In this document: positions 1 through 64,000 of the stretch, one piece after another
How positions within the stretch are numbered: position 1 is the first letter of the stretch
Layout: every line of letters starts with the position of its first letter
Assembly: GCA_964016885.1 (NCBI GenBank)
Contig: OZ024740.1
Location: forward strand, 70,866,001-70,930,000
Direction of reading: 5' to 3'
Source of the DNA: Eledone cirrhosa
Lineage: Eukaryota
Length of the DNA stretch: 64,000 nt
The notes under the pieces: generated by a model
Told to the model about the DNA's origin: nothing
Databases searched by the model: none
Seen by the model: only the letters and a program-made list of their open reading frames with translations
Program-made: the position numbers and the translations under genes

Positions 1-1266
1 ACAGCCTCGAGGAGTTCGGAGAACAAGACCGGCATAGCTAAATAAAGTTCGTATGGTAGACCATCGAGACCCGGAGATTTGCGTCTGCTGCATTGGCTGA
101 GCGCTTCACCGATTTCAGCGGCTGTGATTGGCCTTTCGCAGCACTCCGCTTCGCCGCTCGAAAGACGCGGTAGACCGTCGAGGTATGGACCGAAGTCCAC
201 ATCCCCGTCCGGCCCCACGCCCCCTCCGAACAGTCGAGCAAAGTGCCTTTGAAAGGCCTCGCACATCCGCTCAGGTTCAAGGATCACCCGTCCATCCTGG
301 TCTCGCAAAGACCGAATGGTGGATTTAATCCCACTCTTGGCTTCTGTCACGCGGGCCCAGCTAACAGCGTTGGTCCCCTCGTTTTCTAAAGCACGTATTT
401 TACTTCAGACAACGCAGCCTTCGTGCTTCGCGTCAAAGAACTGGCTCAACGCCGTTCTCGACGCTAACACTCTGTCCACGTCTCCGCTCCTAATCGCCTC
501 TCCTAGTTTATCTGTTAACTCCCTTTCCCTCCTATTTCTATTCGCCGCTAGTTCCTTACTGTAACCTATCGAACTTACTTTAATCTCTCTCTTTAGAGAT
601 ACCCACCACCTGCTGTTGACGATCGCTCCCGTCAACCGCATCTTAACTAAGCTACTAATCCGGTTCCTGTAATCTTTCTTTGCCGGCAAGGACAAGTTCA
701 TCTTCCAGTAACCGGGACCCTGTCTATGCGTTCTATCAAGGTTGACCACACAGGTCACTAATTTGTGATCTGAATAGCCAACCATGAGCAATTCTGGACA
801 ACTAAATACGTTCCTATCCTTACTCCTAACCAAAAACCTATCTAGGTACGATCTAGATTGACCACTGCGGTTTGCCCAGGTCCAGGTTGGCACAGTTGGA
901 AAATCTAGTCGAAATCTATCGACCAGGTCGAATCGATGGAGTAACCCCTTGAGCCCCGCCTTCACCGCCTCCGACGTCCAGCACCAGTAATCGACCCCCC
1001 GGGTCCGAGTGAACAATCTGTACGTCGAGAGCCAGACGTTTATCCAGCAGTACGGCAACCCCACCCCCGCTTCCGGGTTGACAGAGAGATGCGTGCATCT
1101 TAAAGTCATCGAAGGCGGGAGCCAGCTGTCGCACGCTGCTGATCCGACTCTCGCAAACAACCATCACATCTATACTTCGTGACCTGAGGTCACTTAGAAG
1201 CTTTGCTTGCTTCCAAGCTGAGCCCAGGCCACGCGCATTCAAACAGCCAACTCTCAAGTGATCTAT
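1..1266 (-). pseudogene. Copy A ORF2, N-terminal APE endonuclease and linker, disrupted
   Basis: RVGCLNARGL, VCESR, SYLDRFL, SDHKLV, GPGYWKMN motifs; relative to copy C it lacks about 180 bp including the VGDWN catalytic motif (junction near 950). Confidence 0.88.
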
Positions 1267-3130
1267 TTTGGTGTTGAAAGTGAAGAAAGAAAAGCACCTA
1301 CCTCTCCGGGTTGTGTAATTTCCATGGGGTCGGGTGTGTTGGGTGGAGGGATGTTTTGTGGTGGTGTGGGGGTATCCGAGTGTGGTGGGGTTGGGGTATT
1401 TGGAGTTGTGTCAGGGAGAGGGGAGGTTATGGGGAAATCTTTCAAGAGGACGCGATTTATCGGTTTTAAACAGGGGGGGGGGGGCTGACGTCCTGTTTAA
1501 ATTGTTCTTTTCAGGAACGATAAAGGTCCAGAGGGACCTTTATCATTTTTAAATGGGTGAAGTTCTCTGTTGAGATAAAGTTTGGCCCTTCGGTCTGCAC
1601 CAAAAGGCTATTGTTTATTAATTTAAACAGTTTTTTGTTTTCTTTATTTATATATGTGTATTGCAAAGTCTTTTTTTTGTGATGCTGTCAATGTTTCGAA
1701 GAGGGGAGGCGCAGATTTATTTTTGTTTGTTGAGGGTGGGGTGTTTTTGATTGGAGTTGGTGTTTGTGTGTGGGTTATTTGTTGTTGTGGTGTGCTGGGT
1801 GTGTACTTTCGTTTTTTTCTTTTAACTTGTCTGAAGGCTTCTCCTCCTTCTTCTTCAGAAGTTGGGGGAAACTCTTCAGCGCTAGGTGGGAGGGACGTGG
1901 TGTCTGGTTGTTGTTTTTTTGCGGGAGGGGTAGATTTGTTGCTGTTTTTTTTATTATTAGTTTGGAATATGTTTTGTGGTGGTTGTGGTGGTGGTGATGT
2001 TTGTGTCGTGCTTGTGGTTGGTGATGGTGGTGGTGATGTTTGTGTTGTGGTTGGTGATGGTAGTGGTGATTTGTGTGTCGTGCTTGTGTTTGGTGCTGGT
2101 GGTGGTGATGTTTGTGTTGTGCCTGTGGTTGGTGTTGTCTGTATTTTGTTTGCTGTGTGTGGTATTAGTGTATTTTTGGAGGTGGGTGGTGTTGGTGTAC
2201 TGTTTGTGGTGGGTGTGGGCAATAGTCCTTTTTGGGGGATACGATTCGGGCAGTTAGCCTTAACGTGTCCCCTTTCCATGCATGAATAGCATGCTGGTTT
2301 TCTCCCCTCTACAATTATATATATTGGGGTGAGGTCATCCAGCCAGATGCGATCCGGGATTTGCGCTATTCTTTCGGGCCTCATTTGGACTAGTAGGTCG
2401 AGGCCCATTCCCAGGAACGCATCTCCAGATGCCTTCCCCATTGACAGCACTGTGTCCGCGCCCATGTCTATGAAGCCAGCAATAGCCCACCAGAAGTCCA
2501 TTGTGGGCAGCATTGTCTGTATTTTAACTCTCTGTTTTCTTCTACCCATGGAGGAGGGATAGAAACTGTATGCTGTTGATGAGAGTGGGCTTAGGGAAAG
2601 CCTCTGTGCAGTTTCCTTGTCTTTTGTTAAAACAGAAATGCTGCCATAGAGTTGGTCCTTTCGTATGAAGAGAATATTCTTCATATAGTCTTTTAGGACC
2701 AACTCTATTTCCATTTGGCTGGGCTGTGCTGGCTTTCTCGAGTGGTTTAGAATTGTTCTAAACAGAACAGTGTTTTCTAGTCTCGTTTTCTTGAATTCTG
2801 GAGGGGAATTAATGGAAAACATTCCGTTCTCCCCCAAGACTATGCGTTGTTTTGCTTCTGCCAGTTTTTCTCTGGCGGCAGTCAAGTCAATAGGTGTATA
2901 TATTATAGATTTTTTTGTTGTCTGGGCGAAAGTTGCCTTGTTGTTTTTTGTATTCTTATTTTCTGTTTGTTTGTTTTCCGTTTGCTCATTTTCCGTAACA
3001 TTTGTTTTTTCATTTTCCTTGTTTGTTTCGTTGTCTAGTTTTGTTGTATCCATTTTTTGTTCTTCAGACTTGGGGGGGGGGGGGGCGTGGCAGAGCTAAT
3101 GGCAGACATGTCTGCCATCTTTCCCGCCAT
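1263..3130 (-). pseudogene. Copy A ORF1 (gag-like nucleic-acid-binding protein), frameshifted
   Basis: CYSCMERGHVKANC = CX2CX4HX4C knuckle, then a Pro/Thr-rich region; probable start MAGKMADMS at 3130, out of frame across a C14 run. Confidence 0.85.
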
Positions 3131-3338
3131 GCGTCCAACAAAGAATTTTTACAGAAAAATAGTTATTTATTTTATTTTACCCCCTAAAAAGGGGGTAAAT
3201 GTAAAAATGTTTCCCTAAATAACAGGGGTAAGTGTTCCAAATGTGTTGCACTGAAAAAATTCACTGGTACTTACTATAGTAAGGGTAAATTCCGATAGAA
3301 TAGCAGAGCCGATGTGAAGCGTGTCTCACTCTATCAAT

Positions 3339-3339
<1 letters not shown>

Positions 3340-3417
<78 letters not shown>
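3340..3417. repeat. (GATA)n microsatellite between Tx1 copies A and B
   Basis: Direct reading. Confidence 0.97.
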
Positions 3418-3656
3418 TGTTTCATTATTAGCCACAGGGGCACAAAAGAAGGGGACAAATACAAAGGGGGAAGTTTACATACAATAAAAACGTGTAAAAT
3501 ACTATCACAAATGCAATTTAAAAATTAATCGATTTTCCCCAAGAGGGAGAGACATTACATATGGGTAGCACATACCCCCGAAAAAAATGTGCAACCCTCA
3601 TCACCAGGAGTACGAAGAGTTTGTACTCCTTTCCTCTCCTCCTCTTTTTCCTCAAC

Positions 3657-6600
3657 CTACAAGCTGATATAGAGAGAAGGCCCATTCACTCAGGCCATTT
3701 TCGCCACTTTCACCCACCTTTCATAAAACTTGCTGGGGTACAGCACCTCTCTCTCCATCTTGATTCTTCTTCCAAAGTGGTATTTGAAAAAAAGAATCAG
3801 TTGTTGGCCGGAGAGAAAGGTGTCTGACCTCAGCCCTTTTAACCTCGTCCACCACCTCTTCCATACAACCACCTCGTCCATACAACCTCTTTCGCCATAG
3901 CTATCACACAAAGGAAAACCGCCTCTCCTTCGTTTTTGAAGGAGGGTGGAGGTTTGATCATGACAATGGACTCGGTGGTCAACCGGGTTGGTCCCACCCG
4001 CGACAATAGTCGTTCTACATAGCCCCACAGGTCGGTAACGCCCGGGCAGTGTACGAATGCGTGCGCGATGGTTTCTTCGTATCGCACGCATCTCGAACAG
4101 ATCTTTTTCGAAAGGTCCCTGCCCGGGCGCCCATGTTTGTAGAGCTTGTCTCGAACTGGTAGAGCTCCTCGATAGCACTGCCAGGCCAGGGACTTTTGGA
4201 AGTTGTCTATCGGTCCCGGTCAGAAGGTTCTACCGAACAGACTAGCCAGTTCGTCTTTCTCTACGCCTAGAGTTTCTCCGAGCGCGTCGTCGCACTTGCT
4301 GCGGACCAACCCTCTATAGAATGACGAAGTGGAGTCTCCGCTGATCGCCGGGTCCGCCTGCCAGAGGGCTGTAAGCGCCTGAGCACATTCGATGTGCCAG
4401 TCACCCATTGTCCTCGGTCTTTGCTTGACCCAGGACTGCAGCTCGGTCAGCGAGACGAGTCGTGGGAAGGCTCGCCTCACGAACGGGGCCCATACCGGTT
4501 GTCCGGTGAGGAATACGTGGCGGTGCCGCAGCCTGAGCGCGTGTTTGCGCATCGTCAGCCACGGTATCCCGGCCCTCCGCCTAAAGGGTGTTGGCAGCAG
4601 ATGGATCTTCTCACCAAAGGAGCCCGTTTCTTCCAAAGGAATTGGAAGAGCGCGCGCTCCATTTTGGTGAGAGTTTTGGCTGCACAAGGCACGACGGTCA
4701 AGCGGTAGTAGATGACGGACGCTATAAAAGTGTTCGCCACCTCCGCTCGACCTTTCAAGGATAGTTTGCACTCGGCCCACTTCTGGGTGAGCGCAAACAC
4801 CTTGGTCGTCACCTCGTTCCAGTTCTTCTCCACCTGGAGGTCCGGACCAAACCAGACCCCGAGCAGCTTTACCGGTCCTTCCGTCCAGCGTCCGACGACG
4901 CCATCGGATCGCATCGGTTTGCCTCTCCACGATTCGAGTTGCAAACCGACGGACTTGTCCCGGTTCAGCTTCGCTCCTGTGAACCTTTCGTATTCCTTCA
5001 GTAAGGTGCCGACTTCCTCGATTTGCGAGGTGCTCGACACCATTACTGTCACGTCATCGGCGTAGGCCGACGCTGCTTTCCGCAGTCTCGGTTGTAGAGG
5101 GATGCCCTGCAATAGCTCCAACTTCCGCAGTAGTGGCTCGAGAGTCAGTACGCACAGAAGGGAGGAGAGAGGGCATCCCTGTCGGATGGATCGCGTGATA
5201 TGGAACGGCTCCGAGAGGTAGCCGTTCACCTTGACCCTTGAACAGATGTTGCTGTTGTGCATTGCAGCAATCCAGCCCCTGAACACGGGTCCGAAGCCTG
5301 CCGCCTCGAGCACCGCATCCAGGTAACGATGGTCAACCCTATCGAAAGCCTTAGACTGATCCAAGTTGATCAGGACCCCACCGAAGCCGGGTTTACACCC
5401 TACCCTCTCTATGAAGTATCGCATGAGGTGGAGGTTGTCGTATATGGACTTGGTCGGGATTGCGCATGTCTGCGCTTCTCCCACCAGGTTTTCGACGACA
5501 AGCGCCAGCCTCTTTGCCAACACCTTCGCCAAAATCTGTAACTCTGTGTTTAGAAGAGTTATGAGCCGGAAGTTGCCTATGTCATCCTCCTTATTCTCGT
5601 CCTTCCTGACTAGTGTGACTACGCCCCTGGTCACAGAACTGGGAATTCTCCCGTTCTGCTGCCAGTTGCAGTAGACCGCTTCCAGGAGACCGGAGAACAA
5701 GTCCGGCATTGCTACGTAAAATTCGTAGGGTAGACCGTCGAGACCTGCATTGGCTCAGCGCGTCCCCTATCTCAGCGGCTGAAATCGGCTTTTCGCAGAA
5801 CTTCTCCTTGCTGTCCGAGAGTCGCGGTAGGCCGTCGAGGTATGGACCGAAATCCATAGCCCCTCCCGGCGCGCCGCCCTGCCCGAACAGCTGAAAGGCC
5901 GCGCACATCTGCTTCGGCTCACGTATCACGCGTCCGTCTTGGTCCGTCAAAGACCGAATCGTGGACTTGTTGCCACTTTTCGCCTCCGTCACCCGGGCCC
6001 GGCTAACAGCTTTGGCTCCCTCGTTACCCAGAGCACGTATTTTGCTTCTGACAACGCAGCCCTCGTGCATTGCGTCGAAGAACTGGTCTAAGGCCGTTCT
6101 CGTTGCTAGCACGCTGGCTACGTTCCCACTTCTAATTGCCTCTTCTACTTTATCTACCAGTTCCTTCTCGGTCCTATTTCTATCTAACGCTAATTCTTTA
6201 CTAAAAACTAACGAGTCTAATCTAACTGCCCTCTTGAGAGAGTACCACCATCTGTTGTTGACAATGGCCCCTGTCAAGTGCTGTTTAACTAAAGTGCTAA
6301 TCCGTCTACTGTAGGCTTTGCATGTCGGTAACGACAAGTTCAGCTTCCAGTAGCCGGGTCCTTGTCTATGGGTTCTATCAAGGTTGACCATGCAGGTCAC
6401 TAGTTTGTGGTCTGAATAAGCAACCATGAACATTTGTGGACAGCTTAACATGTCCCTATTCTTATTTCTAACTAGAACCCTATCTATGTACGATCTAGAT
6501 GTTCCGCTAATATTAGTCCACGTCCTCAGTGGCACAGTCGGAAAATCTATTCGATATCTATCGGCCAGGTCAAATCGGCCGATTAACTGTTTGAGGCTGT

Positions 6601-7079
6601 TACACCCCCCCCCCCTTTATCGGGACATGCTCCCACATAGTCTCAACGTGCATCTAGGATTCCATTCCAGTCCCCCACTAAAAGCAAGGAGCGGGACGTT
6701 CCCAGAAAAGTCTCTAGACGTTTGAAGAAGTCTGGCCGCGGTGTCCCGGATGGAGCATAGGCGGCCAGAAGGCTCCACCTTCACTACCGTCAACATCTAG
6801 GACCACCAGTCGACCCTCCTGGTCTAGATGTACCGTCTGTGTTACGAGGTCCAGGTGTTTCCGCAGCAAAACGGCAACCCCGCACCCACCTCGCGGCTGA
6901 CAGAGAGATGCGTAGATCTCAAAGTCGTCGAAGATGGGGGCCAGTTGTTGCTCGCTGTGAATCCCGGACTTGCAAATGGCTACTACATCCATACTGTGCG
7001 ACCTGAGGTCGTTTAAAAGTTTGCCCTGTTTCCAGGGCAGCCCCAGGCCGCGTACACATCCAACTCTTATATTGGCCAT
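3657..7079 (-). pseudogene. Copy B ORF2 (APE endonuclease + reverse transcriptase), several frameshifts
   Basis: MANIRVGC, SDHKLV, LDQSKAFDRVDH, RQGCPLS, AYADDV, ETIAHAFVHC motifs. Confidence 0.92.
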
Positions 7080-8821
7080 ATTGGTGCTGAAAAGTTAAAA
7101 GAAGAGGAAAAGAAATCACTCACCTCTTTGTCTCCTGGGGACCAGGCTGCACGATTTCTATGGGGGTGTTGGAGGGGTTGTCTGGGTGGGTGGTGGTTTC
7201 CGGTGGGGTGGGGATGGAGATGTTTGGTGGGGAGGGGTGTCTGGTGGGGTAGGGTGTCTGGGGTGAGGGTGGGAAACATTTTAAAAGGACGCGGTTAATG
7301 GGTTTAACACAGGGATTACCCACGTCCTTAGGAAAGTTTTCCTTTAAAGACTTATAGGTGTCCGTAGGGAGCCTAATCATCTTTAAATTAGGTCTGTCTG
7401 CACAGTTCGAAAAGTTTTCCCTTCGGTTTTCACCGAAGGGTCGTGAGAGATGACCTCCATTAAAGTTTTGTTTTCACTGTTTATGTATGTGTAATGTTCT
7501 TGTTGTGTTGCGGTGATTTTTGTCTGTTGTTCCTGTGGGAGCTTTCGTTTTGTTGTAGGTGTTTGTGTTTGGAGTGATGTCGTGGTTTTGTTTTCGGGAC
7601 GGGGGGGGGTTGTAATGTTTGTGTTGTTTGTGTTGGGGGTTGTATGTTTGTAGTGACGTTTGTTGCTTTTTTGTTTTCTTGTGGTGTCTTTTCTTCTTTC
7701 TTTTCGAACGGAGAGGCTCTCCTTCATCGTCACTTGGTGATGATGACGGGGCCTCGTCCGTTGTGGTGTATGTGTTATTTGGAAGGGGTATGTTTTGGGG
7801 AGCTGGTGTGTTTGTGGGTGTTTTGCAGTGGTTTTAGGTGGAGTTGGGTTGGGTGGGACTGTGCTTGCAGTTTGATTTGTTGTTCTTGTTTTGGTTATGT
7901 TTGCGTGTTGTTGTTGCTGTTGTTGTTGTTGTTGTTGTGGTGGTGGTGGTGGTGGTGGTGGTGGTGGTGGTGGTGGTGGTGGTGGTGGTGGTGGTGGTGG
8001 TGGTGGTGGTGGTGGTGGTGGTGTTGTTGTTTGGGGTGTTGGCAGTAGTGCCTCTTTTTTTGCAGCTAGCTGAGGACAGTAAGCCTTCAGGTGACCACTG
8101 CTTAAACAGTGGTAACATGAAGGCCGCCGACCCTCAACAGAAATGTTTATGTATGAAATCCCATCCAGAGGCACACGTTGGGGTATTTTAGCTATCCGTT
8201 CTGGCCTCATTTGGAACAGAACTTCCAGGCTTGTACCATTGAATGTGCCTCTGGAGGACTTTCCCATTGCAATTATTGTGTCTTCATCGAAATCGATGAG
8301 GCCAGTCAAAATCCACCAGACGTTTACGTTTGGTGTAATATTTGAAATTTTAATTTTTGGGGTTCTTTTTCCCATATATGTGGGGGAAAAGGTGTAAAAG
8401 GGGGACACAATTGGCGACACAGAATATGTTTGTGCATTCAATTGGTCTTTCATCAGCACCGAAATGCTTCCAAAAAGTTTACCTTTTTGGATGAAGGCAA
8501 TATCCTTCATTGATTTGTTCAAAACCAGTTCAATTTCGTTTTGGGATAATTGGACTGGTTTTTTAAACACATTTGAAACTGTCCTAAAAATTATTGTTTT
8601 TAGGATAGTTTCTCGACGTAACTGTTGAGGAGAAGTGATGCTGAAAGCACCACTCTCACCAAAAGTTACATAGTGCTTTGCTTCTTTCAACAACTCCCTA
8701 GCATTGGAGATGTCTCGATATGTAAACAGTTCCGTCTTTTGGACGGTTTGTGCAAAGGAAATCTTTTCCTTGTTTGTGGAGTTGTTCGTGTTGCTGTTGT
8801 TGTTGGTGGTGTTGTTGTTAT

Positions 8822-8852
<31 letters not shown>

Positions 8853-8942
8853 CTTGTTGTCATGATTGTTGTTGTTCTGGTTGGTGTTGTTCACATTTTT
8901 CATGTTATTGGTGTTGGTGTTACAATTAACGTTCGACAACAT
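7067..8942 (-). pseudogene. Copy B ORF1 (gag-like), frameshifted, with in-frame poly-Asn, poly-Pro and poly-Gln tracts
   Basis: CYHCLSSGHLKAYC knuckle; QMRPERIA and VEGRRP motifs shared with copies A/C. Confidence 0.85.
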
Positions 8943-9272
8943 GTTTTCAAAACTGACGATATTTTTAACGTCTTTCAATGAGGTGTTGAGTGGAGATGAC
9001 TGCGAGCTTAACACTCTCACCGCCTCTCCACCACTTCTAGTACTGGACTTAATGCAAAATTTTGTTTACAATTTTTCACCGAAAAAATTTTTTCAAACGA
9101 AAATTTCACCCCAGGAAGGGGTGAAAATGAGTTGACCCACCGTCTGAAGGTCCAGACGTGGGGTCAAGCTATAAAATAGTATCAAATTTAACAATAATTT
9201 TTTTGATTTCTTATGTAGAAAATCAACAAAAACTTACCAGTGAACTGGCACGCGTCTATCGAGATGAGAGAG

Positions 9273-9290
9273 AGATAGATAGATAGATAA

Positions 9291-9365
<75 letters not shown>
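9273..9365. repeat. (GATA)n microsatellite between Tx1 copies B and D
   Basis: Direct reading. Confidence 0.97.
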
Positions 9366-9762
9366 TCTTTTTTTATTTGCCACAAGGGCGTACAAAAATG
9401 GGACATTACAAAACGTGACGGCGAGGTTTTTACACAAAAATAACTTTAACATTAATAAATAACAATAAACTATATATAATAAAATAACAATTGAAATCCC
9501 CAATAGGAGGGAACGTTACTGCAGGGTTTTTTTACACCCCGTGGATAAAACAACCCTCAACACCAGGAATACTTTTTGTACGTGTTCCTGTCTTCCCTCT
9601 GCTCATCTTCCTCAACCTACAGGTTTATATACAGAGAAGGCCCATTCACTCAGGCCATTTTCGCCACATTCACCCACCTTTCAGTGAATTTACTGGGGTG
9701 TAGCACCTCTCTCTCCACTCTCGCCTTCCTTCTGAAGTGATAGTTAAAGAAGGGGATAAGTT
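9366..9762 (-). mobile_element. 5'-truncated Tx1 copy D (ORF2 C-terminus + 3' UTR)
   Basis: Matches the B/C ORF2 end (gagagaaggcccattcactcaggccattttcgccac) and the 3' terminal motif; 5' junction flanked by TATCTATCTATC. Confidence 0.88.
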
Positions 9763-9859
9763 GATAGATAGATATGCGAAAGGTCAACAGGGAAAAAACA
9801 ACACAGGCGGAGAATATACTATATTGGTTTATATAGTATATTAGTTTAACGCATAGAAA

Positions 9860-9900
9860 AATGTCTTAACGTTTCCGGCGTTAGTCCTTCATTAGCATTT
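9860..9900 (-). ncRNA. Degenerate hammerhead ribozyme motif (Penelope pLTR-like fragment)
   Basis: Minus strand CTAATGA-AGGACTAACGCCG-GAAACGTTAAGAC; homologous to 42460-42495 and 29527-29552. Confidence 0.45.
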
Positions 9901-10062
9901 AGATTGAGCGATAGAAGAAATTGTTGGGTAGACAGAACGGAAAACATTTTCAGAAAAATGCGAATCACAACGTATATATATATATATATTTGTGTGTGTG
10001 TGTGTGTGTGTGTGAAAGAGAGAGAGGAGAAGAGTGTATGTGAGAGAGAGAGAGAGAGAGAG

Positions 10063-10155
<93 letters not shown>

Positions 10156-10264
10156 ATGAGAGAGAGAGAGTGTGTGTGTGTGAGTGAGAGAGAGTGGGGG
10201 TGAGGACACGGTTTAATTGCTCTAACCTTTTTATAACTTGTTCTGACTACCATTTCTTTTCAGG

Positions 10265-11030
10265 TAAATGATGACATACAAGAAGCTAACTCAGCAAATA
10301 AAAAGGCACGCTGCAATCATTACCTTGAAGGCAGAGCATAGTGAATTAGAGATTGCTCGTTTCCTAAAAGTTGCATGGTCGTAAGTTTTCAAAGGTCACA
10401 TAGTGCTGGAAGACATTGGCGTGGATTCTACAGCAGCAACCAAACGTAAAACGCCTGCTAAAGGTCCTAAAACCATCAGAACACACAAATTTGTACGAAA
10501 TTATCGATAAGGACCGCAGAAAAGCAATTAGTGCTATTGATATGGAACTTAAGGTTTCAAGGCACACTATCGGAAGAATTCTGCATGAGAACTTAGAATC
10601 CAAGTCATATGTAAAGCAGAGAGACTAATTCATGTCTGCAAAGATAACTGTTTGATCCTCGCAAAGCACTTGTTGAGCAAGTTGAAACATCAAGTGTCTG
10701 GAATGCTTTGATAAGAAAAACTTTGATCAGGAGCAAAAGGTTAACCGAAGTAATGACAGATAGCTATGCAGAGACCCTAGAGAGGTACCAACGGTCATGC
10801 ATACAAAGTTTCAGGCAATTATAATGGTTCTGGGAGTCGTGAGCAACAAAGGAGATGTCATGCCGCTTCACTTCTTTCATTATAGCTTAAGAGTCAACAC
10901 TGCTGACTATAAGAAGGTGTTGAGGAGATACTATAGATAAAGAGCGTGAGCAAAGGAAGACCGTGCACTTACCAACAAGACGCTGAGTCGTCTCATAAGG
11001 CCAAGGCGACCCAAGAATGGGTTACAATCT
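10265..11030 (+). pseudogene. Tc1/mariner (maT/DD37D-like) transposase remnant
   Basis: Fragments VSRHTIGRILHENL, MHTKFQAIIMVLGVVSNKGDVMP, RPCTYQQDA..HKAKATQEW, with stops and frameshifts. Confidence 0.75.
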
Positions 11031-11214
11031 CCAGATCACGTCCCCCCAGACATATAAAGTGTTCAGTCCACCTACCCATGATTCCTGCTGAATCTTTAAT
11101 GGGGACGTTCCCATCGTTTGACGTTAATGTTACCACTTTTGATGACTGTGTCAAACACTTATCTTATTGTGCTAAATAATACCTTCAAGTATCTGCAGTT
11201 ATAAGCTTTATGTA

Positions 11215-12700
11215 TCTTTGCTGAAACTTCTTCAAGCCATTTTTACATTGCAGTTTTGACTTTGTTTCTTTGAAAGCCTTCTCATTGGACCCTCTGCAAT
11301 AAGACACTTCTCATACAGCTTGTTCTTCTCTTCAATGAGCATGGTGATTGCAGCATCATTATCATCAAACCAGTCTCGGTGTTTTGTTTTCTTAAGACCG
11401 AGTACATCAGCCCCAGCACCGTAAACCTGTGTTTTAAACTGTTCCCAAGTTCCATCAAAGGTTGTCAAGTGCATTATGAAGAGCATCTCGCATTTCTAAA
11501 CTTTGCAGTTTGGACACATCTGTATGTTTTGGAACTTATACCTCTGCTGGCCTCACTTTTCTTCTGATCTGCACTCATCCTACACGTACAAGTTTATGGT
11601 CTGTACCATATTCTGCACTACGCATTACTCTTACAGAACAGATATCTTGGAAGTCTCTCTTCCTGGTGATGATATAATCCAAGATGTATTCATATTTGGA
11701 TCTAAGGTGTATCCATATTGCCTTGTGCGTCCCCTTTTGCTGAAAAACGTATTGTACACGACCAGCTCAAACTCAGTGCATAATTGAAAAGGTGCAGACC
11801 ATTGGTATTCATCTTGCCCATGGCGTGACATCCTAAAACGCTCCAGATGTGATTGCCCTTTCCCACACGTGCATTGAAATCTCCAAGAAGCAAGATCTTG
11901 TTCGAATATGGAATCGATGTTATACATTCTCGTAAATCTTAGTAAAATGTCATGATTGATACTTGATTATTATCCAGAGTAAGGGCATACACTGAATTGA
12001 CAGTCAGTAAGCGTCCCCTTGAAAGAAGAACTCTCAGATGCATAATACGATCATCAATGCCTTGTGGTTGCTCCAACCGCTTTGTGACTTCTGTCCGGAC
12101 AGCGAAAATCTCTCCTCCATTTCTTTTCTCTCCATTTGATTTCCATTTCCAGAAAAACGTATATTCAGCACCTATCTCTGATAGAAGACTTTCACCACTA
12201 AGACAGGTTTCAGAGAGTGCAGCTATAGCAATATTATACCTGCTCAATTCTCTGCCAGCAATAGCAGTTCTACGTTCTGGATTTGTGGGTGATTCCCAGT
12301 CAAGAAGTATTCTAACATTCCATGTAGCTACATTCAACGCAATACTATTATTTTGAAAATTCTTCTGAAAATTACTATTCTTGTTTTTCTTGCTGGTATG
12401 GTCAGCAGTCTGCCACAGGTAGCTGACCAGCTTGATCGTGGAACAGACAATGTTTGGGTCACCTTTTCTACACCTCTTCCAAGATTTGGGCGAGCAGTGT
12501 TCTTTCTTGAAAGGGTTGCTCAGTTACACAAGACGTCGCTCAAGCCAGTTCCTACTCCGAAAACTGGCATTAACGTTAGATAAGCCTTAAGCCGCCTGTG
12601 TATAGATTAGTTACTGTACACCTCAAACTTGTTAGGTCTGTATGCGTCACCGCTTCCCCATCACCGCAGGACTGAAGAGATATCTGCACATGCTGCTCTC
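11215..12700 (-). mobile_element. RTE-clade LINE 5' portion (APE endonuclease pseudogene + 5' UTR)
   Basis: NVATWNVRILLD, ERRTA, RELSRYNIAIAALSET, LLGDFNARVG, KHRDWFDDND, typical of RTE/BovB-type ORFs. Confidence 0.85.
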
Positions 12701-12980
12701 TGAATATCAACAGCCAGAATCCGTAGACAAACAGATGCAAGATGATTGGTAGCTGTATCTACCGGAAGTTTATTCCACAGTGTGCTCGCAGGAAAAGAAA
12801 TATTAGTAGCTGTATCAACCGAACCGCGGGTTTTTTCCAGATAAATAAATAAGATAAAATTAAATTTAAATAAAATAATTATTTTAAAGTTTTAAAGTGT
12901 TTAAAAAAACATGCGTGCACAAATAATCCCACACACACCCACATATACATATTTACACACCCACAAAATATGCACACGCT

Positions 12981-13152
12981 ATCAGATGGCCGTTGAAGCT
13001 TATGAGTTCCTCCGCTTTTTGTCATGCTTTGTTTTTAATCCCGCAGGGTGTTCAAAACCACTCTCCTCGCCAAGCAAGCTTAGTGGGGTTGCCAGTTGAG
13101 TCACCGACGACCCGACCATGTGACAGGTTGCACTGAGTCAGAAGCGACTTCA
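12981..13152 (-). mobile_element. Diverged 5' fragment of the (TATG)n-associated RTE-derived element
   Basis: Homologous to the head of 15389-15991 (catggtcgggtcgt...actggcaacccca); preceded on its own strand by (TATG)n. Confidence 0.75.
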
Positions 13153-13398
13153 CATACATACATACATACATACATACATACATACATACATACATACATA
13201 CATACATACATACATACTACATATACACGTGTATAGATACAAAACATGCACGTGAACACATATAACTCAAAGCAGACAGACCCACACATGCAATAACATC
13301 CATACCTGCACACACACATGCGCGCGCATGCACGCACGTACGCATGCAGACATACACATACATACATACATACATACATACATACATACATACATACA

Positions 13399-13768
13399 TG
13401 CATAGTAGCTGCCAACTCGTTTTCGAGTACGGCCACTACTTTATATCCATGTAGGAGAACCCCTACCGATGCGCTGAACGAGTGTGACTTTTTAGTCCAG
13501 CCAGCGACTTGAAAACTCTGGTACAAACACTACACTTGTGACAATTATTGACACATAGTGCTGGGCCCATGGTACCATGTGACGACAAGTGCAGAGAGAT
13601 CTCCAGATATAAAGCAATGCCTGTGCCGTGAAGCTTTTATAGTGAGCAAAGGCACTACACAAAGCCAGTCCCACTCTCTTAACCAAGATGATATTTACCA
13701 AAAAGAAGAACAAGTCAACATCATTTGATACCATCAGGGTTGCAGGTGTTATATCAGAGTTTTCCTTC
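13399..13768 (-). mobile_element. RTE-derived bipartite non-autonomous element, 5'-truncated copy
   Basis: Near-identical to 15389-15991 and 53469-54032; (TATG)n on both sides. Confidence 0.85.
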
Positions 13769-13826
13769 ATACATACATACATACATACATACATACATAC
13801 ATACATACATACATACATACATACAT

Positions 13827-15290
13827 CGCAATTACAACCGTTGTACACAGTGGACCTACGAGTCCAAGTGTGCATATTTGGCAGTAAAACGTGGAAGAGC
13901 TGTGCCCTCCTCTAGAAATCTAGAGATGAACGGCCTGACAATACAACCTCTGCAGTCAGGTGACAACTACAGATATCTTGGACAGGATGAGAATGTCAGA
14001 TATGATGGACCCATAAATAAGGAGAAAACCAGAACTGAATACCTCAGAAGAGTAAAGAAAATATGGTCATCAGAACTGTCAGCATACAACAAATACATTG
14101 CCCACAATACTTATGCTGTGCCAATTCTAACGCCAACATTTGGCCTACTGAACTGGTCATTGCAAGAACTAAGTGAGATGGATGTTAGAACTCGAAAACT
14201 TCTCAGTGTTACTGGGAACTTTAACATCAATGGTGATGTGGATAGGCTATACTTCTCACGCAAGGAAGGTGGCCGGAGTCTAAAATCAATATTAACAACA
14301 TATGAGACCCGGATAGTGACACTGAAGCAACACCTTCAACAGAGGAAAAAGGTTGGCAACCATCTTGCCCAGGTTTATGACCATGAAAAAAGAAATATCA
14401 TTAGAATAGCGACTGATCTGGAGGAGAGATATGGAATAAAGCCCGATATAAATCTCTCACCCAGAGAAATCGGAAGATCCTATTCAATGTTCAAACAAGA
14501 AAAAAAAATTGACCAATTTATAGAAAAAGTTGTGCATGGATACTTGAGGCGTAAAACACAGACCATAGAGGGGATAAACCACTCAAAAAGCCTGGCATGG
14601 AGTTCCGACAAGTTTATGACATCACACCTTGAGGGATATCTCTATGCAATACAGGAACAAGAACTCCCTACCAAATATCTGCTGCACAAAAGAGGAGGGC
14701 CAGCAGCTGACAATAAATGTAGGCTATGTAAAACAAAGATCGAGGATGTAAGCCACATTGTTGCCAGCTGCGAAAGAATGTCATCTCGCTACTACCTCCC
14801 CATGAGACACGATGGGATAGCTAGAACCATCTGGAACGCACTTCGGAAAACAAAATTAACAACAAACGAGGAAGAATATATTGAGACAGATGGCACTAAG
14901 GAATACTGGTGGAACCTGAAAATAAAAACTGCCACCAGATTAAAGCACAACCGGCCTGATATTGTAGTTTGGGACCACACATTGAAAACGTGTTCTGTTG
15001 TGGAGATCAGCTGCCCACTTGATGTAAACGTTGTCAGAAAAATACAGGAGAAGGAGGACATCTACGGACCATTGATGAGGAGTTTACAAATCCAGTATCC
15101 AAGATACACCTTTAGCTTCATACCCATCATTATTGGTGCTACGGGTTATATACCAACCCGCTTGGACCAAAGTATGACTGAACTTGGATTTGCGGACAAA
15201 AAGCGCAGCTCCCTAATTCATAGTCTACAAATGGCTGCGATAGCTGGCACCTTCAAAATTTGCAAAACATTCTTGCGTTTCAAGGGATGA
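13827..15290 (+). CDS. RT C-terminus/thumb + CCHC Zn finger + restriction-like PD-(D/E)XK endonuclease (N-terminally truncated)
   Basis: YRYLG, DRLYFSRKEGGR, CRLCKTKIEDVSHIVASC, RHD, RPDIVVWD..VEISCP..KEDIY; no internal stop. Confidence 0.88.
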   Translation, partial: RNYNRCTQWTYESKCAYLAVKRGRAVPSSRNLEMNGLTIQPLQSGDNYRYLGQDENVRYDGPINKEKTRTEYLRRVKKIWSSELSAYNKYIAHNTYAVPILTPTFGLLNWSLQELSEMDVRTRKLLSVTGNFNINGDVDRLYFSRKEGGRSLKSILTTYETRIVTLKQHLQQRKKVGNHLAQVYDHEKRNIIRIATDLEERYGIKPDINLSPREIGRSYSMFKQEKKIDQFIEKVVHGYLRRKTQTIEGINHSKSLAWSSDKFMTSHLEGYLYAIQEQELPTKYLLHKRGGPAADNKCRLCKTKIEDVSHIVASCERMSSRYYLPMRHDGIARTIWNALRKTKLTTNEEEYIETDGTKEYWWNLKIKTATRLKHNRPDIVVWDHTLKTCSVVEISCPLDVNVVRKIQEKEDIYGPLMRSLQIQYPRYTFSFIPIIIGATGYIPTRLDQSMTELGFADKKRSSLIHSLQMAAIAGTFKICKTFLRFKG

Positions 15291-15371
15291 CAATTTCTTT
15301 TCTTTTACAACCTTGCCACCAGGAAGGTGGCCGGTCAAAAAAATATACTCAAAATTAAGAGAAAGAGAAAA
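13827..15371 (+). mobile_element. R4/Dong-like RLE non-LTR retrotransposon, 5'-truncated, inserted in (CATA)n
   Basis: Open frame to 15290, short 3' UTR, (CATA)n at both junctions. Confidence 0.9.
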
Positions 15372-15388
15372 CATACATACATACATAC

Positions 15389-15991
15389 ATGGTGGCTGCC
15401 AACTCGTTTTCGAGTACGGCCACTACTTTATATCCATGTAGGAGAACCCCTACCGATGCGCTGAACGAGTGGGACTTTTTAGTCCAGCCAGCGACTTGAA
15501 AACTCTGGTACAAACACTACACTTGTGACAATTATTGACACATAGTGCTGCTCCCATGTGATGACAAGTGCAGAGAGATCTCCAGATATAAAGCAATGCC
15601 TGTGCCGTGAAGCTTTTATAGTGAGCAAAGGCACTGCACAAAGCCAGTCCCACTCTCTTAACCAAGATGATATTTACTAAAAAGAAGAACAAGTCAACAT
15701 CATTGGATACCATCAGGGTTGCAGGTGTTATATCAGAATTTTCCTTCTCCTAGAATTCTGCCTTGACAAAGGCTAAGGGGTCATCTCTCCCGGTGATTTT
15801 GGATGGCCATTGACTCTTAAGAGCTCTTTTGCCTTTTGACAGGTTTAGTTTTTAGTCCTGCAGAATATCCAAAGTCACCCTCCTCACCAAGAAACCTTGG
15901 TGGGGTTGCCAGTTTAGTCGCCAACGACCCGACCATGAGACAGGTTGTACTGGGATACATGTTACCAGTAGCACCAACTGGTGACCTGACA
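15389..15991 (-). mobile_element. RTE-derived bipartite non-autonomous element, full-length copy (~600 bp)
   Basis: Non-coding head (TCAGGTCACCAGTTGG...) joined to a 3' end matching the zinc-finger LINE fragment at 52599-53059; (TATG)n on both sides. Confidence 0.85.
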
Positions 15992-16015
15992 TACATACAT
16001 ACATACATACATACA

Positions 16016-16047
<32 letters not shown>

Positions 16048-16211
16048 CATACATACACATACATACATACATACATACATACATACATACATACATACAT
16101 ACATACATACACACATATATACATACATACATACATACATACATACATACATACATACATACATACATACATACACATATACATACATACAGACACACGC
16201 ATATACATACA

Positions 16212-16247
<36 letters not shown>

Positions 16248-16346
16248 TATATATACATACATACTTATACATATATACATACATATATACATACATACAT
16301 ATACATACATACATACACATATACATACATACATATATACATACAC

Positions 16347-16382
<36 letters not shown>

Positions 16383-16560
16383 ACCTACATATACATATAC
16401 ATATATATACATACACACACATATACATACATACACATATATACATACATACACATATACATACATATATATATACATACACACATATACATACATACAT
16501 ATACATACATACATACACATACATACACACATATACATACATATATACATATACATACAT
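15992..16560. repeat. Degenerate (TACA)n/(TA)n microsatellite
   Basis: Direct reading. Confidence 0.95.
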
Positions 16561-17116
16561 ATGGTGGCTGCCAACTCGTTTTCGAGTACGGCCACTACTT
16601 TATATCCATGTAGGAGAACCCCTACCGATGCGCTGAACAAGTGTGACTTTTTAGTCCAGCCAGCGACTTGAAAACTCTGGTACAAACACTACACTTGTGA
16701 CAATTATTGACACATAGTGCTGGGCCCATGGTACCATGTGACGACAAGTGCAGAGAGATCTCCAGATATAAAGCAATGCCTGTGCCGTGAAGCTTTTATA
16801 GTGAGCAAAGGCACTGCACAAAGCCAGTCCCACTCTCTTAACCAAGATGATATTTACCAAAAAGAAGAACAAGTCAACATCATTGGATACCATCAGAGTT
16901 GCAGGTGTTATATCAGAGTTTTCCTTCTCCTAGAATTCTGCCTTGACAAAGGCTAAGGGGTCATCTCTCCCGGTGATTTTGGATGGCCATTGACTCTTAA
17001 GAGCTCCTTTGCCCTTTGACAGGTTTTCTTTTTAGTCCTGCAGGATGTCCAAAGTCACCCTCCTCACCAAGAAACCTTGGTGGGGTTGCCAGTTTAGTCG
17101 CCAACGATCGACCATA
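16561..17116 (-). mobile_element. RTE-derived bipartite non-autonomous element, slightly 5'-truncated copy
   Basis: Near-identical to 15389-15991. Confidence 0.85.
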
Positions 17117-17322
17117 TACATATATATACATACATACATATACATACATACATATATATACATACACATATACACATACATACACATATACATATACATA
17201 CATATATACATATATACATACATATATATACATACACATATACATATGCATACATATATACATATACATACATACACACATATACATACATACATACATA
17301 CATACATACATACATACATACA

Positions 17323-17354
<32 letters not shown>

Positions 17355-17878
17355 CATACATACATATATACATACATACATACATACACATATACATACA
17401 TATATATACATATACATACATATATGCATATACACAGATGTACATACATACATATATATATACATACAGATACATACATATACATATACATACATACATA
17501 TACATACACATATACATATATATACATATATACACATACATATACATACATATATACACATATATACACATACACACATATATATATACATATACATACA
17601 TATACACACATATATACATACATACATATACATACATATATACATGCACATATACATATACATACATATACATACACATACATATATATATACATACATA
17701 TACACATATACATACATACATATACATACATACATATATATACACACATATACATACATACATACATACATATACATATATATATACACATACACACATA
17801 TATACATATACATACATATATATACATACATACACACATACATATACATACATATATACATATATACATATATACATA
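17117..17878. repeat. Degenerate (TACA)n/(TATACA)n microsatellite
   Basis: Direct reading. Confidence 0.95.
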
Positions 17879-18140
17879 GATGGTTAAAAAAGTTCCATAT
17901 ATTTTATTATGCGCATTTCGAAAACAATATCATCCTGGGACAAAAATTGTGTTCTCATCAGATAAAATAAGGTAATATGATATGAGGCCTAAAAACACTT
18001 ATGAACAAGAAAGTGTCCAGTCAACATATGACAAAAATATAAGAGAAAAAATAGGAAAAATGAAGAAAAGGAAAGGAAAAAGGAAAAAGAAATAGAAGAG
18101 AGGAAAAAGAAAGAAAGAAGGAGAGAGAAAGAAAGAAGGA

Positions 18141-18143
18141 AGA

Positions 18144-18234
<91 letters not shown>
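18141..18234. repeat. (GA)n microsatellite
   Basis: Direct reading. Confidence 0.95.
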
Positions 18235-18239
<5 letters not shown>

Positions 18240-18684
18240 ATTTGGAACGCTGTCAAAAAACGAAATCAGCTGTAAAATAACGGCTAAAGAAAAAAACATA
18301 CATACATACAATCGGAAAAGGTTCCCTTTGTAATTGAGATGCGTTACTACTGATATCTGATCTTCTCGTGGTTAAAAGATGTAGACGTGGAAAGGTTTGC
18401 GAAGTTCATCTATTAATATATCTAAACCCTATATTTTGGGCGTTGGGTGTAGGTGTTTTTATTTTCTATATACACCAGTTAGTTCTCGTAAATGGAAACC
18501 AAACAAAAAGAAAAGTGAGGGGGAGGTGTCGTACATAGCTCCATGAGAAAACACCACATTCTATAGATATATGCATACATAAATCCAACCATACATTGAT
18601 ACGCATACACACACACGCACACACACACGCGCGCGCGCACGCCAGCACATTTATAAATATATATACACGTATATATATATATGT

Positions 18685-18727
<43 letters not shown>

Positions 18728-18829
18728 TATGTATTATATGCATATATATATATATATTTATATATATATATATTTATATATATATAAGCACACACACACA
18801 TACGCACACACATACACACACACATACGT

Positions 18830-18860
<31 letters not shown>

Positions 18861-18965
18861 AACAATTTTTGACACGCTATATCCATATCCTTTTGATATA
18901 CTTCAGATGCATGATGGTATTGATAATGTTTAACGAAACGTTCATTGAACCAAATGTAATAATAA

Positions 18966-19141
18966 TTCTTTCTACTTTAGGCACAAGGCCAGCAATTACC
19001 CAGTGCATTACTGGTACTTTATTTTATCGACCCCGTAAGGATGAAAGGCAAAGTCAACCTCGGCGGGATTTGAACTCAGATCGTAAAGGGACGTAACTAT
19101 GCTGGAAAGCATGGCGTCCGACCCTCTACCGATACTGCCAA
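18966..19141 (-). mobile_element. tRNA-derived SINE (octopus-type)
   Basis: A-box-like TGGCAGTATCGG, B-box GAGTTCAAATCC, core GCCTTTCATCCTTACGGGGTCGATAAAATAAAGTACCAG; many copies in the window. Confidence 0.8.
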
Positions 19142-19195
19142 AATAACACCCAACCTCTTTTGAATGTGATCACATGTACTTATATTTATAAATGT

Positions 19196-19244
<49 letters not shown>

Positions 19245-19699
19245 CTATGTGTATGTGTGTGTATTTGTTTATTCAACATACAGAGAAATTAAGAAACACG
19301 CTTTAGAAATCATATATTTTACTCCCCTGAGACTTCCCCTGTTCTCAGTCCTTGGATGTTGTTTTCCTCCGCCAAAGGACGATGCTATCAGTCCAGAGAA
19401 AAGAATTCCATAAGGTGGATTGGCTGATGCAGTCTATTGCCGTTTGTTTTCTGTGTTAACGTTTTCGCTACACTTTCCGTGTGATGCAGCTAAGATATAC
19501 CGTCCAGCCAATGGTGTTGAGTTTGCTCCTTCCCCATTTCTTCCCGTTATTATTTTCCTGGTAATTTCTCTCTTATTGTTATTTTGATATTACAAGTGTA
19601 TTCTAAACAAAAGTTTAATATGGGCTTTATAATATCAATTATACTTTAAATAAATAAGGTTCAAGTTGGGCTCTATGTTGTAGAAGTAGGTCACACAAA

Positions 19700-20060
19700 A
19701 CTTTTAGTGGGACATGACCAGATAGGAAGATCGCCTTCTAGCTAAAACTGGGTCTGTACAATACCTTGATCGTTTCCATTGCCACATACGGAGGCAAAAA
19801 CTGGATTCATAAGAAAGAAGATGAAAATAGACTACAGCCTTTTGAAATGTAATGCCTGGGGTTTATAGCAGGCATAAGGATGAGAGACAGGAAAACGAAT
19901 GACGTAGATAGAGACAAGACGGGAGCTAATATTGCGATAATCCAAGTCATCCAGAAGCGATTAGTCCAATGGTTTGGCTATAGCATTTGCCAACCAGATA
20001 TATCTACGGCCTGGCAAGTATTCCAGGAAGATTTGCATGTGTCGAATAAAAAAAAAGAAA
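19700..20060 (+). pseudogene. Degraded RTE RT C-terminal fragment
   Basis: YGGKNW..EDENRLQPFEM, RDRKTND, IQKRLVQWFGY. Confidence 0.55.
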
Positions 20061-20214
20061 AAAAAACCATAGTTGTGAGGTTAAGGCGTTCACTTCGTAA
20101 CAAGCTGGCTCTGGGTTTATTTCCGGTGCGTAACACCTTGGGCAAATATCTTCTACTATTGCCTTGAGTTGATCAAAGACGGAAACTGCAGAAGCCCGTC
20201 GTATATATAACAAA

Positions 20215-20313
20215 GAAAGTGTGGTAAGGAACCATGTGGACCATAACGCACCAGAGTACTCGATACTTAGGGTAGTAGAGTGGGTAATAAGAAAAGAGTC
20301 AGGACCCCGACGG
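20215..20313 (-). mobile_element. Short (TA)n-associated repeat, 3' fragment of the fold-back family
   Basis: gtggtaaggaacca.gtggaccataacgcacca.agtactc shared with 30890, 40240 and 45886. Confidence 0.75.
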
Positions 20314-20344
20314 CTATATATATATATATAAATATATATATATG

Positions 20345-20411
<67 letters not shown>

Positions 20412-21879
20412 AATGTACGAAGCCGAATTTTCGGCTTTCTAAGCGGTAAGAATATAAAAGTATAAAGAAAGTGCTTAAGCATAGAAATGCTGTAAAGAAA
20501 GCTTATAAAATAGGGTGAAAACCGTTAAAAGAATTTTCCAACGAGCGCTATCAGGAATTGAACTACATATCATCCAGATAGCGGCTAGAAGTCATCTGGA
20601 AGATATGGTTTCAATTAATTCCTCATAGCGGTCGTTAGTAAATTCTTTTTCTGTCTTTTAAGGGTCTTCATCCTATTTTATAAGCTATCCCTATAGCATT
20701 TCAGCGCTTAGGCACGTTCTTTATACTCATATATATCATTAGTTGTTTGTAGGGGAAAATAATATTAAAAGTATATAAACATGAAAATAATTAAGTAAAT
20801 AAAGTAAATATTCGTCTTTAATAATTGATAGAATAACCGAACCCGATATCAAACGATGTAAAATATTTAAGCAAATCCATACGTAAGTGTAAAGTAGGTA
20901 AGACCATAAATATTCCAAAGGTAAATATTTATAATATATTAATAATATAACTTTAAAAAAAGGTTTGAGTATTCAAACAATCACGGTGGTTGAGTGGTAC
21001 AACTGCTGGTTACATAATTGTATAATTACTGATTTTAAATGGAAAAGACTGTTCGGAGTTCCATCTCCTCGCGCCCATACGAAGAAGACTTCTGTTTCTC
21101 GTTTTGCAACTGGAAGGTAGAAGTTTTGTGTATCTGACAATAGCGATGCATGGTATTGCTGGCCATAGGCAAGTCCCTAGCAGGACTGAAAAGCCACCTC
21201 CGTGATGCTCATGCTTAAGTATCAAGCGATGGCATTACTCGAAATCAAGTTGCAGTCATTATCATCATATATATATACATATGCACACACACATATATAA
21301 ATAGATATGTATGTATGTATATTAAGTGTTAAAGCCCGAAGCTCATTACTATTATATTGTGGATGTGCATATTTCACAAGATCTTTTTTATTGGAGAAGG
21401 TAAGAAATTCTTAATATATTCTATAATCCGTATTTTTACTTTACAATTTCACGGTCAATTGCATACACAGAAATAGAGAGGACTTTTTTAAAATGTTATT
21501 TGTTCGATACAAAAATTGAATGATAGTATTGTAGTTGAGGGTGGGCCCCTTTGTCTCATCATGGCAACCAATATTTTTAGACCTAGTCCGCCAATGTATA
21601 TATATGATGTATATATATACGTGTGTGTGTTCGTATCTGTGTTTACGGTTGTATGTATCCCATAACCTAGCGGTGCAACGAGGAAGTACTAGACTTGAAA
21701 AAGTGAATACTGAGGTCTATATTATCGACTAAGTCGAAGCAGTGGCGCAGTCTACTGACTGAAATAAGTAAAACTAAAATAAAATATATAGTATAAACAC
21801 TGAATGAATAGATGGCTGGGTCAATGACCTGTGAAAGACTGGTGCAAAATTACGAGAATTACAGAGGCTGACTTTGGAG

Positions 21880-22980
21880 GAGTGATGCTAAAGCTGTGAA
21901 GTCTTTAATGCATTAATTTCAACTCTTCTTATTAATATCTGCATTGTTCTTTTCCAGGTAAACTGGCATCTGACTGATCAAAGAAGACTTTAAAAGTAAC
22001 TAGTAGCCACTTCTCTTGAAAATGGACAAAATTTGTCATCGTGGTGTTATCAAGTACCTGAAGAAAAAAGGTTTACTGCCCCAAGGAATTCATGCTGACA
22101 TGGTTGCTACATTATGAGATGATGCTATAGCCTTATCAACAATGCAAAATTGGGCTGCTGAATTTAGGAGGGGAAGGGAGAGTCTTGAAGATGACCCAAA
22201 GCTGGACGTCCTGCAACTGCCACCACTTAGGTAAACATTGACCGTGTTCACCACATGGTGATGGATGAGAGGCGATTGACTATATATCAAATAGCCAATG
22301 CTATTAACATGTCTCATAAGAGAGTTGAGATTATTCTGCACAATAAATATGACATGACAACTGATCAAAAGCAAACCAAGCTGATCACATCACATGAAAA
22401 CCTGACATTGTTGGAAGCAGATTCAGATGGGTCCTTGAACGTTTTCTAACCCAGGATGAGTGCTGGGTTCATCACCTTGAGTCAGAGACAAAGAGACAAT
22501 CCATGCAGTGGAAACACCCCTCCTCATCTCCTCCAAAGAAGTCCAAGGTCATTTCATCTGCAGGGAAGTTGTTGGCCTCAGTTTTGGGAGATGCAAAAGG
22601 CATTGTGTTTATTGTCCATCTTCAAAAGGGTCACACCATCAATGGAGAGTACTATACCAACTTGCTGAGGCAGTTACGAAAGGCTATCAAAACCAAATTC
22701 CATGGAAAACTGACAAATGGGGTCTTGTTTCTACAGGAAAATGCTCTAGCAGACAAGTCCTTGTTTCAATGGTTGCTGTGCGTGACTGTGGCCCCATCTG
22801 ACTACCATATTTTCCCCAGCATGAAGAAATACTTGGCTGGGAACCAGTATCGCAGTGATGATGACGTCATATCTGCTGTTGGTGACCTTTCGACCAGAAG
22901 AATTAAAGCTGCTTCACCAATGGCACCCAAGTACTGCAACACCGAACGAAGAAGTGTGTGGACCGTAAGGGGGACTAAAA
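21880..22980 (+). pseudogene. Mariner transposase remnant
   Basis: MDKICHRGVIKYL, WAAEFRRGRESLEDDP, DECWVHH..ETKRQSMQWKH, SAGK, TINGEYY, APSDYHIFPSMKK. Confidence 0.88.
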
Positions 22981-23939
22981 AAAAGAATTTCGATACACAC
23001 ACACAAACAATACAAAAATGTCACATACCCATACGTGGAGAGACACATACACGCACTTACACATAAACATATATATACTCATTCGTGCAAAATCATACAC
23101 GTACGAACACATACACTAAAAAAAAACTACACAAAAAACATACATAACATACACACACATACACACATAAAACACAAAAGAATTCCGACACACGTGAAAA
23201 TATGTACATTCACACATAAATGTACACACTCACACACACATAAACAATACAAAAAAGTCAGACACACACGTGCAAATACACATACACACACTCATACTTA
23301 AACATAAACACACACTCTTATGAAAACATACTCATATACGCACGTGTATACACACACACACACACACAAACACAAACACACACACCAAAAAACACGCATA
23401 AACATACACACACATGCTTATACACCGACACACACATACATACCTATACATAAATACACACATACTTACATGCAGACAAAATAACGAAAAAAACAAACAA
23501 AAGAATTCACAGGCACACACAAACAATATAAAAGACACACAATCGCGCACATGTACACACAGACATACACACACAGAAGCAATGATGAACACCTACGGAA
23601 TTCCCCTCCTCGGCACATACATTACCACACCCGGACTCTCCTCCTCGACCCCTACTCCCAACCTTCTTAAAAACCTTTTTCCAAAATCCGATGTTCCTAC
23701 CTGTTTTCTCTCTCTCTCACTCTATCTATCTATCTTGATAGAGTAAGACACGCTTCACATCGGCTCCGCTATTCCATCAGGATTTACCCTTACTATTGTA
23801 AGTACCGGATAAATTTTTCAGTGCAACACATTTGGAACACTAACCCCTGTTATTTAGGGAAACATTTTTGCATTTACCCCCTTTTTAGGGGGTAAAATAA
23901 ATATCTATTTTTTTGCCGAAAAATTTCTTTCTTGGCAGC

Positions 23940-25788
23940 ATGGCGGAAAAGATGGCAGACATGTCTGCCATTAGCTCTGCCACGCCCCCCCCCCCCCCCC
24001 AAGTCTGAAGAACAAAAAATAATTACAACAAAATTAGACAACAAAACAAACAAGGAAAATGAAAAAACAAATGTTAAGGAAAATGAGCAAACGGAAAACA
24101 AACAAACAGAAAATAATACAAATAACAACAGGGCAACTTTCGCCCAGAAAACAAAACAATCAATAATATACACACCAATTGACTTAACTGCCGCCAGAGA
24201 AAAACTGGCCGAAGCGAAAAAACAAATAGTCTTGGGAGAACGGAATGTTTTCCATTAACTCCCCCCCCCCCCCCCAGAATTCAAGAAAGCCAGAACAGAG
24301 AGCACAGTTCTCTTCAGAACTATACTGAACCAGACAAGAAAGCCAGCACAGCCCAGCCAAATGGAAATAGAGTTGGTCCTAAAAGACTATATGAAGAATA
24401 TTCTCTTCATACGAAAGGACCGAGTCTATGGCAGCATTTCGGTCCTAACAAAAGACAAGGAAACGGCGGAGAAGCTTTCCCTAAGCCCACTCTCATCGAC
24501 AACATACAGCTTCTATCCCTCCTACATGGGTAGAAGAACACAGAGAGTAAAAGTAAAAACAATGCTGCCCACAATGGACTTCTGGTGGGCTATTGCTGGC
24601 TTCATAGACATGGGCGAAGACACAATGCTGTCAATGGGGAAGGCAACTGGAGATGCGTTCCTGGGAATGGGCCTCGACATACTAGTCCAAATGAGGCCCG
24701 AAAGAATAGCACAAATCCCGGATCGCATCTGGCTGGATGACCTTACCCCAATAGACATAATTGTAGAGGGGAGAAGACCAGCATGCTATTTATGCATGGA
24801 AAGGGGACACGTTAAGGCTAACTGCCCGAAACGTATCCCCCAAAAAGGACTATTGCCCACACCCACCACAAACAGTACACCAACACCACCCACCTCCAAA
24901 AATACACTAATACCACACACAGCAAACAAAATACAGACACCACCAACCACAAAGACAACACAAACATCACCACCACCAGCACCAAACACAAGCACGACAC
25001 AAAAATCACCACCACCAACCACAACACAAACATCACCACCACCATCACCAACCACAAGCACGACACAAACATTACCACCACCACCACAAAACCCATTCCA
25101 AACAAATAATAAAAAAAACAGTAACAAATCTACTCCTCCCGCAAAAAAACAACAACCACACAACACGTCCCTCCCACCTAGCGCTGAAGAGTTTCCCCCA
25201 ACTTCTGAAGAAGGAGGAGAAGCCTTCAGACAAGTTAAAAGAAAAAAAAGAAAACACACACCCAGCACACCACAAATAACCCACACACAAACACCAACTC
25301 CAATCAAAAACACCCCACCCTCAACAAACAAAAATAAATCTGCGCCTCCCCTCTCCGAAACATTGACAGCATCACAAAAAAAGACGTTGCAATACACATA
25401 TATAAATAAAGAAAACAAAAAACTGGTTAAATTAATAAACAATAACCCTATGGTGCAGACCGAAGGGCCAAACTTTATCTCAACAGAGAACTTCACCCAT
25501 TTAAAAATGATAAAGGTCCCTCTGGACCTTTATCGTTCCTTAAAAGAACAATTTAGACGGGATGTGAGCCCCCCCCCCTGTTTAAAACCGTTAAATCGCG
25601 TCCTCCTGAAAGATTTCCCCATAACCGCCCCTCTCCCTGACACAACTCCAAATACCCCAACCCCACCACATACGGGTACCCCCACACCACCACAAAACAT
25701 CCCTCCACCCAACACACCTGATGCCATGGAAATTACACAACCCGGAGAGGTAGGTGCTTTTCTTTCTTCACTTTCAACACCAAAATAG
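23940..25788 (+). pseudogene. Copy C ORF1 (gag-like, CCHC), frameshifts at or near C runs
   Basis: CYLCMERGHVKANC; continuous 475-aa frame 24361-25788; probable start MAEKMADMS. Confidence 0.87.
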
Positions 25789-28700
25789 ATCAATTGAGAG
25801 TTGGCTGTTTGAACGCGCGTGGCCTGGGCTCAGCTTGGAAGCAAGCAAAGCTTCTAAATGACCTCAGGTCACAAAGTATAGATGTGATGGTTGTTTGCGA
25901 GAGTCGGATCAGCAGCGTGAGACAGCTGGCACCCGCCTTCGATGACTTTGAGATGCACGCATCTCTCTGTCAACCCGGAGGCGGGGGGGGGGGTTGCCGT
26001 ACTGCTGGATAAACGTCTGGCTCTCGACGTACAGATTGTTGACTCGGACCCGGGGATCGATTACTGGTGCTGGACGTCGGAGGCGGTGAAGGCGGGGCTT
26101 TCAGACTGGTCGGTCTTTATGCCCCCTTCGGGGCGGAAAGAGCCGACTTCTTCCAGCGTCTGGAGACTTTTCTAGGAACGTCGCGTTCCCTGCTTTTAGT
26201 GGGGGACTGGAATGGGATCCTAGATGCGCGTTGGGACTATGCAGGGGCATCTCCCGATAGAGGGAGGTGTAGCAGCCTCAAGGGGTTACTCCATCGATTC
26301 GACCTGGTCGATAGATTTCGACTAGATTGTCCAACTGCGCCAACCTGGACCTGGGCAAACCGCAGTGGACAATCTAGATCGTACCTAGATAGGTTTTTGG
26401 TTAGGAGTAAGGATAGGGACGTATTTAGTTGTCCAGAATTGCTCATGGTTGGCTATTCAGATCACAAATTAGTGACCTGCGTGGTCAACCTTGATAGAAC
26501 GCATAGACAGGGTCCCGGTTACTGGAAGATGAACTTGTCCTTGCCGGCAAAGAAAGATTACAGGAACCGGATTAGTAGCTTAGTTAAGATGCGGTTGACG
26601 GGAGCGATCGTCAACAGTAGGTGGTGGGTATCTCTAAAGAGAGAGATTAGAGTAAGTTCGATAGGTTACAGTAAGGAACTAGCGGCGAATAGGAAGGAAA
26701 GGGAGTTAACAGATAAACTAGAAGAGGCGATTAGGAGCGGAGACGTAGCCAGAGTGTTAGCGGCGAGAACGGCGTTGAGCCAGTTCTTTGACGCGAAGCA
26801 CGAAGGCTGCGTTGTCCGAAGTAAAATACGTGCTTTAGGAAACGCGGGGACCAAAGCTGTTAGCTGGGCCCGCGTGACAGAAGCCAAGAGTGGGATTAAA
26901 TCCACCATTCGGTCTTTGCGAGACCAGGATGGACGGGTGATCCTTGAACCTGAGCGGATGTGCGAGGCCTTTCAAAGGCACTTTGCTCGACTGTTCGGAG
27001 GGGGAGGGGGCCGGACGGGGATGTGGACTTCGGTCCATACCTCGACGGTCTACCGCGTCTTTCGAGCGGCGAAGCGGAGTGCTGCGAAAGGCCGATCACA
27101 GCCACTGAAATCGGGGAAGCGCTCAGCCAATGCAGCAGACGCAAATCCCCGGGTCTCGATGGTCTACCATACGAACTTTATTTAGCTATGCCGGTCTTGT
27201 TCTCCGAACTCCTCGAGGCTGTCTATTGCAACTGGCAACAGAACGGGAGAATTCCCTGTTCTGTGACCAAGGGCGTGGTCACGCTAGTGAGGAAGGACGA
27301 GAGAAAGGGGGACGACTTAAGTAACTTTAGGCCCATAACTCTGCTGAATGCAGAGTTACAGTTTTGGCCAAGGTGTTGGCGAAGAGGTTGGCGCTTGTGG
27401 TGGGTGGTTTGGTGGGAGACGCGCAGACATGCGCTATCCCGTCCAGGTCCATTCACGACAACCTCCACCTCATGCGATACATCATAGAGAGGGTTGGCAA
27501 CGAACCCGGCTTTGGTGGGGCCCTGATTAACTTGGATCAATCTAAGACGTTCGATAGGGTCGACCATGGTTACCTGGATGCGGTGCTAGCGGCGGCGGGC
27601 TTCGGACCCGTTTTCAGGGGCTGGATTTCTGCCATGCACAGTGGCAACATCTACTCTAGGATTAAAGTAAACGGCTAGCTCTCGGACCGTTTCAAATCAC
27701 CCGGTCCATCAGACAGGGGTGCCCCCTCTCCTCCCTTCTGTACGTATTGACTCTCGAGCCACTGCTGCGGAAATTGGAGTTGCTGCGGGGCATACCCCTG
27801 GAACCGGGATTGCACAAAGCGGTCTCGGCCTATGCCGACGACGTAACAGTAATGGTGGCGGACGCCTCGGAAATCGGGGCGATCGCCACCCTACTGGAGG
27901 AATACGAAAGGCTGACAGGGGCTAGGCTGAACCAGGACAAGTCAGTCGGTTTGCAACTCGGAACGTGGAGGGGCAAACCGATGCCGTTAGACGGTGTCGT
28001 CGGGCGGTGGACGGAGGGCCCGGTGAAGCTGCTCGGGGTCTGGTTCGGACCGGACCTCCAGGTGGAGAAGAATTGGGGCGAGGTGACGAGCAGGGTGTTT
28101 GCGCTGACCCAGAAGTGGGCCAAGTGCAAACTATCACTGAAAGGTCGGGCGGAGGTGACGAACACTTTTATAGCGTCCGTCATCTACTACCGCCTGACCG
28201 TCGTGCCTTGCCCCAAGGAAAAGCTCACCATCATGGAACGCATGCTCTTCCAGTTCCTCTGGAAGAAGCGGCCTCCCATGGTGAGGAGATCCATCTGCTG
28301 CCAGCACCCTTCGAAAGGAGGGCTGGGTATGCCGTGGCTGTTGATGCGTAGGCACGCATTGAGGCTACGGCATCTACAGGTATTCCTCAACGGTCAGCCG
28401 GTGTGGGCCCCGTTTGTGAGGCGAGCCTTCCCACAGCTCGTCTCGCTCACCGAACTGCAATCCTGGGTGAAGCAAAGACTGAGAAAACTGGGCAACTGGC
28501 ACACCGAGTGTGCCCAGGCGCTCACGGCTATCTGGCAAGCGGACCCGACTATCAGTGGAGAATCCACCTCGACATTCTATAGAGGGTTGGTGGCTAGCAA
28601 GGGCGACGACACCCTTGGAGAGTCGCTAGGCATGGAGGAGGACGAACTGGCCAGCCTGTTCGGTAGAACTTTCGGCCCGGGACCCATGGACAACTTCCAG

Positions 28701-29213
28701 AGGTCCCTAGCCTGGCAGTGTTACCGGGGGGCTCTGCCCGTTCGAGAAAAGCTCTACAGACACGGGCGCCCGGGCAGGGATCCCGCGAAAAAGATCTGTC
28801 CTAGATGCGTGCGCGACGAGGAAACCGTTGCGCATGCACTGGTACACTGCCCGGGCGTTGCCGATCTGTGGGGCTACGTCGAACGACTGCTGTCGCGTGT
28901 GGCGCCGATTCGATTAACCGCCGAGTCTGTGGTGAACATCAAGCCGCCTCCTCCCTTCAGAAATGAAACAGAGGCGGTCTTTCTGTGCGTAATAGCCATG
29001 ATGAAAGAGGTTGTGTGGTGGACGCGCCTGAAAGGTCTGAGGTCGGGTGACTTTCTCTCCGGCCATCACCTGGTTTACTTCTTCCGATATCACTTCGGAA
29101 GAAGGATCAGGATGGAGAGAGAAGTGCTTGGCCCCAGACAGTTTTATGAAAGGTGGGTGAAAGAAGCAAGAATGGCCCGTGTAAATGGGCCTTCTCTCTA
29201 CATTGTTCTGTAG
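25785..29213 (+). pseudogene. Copy C ORF2 (APE + RT + C-terminal CCHC), frameshifts and one stop
   Basis: VGDWNG, SDH, DQSKTFDRVDH, RQGCPLS, AYADDV, CPRC..EETVAHALVHC. Confidence 0.93.
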
Positions 29214-29447
29214 GTGAAGAAGTGAAGAGGAAAGGGGGAGCGCCTCCTCTCTGGGCTTCCCCCGCGAAAAGAGTTGCACACTTTTCGGGGGTATGTGCAA
29301 TCCCCAACACATCTCCCTTTTGAGGACTTTTTATTGTTATATTATTATTGTTATTCCTTTTTCTTTACTCGATTTATGTAAACTCCCCCACTGTGTAAAT
29401 GTCCCCTTCTTTTGTGCCCTCGTGGCAAATAAATATCTATCTATCTA

Positions 29448-29499
<52 letters not shown>

Positions 29500-30450
29500 C
29501 CTCTCTCTCTTCGAACTCTCCATTTGCTGAAGAAGGACTTAAGTCAGAAGCGCCGAAACCTCACCTACTTCCTCCTAAGCGTGATACTAATAAAACCCCG
29601 TGTTTTTGCACCCCTGTGTTTATGTTGTTATTTTTTAACTATAAATGTGTGTGTGTGTGTGTGTGTGTGTACACACAAACACACCGTTAATAGTTTTCCT
29701 CATCTTCAGATCATGACTTATCAAGTTAATTTAACAGCTTTTATTATTACGATAAAATAAAAAAGGAAATTGAACCCGAAATAAAACCAAATATAGTTGA
29801 AATAAAGGTAAGAGAGAAAGAAAGAAAAGAAAGGGAGAAGATTAGCTCTTGTTTTTATGCTTGTATTCCGGTTTATCTATAAGACAAATGAACCAGATAT
29901 AAAGTGTGCTTGAAGGATCTAAAAATGTATTCTTTTGTATTAAAGTGGCAAAAAGCTGTGGTCATCACGATTCGGGTTAAATGTTTGATATATTTATTAC
30001 AAATTCATGAGAGGGGGGTGAAACCAAATAAACGCATCTCATGGTAGAACTACTTGTGAATGTCAATGTGAGGTCAAAAGATTATATATGTCTAATTGAC
30101 CTAAATATAGTGTATAATAGACCCTCCCATCGGTATAGCTATCTTCCTAGCTAGCTAGATACATAAATAGCATGTACTCTAATGTACTTCTCAGAAGAGG
30201 TACCTTGCTGAAACCACTGAGCTCGTGGGCGATCCTCTACTTTTACTAATACCCCCATTCTGCATCATACCATGTATCGAGAACTTCTCTTCTTTGATTT
30301 GTGGTCTTCTCAGTCCCAGTACTGCAGACTATATATATATGTGTGTGTGTGACTACTGGGTTCAATCGAAGGTAACCACAGTAAGTAAGGTACTCAATAC
30401 ATTAATAGACTATTTACAACAACATTAAAAATAGAAATATATATTGTTAT

Positions 30451-30513
<63 letters not shown>

Positions 30514-30519
<6 letters not shown>

Positions 30520-30831
30520 ATACATTAACAGAGAAAGCTTTAAGCTATACTCTGACTGGCTTCCATCTCACTCAACAAACATTAGGATATACCTTAGTAT
30601 AATCCCAATTTTACGTTTGGGGTGCTAACTATATGTATTTTGCGGATAGCCAGTTGTATTATTTTATATGAGACATAATTAAAATACATCTCCCTTTCCA
30701 AACAATTGTTTCATTATAAGTTTTCTACAAGTTGGGAAAAATGTGTCCAGGTTATGTAGAAGCCTGCACATAGTCCGTAGGAATATATGCAGGTGGGCAC
30801 TTATAAATCAACAGTGGATGCCCATCAAACA
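30514..30831 (-). mobile_element. Solo copy of the ~300-bp hammerhead-bearing repeat (core mutated to CTGTTGA)
   Basis: Near-identical to 60403-60720 and 61131-61435; (TA)n on both sides. Confidence 0.85.
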
Positions 30832-30854
30832 TATATATATATATATATATATAT

Positions 30855-30889
<35 letters not shown>

Positions 30890-30891
<2 letters not shown>

Positions 30892-31135
30892 CGAGGGAAA
30901 AGTGGTAAGGAACCAGGTGGACCATAACGCACCAAAGTACTCAATACTTAGGGTAGTAGAGTGGGTAATAGGAGTAAGTAAGACCCCGACGGCTGAGCTC
31001 AAGCCGTTTCGACGGCTAATTCTGTACTGAATTAGCCGTCGAAACGGCTTGAGCTCAGCCGTCGGGGTCTTACTTACTCCTATATATCTATATATATATC
31101 TTTGAGCTCTGCCGTCGGGGTCATACTTTTTCCTA
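30890..31135. mobile_element. Fold-back hairpin element in (TA)n
   Basis: Perfect ~55-bp inverted arms 30968-31083 around a TGTACT loop. Confidence 0.85.
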
Positions 31136-32146
31136 TGATATATATATATATATGATATATATATATATATATATATATGATATATATATATATGATATAT
31201 ATATGATATATGATATATATATATGATATATATATATGATATATATATATGATATATATATATATGATATATATATGATATATATATATGATATATATAT
31301 ATATATATATATGATATATATATATATGATATATATATATATGATATATATATATGATATATATATATATGATATATATATATATGATATATATATATAT
31401 ATATGATATATATATATATATGATATATATATATATATATTATATATATGATATATATATATAATATATATATATATGATATATATATGATATATATATA
31501 TATGATATATATATATAATATATATATATATGATATATATATATGATATATATATATATATGATATATATATATGATATATATATATGATATATATATAT
31601 GATATATATATATATGATATATATATATGATATATATGATATATATATATAATATATATATATATGATATATATATATATATATATATGATATATATATA
31701 TATATGATATATATATATAATATATATATATATGATATATATATATATGATATATATATATGATATATATATATAATATATATATATATGATATATATAT
31801 ATATATCATATATATATATGATATATATATATAATATATATATATATGATATATATATATATATGATATATATATATAATATATATATATATGATATATA
31901 TATATATGATATATATATATAATATATATATATATGATATATATATATATATATGATATATATATATGATATATATATATATGATATATATATATATGAT
32001 ATATATATATGATATATATATATATATGATATATATATATAATATATATATATATATGATATATATATATATATATGATATATATATATAATATATATAT
32101 ATATGATATATATATATATGATATATATATATAATATATATATATA

Positions 32147-32210
<64 letters not shown>
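31136..32210. repeat. ~1.1-kb (TA)n tract with periodic G or A interruptions
   Basis: Direct reading. Confidence 0.95.
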
Positions 32211-32214
<4 letters not shown>

Positions 32215-32700
32215 ATAATAATAAATTTGAAGACTAAAATCCAAAGAGGGCTCGATAAGGATAAATATATATCAAATATATAAGAACCGTAGAGCAAATA
32301 TTTATTAAAATAACAGATTAAAGTTTAAGCAAAGAATCGCTGCTTTCACCCTTAACGGGATCTTCTGAAACTAACAAAGTCAATCTGTGAACGCAGAAGT
32401 GAATATTTCAAAAAACGTTTCAACCGGAGTTCGTGGAAACGTTCCCTGGCAAAGAACGGGAAAAACGAATATAATACGTCATTATCATATATATATATAT
32501 ATATGATAAAGCGACGAAGCTGAAACTTCGATGTCAGTGCCACTTTTCTATTTATTGGTGGGAAGAGTGTAAAAATATATTTTTACACTCTTGTCAATTG
32601 GAGGCTATAGTGCGACCGAACTCGAAACGACGTAGTTGCGAAGCAAAATCTAGTTCGCTTGTGTGAGAGAAAGAGAGAGAGTTTGTTTGCGTGCCCGCGC

Positions 32701-32736
<36 letters not shown>

Positions 32737-33062
32737 ATACGTTTGCTTGTTGTTGTTTTGCCATCGTGTTTGATGTGAAATAATCTATTTAAGTGTTTTT
32801 TCTTGCTCAATTATTATAGAAGGTTTCCAACGTTAAACCGCAGCAGTTCAACAACTCATATTGACACAAAACACACAGTGGTATTCTTTCACTCTATGTG
32901 AACACATTTAGCGTATACGGTGAACATTTCAATAGAATCATCAACAAAATATGCCCCCGAAAATGTAAATATACTTCTGTTTGGTTAAAGCAAATACTAA
33001 AATACCCTCAAAAATACATACAACACTACAAAACAACAATAAGAATAATAATGACAATAATA

Positions 33063-33360
33063 ATAATGTTTCTACTTTTGGCACGAGACCAGCAATTATC
33101 CCAGTGCATTACTGGTGCTTTTGAACTCAGAACGTAAAGGGCCATAATTCTATGCTGCAAAGCATGGTGTCTGACGCTCTACCGATAGTGCCAATCCACC
33201 GCCAATAATAATAATAATTGTTTCTACTTTTGGCACAAGGCCAGCAATTACTCCAGTGTATTACTGGTACTTTATTTTATCGACCCCGTAAGGATGAAAG
33301 GCAAAGTTAACCTCGGCGGGATTTGAACTCAATGCGTAAAGGGGCGTAACTGTGCTGCAA
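33063..33360 (-). mobile_element. Two tandem tRNA-derived SINE copies
   Basis: Same core and tail as 46515-46703. Confidence 0.78.
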
Positions 33361-33896
33361 TAATAATGATAACAATAATGATAATTCTATTAGCCAGAAG
33401 GGCCCAAGACATTGAGGGACAACACATACAGAGCATTTGTTTGGGGGGTTTTTTATCAGGTGACGCCCAGTTGCTCTTACATATTTTAATTGTTGTTGTT
33501 GTTAATACTATTATTATTATAATTATTGTTTTTGTTGTTACTATTATTACCATTGTTATTTTAATCATTATCATTATTATTACTGTTGTTAGTGTTATCA
33601 TTAATATTGTTGTTATCATTGTTATTGTACGGGTGGGGGTATGTTTATTTAGTTATTGGGCGCCGTTCTTACGGCTGACCTGCTTACATTTTAAATGTGT
33701 TCCATCGGTGGTTTGTGAAACCGTAGATTGGGTGGGGAAGGGGTGATTCAATCTGACAACCTTCACCACTCTCTTCTCATATTTATATTATTTGAAATGT
33801 TTTGCTTTGTTTTTGCTTATTTATGGCGAGTGTGGAGAGAGGACACTCTTCAAGTATTTATTCACTTCAATCGCTTTGGTGGAACTATTATTATTG

Positions 33897-34434
33897 GTGC
33901 ATTGGCAGCTTTGACACATAGAGTTACGGCCCTTGTCATTCTGAGCTCAAATCTCGCCGAGGTTAACTTTGCCTTTCATACTTGCGGGGTCTATAAAATA
34001 AAGTACCAGTAATGGACTGGGTAATTGCTGGCCTTGTGCCTAAAGTAGAAACAATTATTATTGTCAGACACCCTGCTTCGCGGGAGAGAGTTACAGCCCT
34101 TTACGTTCTGAGTTCAAATCCCGTCGAGACTAGCTTTTCCTTTCATCCTTACGGGATCGATGAATAAAGCACCAGTAATGCATTGAGGTAGATTTAATCG
34201 ACTTTCCCCTCCCCCAAAATTGCTGGTCTTGTGTCTATAGTAGAAATCATTATTATTATTGTCGGACACTCTGCTTCGCGGGAGAGAGTTACGGCCCTTT
34301 GCGTTCTGAGTTCAAAGGTTTGCCTTTCATCCTTACGGGGTCGATAAAATAAAGTACCAGTAATGCACTGGGTTCTATTTAATCGATTTCTCCTTGCTGG
34401 CCTTGTGCCTATAGTAGAAATCATTATTATTATT
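33897..34434 (+). mobile_element. Three tandem tRNA-derived SINE copies with (ATT)n tails
   Basis: Repeated GCCTTTCATCCTTACGGG..GAT..ATAAAG.ACCAG core and GGCCTTGTGCC..AGTAGAAA tail. Confidence 0.78.
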
Positions 34435-34829
34435 GATGTTGTTGTTATTTGCCATTTTCTCCATCTCTACAATGTCAGATCGTCTGTAATCTCTTTATCC
34501 GTTAGAATGCTTATATCCCACAATATATCAACTTTTCCTTTTCTACGACACATTCTGGTTTTGCAGATTAGCACCAACCTTGTTATGCCTTCTTTTGTAC
34601 ACTGTTTATGCTAATGTTTTGCAGCCACTGGCAATATGAGCACATTTTCCTAATGAATCCAAGACAATCTACATTTGTTTGACCCATCCATTTTGTAAAC
34701 TTCTCTCTTTATTTCATTGGTATTTATTGAGCTGTTTATAGTAAGCTTTCTGTTCCCGTATTATCCTTTTTTTTTTTTCGCTTTATTTCCATTTTATTTC
34801 ATCTTCCGGTCGAGTCACAACCAAAGATC

Positions 34830-35770
34830 TAAGGCACCTATAGAGAGAAACTTCCCGAGAAGGTCGGCGGTTGAAGTCAGCACAATTTTTTAACCTCGTA
34901 GATTGTTGGTTTTCCTGGGATCTGGTCAAAGAATTTATCGACGCCTTTCTTGATCATTCCCAGGGCACCCACAGCAGGGATGATTTTAGTTTTTCATATC
35001 TCAATCTGAAGGTCCTTGTATTTAGATAGTTTCTCAAATTCTTTTGCTGGGATGTTTCTATCAGTAGGCACCATCATATCAATTAACAGACATGTTCTTT
35101 GTCTTAGGTCTTTGATGATGATGTCTAGCCTATTAGTATTTATTTGCCTGTATATATGTATCCCATAATCTCCCTCGGGGAATGGCTGCGGATGGTGTCC
35201 ATACCAGTTCTTAGGGTGCTGGATATCATAGTAACAGAATATGTTCCACTGCAAGTATTGGCCAACTCGATCATGCCTGGTTTTGTATTCTTAGGAACAA
35301 GGACTGAGCAACCGGCAACAATGTGGCTAATGCTCTCAAGTTTGTCATCGCAGAGTCTGCACTTTGTGTCTGCCACATTGTGCAAGACATTGGCTTGATA
35401 GCTCTGGGTAAGGAAACTCTGATCTTGAGTCACTAGGATCAATTCTTGTTTCAATTCTTGTACTATGCAACCACTGGTGGGGTTTTTTCCTATCTGCATC
35501 AGCTTCCCCAGCTCGTTTGGGGTATTTTCCATGCAATGGGTTTTCTTGCCACAGTCTCGATATTTCTGTCAAGCTTTCCTGTTTAGCTTTAGTCTTACAC
35601 TTTTTTTCTGCCTTAGTAAATGACATGTCGTCGTTATCATCATCATTATCAGGGAGGTTAATCTCTCGTCTGTATTTATATGCCTTCTTTGAGATTGAGT
35701 GCAGTTTCTTACCATGTTCGTGTTGTCCCACCAACTGTATCATCCAATTAGCGTTACTTTGGATGTACAT
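34830..35770 (-). pseudogene. Degenerate R4-like RLE retrotransposon 3' part
   Basis: WQENPLHGKY, KCRLCDDKLESISHIVAGC, NRLDIIIKD..LIDMMVP..EFEKLSKYKDLQIEI. Confidence 0.85.
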
Positions 35771-35829
35771 CTTATATTTTAAGTTAATATAAACCCTACT
35801 TTCTCCTCTTTTCGTTCAAAGGGACACGC

Positions 35830-36850
35830 TAGATCTATGAAGGTACAGTTTCTTTCTTTCTTATCAATTACAATATCTGATTTGTTGTATTCAATCTTCA
35901 TCTCGGTCTGGATTGGAATCTCCCATCTCTTTCGTTTGTGACACCATGTTCACGGATTTTTTCTGCACGTAGAAATCCATACTCTTTACACAAGCTCCAG
36001 TGAAACATAGTAGCCACCTTATAAGTCTACTTTTTTAATAATTATTCTGGGATAACTGCTTACACTCTGAAACTACACGAGCAGCTATCTCTGCTTTCTC
36101 CCCATAAATCCTGCATTCAGCTTAATCGCCTTTCTTGTTTATGTTTTTCATTACCCACCTTGTTCTCATGGCTTGATCTTCTCCTGCTAGTATACGTCCT
36201 TCCGTTTCTTTCTTAATGTAGCCTTCCCTTAACCAGAACCAAGTATTTTTGTTATCCCACACGTTTCTTGTTTCTTTAAGAAAATGCTGAATGCAAGGGC
36301 TTTTCTTCAAATGGTTTTTACGCTCTTCAGCAATCACAGCCTTTTTATGTTTTCTGGCTCTCCATTTTTTAAAATATGCCTTCCATGACAAACTCCAATA
36401 AAAGCTTTTCTTTCTTATTTTTTATGTAGAGGCCTATACTTTCTTCTCTTTTGACAACATCCTGTACACTCAGCAATCCCCTAACTCCCTTCTTTGTTTT
36501 CCAATAGAGCCTGTCTGTAACACATTGTGGGTGCATACTTTGATAGATAGTGAGCAATTTCCTTGTTATCTGTTCGATTTCCTTTAACTCTACCTTTGTC
36601 CATTCTACTATACCAGTCCCATACCTAATTAATGAAACTGCCCTGACATTTATTGCCAGCATAGTATTTCCACCATTCGAACTGGACTTGAGTACATCCT
36701 CAATCATCGAAAGTGTTCTTTTTGATTTTGATTTTATGGCTTTTTAGCACACCTATATATTTATAAGCTTCATCTGTTTCCAGTGACTTGTTTCTTTCAC
36801 TCTTTGGTAGTTCGATTCCATCACACTCTACCTGCTTTCAACTTTTGCAC
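35830..36850 (-). pseudogene. Second degenerate R4-like RLE retrotransposon fragment
   Basis: AINVRAVSLIRYGTGIVEW, DRLYW..KKGVRGL, WLREGYIKKETEGRILAGEDQAMRT. Confidence 0.8.
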
Positions 36851-36851
36851 T

Positions 36852-37630
36852 TGGAGCTAGGGTGGTACACTATGGAATTGGGGAGTTTGAGTGACACTCT
36901 AGGACAATATGGAGCTAGGATGTCGCAATATGGCAGCGGGGAGGTAGAGTGGGAAAATACGGTACTTCGGAGCTAGGGTGCCGCACTGTGGAAGTGCGGA
37001 GCTATGGTGGTACACTATGGAATTGGGGAGCTTGAGTGATACAGTATGGAAATATGGAGCTAGGGTGACCCATTCTGGATATGGGAGATAGAGGGGAAAA
37101 ATACAGCACTTTGGAGCTAAAGTGCTGCAGTATGGCACACTGGAGCTAGGGTGGAACACTATGGAATTGAGGAGTTTGAGTGACACAGTGTGACAATGTG
37201 GCGCTTGGATGTCGCAGAGTGGAAATAGGGAGATAGAGCAGCAAAATACGGCACTTCGGAGCTAGGGTGCCGCAGTATGGGACAGTGGAGCTAGGGTGGC
37301 ACACTATGGATTAGGGAGCTTGAATGACACAGTATGGAAATATAGACCTAGGGTGACCGATTATAGATATGGGGAGATAGTGTAGCAAAATACGGCACTC
37401 TGGAGTTAGGATGTCGCAGTATGGCAATAGGGAGATAGAGCGGCAAATTACGCCACTTCGGAGCTAGAGTGCCGCACTATGGCACAGCGGAGCTATGGTG
37501 GATACAATGGAATTGGGGAGCTTCAGTGGCACAGTATGGAAATATAGAACTAGGATGTCGCAGTATGGCAATGGGGTAGATATGGCAGAAAATTGTGGAA
37601 TTTCGGAGCTAGGGTGCTGCAGTATGGCAA
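36852..37630. repeat. Minisatellite, ~29-bp GGAGCTAGGGTG-based subunits in ~144-bp higher-order units
   Basis: ACACTATGGAATTGGGGAG-like motif recurs near 36867, 37012, 37156, 37301 and 37504. Confidence 0.85.
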
Positions 37631-38183
37631 TGGTGACAATCTGTGAGATTGGGAGGGTTGACACAAAAACAGTATGGTGTAGGACAGGGACCTCGTTTTC
37701 CTTAAAAATGTGAGGGGGACAAACCAACATTTGTTGATTCTTAAAGGAGCATGTTAGTATTGCTCATGGTGCCTTTCCCGGGCCCTATCACATAAGTAAA
37801 ATTTTACGCTAATTAAATTTTTTATATTCAAATGAAGATCAGATATAACAAAAAATAAGCTTAAAAAGAATTTATTATATCAAATAAACAAAAAATAAAA
37901 CATAGGCGTTTGAAAAAGTGGTGGGGACTTATCCCCTGGTACCCCCCTGAAACAAGGCCCTTGGTGTAGGACTGGACAAAAGAGAGACACAAAAAAACGA
38001 ATCTGTTACTGAGAAGGTCACGAAAGAGCTTTGACAATAAATAAACAATCATGCCGCTAATGAACCAACCGGAAAATTCAACATATATATATATATATAT
38101 ATACATATGTGCATGAGAGAGAGAGAGAGGAGGGGGGGGGCTAATATACACCAGTCTATATACTTGACTACACACATATATAT

Positions 38184-39420
38184 ACGGAGTGTAACAGCAA
38201 AATTGTCACGCTCACAAATTCCTAAAACCTCTTAAAACCAATAAATCAATAAATTAATCGATTTGCAATTTTCCAGGTTTTCAGATAAGACATCTAGTCA
38301 TACTGACACCACATTTGGTCAGAGTCAATGGAATACTTATTGAGATATTTAGTTAGAAAAAGAACAAGCTGAAATCGTTTTGTGCCAGCCTCACCATGTC
38401 TTCCCAACTGAGAAATGTGAGCTGGCTAAGATCATCCAGACCTTCAGTAATGGTATCAACATCCATTATCTGGCTTTCATCTTCAAATTCCATTCTAAAA
38501 CCATCAAGAGAATAGTGAAGAGGTTTAAGATAGCGGGAATAGTGAAGAGGAAAACTGGATCAGGAGGTCATAACCGCAATAGGATCATTATTTCAATCTG
38601 GAATCAATAAGAAGAGATCCAACTCAATCAATAAGACGCTTTGCACGTGAGGGAGGAATTTCAGCTATGACAGTTCAAAGAGCGGTGACAGAAGACTTGA
38701 AAATGAAATCGTACGTGACACCTATGAGGCACTGGAGTGATCTTTTACACATATGAGAATAATTTCACCCACGATACATCACACAAACAGACGCAACAGC
38801 CACGTCTTGTCTTCAAATCCTCACGAGAGAGACAAAAACCCTGTCAAATTGATGATTTTTTCCCCTGCGTGGCTTTTGATGGTAAAAAGATGCCATTGAT
38901 CATATTTGAGAAGGTTGAGGGATTGACAGAAGTTTTTTTATGTTCAGGTTTTGAAAGATGTAACAGACCTGGTTGCTTTCTGAATATCTTGAGGCAAGAG
39001 CCGAGGGAAACCCCAACAAGATCGCTAAGGATTTCAAGTTTACATTCCAGCAAGATAGAGCTCCTTGTCACGCAAGTGCAGTGGCTCAAAAATTTTTCAG
39101 GGATGAGTTTGGGAACAGGCTTTGGGATAAGAACACTTGGCCCCTTCCTCACTTAATTTGAACCCATTAGGCTTCTGCATCTGGAATGAACTGGTGAGAT
39201 AAGCTTGTGAGACGCCCTAGAATAACCTGTAAGCCCTCAAAATCTTCATCCGTAGGATATGGGAGGGGAAAATTGATAAGAAATTCATTAAGAAAGCTTG
39301 TGGTGCAGTCAGAAAGAAGGTTGAGGAAGTCATTGCCAAAAGAGGAGCAGCTCTTGATGCCTAACAGGTAGGATTACGGCCAGGATTGTCTTTTGCACTT
39401 TGGAATAAAACGTTGTTTTT
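38184..39420 (+). pseudogene. Tc1/mariner-superfamily transposon remnant
   Basis: VKRKTGSGGHN, FTFQQDRAPCH, WDKNTWP..SPNLNP-like motifs. Confidence 0.7.
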
Positions 39421-39488
39421 ATTTCCCGTTATACGAAGTGTTGTTGTTTTGTGGAGTGATGGTCGCGAATGGACTATCCTCTCTCTCA

Positions 39489-39651
<163 letters not shown>

Positions 39652-40198
39652 TAACAGATTAAAGTTTAAGCAAAGAATCGCTGCTTTCACACTTAACGGG
39701 ATCTTCTGATCTAAATATTTGCTCTACGGTTCTTATATATTTGATATATATTTATCCTTATCGAGCCCTCTTTGGATTTTAGTCTTCAAATTTATTATTA
39801 TTACTATATATATATATATATGAATAAATTTAGTCCTTCATCAGTGATCTTCCAACCTTCATTGGTATTTCATCGCTTTAAAGACCATATACCTCCGGTT
39901 GGTGCGAGCAACGGCTAAAGAACGTCGTTGGGACACGTAAATAAGGGGAACGAGGGGGACGAGCGAGACAGTAAACAATCAAAGATGGTAATGCAACGAA
40001 AAGTGAGGAAGAAGGAGTCAAGTCCCTGAAATCGATGAACATAAGTTCTGTGAAATCGTGGACGAGAGAGAATAAAGACCATCAAACCTGGTCGAAATGT
40101 GAGTAAGGAAAGAATTTCACACAGGTCAAACGGGAGGAAGAATGAGTCAATCCCTGAAATCGATGAACATAAGTTCTGTGAAATCGTAGACGAGAGAG

Positions 40199-40238
<40 letters not shown>

Positions 40239-40243
<5 letters not shown>

Positions 40244-40411
40244 AACAAGTAGGACCCCGACCGCTAATTCTGCGTCCAGAATTAGCCGTCCAAACGGCTT
40301 GAGCTCAGCCGTCGGGGTCCTACTCCTTCCTATTACCCACTCTACTACCCTAAGTATTGAGTACTTTGGTGCGTTATGGTCCACCTGGCTCCTTACCACA
40401 TTTCCTTCGTT
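40239..40411 (+). mobile_element. Fold-back hairpin element in (TA)n (left arm internally deleted)
   Basis: aggaccccgac..gctaattctg / cagaattagc..gtcggggtcct; same family as 30890 and 45886. Confidence 0.8.
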
Positions 40412-40414
40412 ATA

Positions 40415-40457
<43 letters not shown>

Positions 40458-40533
40458 TCTGCTATCCTCTTTCTAGCTGTGTGTATATATGTGTACAAAC
40501 ATATGTATATGCATGTTTTATGTGACGTGTATG

Positions 40534-40567
<34 letters not shown>

Positions 40568-41609
40568 CAGAGAGAGATATAGATATGTGTATCCTGTGTT
40601 CAATTGGTGGTAACCACAGTAAGTAAGGTACTCAATACATAGTAGAGTATATACAATGTTTAATATGGAAATGACTTCTACAGGAATAGAACGGTTTCAT
40701 TCGAAGTATTGTATGTGTTTATATACATACGTATGCGTTTGTGTGAGCGTACATGTGTGAGCGTACGTGTGTGTGTGTGCGTGTGTGTATGAATGTTTCA
40801 TTTGGCTGCCACCTTTCGTATACCTAATCACCTTTCAACAAACTACTTCCTTCTTCCCATTCTACTACTACTACTAGTACGACGACGACGACTGCTACTA
40901 CTACGACTACTACTACGACGACGACTGCTACTATTACTGCTGCTGCTACTACTACTACTTACTACTATTACTACTACTACTACTACTAATACTACTACTG
41001 CTGCTGTCAATAACATCACTATACTCATCATCTCGCCAGCTCTCACTACTTCTTACCAATACAAATTTCCAATTTAAAGCAATTTAGACACTTGAGAATA
41101 ATTTGAAGAGATGTCTCATTGCGTAATCTTAAAGTGTGCTAATGTAATTTGTGTCTTAAATTGTTAATTAAAAATGGACATATAGTCACAATTACGTCTT
41201 TCAATTAATGAGCTGCCTATTAAAATACATGGGTGAATTATATCAATTCAACTCCAATTCAAAGTCCCGTTTGTCATCTTCAATGTGTGCGTATGTGCAT
41301 ATATAAATATATGCGTGTGTGTGTGTGTATTTGTGTGTGTACGTATGTGTTTGTGCGTGCATGTGAATCCATGCGTATGTGTGGTGGGGGGGGAGTGCAG
41401 ATTTACTCTAGACATATATAGAATACATAACATTGTTAATATTATCTTTTAAATCATTTTTTTTTTTTTTCATGTTGTATGACTTCCTTACAATTTGTTT
41501 AGAACAGTAACATTCTTAAATACATCCTAAACGTTTTTATTCCTTCATGTTCTTATCTTCAAGATAAGCTTTTATATAGTAACAGAGCCAATGCGAATGG
41601 TGTAGATGA

Positions 41610-41700
41610 GGCATGGGCAACCTTTTTCAAGCAGTGGGCCACATAGGATCTGGCTCATCAGAAGGCGGCCGCACTACTAAAAAAATTCAAGGCAATTTTG
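41610..41700 (+). mobile_element. Possible hAT-type non-autonomous element end
   Basis: aggcatgggcaaccttttt...gggccaca resembles hAT termini; no partner TIR found. Confidence 0.3.
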
Positions 41701-42970
41701 AAATTAGGCGTGCCATTCAGAAAGCCAAACGGACCGCAGTTTATCCTTTTTTTTTGCGAAAGGAGATAAACGCCTTTGGTTATATATCTGCTCGATCAAG
41801 CCTCCATTGGGGGTGAACAACAAATTGAACATATGTATGAACAACCTCACAATCTTATTTTCCCCTCCATTAGTACATAGCTTCCTGTCAAAAGAATCCA
41901 TCGTAGAAAGTAAAGAATAAATTGCTGGTGTGTTGAAATTCAGTCCCAATTTCGGGTATGAAGTTGATATATGTTTACTACACATCTGACTGGCGGAAAA
42001 CTATAAAGTATATAATAGTTCTTTGTCGGCTTTTTCTCTATAACAACAATGCGAGACCGTATAAAAACATTGCTGGGCCTCTAGGCTTTCTGGAATTACA
42101 AGTGCCCTCTGACACTAGACAGCTTCATGAATAATCCAGCTCTGGCACAAGGCTTCACAGACAATCATATCGAAAGAAACCAATGTTTGCCAATCATTCT
42201 TTTGAGTGCAATCAATAACAGAGATTGGTCATGAATTACAGACAAGACATTATAAGTAGAGAGTAGAGAGTGGAAGAAAGTTATATGAATGCGAGACATA
42301 GATGCTTTTGCTTTTGAAACTTCATGTTCATCGTTATGTAGCTTTGCTTATATATATGTGTGTGTGTGTGTGTGTGTAAAGGTAAACAGAAATAACAACA
42401 CAATCGGTACAGTATATGGAAGGGTTATATTAGATTAACGCTTGATATAGCAGGAAGAGGGTCTTAACATTTTGAATGCTAGTCCTTCATCAGAAGAAAG
42501 AATGAGAAATAAGATAGATTGAGAGGAATGCTTAAAAATACGAATAAGAAGAAAGCAAGAACAGGGGGGGGTCCTCATCAGTTGTCTGCTGGGGGTCTCG
42601 GATATTTCTACGCATTAAAGACAAGATATCTACCCCCAGTGCGTTCAATAACTAGATAAGTTATTGGGAAAACGAAAGAGGGAAGGAAAGAAAATATAGG
42701 ATAACAGAAGGGAAAAGGAAAAAAAGAGAAAAGAGAAAAACTGCGAAAAAAACGAAAAAAAACGGGACTCAGCCGGATGGCTGGAACAGGTAAAAGAGTA
42801 AAAGAGTAAACAACAAACCAAAGAGAGTGCGAGCAATTTGAAGAGACAAAATTCAAGTCCACGACGATTACTGGACATAAGTTCTAGATTGTGTGGGCGA
42901 GCGAAAAGATATGTCTGATCCCAGCGAATGTGAGTGAGCAGCTAAAAACAGCGAAAATAAACGGGAAACA

Positions 42971-43047
42971 ACAAACTGAGGAGGTTTCGATTCCAGAGTC
43001 AGGAACGAACATAATCGATCGGACTGCTCTGAAACATATGTAATATG
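42971..43047 (+). ncRNA. Type I hammerhead motif (degenerate stem I)
   Basis: CTGAGGA...GAAACATATGTA; palindromic stem III ACATATGT, site GUA. Confidence 0.6.
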
Positions 43048-43126
43048 TAATTATATAATATATATACACACACACATAAAATACGTAAGAACGTTGTGCA
43101 AAAGCATCATTCTTAAGTTTATTCCG

Positions 43127-43213
43127 GTGTGACGCGCGTTTCGCGATTGATCAGATCAAGGTTTGATCTGTATCGATCGGGCCCGACTCTGGAATCAATA
43201 GCTCATCAGACTC
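43127..43213 (-). ncRNA. Type I hammerhead with branched stem II
   Basis: Minus strand CTGATGA-GCTATTGAT...ATCAATCGC-GAAACGCGCGTC; palindromic stem III ACGCGCGT, site GUC; stem I weak. Confidence 0.75.
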
Positions 43214-43277
43214 TTGGTTTATATATATATGTGTGTTCTTCTCCTCGTGTTATCACCTTTTTTCGGTGTTCTCTGGT

Positions 43278-43415
43278 TCTTTTTTTCTTTTTTTCTTTTT
43301 TTCTTTTTTTCTTTTTTTCTTTTTTTCTTTTTTTCTTTTTTTCTTTTTTTCTTTTTTTCTTTTTTTCTTTTTTTCTTTTTTTCTTTTTTTCTTTTTTTCT
43401 TTTTTTCTTTTTTTC
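43278..43415. repeat. Polypyrimidine (T6-7C)n tract
   Basis: Direct reading. Confidence 0.9.
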
Positions 43416-44359
43416 CCTTCCGTTGAATATTTTTTCTCTCTCCTTTTTTACTTCCCTAATAACTTTCAAAAGATGCACTGGAGTTAGACATATTATCTTT
43501 AATGCGTTGAAATGTCGTCACCTCCAGCAGACAACTGAAGAAGGCACTGCCCCTTGTTTGTGCTTTCCTTTTATTTATATACTAGCTTCAATACCCGGTA
43601 TTACCCTGGAAATGTGGGGTTATTCGCAGTTCCCAGAATGCGCCTGAAAATGCTAGCGACCCTGGGTGCCCATACTGGATTTTCAATAGCAACCTCTGCT
43701 AGGTGTGTTTATGGCAGATCAATTTTTTGTGTGGAACTATCAATAGCTGTTTAAGTCATAAGTCCTTCCATCCAGCTTTCTTCATTCAGACTGAATAAGC
43801 CGGGGAAGTTTGAGCTCGAAGAGTATCGAACTTATTCAACAAACTTACGTATGAGAATAGCAAACTTACTGCCTTATCGCTCAAAAACAAAGACAGCACA
43901 ATTGTGGAAGTCATCGCAATTATTGAAGAAATTATAACCGAGTGAGCGTATTCAGGTACAGTTCAAGCACCCTGTATATCACCGTTTGTAAAGACATTCG
44001 AATGACTGAAGCAATTCAATAAAACCATCCCGTTTCTTCCCTATAGTAGACATAACCCGAGAAAACACCATAAATAGTCGGATAAACAATCAGAAGTGTT
44101 GGCCCTAAAGAGGGCCTTGTAACGTTCACTGTTGCAAAGTGTCAATAGTGTCATCTTCTTAATTCGTCTTAATCTTCCCACGATCCGACACTTCGAAATA
44201 TCGACAAAATAAACTCTACTCTCAAAGACAGCATGTTACAATTAAGATGCCGGGAGTACGAATATTCGTCAACATACGATTTGGGTTTTATTCTTCGGAC
44301 TAATCTCATGGTAAGCTAACTTCCAGGTCATTGATCATCACACATTTTTGTAACTTATC

Positions 44360-44835
44360 ACCGATTCCTGTAGTTGACCTTAATATGACCTAAGCGTGTG
44401 AATGTGTTCAGAATCCATATCAGTGGATGTGATATATATATATCATATACACACACACACAGACAGAGATCTGTTCAGTCGTCAACCAAAATTAGATTGT
44501 CGTCTGCTGTGTTTGAAATTTCTTTATGTATATCTCTAAGTTGTTGCCTCGTTTTAGAGGACTGAACTGTGGGAGGGGGAGCGGGAGTAGTGGGAGGGAG
44601 GGTTTAACATACATTAGTAGTATCTCCTCTTCCTCCTCTCTCACTGAAACGTCTTCTCTTTCCTTCTCCATTATAAAGATTCCATTATTGATTTTTATTG
44701 AAATCAAATTAGCTAGTCATGTTTCTGAATATTAGCTTAACATGTCTGTAAAGTTTGATCAGGATTGGATCACTGGTGTAGGCGCCAACTGGTTACACAC
44801 AGACAGACAGAAATTGCCATTTATATAGTAGATAT
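44360..44835 (+). mobile_element. Possible Helentron/HINE-like non-autonomous element
   Basis: aagtttgatcaggattggatc followed by ACAGACAGACAGA and a tttatatagtagat end; recognised by resemblance only. Confidence 0.35.
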
Positions 44836-45204
44836 ATATAGTATTCTACTCTAACCATAATTTTCAGTAGTACCACCCCACATAAATTCCTCAATTTAAG
44901 AATGACCTGTAGTATCGAATTTCATACTATAAACCACAATTGAATATATATCTGACCAGGAATACTTTTTGTGAAAATCAGTCATATGGAACTATTGTCA
45001 TCTTGCCTGACGGTTTGAACTTTACAACACCATTTGCCTCTTTGAGGTCAAATACCAACCCTACTAGCATCTACAAACTGACCAATGAGAATTAAGATTA
45101 TTCCTGCTGACAACATTAAATTATTCCTAACAAGCTCATATGTCCCAAAGCCCTGATACCACCAACACCATAAACACAGAGCTGGCATATCTAAGATCGG
45201 ACTA

Positions 45205-45260
45205 ACTGCCTGATGAGGTCATAGCCATTCAATGGCTATCATCGAAATATATATAGCAGT
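45205..45260 (+). ncRNA. Type I hammerhead ribozyme
   Basis: Stem I ACTGC/GCAGT, CTGATGA, stem II ATAGCCA/TGGCTAT, GAAA, palindromic stem III ATATATAT, site AUA; AATAAA just downstream. Confidence 0.8.
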
Positions 45261-45539
45261 AAATAAAGGATTATGAGTTCATGCAATTGACTTATGTTTC
45301 GTCACTATATATATATATAAGTATGTATGTATGTACACGTACATACATATATGTATACAGACGTACAGTAGTATGTATATATATACATACATGCACACAT
45401 ATATACATGCACGAATCGGTTTACCGAACATTTATTATAATGCTCGGTTTGTTTGTTTGTAAACAAACAAACAGCCAGAAATACGCCGTACAGTTTTTAG
45501 GCAACCACGTCACCTTTTTTGTTCAACACTGACACAGGA

Positions 45540-45582
45540 ACGATGTACTAGTTTCAAACTTATTAGCTATCGTCAGCATCGT
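45540..45582 (-). ncRNA. Minimal type I hammerhead ribozyme, apparently intact
   Basis: Minus strand ACGATG-CTGACGA-TAGCTAATAAGTTT-GAAACTAGTA-CATCGT; 6-bp stem I, palindromic stem III ACTAGT, site GUA. Confidence 0.85.
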
Positions 45583-45665
45583 ATACCTTCCTGCCAGATG
45601 GTTGAACGTCTGAAAGTATATACTTTACTTATGCATATTAACGGCTGAGCAGCCTAATTTGCATG

Positions 45666-45731
<66 letters not shown>

Positions 45732-45838
45732 CTACTGTACGTCTGTATACATATATGTATGTACGTATACATACATACTTACATTTAAGTAAGTGCCGTA
45801 CTAAGAGTGAGAAATGAAATTTCGTTTCCTTCTATTCC

Positions 45839-45885
<47 letters not shown>

Positions 45886-45887
<2 letters not shown>

Positions 45888-46076
45888 AAAAAGTATGACC
45901 CCGACGGCAGAGCTCAAGCCGTTTCGACGGCTATTTCTGGTTCAGAAATAGCCGTCGAAACGGCTTGAGCTCTGCCCTCGGGGTCATACTTTTTCCTATT
46001 ACCAACTCTACTACCCTAAGTATTGAGTACTCTGGTGCGTTATGGTCCATCTGGTTCCTTACCATAACTCCTTCGT

Positions 46077-46077
<1 letters not shown>
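45886..46077 (+). mobile_element. Fold-back hairpin element in (TA)n
   Basis: ~52-bp inverted arms 45887-45995 around a short GTT loop. Confidence 0.85.
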
Positions 46078-46110
<33 letters not shown>

Positions 46111-46514
46111 TCCATACAGTGATCATGTCTCGAGCTACCTACCGGCGAAACAATTGTAACATGCAATAAACTGAGTCCAGATGCATCACTGTTTTTTCGT
46201 TTTTTTATACTATCCACACTCTGCTCTGTATGAATATTGAGTGCTAATTTTGGCATACCGCCTATGGAAGCACCATAGCTACCATTATACACGCGTATAT
46301 ATATTTTTTTTAAGTAAAGAAACTCATATATTTTTTTTTTTAAGTAAAGAAATTCAAACACACACACACACACAAGCACACAAATAAACATACATATCTT
46401 TACTTTCTTTATTCAATAGAAAATCTGAATTCTGACACCCCAGCGAACTAACCATATTCACTGAACCAGAACAATTCTCCCATCCCTTTCTCTTGACCAT
46501 TATCTTTCACTTTA

Positions 46515-46703
46515 GCGGTGGATTGGCAGTATCGGTAGAGGGTCTGACGCTATGCTTTGCAGCAAAGAGTTACGCCCCTTTATGGTTTGAGTTCAAATCC
46601 CGCCGAGGTTAACTTTGCCTTTCATCCTTACGGGGTCGATAAAATAAAGTACCAGTAATGCACTGGATAATTGCTGGCCTTGTGCCAAAAGTAGAAACAA
46701 TTA
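46515..46703 (+). mobile_element. tRNA-derived SINE, near full length
   Basis: A box TGGCAGTATCGG, B box GAGTTCAAATCC, conserved core and tail. Confidence 0.82.
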
Positions 46704-47319
46704 TCTTTCACTTATCATAAAATTCTCTAAAAACGCTACAGAATGGATTTCCAAATAAGGGCACGAAAATTTAATGAAAACTTGTTCACGTGACAACCAT
46801 AATTTCATTTATAACCAACCAAAAAAAAAAAAAAAAAAAAAAAAAAGCCTTCGTGAGCCCCTTTTTTCAAGTAAAAAGAAATTCAAACACTCATATATGA
46901 AAAAACAACCTGTGACAACTCCCCCCTCTTATTTGAAGAACTATTGTAACGCGAACTGGCGCGAAATTTATTATAATTATTGACAAACCAATCAAATTAC
47001 TTCTCGAAAAACCTGGCATTTCGAGCCACTTTTTCCATATAAAACAAGTAACATTCAGAGACCAAACAGATGTGAGAAAAACCACAGACCCTCCATCTCA
47101 ACTCACCTTTTGAAAAGCAGAAGAACTGCGAAACCGGTAAAGGAACCAAATAAATATATATATATTTTTTTTAAATAAGACTCCAGTTGCATTTTCGATT
47201 TCATCTCTTTTTCTTTATACTTTCACTCGTGTAGGACACCTCGGTTATTTTTCATTTTGTAAAAAAAACCTCACTTTCTAATATATATATATACAATAAG
47301 TTGACGGAACTAGCATCGG

Positions 47320-47380
<61 letters not shown>

Positions 47381-47984
47381 TATGAAATCGATGCTAGTTG
47401 TATTAATCTCCCGAGACTTACAATTAATCTGTTAATAATTTTATTGACAGATTCATTGCATAAGTTTATTTTAAAAACTACCCGGTTGAGTGCTTATTCG
47501 ATTTGTGCTATTTATTTGCATTAATTTGTTTGCATGATTTATACATACTGAATTCATTTGCCAAAATCTGGAGTTTTTTCCCTTATGAGTTACACAAAGC
47601 TCTACGTCATTCACAAAGTTGGTGCAGAGCAAAATACCTGTTGATAACGTGATATTCCTTGTTCGATCATTATACCAAAAGCTTATAGTTTTAAGCAGAC
47701 AGTATTATTGATTTAGGTGTCATAGAAACCTTGCATTTGGATTTTACCATGAATTCCAATGGGTCCAGATCTGTTTTTATCATTTATTTTGTTTGACCTA
47801 TTTAGCTTGATTTGTGTTTGGGTTTAGGTGGTTAATGCCTTCTTGACCACTTTTTCAGTTTGTATGGCGTTTTAACATATTGTTTAGCTCTGGTTTTTTA
47901 ACTATTGAGCGCTTGCCAGCATAACTCTGATTTTGCGTTTAGTTTCGCTTTTTCTATCCGCCGAAATGCGATTCTCGCTGAATT

Positions 47985-48029
<45 letters not shown>

Positions 48030-48680
48030 ATGACAGCTAATGATAATGAATTTGTTTTCCCATTCATGCTACCACCCACCTTTGTGTCGCCTCTGTACAA
48101 ATCTCGTCCTTTACTCATCCGTTCCTGCTGTTCTTCTGTCTGTTTCTCACAATATCTTTTGCCATTTTTGCTCAGACAGATAGATATATAGGGTTGAATG
48201 AGAGAGATGGGAAGAGAGGGGAAGAGAGGGGAAGAAAGAGAGACAGCGAGGGAGAGAGGGAGGTAATGCGTCATAGAGAGTAAAGGAGACAACAATGAAC
48301 GAGGAAGGGAGAGTGTGTGCGAAAAATGAGAGTAAGTCAGAAATGTAGGGAAAATAAGAAGAAACAAAAAAAATTATAAGGAAATAAACAAAGAGGAAAT
48401 GATAGGCAAATAAAGAGTTAATGGGAGTGAGGGAATATATAAGACAACGAGGGTGAGAGTTAGAGACAGAGATAGAGAGGAGGTAGCATCTAGTGTGTGT
48501 GTGTGTTCGTGTGTGTGTGTGTGTGTTCGTGTGTGTGTGTGGGTGTGTGTTCGTGTGTGTGTTCATGTGTGTGGAGGGGTGTTCGTGTGTGTGTTCATGT
48601 GTGTGGGTGGGCGTGTCCGTGTGTGTTTGTATGTGGGTGTGGGTGTGGGTGTGTGTTCGTGTGTGTGTTCGTGTGTGTGT

Positions 48681-48763
<83 letters not shown>

Positions 48764-49529
48764 GTTAACAAGTGATGAAAGATATGATTATTGCATTTGA
48801 AAGGGTGAATCATTTCCTCCAGTAAGTCTCACGTCCGTATTAAACCACTTCCACCCCTCCACTAACATCACCACCGCAACTCCATCACCAGTAGCTTCAC
48901 CATCATTACCATCACCACCATTACCATCATTACCACCAGCATTACTACCATTAACACCACCACCATCATCACCATCACCAACACCACCCGCACCAGCACC
49001 ACCACCAGCACCACCACCACTCAAAGCAATGATCACTACTCTTACAACTATTGTGTATAACGTATAGAGGTCTCATTATGATAAATTCCCGCCGCACACC
49101 ACCTCCAACAAACCAGACACCCACCACCACCACCACTACAACCATTAAAATGAACTTCCTATTTCGCCTGTAAATAAATACAAGGTGTTTTTGTCTCTTC
49201 GTTATTCTACCGTTCTTGTCAATGCATGTTCTAGTCCACCCATTTCTTTAGTAATGATAACCGAGTACAAGAAAAACAACGTTTATAGAGTACACAACAA
49301 AGGTGTGAAAATAAAGAAAAAATATTTCTTTTCTTTTCTCATGAACACATACGCACATCCGCACATGCACACGCACGCACACCTTCAAGCACATACGCAC
49401 ACGCATGATGTGTTTTTGGCTAGTTTAGATTTATTGTATTTAGTTGTTGAGTAAGGTTGCATAGTGAAAAGGTGTCAATGTTTTTTTCTCCTTTGGCTAT
49501 ATGCTACCGTACACTATCATTTTTTGCCG

Positions 49530-49630
49530 ATGTTAACTTTGCCTTTCATCCTTACGGGGGTCGATAAAATAGAGTACCAGTAATACACTGAAGTAATTGC
49601 TGGCCTTGTGCCAAAAGTAGAAACAATTAT
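49530..49630 (+). mobile_element. tRNA-derived SINE, 3' half
   Basis: Core and tail match 46515-46703. Confidence 0.75.
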
Positions 49631-49858
49631 TTTTCTCTCTTTCTTTTCAATTGATGCATTTCTGTTTGTAGCAGATGTGAGTAATTCGTTGAAAGGCACA
49701 ATTCGTCCTGCCTCTACTTGTTTTGTTGCGTCTGAACGTGCACAGGAATGAATAGTATCAACCTTAAAATTCAGAAACTATAGTAATTTCCAGAGGTTGA
49801 CTGATGAGAAATGTCTGTCCAATTTTCCATTGTCTTTGTTCGGTTCGCCCCCTTTTTG

Positions 49859-49956
<98 letters not shown>

Positions 49957-50152
49957 GTATTATACCTCCGATAATGGTCTCTAGGAAAAGGGTTTTTTTC
50001 TGTTGACAGGATTAAGTATTTAGTGCATTACAGAGTATATGCTGCTAATATATCTGCTTGCCACAACTAACAGAAACAAGATATTGAGAGCGATTGTGGC
50101 CTGATGAATTTCCTTTTCTTAATACCAGTATATATGTATGTGTGTATATATA

Positions 50153-50233
<81 letters not shown>

Positions 50234-50840
50234 TTATGTGTGTGTGTGTGAAAAAGAGTTAGTTAATTTAGAATCAGCTGACTTATATATAACAAATTTC
50301 AAGCACTCAACGTTATGTCTAACCGGAATTTTCCCCACTCATATAATATCTTATGTGTTGAGGTTGTTTATTCTATCTCATATGCTTGCCGGGTACGGAT
50401 CTGAACAGCTGGTCTGACCGCCCGCATATTAAAAGATTTCTATATCTCCCATAGATTTTATCTGAAGAGAACATGTTTCGGCTTATGTTATACATAAGCC
50501 TTGCTTCTTCGAAATGCGCATAATAAAACGAATTGGGATGGTCTAAAGTAAGTGTCTTTCGTTTAATATAATTATTATTATCATATGTATATATATACAT
50601 ATGATAATATATATATATATATATATATTGTCACTGGTCTATTTACCTGACTACATTTTACAATTTTAGAGAGATTTTGACAAGAACATTGCAGCATTAA
50701 TTTTTGTCCCCTGGTACGCCCCTGGAACAAGGCCCTTGGGTGCACGTGTTGGTGAACTTACACGTTGATTTCAAACATCGTCGAAACCGACTAAAATTCA
50801 TCCTAAGTATACAAGACAAGTGTGTATGTATGCAGGCATG

Positions 50841-51012
50841 TATGAGTGTCGGCTGAAAAGTTCATAGGCTATAAAGGACTTATTCTAGAGCTGTGAAATC
50901 TTGCATGCAGCTCTTCTTATTAATAACTGCATTCTTTCTTTCCGGGCACTATGTTGAAAAATAAACCTCATTTGGTCTTTCCATGAAAGTATTTTGGTCA
51001 GCCGACCCTCGT
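50841..51012 (+). mobile_element. Mariner-derived MITE/deletion derivative
   Basis: Imperfect TIRs tatgagtgtcggctga / tcagccgaccctcgt; internal agctgtgaa..ctcttcttattaata.ctgcatt shared with the mariner leader at 21890-21950. Confidence 0.65.
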
Positions 51013-51101
51013 TTATCGGCATGCATGCAGGCATGTATGTATATGTATGTATATATTTATGTATGCATGTATGTATATATGTATATATTTATGTATGTAT
51101 G

Positions 51102-51634
51102 CAACCCCACCAAGTTTACTTGGCGAGGAGGGTGATTTTGGACACCCTGCAGGACAAAAAACAAAACCTGACAAAGGGGGAAGAACTCATAAGAGTCAAC
51201 GGCCATCCAAAAGTGTGTAAATATGTATATACACATGTACATATGTATATGTGTATATACATGGGTGCATGTGTATGTATATGCGCGGAGACATAGAAAT
51301 AGTTTGGCTGAGCACCCGATCGCGCAGTTAAACCACTGGGAGTGAAGGACCCCTAGCCTTTGTCAGGGCATTCTTCTAGGAGAAGGAAACTCAGCAAACT
51401 GGGATAACTCCGACATAAAACCTGCGGCTCAGTAGTTACCGATGATGTTGATCTTTTCTTCTTTTCGGGTTATTGTTACTGTCGCTCAGAGAGTGGGATT
51501 GGCTCAGTGCACAGTCTTTCGTCACTTTAAAAAATATCTTCACGCACAGGCATTGCATGATAGAATAATTTAATAATTATTAATAATGGTATATCGTGCA
51601 ATGGCCATACTCGATAATGAAGGGGCAGCCATCA
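51102..51634 (+). mobile_element. Diverged sister family of the RTE-derived bipartite element
   Basis: Shares gcaaccccaccaag, ctaggagaaggaaac, gagagtggga and a tggcc.tactcga...ggcagcca.catg terminus; TATG-rich flanks. Confidence 0.72.
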
Positions 51635-52140
51635 TGAATGTATGTATGTATGTATGTATGTATGTTTGTGTGTGTGTGTATGTATGTATTTATGCGTGTA
51701 TGAATGCATGTATGTATATACGTATGAATGCATGTATGTGTGTACGTGTGTGTTTATGTACGCATATGTGTTTGTATGTATGTATAAATGTGTGTATCTA
51801 TATATGTGTACATGTATGTACGCAAGTGTATTTGTATGTATATTTATACTTATGCCTGTATCCATGTATGTATGGTTGTATGCACTTATGTATTTATGTA
51901 TGTTCTTCTGGTTTTATGATTTCACAAAGTAGTTTTACCAATAGAGAGAGAGTCGGTTTCTAACATAGACACAAGACTCTCTCATTGGAATTTACACAAC
52001 ATCAACTAGGTAGATATGTATGCATGTCTGCATGCATGCATGTGTAGATATGGATGTTATTGTAGGTGTGGATGTGTATGTTTTGAGTTGTATGTGTGCA
52101 TGTGTATATGCTTAGTATCTGTACATGTGTATATGCAGTT

Positions 52141-52537
52141 ATTAGATGCAAAGTTTTTGGAATGTTTTACATATTTTTACTGTCCATTAATGAATTGTAC
52201 TTGTAGTTTCCTAACTAGTTGTGTTCTTTCTGTTCCTGTGAAGCCCAGCTTTTCAAGATTTGTACTGAGGCAGTTACTAACATATCCCAGTGCCCCCAAT
52301 AATCACAGGCATAAATCTGAAGGTGTAATCAGGGTGGCGTATCTGCAGTTTTCTCATCAGTTCTGCATAAATATTCTCCTTTTCGCTAATCTTTGATATT
52401 ATATTGGCATCTGCTGGGCTGCTAACTTCCACTACTGTGCATGCCTTCTTTTCCCTGTCCCATATCATAATATCTGGTCTGTTATGCCTGCATTTTATTG
52501 GGGTTTTTACTGGGACATTCCACCAGTAATCTTTCAT
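52141..52537 (-). pseudogene. 5'-truncated R4/Dong-like RLE fragment, related to 13827-15371
   Basis: KDYWWNVPVKT..RHNRPDIMIWD..VEVSSP..EKENIY..KICKTF; 5' junction in (CATA)n-like repeat. Confidence 0.85.
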
Positions 52538-52550
52538 ATATGTATATATG

Positions 52551-52584
<34 letters not shown>

Positions 52585-52598
52585 TGTATGTATGTATG

Positions 52599-53059
52599 TG
52601 AGTCTATTTGAGGAAACAAGAAGAAGGCACGCGACACTAAAAAGATATGTCTGGAAAGGAATCCACGTTGGCCTTCTCGAAGGCACTGACAGACGGCCTG
52701 ACCTGACATGTGAGACCTGTAATAGGGTTTGTCTGAGCATGGCAGGTCTAAAGAGTCACCTGAGAGTGCACAAAAACAGGGAAGCAGGCACCTGTGGAGC
52801 TATAAGTGTTCATCAGATGACATGTAATATTTGTGGAAGGGTATGCAGGTCGAGTAGTGATCTCACACGACACCTTGGGTCACATGGTACCATGGGCCCA
52901 GCACTAGGTATCAATAATTGTCACAAGTGTAGTGTTTGTACCAGAGTTTTCAAGTCGCTGGCTGGACTAAAAATCATACTCGTTCAGCGCATCAGTGGGG
53001 GTTCTCCTGCATGGATATAAAGTAGTGGCCGTACTCGAAAACGAGTTGGCAGCCACCAT
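52599..53059 (+). mobile_element. 3' end of the putative autonomous RTE partner, encoding three C2H2-type Zn fingers
   Basis: CETCNRVCLSMAGLKSHLRVH, CNICGRVCRSSSDLTRHLGSH, CSVCTRVFKSLAGLK; last ~180 bp match the bipartite element; (TATG)n at both ends. Confidence 0.8.
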
Positions 53060-53084
53060 GTATGTATATATGAATGTATGTAGT

Positions 53085-53385
53085 GAGAGCGCGTGACTGA
53101 GTGGTTAGGGTATTTGACACACGATCGTAAGATTATGAGTTCGATTCTCGGCGGCTGGTTGTGTCCTGGATCAAGGCATGTTAATTCACGTCACTCCAGT
53201 TCACTCAGCTGGCAAAATAAGTTGTACCTGTAATTTAAATGGCCAGCCTTGTCACATTCTATGAAAACTACGTTAAGAGTACATGTGTCTGTGGAATGCT
53301 CAGCCACTTGCATGTTAATTTCACGAACATGCTGTCCCATTGATCGTATCAACTGGAACCTTCGTTGTCTTAACTGACGGTGTGT
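53085..53385 (+). mobile_element. Second tRNA-derived SINE family
   Basis: A box TGACTGAGTGG, B box GAGTTCGATTC, body ttgtgtcc..caaggca..ctccagttcactcagctg and cacttgcatgttaatttcacg. Confidence 0.7.
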
Positions 53386-53468
53386 CAGTTTATGTATGTG
53401 TGTATGTATGCATGTATATATGTATGTATGGATGTATGTATGTGTGTATGCATGTATGTATGTATTAT

Positions 53469-54032
53469 GTCAGGTCACCAGTTGGTGCTACTGGTCACAT
53501 GTATCCCAGTACAACCTGTCTCATGGTCGGGTCGTTGGCGACTAAACTGGTTTCTTGGTGAGGAAGGTGACTTTGGACATCCTGCAAGACTAAAAACAAA
53601 ACCTGTCAAAGGGCAAAGGAGCTCTTAAGAGTCAATGGCCATCCAAAATCACAGGGAGAATTCTATAAGGAAAACTCTGATATAACACCTGCAACCCTGA
53701 TGGTATCCAATGATGTTGACTTGTTCTTCTTTTTGGTAAATATCATCTTGGTTAAGAGAGTGGGACTGGCTTTGTGCAGTGCCTTTGCTCACTATAAAAG
53801 CTTCACGGCACAGGCATTGCTTTATATCTGGAGATCTCTCTGCACTTGTCGTCACATGGTACCATGGGCCCAGCACTATGTGTCAATAATTGTCACAAGT
53901 GTAGTGTTTGTACCAGAGTTTTCAAGTCGCTGGCTGGACTAAAAAGTCACACTCGTTCAGCGCATCGGTAGGGGTTCTCCTACATGGATATAAAGTAGTG
54001 GCCGTACTCGAAAACGAGTTGGCAGCCACCAT
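53469..54032 (+). mobile_element. RTE-derived bipartite non-autonomous element, full length with small internal deletions
   Basis: Reverse-complement match to 15389-15991; TATG-rich flanks. Confidence 0.85.
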
Positions 54033-54595
54033 GTATTATGTATGTGTGTGTCTTTATATATGTATGCACGCATGAATGTATATATGTACTATGTACGTAT
54101 GTATGTATTATGTATGATTGCATGTATGTATGTACGTATATATGTATGTATGTATGTATGTATGCATGTATGTATGTATGCATGTATGTATGTATGCATG
54201 TATGTATGTATATATGTATGTATGTAAGCCATTTTTTTATGTCAGGTACAAGCCGAGACAATAAACAAACAGTCAGACAGAACGTGGAAAACTCATATAT
54301 TTGAAGATTTAGAGTCGAGTTCAAAATGTCTACGAGCCTACTTGACCTTTGACCATGTTTGGTGTCAAATTAGGAAGGTAAATAATATCCGATGGGGGTG
54401 TACATTAAACAGGATGTCCAGAGATTCCACTTGGGAGTAAAAGTCAACGAAGTAACGACCATTAGCTTTTATTGTTCACTCTATTCAGGTACAGACAAAA
54501 TTGCTTACACACACACACATACATATATATATACAAGCAAACATACATACATACATACATACATACATACATACATACATACATACATACATACA

Positions 54596-54627
<32 letters not shown>

Positions 54628-54795
54628 ACCAATCGGTTCCCTCGAATGGAATTGGAGATATACAAAAGCGTGGAGAACTTAATATTGCTAACATAAAGTT
54701 ATTGGACCATTTTACACAACCAATAATGCACCTTACTATATAACAACTTAAAGCTCCTATTTTTGTTGAGCACTTAATACTGTTAAGCAAGGAAT

Positions 54796-57450
54796 ATGAT
54801 GGAGAAATTCTCGGTGAACTCTTCACTTAAGGACATCCCTTGCCCGACATAAAAGAATTCACAAGGTTGGCCATAGGTAAATCGGATTCATTTGTCCGTA
54901 GAATGCGTTGGAAGGCCTTCCATTTCGACAGAGGAACACCAACAAACCACCCCAGGGAGGGAACGCGCGGCATAGAGGAAATATTCAAATCCAGAAGAAA
55001 TCCACCACACAATAAATACTTGGAGGAATTCGAGACTGAAATGTCTAACATAGTGTCCAACTTTAAGTTTAGGAAAAACCCACTCAGGAGAAAAAGTTAC
55101 CTGAGACGACTAAATGGTGATCTAGTAAAATTAAAGAACTCGACCGGTATTTTAGTGCACGCAGATAAGACTAACAACCTGTACGATATGGATAGAGTAA
55201 CTTATGATGATTCGATAACCAGAGAACTTAGGAAAAGCTACAGAAAAACTACACGGGCCAACCTGGATTTAATTAACACGAAGGCCAATAGCATCATGAT
55301 TAAACTGGGTATTGAGGATAAAACCGAACCCTTCCATCCTAGAACCCCGAGGATTTTGCTGAAGGACCACAAATTGAACTTTGAATCATTAAGACCTGTC
55401 AGGCTGATAGCCCCTTTGAAGTCGGGCATAGGAATCGTAAGTAAAAACATCCTTGATAAAATAATCTCCACTCTAGTTAGGAGATCGAAGCTCAAGTTGT
55501 GGTCAAGAACTAGTGAGGTAATTAACTGGTTTGAGAAATCGCAGAATAAGAATAGCACTAAGTTTATACAGTTCGATATCTCTAATTACTACTCTTCAAT
55601 CTTTCCAACTCTTCTAGGTAGGGCCCTTAACTTTGCTAGCTTACACACCGACCTTACATCCGAGGAAATTAGCATTATTCTCCTAGCTAGGAAAACCTTA
55701 ATTGAATTCAACGGTGACCTGTGGACTAGGAGGGATTGGCTAGACAATTTCGACATCACCATGGGATCCACGGACTCGGCCCAGGTGACGGATCTGGTGG
55801 GCCTTTACCTCCTTGACTGTCTCGGAGCGGAAATGCCCCACCTGGGAAGCGGCGCTTACCGTGACGACATCTTGTTTACTGTGTCGTTCCATAATAATAG
55901 TATGGTAAAGAGGGTGAGGAAAAAAACTTAGCAAATTCTTCAAGAGCATAGACCTAAGTATAGTATTTGAAGAGAATTTTAAAATAGTTAATTTTCTAGA
56001 TGTTACACTTAACCTCAATTCAGGACTCCTCCAACCCTACCACAAACCCAACGAGAATCTAAACTATGTCAACGCAAAATCGAACCACCTTAGAATAGTC
56101 ACTAACGGTATTACCAAAAGCGTCTCTAGTAGAATTTCAGGACTATCTTCCAATGTAGATACCTTTAATAAGATCTCGAATTACTATAATAGCGCCCTGG
56201 AACGCGCAGGGCATAGCGAGGGAATCTCATTCAAACGTCCATTAAATAGTAGAAGTAACATTGCCCGCGATAGCTTAGGCCTAAATAGTGACACTCTAGT
56301 TAACAGCAGGCGTGATACGAGGGAGGATTCATATAGTCTTCATGTTGTACTGCCGCCTAGTCCCAGTGCTGTTGGTACTAATAGAAACAGCCACCCAGGT
56401 ACTAACACTGGGTCTGAGCAACGTAACGCCAGTGGAAACTCTTAATTGTGGAACCGATAAAACTACCGTTGAACGCAGTATGGAACGAGGGTCGAGTGGG
56501 GGGAATAGGGACAGGTGTAGCAGACGCATAGCGGATACAACCCCAGCTATCGAGGGTAACCCCAATAGCCGCACGGAGGGTACACCGCCCTGGATACTTG
56601 GGACGATTCCGAACACAATCGTGACACCCCAGGACACCATCGACCCACAGGTAATTTCCAGTTACAATAGACCAGTAACTACTAGGGAGACAGGTAATTC
56701 TAATATAGTTAGTAGGAACAAGAGGCATCGGACCAGAAAAGTCCTGTGGTATAATCCCCCTTACTCCACTGGTCTGACCACTAGTATAGCTAAGCTTTTA
56801 TTTAGGGCCTTAGACAAATGCTTCCCTAGATCGCACAGATATTATAAAATATTCAATAGGAATACCATCAAGCTGTCCTACTCCACAACTAGTAACATAG
56901 CTCAGAATATAGCTAAGATGAATTATAGTAGACTTAGGACAGCCCATGAGGGAATTAGGGATGGCAGGAACAATGGCAGCTCTATTGAGGAACTGACTCA
57001 TACACTTGAGGCGAGTCGGGTCTCCCCAACCCCAGGGAATTTACCCATAGAGCAGACTGGAACTGAGACCCGACCCCAAAGGTACCGTGGTCCATCAGGA
57101 ACTACCCAGATCGATAGCAAAAAATGTAACTGCAGAAGCACCGCCACCTGCCCCATGACTGGGAAATGCCTTACCAAAAACATAGTCTACGACTGTAAGG
57201 TCTCAACTCAGGATAGAACCTTTAGGTATGTTGGGGCAACTGCCACGGAATTTAAGGATAGATGGTATAATCACCGCTATACCTTTAATAGATTAGATTT
57301 TAAAAATAGCACGGCACTTTCGGAATTAGTGTGGAAGCTTAAACATCAGAATATAGAGCACTCCTTATCCTGGTCCATAGTTTGCTCAGCCCAACCTTAT
57401 AACGGCAGCACTGGCGTCTGCAATTTATGGATAGCTGAAACTTTTAATAT
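54796..57450 (+). pseudogene. Penelope-like element (probably Naiad clade) RT + GIY-YIG endonuclease, disrupted, C-terminus missing
   Basis: SSLKDIP, RRMRWKA, HADKTNN, QFDISNYYSSI, TMGS, AYRDD, FLDVTL, WYNPPYS, KIFNRNTIKLSYS, CNCR..CPM.GKCL..IVY..YVG..FKDRWYNH; frameshift near 54840 and stop at 55929. Confidence 0.9.
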
Positions 57451-57675
57451 TATGATCATTTCAATGACCGGGTTCCGTATGAATCCGGTGATATCATCAG
57501 GTATTCGAAATATAATAAATGAATGTAATAGATAAAATCCATGGGTATGAAAATCGGTCGTCCTCGGGTCTATGATTTTCAGCCCCATGGATTTTATCTA
57601 TTACATTCATTTATTATATTTCGAATACCTGATATCACCGGATTCATACGGAACCCGGTCATTGAAATGATCATA
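57451..57675. repeat. ~100-bp-arm inverted repeat carrying a hammerhead motif in each arm
   Basis: Left arm (minus strand) CTGATGA-TATCACCGG..CCGGTCATT-GAAATGATCATA; right arm has a 3-nt core deletion but retains stem I ATAC/GTAT. Confidence 0.85.
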
Positions 57676-57979
57676 GTATAATAAACCTTTCAAGGATTTA
57701 CACAAGTCCAGCCTCCTGTAATTATATTATAATATTTAACTCCGTACTAGCACCACCAACTACAAAAACGAAGACGGTTGAACTGCTTTACGTTGAGTAC
57801 TCTCCATATTATTACATTAAGATTGACTATACGGAATTGACCAGCTCTATCCAGTGGTGAACCTTCAAACCTAAATATATATATATATAATATAAAAGAA
57901 TCTACAGGACTAGAACTGTTTCATTCGTGAGAAATCATCAGGAAGCTTACTTACTGTGGTTACCTCCGATTCAACCCGG

Positions 57980-58079
<100 letters not shown>

Positions 58080-58178
58080 AATATATAGATTTACATATAC
58101 ATAAACTAGACTGAGCCATAGATATATGTGTGTGTTTTTTTGGCAACCATTCACGGTGTGGCTCAATGACGAATTAAT

Positions 58179-58392
58179 TAATTAAATAATCAACAATCAG
58201 AGCAATATACAAGAAAGTAAGCCCATAGAATCATTTGATAAAATATATACAGTATTTCCTCTCCCAATCAGCATAATCAGCCACACAAAAATAAATTAAA
58301 CAAGGCTATAAGATCAAAAAGCACCTATGAAGAAACAATAGATAATGATTCTATGGACGTACTTTCTTGTATATTGCTCTGATTGTTGATTA

Positions 58393-58400
<8 letters not shown>
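58179..58400. repeat. ~57-bp inverted repeats with ~110-bp spacer, abutting (TA)n
   Basis: 58179-58235 vs 58344-58400. Confidence 0.85.
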
Positions 58401-58478
<78 letters not shown>

Positions 58479-58742
58479 TACATATGTGTGTGAATGTGTG
58501 TTTGTGAGTGTGTGTGTGAGAGAGAGTTGGTGGGGGGCGGGGTATTTTGTTTTTAATGTATATATATATATATATATAGAATAAAATGAAGTTTCACATT
58601 GAGGTTTTAGGTTTTTATTGATTAGGGTCAGTTACGAACGTTTCAGAAATGGATGGCTCAGGATCCATATTAGTGTTATAGACCCGACTCCAACCTCAAT
58701 TATATACATATATATATATTATATATATATATAGAGAGAGAG

Positions 58743-58828
<86 letters not shown>

Positions 58829-58880
58829 AACATATATATACATGACTGGAAAATTTAATTCAGAATTTTAATTCCACGAA

Positions 58881-58955
58881 AACACTACACATATTTCGAT
58901 GGTCCAGCTCTAACATCCGATTATGATGCGAGACAAAGCGATTTCGTCAGGTGTT
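58881..58955 (-). ncRNA. Type I hammerhead motif with long, imperfect stem II
   Basis: Minus strand AACAC-CTGACGA...CATC-GAAATATGTGTA-GTGTT. Confidence 0.65.
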
Positions 58956-59184
58956 ATTTGCAGGATTATGTAACAGGATTACGTTGAACCCAAACATAGA
59001 ATGGGAGATAGGAGATAGAGAAAGAATAGAAAATAGTAAATAGAATATTCTATTTGGGGACAGCCTGCAACTATGGCGTTATAGCGATAATAGATGGATA
59101 TATCAGGGTTTTTCCAGTTTTTAACTAGTAAGACCCTTATTCAACAGAGTTCTCGATACTTGTGATAGTAATGTGTGATTAAAT

Positions 59185-59364
59185 TGGTAGTATAGGTACA
59201 GCGTCTGACACCATGCTTTGCAGCATAGAGTTAAGGCCTTTTACGTTCTGAGTTCAAATCCCGCCGAGGTTAACTTAGCGTTTCATCTTTACGGGGTCGA
59301 TAAAATAAAGCACCAGTAATGCACTGGTTAATTGCTGGCCTTGTGCCAACAGTAGAACAATTAT
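59185..59364 (+). mobile_element. tRNA-derived SINE
   Basis: B box, core and tail as 46515-46703. Confidence 0.8.
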
Positions 59365-60584
59365 TTCACACCCATACCTACATAGATAACGAAACATACA
59401 GACACACACATATATACATACATATGCGCAAGCACACGCGCGAACACACACAACCACTCCCTGAAAATATATAAAAACTGCTTATCCATTTAATGCTACG
59501 TACGTCAATCACCCGCAAGCCTCTTCCCTGGCGAGATGGCTCTTTCACAACAGATAGTTTTATCACCAGTCTGGAATTAGCTGTCGAAACGGCAAGAGCT
59601 CAGCTGTCGAGCCCCAACTCTCTCTCTAATACATACATACCTATACATGTTTATGTACATGATGTTATTAATTTCACCATCAATATATATATTCATATAT
59701 GGATGGTGAAATTAATAACATGCGTATATTTATATATACACACACATATGAGTATACATATATATACATACCTATATGTATACATACATACATACATACA
59801 TACATACATACATACATACATACATACATACATACATACATACATACATACATACATACATACATACATTTTTAATCGCAAGGCTATGCTTGAACTACAT
59901 CATCATTATCATCATCACTCGTAGATCTTTTTTATTGTTTACGGGAAGTGGGAGGTTGATGTTGGCGACGTTTCCTGTAACATTCAAATGTGTGTTGTTT
60001 GCTTTCCACTACTACATGCACGAAAACTGTATGATAGAAGGATGTAACAAACAGCATTGAAAACAACACAAATAATCTTTCATGTAGACAATAAAGAACT
60101 TCTATATTTTTTTGAAACCAAACGTTTACTGCACATTATTTACAAAAGCGGTCTGTGTTAGCATACTATTTACAAAATATGAAGTGTGGGTTCGATTCTC
60201 GCACGCGTTTATGCGCATTTTTTTTTTTTTTTCGTTCTTGGGGTTTATATGCCCTGTTATTTGACAATTTTCTGTACGACAAAATCCAATTCAAATGCGT
60301 AGAAATGTCCGTGATCTCCAGCAGACAACTGATGGAGGTAAATATCCCCCGTTCGTGCCTTCCTCCCTCTTATATATATATATATATTTAATATATTAAT
60401 ATATTTAATACATTAACAGAGAAAGCTTTAAGCTATACTCTGACTGGCTTCCATCTCACTCAACAAACATTAGGATATACCTTAGTATAATCCCAATTTT
60501 ACGTTTGGGGTGCTAACTATATGTATTTTGCGGAAAGCCAGTTGTATTATTTTATATGAGACATAATTAAAATATATCTCCCTT

Positions 60585-60705
60585 TCCAAACAATTGTTTC
60601 ATTATAAGTTTTCTACAAGTTGGGAGAATGTGTCCAGGTTATGTAGAAGCCTGCACATATTCCGTAGGCATATATGCAGGTGGGCACTTATAAATCATCA
60701 GTGGA
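60585..60705 (-). ncRNA. Type I hammerhead with branched stem II (copy 1)
   Basis: TCCA-CTGATGA-TTTATAAGT-[two hairpins]-ACTTATAAT-GAAACAATTGTT-TGGA. Confidence 0.78.
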
Positions 60706-61314
60706 TGCCTGTCAAACATCGATATAAAAAAACTCTCTTACCGATGTCAAATCCAATGTTAGCGATGGTCCCTCTCCGTATCAGAATGACCGCCAAATTT
60801 GAAATTCCAGCAGTCTCAGAATGAGAAATTTTACGCTGTCATCAAGCGGAAAGGGGAGGTCATCGCGAAACATAAGAAAGTAAAATAATATACACGCGGG
60901 TCAATTAATTTTTTCAACAATTTTAACCTTGCGTGTGAAGAACTCAATTAGATTTTTTTAAAATAAATATATGCATGTATTATTTATACACGCATATTGG
61001 TATTTTCTTAGGCTAAAAACAGAGATATGATACCAGAATAACAATCAATATTTCATAGTAATAATAAATACGGAAATTTACGCTTAAAAGGTATCTGGAA
61101 ATATTCATCTCAGGTCAAATCAAGAGTATAATATTTAATACATTAACAGAGAAAGCTTTAAGCTATACTCTGACTGGCTTCCATCTCACTCAACAAACAT
61201 TAGGATATACCTTAGTATAATCCCAATTTTACGTTTGGGGTGCTAACTATATGTATTTTGCGGAAAGCCAGTTGTATTATTTTATATGAGACATAATTAA
61301 AATATATCTCCCTT

Positions 61315-61435
61315 TCCAAACAATTGTTTCATTATAAGTTTTCTACAAGTTGGGAGAATGTGTCCAGGTTATGTAGAAGCCTGCACATATTCCGTAGGAA
61401 TATATGCAGGTGGGCACTTATAAATCATCAGTGGA
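61315..61435 (-). ncRNA. Type I hammerhead with branched stem II (copy 2)
   Basis: Same as 60585-60705 apart from a loop substitution. Confidence 0.78.
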
Positions 61436-61455
61436 TATATATATATATATGGATG

Positions 61456-61486
<31 letters not shown>

Positions 61487-61518
61487 CATACACATATATA
61501 TACATATATATATGTATG

Positions 61519-61555
<37 letters not shown>

Positions 61556-61559
<4 letters not shown>

Positions 61560-61737
61560 GTTTCTACTTTTTTGGCACAAGGCCAGCAATTACCCAGTAC
61601 ATTACTGGTACTTTATTTTATCTACCCCGTCTAAGGATGAAAGGCAAAGTTAACCTCGGCGGGATTTGGACTCAGACTGTAAAGGGACGTAACTATGCTA
61701 GAAAGCATGTCGTTCAACCCTCTACCGATACTGCCAA
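61556..61737 (-). mobile_element. tRNA-derived SINE
   Basis: Core and tail as 46515-46703. Confidence 0.8.
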
Positions 61738-61831
<94 letters not shown>

Positions 61832-62591
61832 CACACACACACATATAGCGAAATCTTCAGGTTGTAAATCTACGGGTATTTAAGCCCAGCTGAAATTCAG
61901 TTTCACTCTCTTGCCTCTCCTCCCTTTGCTTGTTGACAGCCAACCCCCCGCCCCCTCCCCTCCCTGCAGCAGTCACTGCTCAATAAGGCTCTACTGTACA
62001 CAAAGCAACATCTTATTTTGACCATTGTCTCTGCATTCGTACATTCACTAACAAATTCCACCATATCGCAACGAAATGCTTTTATCTGTGAACATTACAT
62101 TTAACGACCTTTTGACGAACACACTCTGTTATTTTAAATATTTATAGTATTCTGGTTGTGTTATATATTGTACAAGTGGTCGTTGTATACCATGAAACGA
62201 ATAAAAACATCAAAATTAACAGTTTGGCTTCCTTGTAGGTCTATTCTAATCCATTGTTGATCCTGCTCGTTTTTCTACCACATCAATTAGCACGTACAAT
62301 ACCAAATCAATGACTAACTTCAACAAGCGTCAACACAACCGCCAAAATCAACATAGCAGCAAACAACCACATATCTCGTTAAAATGACATATATACTGTA
62401 TAAACAAAAGTTTCGACCTGGGATATTATTAAAACTAGGGTTATGACTTTTTGACATTTTGTAAAATAATTATATTCCTGTATCATAATTCGATGAACTT
62501 TTGTTAAAAAATAATGAAGGAAGGTTTAATTTTGCTTATTTTTTAAACACCCCAACACGAAATTTCTAAATCGTATATAAGTATAGTAGCT

Positions 62592-62663
62592 CTATGACTT
62601 TCTGGAGCCTTCTATGACTTTCTGGAACCTTCTAGAACTTTTTGAAACCTTCTAGAACTTTCT
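62592..62663. repeat. 20-bp tandem repeat (about 3.5 units) upstream of a transposase remnant
   Basis: ctatgactttctggagcctt / ctatgactttctggaacctt / ctagaactttttgaaacctt. Confidence 0.8.
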
Positions 62664-62667
62664 AAAA

Positions 62668-63425
62668 ATGTATGATGTGCATGGTGAATGGGTGTGTAGT
62701 GAGGACAGGCGGTTATATCATCTTCAGATCGAAAGCAAAGGACATGTTGGGTATACAACTCGAAAGACTGTGAGTTCCAAAACTATTCATCCATCCAAAA
62801 GAAGAAAAGTGACCTTGGAGTATACTACAACAGTAACAACAACATCTTCAACTTCCGAATCAGAGATCCAATCAGAGAGTGAGTATGAAGAGTCCGAAAG
62901 TTCTGGAGAACAATTTACAAGAAAACGAAAGAAGTATAGCAAAACCAAACTAGTAACATCTTCAAACTTATCAATAAGCAAAGCAACAAATGTTTGTCAG
63001 GAGTTATCTTCAGAGATTGACGTTGAGACACGTTCCCAATCTGGTATTTACAGGTCTAGTATCAAAGAAGCTGTTAAACTTAAAAAAGAAATGAAGAAAG
63101 CACTACACTTAGAAAATTGGTCAATGCATTTTAATGGTAAACGAATTGATGGCCAAGTGCTCGTTTTGAAGAATGAAAGAAGAAAAGTTAAGTAAGAAGC
63201 GTATAACTGTTGTCAAAAGCATAACAGCTGTTCTGGATGAATACAGTTTATGGAAGAGCATAAAAATAATTGTTGTGGACATTACAAAGGTGTATACTGG
63301 GAGCAGGAACAGGATTGTCGTTCAGTTACAAATACTATTTGTTGAACAGAAACTGGAAGAACCAAAATTAATTGGCTGTCAACATTATGTTGTTGACCGA
63401 ATGGATGACAAAATAGAGGGAAAGA
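62668..63425 (+). pseudogene. DDE DNA-transposase remnant (hAT/hATm-like, CxxH motif)
   Basis: WSMHFNGKRI (HFDGK-like), VVDITKVYTG (DT..NTG-like), IGCQHY (CxxH-like); superfamily assignment tentative. Confidence 0.55.
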
Positions 63426-63429
63426 ACAC

Positions 63430-63510
<81 letters not shown>

Positions 63511-63514
<4 letters not shown>

Positions 63515-64000
63515 CTTGACCGACCAGTCTGTCGGGCGTCCATTCAGCGGCGGCGCTGGTCACAGCACGCCGTCCATTCCTCTCTGGATCGTGCTTTCCT
63601 CATCCATGTATTCCCAATCGTATTCTTAAAATCGTAACTCCACCCTCGTGGAGGCCTTCCGAGTGGTCGTTTCCGCTCGCGCGGGTACCACTCGGCAACT
63701 GCGCGGGTCCACCGATTATCGGTGAACCGGGCGACGTGTCCAGCCCATCTGAACTTGCTGCGCATATATTCCGTGATGACGTCCCTCACGCCGGACTTCT
63801 GTCTGATGACTTCGCTCCTGATGTGCTCTCTCAACGAGATTCCTGCATGGCTCTTTGAGCCGTTACCAGCCTCTGCTCTTCTCTCTTCGTTGTAGCCCAA
63901 GTTTCAGTGCCATATAACATTGTAGGTAAAACTGTGCTATTGAAGAGGTTGGCGCGGGTGGTCTTGTCCAACCTCCCCTTGAGCACATCCCTTATGCCGT
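63511..64000 (-). mobile_element. RTE-1-like LINE 3' end (RT C-terminus), runs off the window end
   Basis: STVLPTMLYGTETW, KFRWAGHVAR.TDNRW...WYPRERKRPLGRPP..W; ends at (TA)n. Confidence 0.88.

Follow-up and report, generated by a model that had tools for sequence, protein, structure and literature searches.

An L1-group LINE lineage with a probable TATC preference in Eledone cirrhosa

Four copies of an L1-group LINE, A to D, lie in the window, the whole stretch of 64,000 nucleotides of Eledone cirrhosa DNA analysed here, and all seven of their visible junctions carry TATC repeats read on the element strand, as had been noticed from the sequence alone. The junctions comprise five repeat tracts and four insertion events. 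In copies C and D the TATC is derived from the target. A genuine TATC preference of the lineage is very probable, on a basis of four insertions, three of them in one stack, in a window picked for this feature. Kojima's rule calls a family target-specific when the target is present in more than 20% of its flanks; here it is present at four of four insertions, in one window. The sequence-only reading had proposed a GATA-specific Tx1 lineage; what stands is a TATC-preferring lineage of L1/Tx1 type, the word "specific" describing four insertions in one selected window.

Copies and their junctions

Table 1. Features of the LINE lineage and of the ACAT-bounded repeat in the window.
Feature	Position	Strand	Remarks
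Copy A, 5′ part	1..3337	-	runs past the window edge; 92–97% identical to C
(TATC)19 at 3417–3342, then TATA	3338..3417	-	between B 3′ end and A 5′ end
Copy B, full length	3418..9262	-	RVT_1 E 9e-28, zf-RVT E 1e-7
(TATC)18 TATT (TATC)4 at 9365–9274, then 11 nt TCTCTCTCATC	9263..9365	-	between D 3′ end and B 5′ end
Copy D, 397 bp	9366..9762	-	third subfamily; 78% identical to B, 74% to C
A(TATC)3 at truncated 5′ junction of D	9763..9775	-	13 bp repeated at D 3′ end
TC(TATC)3, upstream member of the 14 bp duplication at C	23721..23734	+	preceded by (TC)6AC
Copy C, full length, broken frames	23735..29433	+	APE, RT, zf-RVT by Pfam
Terminal hairpin GCC-CYYGT-GGC, then AATAAA, without poly(A)	29416..29433	+	also 3425–3441 (-), 9373–9389 (-)
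(TATC)5, followed by (TC)n	29434..29510	+	adjoins C 3′ end
Repeat of ~600 bp, copies	13404–13768, 15391–15988, 16563–17115	+	stacked with the LINE at 13827–15370
Repeat of ~600 bp, copies	54030–53471, 53057–52891	-	ACAT-bounded

Copy A holds the 5′ UTR, ORF1 and the start of ORF2, with about 178 bp of the APE deleted, and its first bases, TTGATAGAG, are those of copy C. Copy B has several frame breaks, an ORF1 with a CCHC knuckle and an ORF2 made up of APE, RT and zinc finger. Its 5′ end was placed by analogy with A and C, and the sequence before that end is (TC)-rich and includes (TC)4. Within ORF1 of copy B, (CCA)29 at window 7937–8023 encodes a long poly-proline stretch followed by poly-glutamine. 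In copy C, ORF1 spans about 23940–25788 with one CCHC knuckle and ORF2 about 25790–29213; sequencing reads compared with this copy have indels at 25983, 26051, 27005, 27361 and 27686. Copy D is 5′-truncated within the last ~60 codons of ORF2. Pairwise identities (A–C 92–97%, B–C 77.5%, D–B 78%, D–C 74%; 74–97% overall) distinguish three subfamilies, in agreement with the earlier claim of several. No further copies were found by tblastn and blastn in the whole window.

Copies D, B and A are stacked head to tail, as had been stated, but the runs are not all that separates them, since 11 and 4 extra nt also lie between. Copy C stands ~14 kb from the stack on the opposite strand. TATC begins 0–4 nt from six of the seven junctions and 11 nt from the other; five adjoin it directly, one lies beyond TATA, and one beyond the 11 nt (TC)-rich sequence ahead of copy B.

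The outer 5′ flanks of C and D each contain exactly (TATC)3, with no element end upstream of either; that of D lies at 9774–9763 with unique flank outside, and in the alignment the homology of D to B and C starts right at TATC x3. The full layout of copy C is (TC)6 AC TC (TATC)3, element, (TATC)5 (TC)n. The longest duplications across the element, 14 bp for C and 13 bp for D, both consist of TATC, although the last 1–3 nt of the latter may be microhomology. In the part of the window outside the copies (48,474 bases), a 12-nt TATC repeat occurs upstream of 27 of 96,900 points (2.8e-4). The three upstream units and the duplications in C and D together indicate that TATC is the target and not merely a tail. 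This upholds two observations of the sequence-only reading: that TATC at the 5′ end of truncated copy D goes beyond what a tail can give, and that copy C has TATC on both sides in the manner of a target site duplication.

It is highly improbable that insertion is random and that TATC is nothing but a tail produced at the 3′ end by slippage. The 3′ runs do have more units (5, 18–22 and 19) than the outer 5′ runs, which have 3, and a 7-nt match to the coding sequence of B just upstream of D's TATC x3, found for 1.4% of 20,000 random flanks, casts a slight doubt on the 5′ junction of copy D. Against these points, random insertion would place TATC x3 upstream of C and of the truncated D with a chance of 2.8e-4 each, no duplication other than TATC is visible, and the relatives described below have no repeat tails (0/65). 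The free loci of at least 12 nt outside the copies number 1 for the AGAT class, 106 for AT, 46 for ACAT, 27 for AC and 10 for AG; TATC is thus rare among the microsatellites of the window, and a tail alone is insufficient as explanation.

A target consisting of a (TC)n/(TATC)n compound, or of (TC)n as for Kibi, is also improbable. (TC)n does lie outside both TATC runs of C, B is preceded at its 5′ end by (TC)4, and the free locus at 39480–39580 likewise reads (TC)n-(TATC)9-(TC)n. However, there is no (TC)n at the 5′ flank of D or at the A/B junction, the duplicated bases are TATC, and none of the window's 10 free AG loci holds a copy. The free compound microsatellite as a whole, (TC)n-(TATC)9-(TC)n-(TA)n at window 39480–39646, resembles the predicted empty site of copy C. 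The first bases of the element and the upstream TATC form an inverted repeat.

At the 3′ end, the window copies have the order hairpin, AATAA(A/T), 0–6 nt, first TATC. The hairpin pattern gave three exact matches among the four listed, at a chance expectation of 0.07, with a motif that already assumes part of the stem; the hairpin is short and showed no excess stability over shuffled sequence. All three 3′ junctions are in the register A|TATC, for which the chance is 1 in 16. A 3′-end look-alike at window 33387–33433 (-), AAT-rich and without TATC, scored 35, a value reached by 3 of 1010 tiles, and was rejected as background.

Classification and relatives

The element belongs, by its encoded domains and insertion marks, to the L1 group of non-LTR retrotransposons. 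Pfam identifies Exo_endo_phos, RVT_1 and zf-RVT in the ORF2 pieces of B and C, so that the N-terminal APE, the RT and the C-terminal CCHC zinc finger of L1-group ORF2 are present, as are a target site duplication (13–14 bp) and 5′ truncation (copy D). An intact relative, P0002 (53% identical to B), matches human L1 ORF2p with E 9e-69 versus R2 with E 5e-16, these being the only groups with solved structures among the matches.

A CCHC knuckle in ORF1 characterizes the Tx1 clade and sets it apart from the vertebrate L1-type ORF1. ORF1 of A, B and C has one C-x2-C-x4-H-x4-C each; that of C matches zf-CCHC with E 0.006, under the Pfam cut-off, and the Atlas look-alikes of ORF1 are CCHC proteins (score 0.92). 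Membership in the Tx1 clade is likely, the trees having held no named Tx1 or L1 rows. The closest named relatives are Argonauta hians proteins (62–68% identity), the Argonauta relatives including GAB1606090.1 and GAB1599396.1, and in a tree of 28 chosen rows B, C and Argonauta form a 5-row clade with support 100/98; the same grouping came out of a quick 86-row tree, from which one short row had been dropped. The lineage is probably an octopod Tx1-type LINE.

Among the reads of four runs from three organisms mapped to 25100–29460, 118,221 of 12.5 million came from relatives. Diverged relatives are abundant in those runs (15,480, 62,263 and 2,457 contigs), and of 4,538 loose read ends the 24 looked at consisted entirely of diverged element sequence. 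The reads, cut at the terminal repeat, yielded no flanks. The genome, viral and metagenome collections gave no copies of the family to which the window copies belong, three viral pattern matches being left aside, and ORF1 as a query gave no matches in the sequence search. Among 361 proteins, no Y-L-S-I repeats, as which TATC would be translated, were found, only isolated 4-mers.

More distant relatives (31–35%) in MAGs are located at a U1 snRNA gene and before a truncated 5S gene. At one locus (L043, 3036–10137) the 3′ portion of U1 snRNA comes after the 3′ end; at the other (L046) the truncated 5S rRNA gene lies at 4422–4534. Insertion at U1 or 5S genes is a behaviour of Tx1 families, Mutsu being the 5S-targeting one.

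A sister clade with other junctions

A scan with an alignment as query gave 46 loci. One MAG, G001, accounts for 39 of them; its small contigs are evidently animal DNA within a bacterial MAG. It contains 90 ORF2 matches, mostly intact and in tandem, and their flanks have short repeats in common with the window. These families have RTs 49–53% identical to that of copy B and make up a sister clade of 17 rows with support 100/99 in the 28-row tree. Contigs C3–C19 of this MAG carry hundreds of kb of tandem LINE arrays of at least nine families, with most ORF2 frames intact. The 59 overlapping loci that were read cover part of the G001 contigs; head-to-tail arrays occur at L003–L041 and L052–L071, with up to about a dozen units of 6.4–6.8 kb each.

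A unit in these arrays ends with the hairpin and AATAAA, followed by a family-specific spacer of 11–17 nt and then the next unit. The hairpin was present in 13/13 ends with the same loop and with the middle pair changed from C-G to G-C; judged by sequence, the hairpin-AATAAA end is thus common to the window lineage and the sister clade. A motif search, which counts motif-bearing ends and misses those without the motif, located 65 distinct 3′ ends, and in the 26–30 nt past AATAAA none of the 65 had A6 and none had TATC x2. No sister-clade family has a TATC run as its spacer. Three TATC x3 runs occur in the 772,839 bases of all loci retrieved, in flanks and not at the 3′ ends found. The junction of family F7 begins with a single TATC unit, too short to serve as evidence.

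In one F2 array the 17-nt spacer stands at either edge as a true duplication, and 5′-truncated units directly follow the spacer at L032 and L025. The F1 spacer occurs in five contigs, of which the four visible outer flanks represent different loci, so that the spacer travels with the element. The beginnings of both visible F1 founder flanks resemble the spacer, at chance levels of 0.6% and 3.6%; a single F1 array has its two edges in view, and these differ. The spacer cannot be separated from the 5′ head in F4, F5 and F8. Array units are often 99.7–100% alike, and one truncation appears twice at L032; identical spacers can come partly from DNA-level tandem duplication, or from the APE cutting after AATAAA.

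That new copies enter the 3′ ends of old copies after AATAAA, with TATC the chance site of a founder, is unlikely. The G001 arrays are in effect built in this way, and the 3′ end of B precedes A, as that of D precedes B. However, C and D both have TATC x3 without an upstream element end, C lies 14 kb off on the other strand, and the repeat is common to three diverged subfamilies.

Nine representatives of the sister clade have APEs 90–100% identical, with the endonuclease hairpin loop identical in 8/9, yet have eight unrelated spacers; the APE of the tenth, F7, is 44–46% identical. These sister APEs with different junctions weaken the explanation by the APE alone and favour pairing of a read-through RNA. 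So far there is no support for target choice by the APE of the kind assumed for Kibi and Koshi.

Other elements in the window

A 5′-truncated LINE at window 13827–15370 (+) has (ACAT)n on both sides and a zf-RVT match of E 5e-6. From its zinc finger and restriction-like endonuclease motifs we take it to be R4/Dong-like, and it is an apparent second microsatellite-targeting LINE. The non-coding repeat of ~600 bp (Table 1), whose copies are 88–96% alike, has ACAT runs at its borders in each of the five listed copies and is possibly the SINE partner of this LINE.

A broken long ORF at window 54831–57643 (+), without a Pfam match, has an inverted repeat near 57480–57645 at its end, and is presumably Penelope-like by its RT-like and GIY-YIG-like motifs. 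Mariner-type transposase remnants lie at window 22398–23066 (+), with Transposase_1 E 7.5e-19, and, by eye, at about 10500–11050. A minisatellite at window 36852–37632 has nested periods of 29, 144 and 289 bp.

Possible mechanism of target selection

A model in which pairing of the RNA end is the main target selector has about an even chance of being correct. Its directly observed base consists of the TATC junctions, the 13–14 bp duplications, the absence of poly(A), the conserved 3′ hairpin, the stacking and the rapid change of junctions among the relatives. The transcript would run on past AAUAAA into the TATC repeats behind the parent copy, a read-through that is surmised from the element ends, and would be cleaved some way beyond AAUAAA, so that target letters stay on the RNA. 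The APE would nick the GATA strand, permissively or with a modest preference, while ORF2p holds the 3′ hairpin. The UAUC end of the RNA could then pair with the nicked GATA strand, select the site and prime reverse transcription, and a further nick some 13 nt along would duplicate three TATC units. An insertion leaves TATC on both sides and the site is renewed, so that copies can stack head to tail. The RNA end of the lineage might once have caught a TATC run and then been locked on, because TATC runs are common; the lock seems to have lasted while the subfamilies diverged by 22–26%. Points against RNA pairing include the G001 families, which are relatives at 49–53% and may work differently, the 11 nt (TC)-rich sequence ahead of the 5′ end of copy B, and the sequence-specific endonuclease of Tx1L.

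That the APE itself recognizes and nicks (GATA)n, with the RNA end in a minor role, is possible but doubtful. The endonuclease of Tx1L nicks almost solely its own target (PMC1950540). The common register A|TATC of the three 3′ junctions fits such recognition, but is equally expected from inheritance through the RNA end. The hairpin loop of the APE has 9 residues and is similar in A/C, B and P0364, whereas it has 11 in the G001 families and is variable across the sister clade. The three units in both outer 5′ flanks can be compared with the three-repeat minimum of SART1 (PMC7265360). Against it stands the sister clade, where APEs almost alike in sequence accompany unrelated junctions. RNA pairing and APE recognition are compatible and not mutually exclusive.

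A wider version of RNA pairing, conceivable though on the unlikely side, is a clade-wide heritable target memory in which transcription of a poly(A)-less element would continue into the duplicated target beside it, and the 12–17 last RNA letters so gained would guide its next insertion, the octopod branch being locked on GATA repeats. With RNA letters as the guide, near-identical proteins would home to different sequences.

Relation to known target-specific LINEs

The microsatellites known as targets of APE or related LINEs are AC/ACAY, TC, TTC and TAA (PMC3812793) and also TG (PMC4640811), and the mechanism has been termed not well understood in a review (PMC3812793). Tx1 families are inserted at TTCC/TTTC in crocodilians, Kibi at (TC)n and Koshi at (TTC)n (PMC4494074). 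As in these, the present element is an APE-type LINE of the L1/Tx1 group in a short microsatellite in one strand orientation; unlike them, with their pyrimidine repeats, it has TATC and an invertebrate host. The pyrimidine-repeat target (TC, TTC, TTCC, TTTC) of the Kibi/Koshi group is absent, the duplicated bases being TATC. The non-repeat junctions of the sister families suggest that microsatellite targeting arose separately from Kibi and Koshi, which are here set apart by their descriptions and not by their sequences.

Tx1L of Xenopus and Tx1-Mar/SINEU-3 are likewise target-bound and of Tx1 type, and SINEU-3 forms tandem insertions with the duplicated target between them (PMC4494074). Their targets, however, are DNA transposons, and the specificity of Tx1L lies in its endonuclease, which is sequence-specific in vitro with a role for the hairpin loop (PMC1950540). 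SART1/TRAS1 and R1Bm are APE elements in short repeats, of which about three units are needed, and in SART1 and R1Bm annealing of RNA and target aids priming (PMC7265360). They differ in belonging to the R1 clade, SART1 being poly(A)-tailed and targeted to telomeres, and a change of junction family by family is not described in the available text of PMC7265360. In L2 elements a 3′ stem-loop is bound or recognized (PMC4176376).

Octopus vulgaris has 80 L1-Tx1 families covering 56.3 Mb, 13 of them recently active (PMC13282606); the family of the window may well be among them. A term search found no "target" in the main text of that paper, and no GATA, TATC, target or microsatellite in its supplement. 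No LINE family targeting GATA/TATC was found in the literature searched, outside which lie Repbase, Dfam, most subscription papers, and Fig. 3 and the supplements of PMC4494074, whose Tx1 target list may bear on novelty. In that literature the earlier supposition that the lineage had not been described holds. The TATC target is probably real, non-random and undescribed, in a known kind of element, the microsatellite-targeting Tx1-type LINEs.

A GATA/TATC target would enlarge the small set of APE LINEs that target microsatellites, and would link an abundant element family with GATA marker loci of cephalopods. A direct test between targeting by the protein and by the RNA end is offered by the sister families, whose frames are intact, whose endonucleases are near-identical and whose junctions differ. 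If the RNA end is the guide, the last letters of the RNA would provide a natural route to retarget an APE-type LINE.

Follow-up and report, generated by a model that had tools for sequence, protein, structure and literature searches.

Bipartite RTE elements in one orientation within TATG arrays of an octopod genome

Our analysis of a 64,000-nucleotide stretch of the Eledone cirrhosa genome (contig OZ024740.1, positions 70,866,001 to 70,930,000; hereafter the window, to which all coordinates refer) showed a family of bipartite RTE-derived elements that lie, together with the LINE sharing their 3' end, directly downstream of TATG repeats on their own strand. This had been claimed for several truncated copies and holds for 7 of 7 family members, which thus have one target and one orientation, with three sequence families and 5' ends at five different points among them. 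Insertion into (TATG)n is supported within the 64-kb window, on two chains of elements. For RTEs, there is nothing unusual about a bipartite element, but there is about targeting to this degree, which suggests a target preference exceeding that reported for the RTE group.

The initial annotation described four near-identical copies of a unit of about 600 bp, and we confirmed these at pairwise identities of 96.4-98.4%. The copy at 15989-15391 (minus strand) is full length, with 599 bp made of ~424 nt of RTE 5'-UTR-type head followed by the LINE 3' end. Those at 17115-16563 and 13768-13405, also on the minus strand, miss the first 53 nt and the first 242 nt, respectively, and the plus-strand copy at 53470-54030 has an intact 5' end and two internal deletions. 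Positions 13399, 15389 and 16561, by which three copies were originally designated, are the 3' ends of minus-strand copies. The last ~180 bp, said to be held in common with a zinc-finger LINE, do match 52879-53057 at 94.2-96.7% over 172-180 bp, and the motif first named as the junction is intact in three of four copies, with an 8-bp deletion there in copy 15389. Both diverged relatives were recovered as well, 13135-12985 at 79% and 51101-51212 at 85%. Similarity of the latter resumes in 51330-51562 (69%), and because it continues to a short 3' end of its own near 51635, the element at 51102-51635 is a distinct bipartite element, in which the two parts are joined at a different junction. Neighbouring copies are not more alike than either is to the copy ~40 kb off: the closest pair, 13399 and 53469 (98.4%), is ~40 kb apart and inverted. 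Sequence differences among the copies are mostly private, which is evidence against local duplication, and local tandem duplication is disfavoured by these differences and by the distant closest pair.

The head contains two published RTE 5'-UTR motifs (supplement of PMC5786205): one of 22 nt, identical to that in the RTE-derived domain of OegopSINE, and one series, matched by eye, found in RTE-1_MD and MAR4_MD. These motifs, with the shared LINE 3' end, support the proposal that the unit is a bipartite non-autonomous RTE derivative, a known kind of element. Bov-A, RTESINE1/2, WALLSI3, MAR4_MD and RTE-N2_Lch likewise join part of an RTE 5' UTR to an RTE 3' end, with no small-RNA head detected and with a microsatellite tail (PMC5786205, PMC7245038). 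A small-RNA head and coding capacity are also absent from our unit by tRNA, Rfam and frame searches: it contains no tRNA and no Rfam family at gathering score, no relative of its longest frame was found, and a search for spurious ORFs with that frame gave none among six candidates. It differs from known bipartite RTEs by its long 3' part, whose ~180 bp take in the region coding for finger 3, and by the location of every copy within an array of its own tail unit, whereas the hagfish bipartite SINE was reported without strong target preference. A degraded RTE at 12500-11056, just downstream of 12981, was rejected as the source of the head: its 5' region is unrelated, and 257 of 500 shuffles score as high. 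A search for a 5' HDV-like ribozyme (nested double pseudoknot) returned no ribozyme family even at E 10, and our own HDV-like descriptor found nothing in the intact copy; the matches it made in other places were mostly within repeats and not common to the copies. The consensus fold of the head has a double change in one of 27 pairs, which is uninformative with four sequences only.

The members form two chains. In the left one, the head-only diverged relative (12981-13152, minus) corresponds to roughly the initial 190 nt of the unit and is 79% identical to the full copy across 151 bp. It has a (CATA)n/(TATG)n array as its 5' flank (13153-13216), which matches TATG at 16/16. A CA-rich piece follows on the plus strand (13218-13355), resembling the sequence directly after the stop codon of an R4-type fragment at 52536-52040 (80.8% over 99 bp, E 1e-18; nhmmer E 2e-11); it is probably a UTR-only R4-type insertion, an assignment we regard as uncertain. 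The TATG tail of copy 13399 (13357-13404) and the 5'-truncated copy itself (13405-13768) precede a perfect array (13768-13826) between the 5' ends of this copy and of a 5'-truncated R4/Dong-type LINE (13827-15370, plus), which has (CATA)n on both sides and an open frame of 487 aa with CCHC, RHD and PD..E motifs. A short array (15371-15390) serves both as 3' flank of this LINE and as tail of copy 15389, and a long one (15990-16562), between the full-length copy and the copy at 16563-17115, as 5' flank of the former and tail of the latter. A degenerate array of 760 bp (17116-17878) is the outermost 5' flank, with no RTE 3' end detected beyond it.

The right chain starts with a degenerate TATG array (51020-51101), before which no RTE 3' end was detected. 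It is followed by the second, diverged bipartite element (51102-51635, plus), with a 5'-truncated head, 117 bp of internal extra sequence, a short 3' end and a TATG tail. Next comes a second R4/Dong-type fragment (52040-52536, minus), which comprises a frameshifted endonuclease end (46% identical to P0003, 44% to the first R4-type protein) and a probable UTR, and has a CATA-type 5' flank. It stands head to head with the RTE LINE fragment (52600-53057, plus) across a TATG array between the two 5' ends (52537-52599). This fragment, first described as a zinc-finger LINE, is the 3' end of an RTE LINE. It encodes a C-terminus in which three C2H2-type fingers follow one another, the last of them frameshifted, and it carries a 3' hairpin; its 3' UTR is short, with ~40 nt past the stop before (ATGT)n. 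A tRNA-like SINE (53082-53391, plus), present in a single copy in the window, with A- and B-box-like motifs read by eye and TATG on both sides, precedes the last bipartite copy (53470-54030), whose TATG tail or array (54031-54226) closes the chain. The TATG class is the commonest tetranucleotide class in the window, and a 3' end of another RTE family (21168-21258) lacks upstream TATG.

How exceptional are these flanks? The 16 nt upstream of the seven members match (TATG)n at 16, 16, 16, 12, 15, 16 and 12 positions; the flanks at 17116 and 53469 are imperfect, and 12/16, the value of two flanks, is a raw score that a (TA)n run also gives. All members pass a filter, chosen after the flanks had been seen, that is passed by 2.8% of window positions, and 5/7 have a flank of at least 15/16, against a background of 0.7%. 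In the host DNA of the two clusters, counting only the correct strand, pass fractions were 0.289 and 0.162, giving a product of ~3e-5 for members that are not independent, because all seven belong to only two co-oriented head-to-tail chains in one 64-kb window, with no solitary copy. The 3' junctions are in one phase, while the 5' junctions are blurred by overlaps of 1-3 nt. Target-site duplications and empty sites are unreadable within arrays. The TATG run reaches the 5' junction itself, from which we infer that the whole insertion target must have been TATG, because the run would not extend that far if tail and target overlapped only briefly where the target-site duplication begins.

The best explanation as a whole, which we hold with moderate confidence, is tail-guided target-primed reverse transcription into (TATG)n by a three-finger RTE and its derivatives. 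The LINE would have given rise, at least twice, to internally deleted non-coding derivatives made of its 5' UTR and 3' end, which retain the 3' hairpin and (ATGT)n tail and which the RTE protein may copy in trans. The endonuclease would nick DNA loosely, and priming would occur mainly where the (AUGU)n tail of the RNA pairs with a nicked (ACAT)n strand, so that copies enter (TATG)n arrays in one orientation. Since every insertion would bring a new TATG tail, which is the next target, head-to-tail chains would lengthen over time. R4/Dong-type LINEs may independently use the opposite strand of these arrays. What we observed is the anatomy of the elements, their common 3' end, their flanks and orientation, and the chains; that copies are mobilised in trans, that tails pair with the target and in which order the events took place are inferences, and the flank pattern would fit tail pairing as well as an endonuclease preference. 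Like the 3' end at 21168-21258 that lacks upstream TATG, the published non-reference calls for a different octopus RTE speak against this explanation: their 211 rows, of which many have no called duplication, never contain TATGTATG and show CATACATA a single time.

The endonuclease or the three fingers of the RTE protein might instead recognise (TATG)n, as in the site specificity of R1 and Tx1, with a tail that mirrors the target. The 7/7 RTE flanks do exceed the 3/10 of a control SINE. The closest full-length relatives of the fragment combine an APE endonuclease, a reverse transcriptase and three fingers; P0001 and P0002, used as proxies, encode endonuclease and reverse transcriptase in a single ORF and are 36-37% identical to it over the C-terminus. 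Its C-terminal region aligns with 29 selected hits before and through the fingers, in a motif that we take to mark RTE-type ORF ends. The three fingers are strongly conserved, and in 23 of 27 three-finger hits the second has an arginine at position 6. Yet, with few exceptions these 27 hits have small residues at helix positions -1, 2 and 3, namely S/T, A/G/S and G, and their linkers of 8-25 aa are long. In this they differ from canonical base-reading finger arrays, and the helices look ill-suited to base reading. Pfam also matches the finger region to zf-met and JAZ-type fingers, and in the PDB the sole matches to P0001 were chains of L1, R2 and generic fingers. Furthermore, the three-finger tail is widespread, but TATG-type peptides occur in only 3 of 48 selected hits. 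We consider protein recognition unlikely. Two relatives, P0112 and P0117, do have such a peptide at their start, at the 5' break, as seen at the peptide level only, which favours tail-guided insertion into TATG; part of the P0117 peptide may be diverged finger sequence.

The arrays might also be fragile, with slippage or R4-type endonuclease breaks patched by whatever retroelement RNA has a tail able to pair, so that the RTE endonuclease would not be needed. Indeed, the same arrays hold the tRNA-like SINE and, on the opposite (CATA) strand, two R4/Dong-type fragments that the initial annotation missed, and each R4-type coding fragment faces a truncated RTE copy, 5' end to 5' end, over a single array. 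We take 13827-15370 and 52536-52040 to be R4/Dong from motifs of this clade and the abundance of Dong-R4 in octopus. They agree with the features of the clade, which are a single ORF, reverse transcriptase, CCHC, a C-terminal restriction-like endonuclease and no N-terminal fingers: the window protein has CCHC, RHD and PD..E, and among 52 R4-type relatives, 50 have the reverse transcriptase motif, 47 CCHC, 48 RHD/N, 48 PD and 0 an N-terminal finger. However, RTE 3' ends are intact with tails in one phase, as normal priming predicts, and an unrelated ATT-tailed SINE, our control, has a TATG flank at 0 of 10 copies. Three of these ten copies have an ATT flank of at least 14/16 (background 0.05%), which indicates, in favour of tail-guided insertion, that the flank follows the tail, although the copies with ATT flanks are confined to a single cluster and may be concatemers in their turn. 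The fragile-array explanation is in our view quite unlikely. The RTE is one among several users of microsatellite arrays in the window, because R4/Dong-type LINEs share its arrays and the ATT-tailed SINE has a similar, weaker pattern.

Targeting would be unnecessary if the reverse transcriptase switched from one RNA to the next tail, so that each chain is a single event and a 5' flank is the tail of the neighbour. Template jumping between RNAs is known for R2, and it would suit seven copies out of seven in two co-oriented head-to-tail chains. It is very unlikely here: both outermost flanks (17116 and 51101) consist of TATG and have no further RTE end on their far side, and the chains combine families that differ by 15-30% and contain other elements in between. 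Finally, multiplication of a single insertion by unequal exchange between TATG arrays, with the 5' truncations as later deletions, would fit the three young copies within 4 kb and the truncation points with 1-3 nt in common with the flank, but is highly improbable given the private differences, the inverted closest pair and the ~3 kb deletion that the LINE fragment would require.

Tail-guided insertion has precedents. The 3' microsatellite of RTE RNA was proposed to steer the nick or priming site (Nishiyama and Ohshima 2018, PMC6007223), and a tail-target correlation is published for RTEs (PMC6007223, citing Gilbert 2008 and Ichiyanagi and Okada 2008). For animals, the published overlap amounts to one or two bases, against at least 16 nt of upstream flank matching the tail unit here. 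Among APE LINEs, only Tx1 and R1 include site-specific elements (PMC6007223). The LINEs listed as inserting, like our element, inside one microsatellite are Waldo (ACAY, which includes ACAT, the unit here), Mino (AC), Kibi (TC), Koshi (TTC), Dong (TAA) and Togen (TG) (PMC3812793, PMC4640811); unlike our element, none is an RTE, and the TAA of Dong differs from the (CATA)n of the two R4/Dong-type fragments. RTE-2_OV from Octopus vulgaris (PMC9115989), in whose description we noted no target preference, is similar in having one ORF, a C2H2 finger and a microsatellite at its 3' end; it was rejected as the same family, its published end primers matching the window at best at 14/20 and 13/18, outside the element. 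Lepidopteran RTEs that seed microsatellite families (PMC2887409) also leave truncated 3' ends with simple-repeat tails, but they are described as not sequence-specific and as having repeats on one side only. No report of a TATG-targeting RTE came up in the literature searched, which did not extend to subscription papers or to Repbase, Dfam and the library of O. vulgaris repeats. The exact 3' motif had no match in bacterial and archaeal genome contigs, and none was obtained from phage and plasmid collections. A protein scan of the bacterial and archaeal contigs gave 32 loci, 0 of them like the head; two of the best-scoring four, whose 3' ends were translated, are one-finger RTEs with other tails.

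If the pattern extends genome-wide, the proposed one-to-two-base tail effect of RTEs (PMC6007223) becomes full array targeting, and feedback of this kind could account for how abundant TATG arrays are and for local hot spots of transposable elements. It is conceivable, though we remain tentative, that this RTE lineage is a true microsatellite-targeting element whose target is set by the tail of its RNA, so that APE LINEs would have gained specificity in a third way beside R1 and Tx1, that it builds (TATG)n arrays and re-enters them with its parasites, and that an R4/Dong lineage switched from TAA to their opposite strand. An R4/Dong element that targets (CATA)n would extend the two target lists consulted (PMC3812793, PMC4640811). 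If targeting is indeed set by the tail, self-growing stacks of two LINE clades would be expected across the octopod genome.

Our analysis bears out the four near-identical copies and two diverged relatives of the ~600-bp unit described in the initial annotation. The copies lie at 15989-15391 (minus strand, full length, 599 bp), 17115-16563 and 13768-13405 (both minus) and 53470-54030 (plus), and are 96.4-98.4% identical. The relative at 12981 consists of the head only, 79% identical to the unit, while that at 51102 goes on, after 117 bp of extra sequence, to a short 3' end of its own close to 51635, which implies that the internal deletion arose at least twice. The similarity of both relatives to the young unit stops at a common position, past which each runs into a similar TG-rich stretch (12940-12980 and 51213-51253), which suggests that an older 5' UTR held an internal repeat. 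The proposed junction with the last ~180 bp of a zinc-finger LINE also held, this part being 94.2-96.7% identical to the end of the LINE fragment at 52600-53057 (plus).

Searches of the head returned no tRNA or Rfam match, and no HDV-like fold was found in the intact unit copy. The head does hold a 22-nt motif with an exact match in the RTE-derived domain of OegopSINE (supplement of PMC5786205), a domain that Kojima aligns to the 5' UTRs of RTE-3_BF and AviRTE (PMC5786205). Compared by eye, the part of the head downstream of this motif shows motifs in the same order as the 5' UTRs of RTE-1_MD and MAR4_MD. Such 5'-UTR motifs identify the unit, at the level of sequence, as a bipartite non-autonomous RTE, as annotated. 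This architecture is already known, and two studies describe it as a common product of the RTE clade (PMC5786205, PMC7245038).

C2H2-type fingers are encoded by 52598-53017, the third being frameshifted. A search for longer relatives gave two matches among 118 candidates, both of ~1,060-1,090 aa and carrying an APE endonuclease, a reverse transcriptase (RT) and three fingers. These two belong to a set of 29 RTE-type sequences picked by eye among the 150 matches listed, of 785 from a profile-free search. All 29 align with the LINE fragment both before and through the fingers, so the three-finger end marks a widespread subgroup and is not peculiar to the family in the window. The architecture of the relatives, motifs that we take to be RTE-type and the UTR motifs of the head together are the basis for assigning the fragment to RTE. 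A two-stem hairpin at the 3' end recurs across three families, with a double change in one of ten pairs, and is likely a recognition signal. By eye, the hairpin region (53000-53062) is similar to the tail that squid IdioSINE2 carries, which the PMC5786205 supplement labels 'unknown 3'' and which may have come from a related RTE. Another finger-bearing RTE family ends at 21168-21258 (plus) with the same hairpin and a CAT-like tail. A degraded RTE endonuclease region at 12500-11056 (minus), 41-50% identical to three-finger relatives in its best segments, shares its strand with the head-only relative, from which it lies ~480 bp downstream, and has an unrelated 5' region. Eukaryotic one-finger RTEs also occur on short contigs assigned to bacterial genome bins (L001:1-2952, L003:1-1500), probably by contamination.

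TATG lies immediately 5', on the element's own strand, in all seven members (unit copies, relatives and LINE fragment), with scores of 16, 16, 16, 12, 15, 16 and 12 out of 16. It is enriched over the window background: under a (TA)n-excluding filter, chosen after the flanks had been seen, 7/7 members pass versus 2.8% of window positions. Inside the two clusters, on the correct strand only, the pass rate is 28.9% and 16.2%, giving ~3e-5 for seven of seven. Co-orientation alone has a probability of 0.008, assuming independent insertions. The main weakness of these statistics is that the members form only two head-to-tail chains. The annotated (TATG)n targeting is thus supported, by flank and orientation, for this one window, with those two chains as its sample. 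Arrays with at least four perfect units number 12: eight abut chain members, two lie in the long flank at 17116 and two (54542, 59783) lack such a neighbour. At 54542-57532, a perfect (CATA)n run is followed ~200 bp on by an RT ORF that is frameshifted and closes with a GIY-YIG-like part; it is presumably Penelope-like and possibly another user of CATA/TATG arrays.

The same arrays house R4/Dong-type LINEs, which the initial annotation does not mention. A 5'-truncated LINE at 13827-15370 (plus), with an open frame of 487 aa and CCHC, RHD and PD..E motifs, has (CATA)n on both sides; its protein matches one in Argonauta hians (66% identity over 35% of the query), one of just two matches that carry an organism name. 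A second fragment (52536-52040, minus) is 44% identical to this protein, and 13218-13355 (plus), by its similarity to the second fragment, is probably a UTR-only piece. These elements are oriented with the CATA strand and run against all the RTE copies, and both coding fragments stand head to head with a truncated RTE, one array between them. The right chain also includes a tRNA-like SINE. A third RLE element (34800-36800, minus), degraded and distant (~30% to the R4-type protein), lies outside CATA.

Tail-guided priming is the best reading of these patterns, and we hold it to be probable, if only slightly so. An (AUGU)n RNA tail would pair with the nicked (ACAT)n strand, which would place insertions inside arrays in a single orientation, and every insertion would supply a new TATG target. 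Specificity for TATG encoded by the RTE protein, in its endonuclease or its fingers, is less likely. In the zinc-finger recognition code bases are read by helix positions, and here positions -1, 2 and 3 are small residues and linkers span 8-25 aa (in the 27 of 29 sequences with three matched fingers), which makes the fingers an unlikely source of specificity. Repair of array breaks, patched by RNAs with pairing tails, seems more doubtful. Template jumping, described for R2, could build chains as the reverse transcriptase passes from RNA to RNA, but the outermost TATG flanks have no RTE end beyond them, and we rate it a little lower still. Local duplication of one insertion is very improbable, as differences among unit copies are mostly private and the closest pair is 13399 (13768-13405) with 53469 (53470-54030).

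Does the flank follow the tail in other families? Ten copies of an ATT-tailed tRNA-like SINE (18957-19141, 33040-34445, 46505-46712, 49526-49638, 59181-59369, 61554-61740) have an ATT flank of at least 14/16 in three cases and TATG in none; by eye, five have ATT flanks, all in one ATT-rich cluster where five copies form head-to-tail chains. These counts point to a flank that follows the tail in the Eledone cirrhosa genome, less strictly for this SINE than for the RTE family. No TATG was found upstream of the other-family RTE 3' end at 21168. Among 48 selected short protein matches, a TATG-type peptide stands at the 5' break in two and at the end in one (peptide level). Published insertion calls of another octopus RTE give CATACATA in 1/211 rows and (AT)n in 7, many duplications being uncalled (PMC9115989).

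Retroelements and microsatellites make up most of the window (GC 39.8%, no N). Several LINEs with two ORFs, the first with a zinc knuckle and the second for endonuclease and RT, look L1/Tx1-like and occupy 1-9065 and 23709-29210 as nested and inverted copies of 75-97% identity. There are also a mariner transposase fragment (22398-23063, plus; Pfam Transposase_1), another RT C-terminal fragment (63547-63977, minus) and a tandem array of a 29-bp unit with higher-order periods of 144/289 bp (36852-37632). Two short (TA)n-bordered repeat families occur, one with an internal inverted repeat (20202-20315, 30883-31099, 40223-40417, 45845-46090) and one at 30510-30835, 60401-60706 and 61131-61436. The element types agree with those given as active in Octopus vulgaris in PMC13282606.

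Searches of the published literature yielded no report of a TATG-targeting RTE. The microsatellite-targeting LINEs listed in PMC3812793 and PMC4640811 include no RTE, and Dong is given there with the target TAA, whereas the R4/Dong-type LINEs of the window lie in (CATA)n. According to PMC6007223, site-specific APE LINEs are confined to R1 and Tx1, and the tail affects RTE target choice by one or two bases in animals. The TATG-array flanks of the RTE family in the window exceed this published tail effect.

What the first reader, a model, noticed from the sequence alone, without database searches (positions are those of the whole stretch)
60403..61435. 730-nt tandem hammerhead unit with branched stem II: candidate large retrozyme / circular RNA
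Seen: two near-identical ~300-bp direct repeats 730 bp apart, TA-rich flanks, no convincing ORF. On the minus strand each has stem I TCCA/TGGA, intact CTGATGA and GAAA, palindromic stem III ACAATTGT (site GUU), and an 8-bp stem II (TTATAAGT/ACTTATAA) opening into two further hairpins (CCTGCATATA/TATGTGCAGG and TTCTACA/TGTAGAA). The upstream copy begins exactly at stem I. A third, core-mutated copy lies at 30514-30831, so the unit is mobile. Known: metazoan non-LTR retrozymes are tandem type I hammerhead repeats of a few hundred nt that yield circRNAs and are thought to use Penelope RT. Inference: double cleavage would release a 730-nt monomer; the size and multi-branched stem II look unusual.
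Basis: partly seen in the sequence, partly recalled or inferred. Interest (0 to 1): 0.85.

Follow-up and report, generated by a model that had tools for sequence, protein, structure and literature searches.

The report
Octopus retrozyme copies record ribozyme cuts
This is one young copy of a protein-free jumping repeat with over a thousand copies in this animal genome; it carries a predicted self-cutting RNA motif, many copies begin just after the predicted cut, and it is likely pasted in by a Penelope-type retrotransposon, probably from a circular RNA.

Summary
In detail: two repeats 730 bp apart, 305/306 identical, each with a type I hammerhead whose stem II opens into two hairpins. They are not LTRs. 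The locus is a 5'-truncated, 1.4-unit head-to-tail insertion of a non-coding family (at least 1,037 copies; units of 722-743 and 993 nt) sitting in (TA)n.

Copies share a fixed 3' end about 180 nt after the predicted cut and have variable 5' ends, which is the Penelope-like footprint. 5' ends pile up just after the scissile bond (24 of 94 at risk, against 55 of 1,570 elsewhere; none in the 15 nt before it), which suggests cleavage in vivo. Tandem repeats within a copy share private mutations (8 of 16 pairs, against 2 of 32 controls), which suggests one unit was read more than once, probably a circle. The fixed end resembles (35 of 44 nt, weak on its own) that of a young Hydra-clade Penelope family with intact ORFs, a candidate partner.

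The size is not unusual for animal retrozymes. No RNA evidence was obtained. The scan has noted similar octopus retrozymes on other DNA. Verdict: a variant of known animal retrozymes with a testable mechanism.

The parts
60401..61436 (-). Whole insertion: 1.42 head-to-tail units (1036 nt), 5'-truncated, in (TA)n
61315..61435 (-). Upstream type I hammerhead: stem I 61432-61435/61315-61318; core 61425-61431; stem II 61416-61423/61332-61339; hairpins 61380-61410 and 61341-61378; palindromic stem III 61320-61327; predicted cut 61319/61318
   Evidence: sequence; co-variation
60585..60705 (-). Downstream hammerhead with the same layout; predicted cut 60589/60588
60589..61318 (-). Predicted 730-nt monomer (cut to cut), non-coding
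   Evidence: no blastx match to the Hydra-type ORF below E 0.6
60707..61130 (-). Part of the unit present once in this insertion
60401..60440 (-). Fixed 3' end of the family (inferred reverse-transcription start, near 60407); resembles the fixed end of a Hydra-clade Penelope family
61437..61555 (.). (TA)n-rich 5' flank (target microsatellite)
60371..60400 (.). TA-rich 3' flank; no target-site duplication can be read
30514..30831 (-). Separate short insertion of the same family with the same 3' end; core mutated to CTGTTGA

Best explanation
This is one young insertion of an abundant non-coding repeat family with a conserved hammerhead motif, likely copied into (TA)n microsatellites by a Penelope-like reverse transcriptase and endonuclease from an RNA that is likely cut at the hammerhead and probably also exists as a one-unit circle. 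Shown: copy number, fixed 3' end, variable 5' ends, (TA)n flanks, no ORF, and co-varying ribozyme helices. Inferred steps: (1) copies with two hammerheads are transcribed on the minus strand; (2) the ribozymes cut after GUU, likely as a pair through the palindromic stem III, and release a 730-nt monomer; (3) some monomers are ligated into circles; (4) a Penelope protein, most likely of the Hydra clade, nicks (TA)n and starts reverse transcription at an internal site about 180 nt after the cut; (5) a cut template lets the enzyme run off at the cut (about 180-nt or 910-nt copies), while a closed junction lets it run on into a second or third unit and remake two-ribozyme source copies. My odds per step: Penelope machinery 0.85, cleavage in vivo 0.75, circle 0.55, the named Hydra family as partner 0.4.
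For: Fixed 3' end in 45 of 48 loci picked by other parts of the unit. 5' ends in the 22 nt after the cut: 24 of 94 at risk (18 of 82 first pass, 6 of 12 second pass) against 55 of 1,570 in other windows and 7 of 326 in other TA-rich windows. Of 199 copies reaching that region, 30 stop there, 16 of them (by eye) within 11 nt of the cut, and none in the 15 nt before it. Stem III palindrome changes on both sides (ACAATTGT to ACGATCGT), and the cut-site base is U, A or C, never G, in 132 segments. Tandem repeats share private variants in 8 of 16 pairs against 2 of 32 nearest-neighbour and 3 of 300 random pairs. The junction is precise in all but 2 or 3 of 148 crossing segments. 4 of 21 copies stop at one unit length. 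The longest copy found is 2.3 units, with no long array to act as master. A young Hydra-type family with intact 713-aa ORFs ends in a similar sequence, in register. Internal start of reverse transcription and AT-rich nicking are shown for a Penelope element in PMC11167929; Hydra elements insert in (TA)n in PMC8557442.
Against: The cleavage-competent single ribozyme lies 9.2 kcal/mol above the best fold, and stem I has probability 0.01 in the folded circle. The pile-up window holds an ATAT microhomology and the foot of an extended helix; one other window reaches 5 of 31, not significantly lower (Fisher p = 0.34). Only 2 exact (TA)n-to-cut junctions exist genome-wide against 630 intact junctions for the patterns used. 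A pure circle does not explain stops at the cut on the second pass. Similarity to the Hydra family is not significant by nhmmer (E about 5), and no canonical hammerhead was found in that family's own 3' region. About ten 5' ends needed a manual choice between three alignments. In PMC11167929 ribozyme activity was not needed for insertion in vitro, and in the 2026 preprint 8 of 9 retrozymes did not cleave.
Confidence: 0.62

Rival explanations
1. Linear RNA only. Read-through transcripts of two-ribozyme copies are partly cut, and longer-than-unit copies arise from uncut precursors, template jumps or collapsed master arrays, with gene conversion homogenising tandem repeats. No circle is needed.
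For: Second-pass stops at the cut (6 of 12) need a linear template with one cut and one uncut junction. Other hammerhead families in this genome are noted to form long arrays (earlier findings, unchecked).
Against: No array beyond 2.3 units among the 20 fetched of the 40 best-scoring of 3,938 candidates. Junctions are precise, whereas template jumps usually leave scars (own knowledge). Private variants are shared across tandem units, including all three in L196.
Confidence: 0.2
2. The ribozyme is vestigial or rarely active. The unit spreads as an ordinary non-autonomous Penelope element, and 5' ends gather after the motif because reverse transcription stalls at its helix or joins through ATAT microhomology.
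For: Poor monomer fold; a U.U pair at the base of stem II; many stops lie at the ATAT run; few exact junctions; weak activity of metazoan minimal hammerheads in PMC4209133.
Against: Sharp edge at the scissile bond (16 against 0). Core bases are at least 96% conserved, and the palindrome and the NUH rule are kept through subfamily changes. Other TA-rich windows are not enriched.
Confidence: 0.11
3. The unit is the pseudo-LTR and untranslated region of an autonomous Penelope element that I did not find, so most copies are its truncated ends.
For: Same insertion footprint as Penelope elements; many Hydra-type families are present, and only about eight were inspected. One has the same stem III and GUU site (L248).
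Against: Copies run head to tail through the whole unit up to 2.3 times with no ORF. 5' flanks are (TA)n or unrelated sequence. A profile of 18 units found only family copies in 48 Hydra-type loci.
Confidence: 0.07

Closest known systems
Metazoan non-LTR retrozymes (Cervera and de la Pena 2020, PMC7229834: passages and sections 14 and 17 read; Li, Clavereau, Pollet, bioRxiv 10.64898/2026.07.22.740005: parts 1-3 of 5 read)
   Same: Non-coding head-to-tail units with a type I hammerhead, low GC, thousands of copies, size within the reported range, proposed Penelope dependence.
   Different: Longer than the 170-400 nt circles tested. Dispersed short concatemers (median 373 nt, at most 2.3 units found) rather than long arrays. 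Stem II is branched, with no evident loop 1-loop 2 contact. Circle formation is not shown here. In the parts read, the papers do not analyse insertion ends.
Penelope-like elements with minimal hammerheads (PMC4209133, parts 1-2 of 4 read; Poseidon PAc, PMC11167929, parts 1-2 of 4 read)
   Same: Short stem I, long stem II, palindromic stem III suited to dimers; pseudo-LTRs from partial tandems; fixed 3' end inside the RNA, downstream of the ribozyme; AT-rich targets.
   Different: No ORF. No 30-40 nt tail was seen, and inverted arms are rare (2 of 88 loci). PAc reads did not end at its cut site, whereas copies here do.
Hydra clade of Penelope-like elements (Craig et al. 2021, PMC8557442: section 11 and passages read)
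   Same: (TA)n targeting. A young family in this genome with RWR, DKT and CxCX5C motifs has a similar fixed end.
   Different: The finding encodes no protein. The match is limited to about 45 nt and is weak on its own.
Plant LTR retrozymes (PMC4918200, search listing only; described)
   Same: Two ribozyme-bearing direct repeats about 700 nt apart.
   Different: Those have type III hammerheads, true LTRs and 4-bp duplications. Here the repeat length varies from copy to copy.

Membership tests
Metazoan non-LTR retrozyme | Type I hammerhead with intact core in each unit | tested here: met
   (by inspection and co-variation; Rfam gave no match)
Metazoan non-LTR retrozyme | Head-to-tail repeats with at least two complete ribozymes | tested here: met
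   window copy; 6 of 89 sampled copies cross two junctions; up to 2.3 units
Metazoan non-LTR retrozyme | Non-coding, low GC, unit within 50-1000 nt | tested here: met
   ranges
Metazoan non-LTR retrozyme | Self-cleavage of the RNA | tested here: inconclusive
   indirect only: 5'-end pile-up against a poor monomer fold
Metazoan non-LTR retrozyme | Accumulates as circular RNA | not testable with these tools
   needs RNA data; only indirect signs
Penelope-mobilised non-autonomous element | Fixed 3' end, 5' truncation, partial tandems, microsatellite target | tested here: met
Penelope-mobilised non-autonomous element | End shared with an autonomous family in the same genome | tested here: inconclusive
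   35 of 44 nt in register, 0 of 1000 shuffles, but nhmmer E about 5
Autonomous Penelope-like element | RT plus GIY-YIG ORF between pseudo-LTRs | tested here: not met
Plant-type LTR retrozyme | Type III hammerhead in fixed-length LTRs with 4-bp duplication | tested here: not met
   type I; variable 5' ends

The most novel reading that the evidence does not exclude
The genomic copies are a fossil record of the whole retrozyme cycle: ribozyme cuts made in the germ line, rolling reverse transcription round a 730-nt circle, and recruitment of one specific, still-intact Hydra-clade Penelope protein by mimicry of its start site. That would give a matched enzyme-RNA pair that can be reconstituted, with a naturally branched hammerhead stem II.
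Probability: 0.27. Interest if true: 0.78.

Novelty: new variant of a known kind. Interest (0 to 1): 0.5.

Why it matters
Two questions are open in the papers read: whether Penelope-associated hammerheads cut in vivo (PMC8557442 calls their function unclear; PMC11167929 found no reads at the cut), and whether Penelope enzymes really mobilise animal retrozymes from circles (proposed in PMC4209133 and PMC7229834). Here the insertion ends bear on both, and a young intact candidate partner sits in the same genome, so a published in vitro assay could test the pair directly. The class itself is known, and the scan has noted many octopus families like it, which limits the surprise.

Tried and rejected
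Rfam at gathering and E-value thresholds: no hammerhead match, only microsatellite noise.

Sequencing runs: no RNA holder listed. Laying three contig runs of one sample showed only that the family is abundant and varied.

The Hydra-type remnant in the window (54831-57455) as partner: its 3' region shares nothing with the unit. Family B's end as the pseudo-LTR of the ORF in L014: a long (TA)n lies between them.

An exact (TA)n-to-cut pattern as a genome-wide test gave 2 matches. It is too strict to measure the pile-up and is reported against my reading.

A lenient anchored alignment overshot into TA runs and was replaced by a masked alignment. One search's window at the one-unit position failed to wrap, so that count was made by hand. 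Two of six reference units were skipped because the anchor motif was absent.

A-to-I editing: A>G 78 against T>C 49 on the ribozyme strand (p = 0.013 uncorrected, six comparisons), too weak to use. Pfam has no model for the Hydra-type ORFs.

Literature searches found no cephalopod retrozyme or branched-stem-II description in this library: octopus + hammerhead ribozyme, octopus + Penelope + hammerhead, retrozyme + target-primed + microsatellite + truncated, cephalopod + retrozyme, non-autonomous Penelope + hammerhead, branched stem II. Subscription papers (for example on dimeric Penelope hammerheads), Repbase and the supplements of these papers were not seen and may describe it.

Full report
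Coordinates: q1 is window 61436 on the minus strand and the unit is q1-730. The predicted cut lies between q118 and q119. The genome is 3.0 Gb and rich in microsatellites. I infer an octopus from that and from earlier scan notes; no tool names the organism.

Observation. The repeats are 60401-60706 and 61131-61436, 305 of 306 identical, 730 apart. The cut-to-cut unit is 33% GC with no long frame. The region folds better than shuffles (z = -2.8, 2 of 200 as good). Rfam finds no hammerhead, plausibly because of the 76-nt branch in stem II. The third copy is real and core-mutated.

Family. A 27-mer at the 3' end has 1,037 exact matches and the reversed control has 0. Further subfamilies lack that word, so this is a lower bound. 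Units are 722-743 nt. A 993-nt variant with an internal duplication occurs in 6 of 20 loci. In 48 distinct loci picked by the internal part or the ribozyme, 45 end at q293-310, followed in most by (TA)n, while 5' ends vary. The two 300-bp repeats are therefore the overlap of a 1.42-unit concatemer, not LTRs. For a sample not chosen by length I took 88 loci from the first 100 listed matches and scored 89 copies, dropping one arm of an inverted pair. Median length is 373 nt, 19 exceed one unit, 64 cross the ribozyme junction once and 6 cross it twice. A long query scored 40 of 3,938 candidates; the longest of the 20 fetched is 1,706 nt. Inverted arms occur in 2 of 88 loci.

Ribozyme. In 132 segments the core positions are at least 96% conserved. 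The cut-site base is U, A or C, never G. The U.U at the foot of stem II is G-C in 14, and the stem III palindrome switches on both sides. On 71 of 118 distinct sequences, chosen by me to balance subfamilies, 95.8% of cells pair, against at most 50% for slid controls. Five pairs change on both sides (33 of 500 shuffles reach this) and the covariation score is 0.132 against 0.085 (0 of 500). These changes reflect a few subfamily events, not 79 independent ones. Helix I, stem II and the second hairpin barely vary and so say little. The cleavage-competent monomer costs 9.2 kcal/mol, and stem I is absent from the folded circle, while the palindromes self-pair at -6.4 and -10.0 kcal/mol. This fits the dimeric minimal hammerheads of PMC4209133.

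Sign of cleavage. Other windows give 55 of 1,570, other TA-rich windows 7 of 326, and the window just upstream 1 of 70. Ends were taken, about ten by manual choice. Across all fetched loci, a mix of biased and unbiased sets, 30 of 199 copies stop there. By eye 16 keep letters of q119-129, and none of the other 169 stop in q104-118 (p = 2.7e-5). Against this reading: the window contains an ATAT microhomology and the foot of an extended helix; one other window reaches 5 of 31 (p = 0.34 for the difference); and exact (TA)n-to-q119 junctions number only 2, against 630 intact junctions. The sharp edge at the scissile bond is the main reason to prefer run-off at a cut RNA end, followed by slight trimming.

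Sign of a one-unit template. Tandem repeats in one copy share variants found in at most 3% of other copies in 8 of 16 full pairs, against 2 of 32 nearest non-partners and 3 of 300 similar random pairs (p = 0.001). One variant is in all three units of L196. Of 148 segments crossing the junction, two carry inserted letters at the bond and one aligns poorly. Four of 21 copies stop at one unit length (hand count, p = 0.006, TA microhomology possible). A circle read more than once explains these. It does not explain second-pass stops at the cut, which need partly cut linear multimers as well. Gene conversion or template jumping are not excluded.

Machinery. A fixed end inside the RNA downstream of the ribozyme, 5' truncation, partial tandems and AT-rich targets match the Poseidon element PAc (PMC11167929). 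Hydra-clade elements insert in (TA)n (PMC8557442). The genome holds several Hydra-type families. One is young: the 150 scored of 11,460 candidates are 94-100% identical, and all 12 long-frame copies that I picked carry a 713-aa ORF. It has RWR, DKT, CxCX5C, YRDD and IVY..YIG motifs, and its Atlas look-alikes carry RT, GIY-YIG and HTH_animal families. Its end motif is followed by its own leader in 23 of 43 places and by TA- or CA-rich sequence in nearly all the rest. That end matches the finding's end in register at 35 of 44 nt. Anchored scores are 51-56 against nulls of 26-28, with 0 of 1,000 shuffles as high in four subfamilies; five other Hydra-type 3' regions score 35-47 against 59. Unanchored, the match only just exceeds the shuffle maximum, and nhmmer gives E about 5. 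No canonical hammerhead was found in that family's own 3' region. It is a candidate, not an established partner.

No ORF attached. The unit shows no coding remnant. 5' flanks are (TA)n or unrelated sequence. Nearby Penelope ORFs were separated from the element by microsatellite or other repeats in the four cases inspected (L014, L191, L199, L269); other neighbours were not read in full.

Comparison. The finding meets the sequence-level definition of a metazoan non-LTR retrozyme; cleavage and circles are untested. Its size is within published ranges. It differs in its branched stem II and in its dispersed short concatemers with a readable insertion footprint. Earlier scan notes report the same class on other octopus DNA (15 findings) and disagree on whether starts at the cut are real in other families. 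None matched this sequence or place. I rate it a new variant of a known kind, interest 0.5.

Noticed in passing
window 54831-57455 (+): Frameshifted Hydra-clade Penelope-like remnant (RWK, DKT, CxCX5C, GIY-YIG-like); an abundant family, cut off here by another insertion.
   Followed up: partly
window 57455-57860: Inverted pair from another hammerhead-like family (core damaged here, intact in L007 and L097).
   Followed up: no
window 57870-57985 (-) and 40600-40710 (-): Short hammerhead family with the same U.U foot of stem II, a short stem II and a GUA site, often as inverted pairs.
   Followed up: partly
window 30890-31130, 40300-40420, 45880-46080: Very common two-armed repeat with a GCCGTCGAAACGG hairpin, ending in (TA)n at two different points.
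   Followed up: partly
L006, L009, L108, L135; L233, L243, L244: GTATTGAGTA lies near the fixed ends of two other families and in some copies of this one; a similar TTGAGCRC lies just upstream of Hydra-type start codons. Possibly a shared recognition motif.
   Followed up: partly
719 kb of fetched loci; window 17961 (-), 45210 (+), 45576 (-), 50462 (+): More than a dozen different type I hammerhead-like families with palindromic stem III and long stem II.
   Followed up: no
L258, L259, L260, L262, L266, L270: Subfamily with a 993-nt unit made by internal duplication of q295-558.
   Followed up: partly
L162:2730-3210: Old, diverged member with stem I changed on both sides (CCCA/TGGG) and core CTGAAGA.
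   Followed up: partly
L248:2570-2625: A Hydra-type ORF is followed by a minimal hammerhead with the same ACAATTGT stem III and GUU site as the finding.
   Followed up: partly
L199:2894-3950: Three tandem 486-nt units of another hammerhead family.
   Followed up: no
window 1-9100 and 24260-29220; 13692-15290: Inverted copies of a LINE with endonuclease and RT frames, and a separate LINE 3' fragment with a weak zf-RVT match.
   Followed up: no
family alignment q1-300: Mild A>G excess on the ribozyme strand (78 against 49), possibly A-to-I editing of the template.
   Followed up: partly
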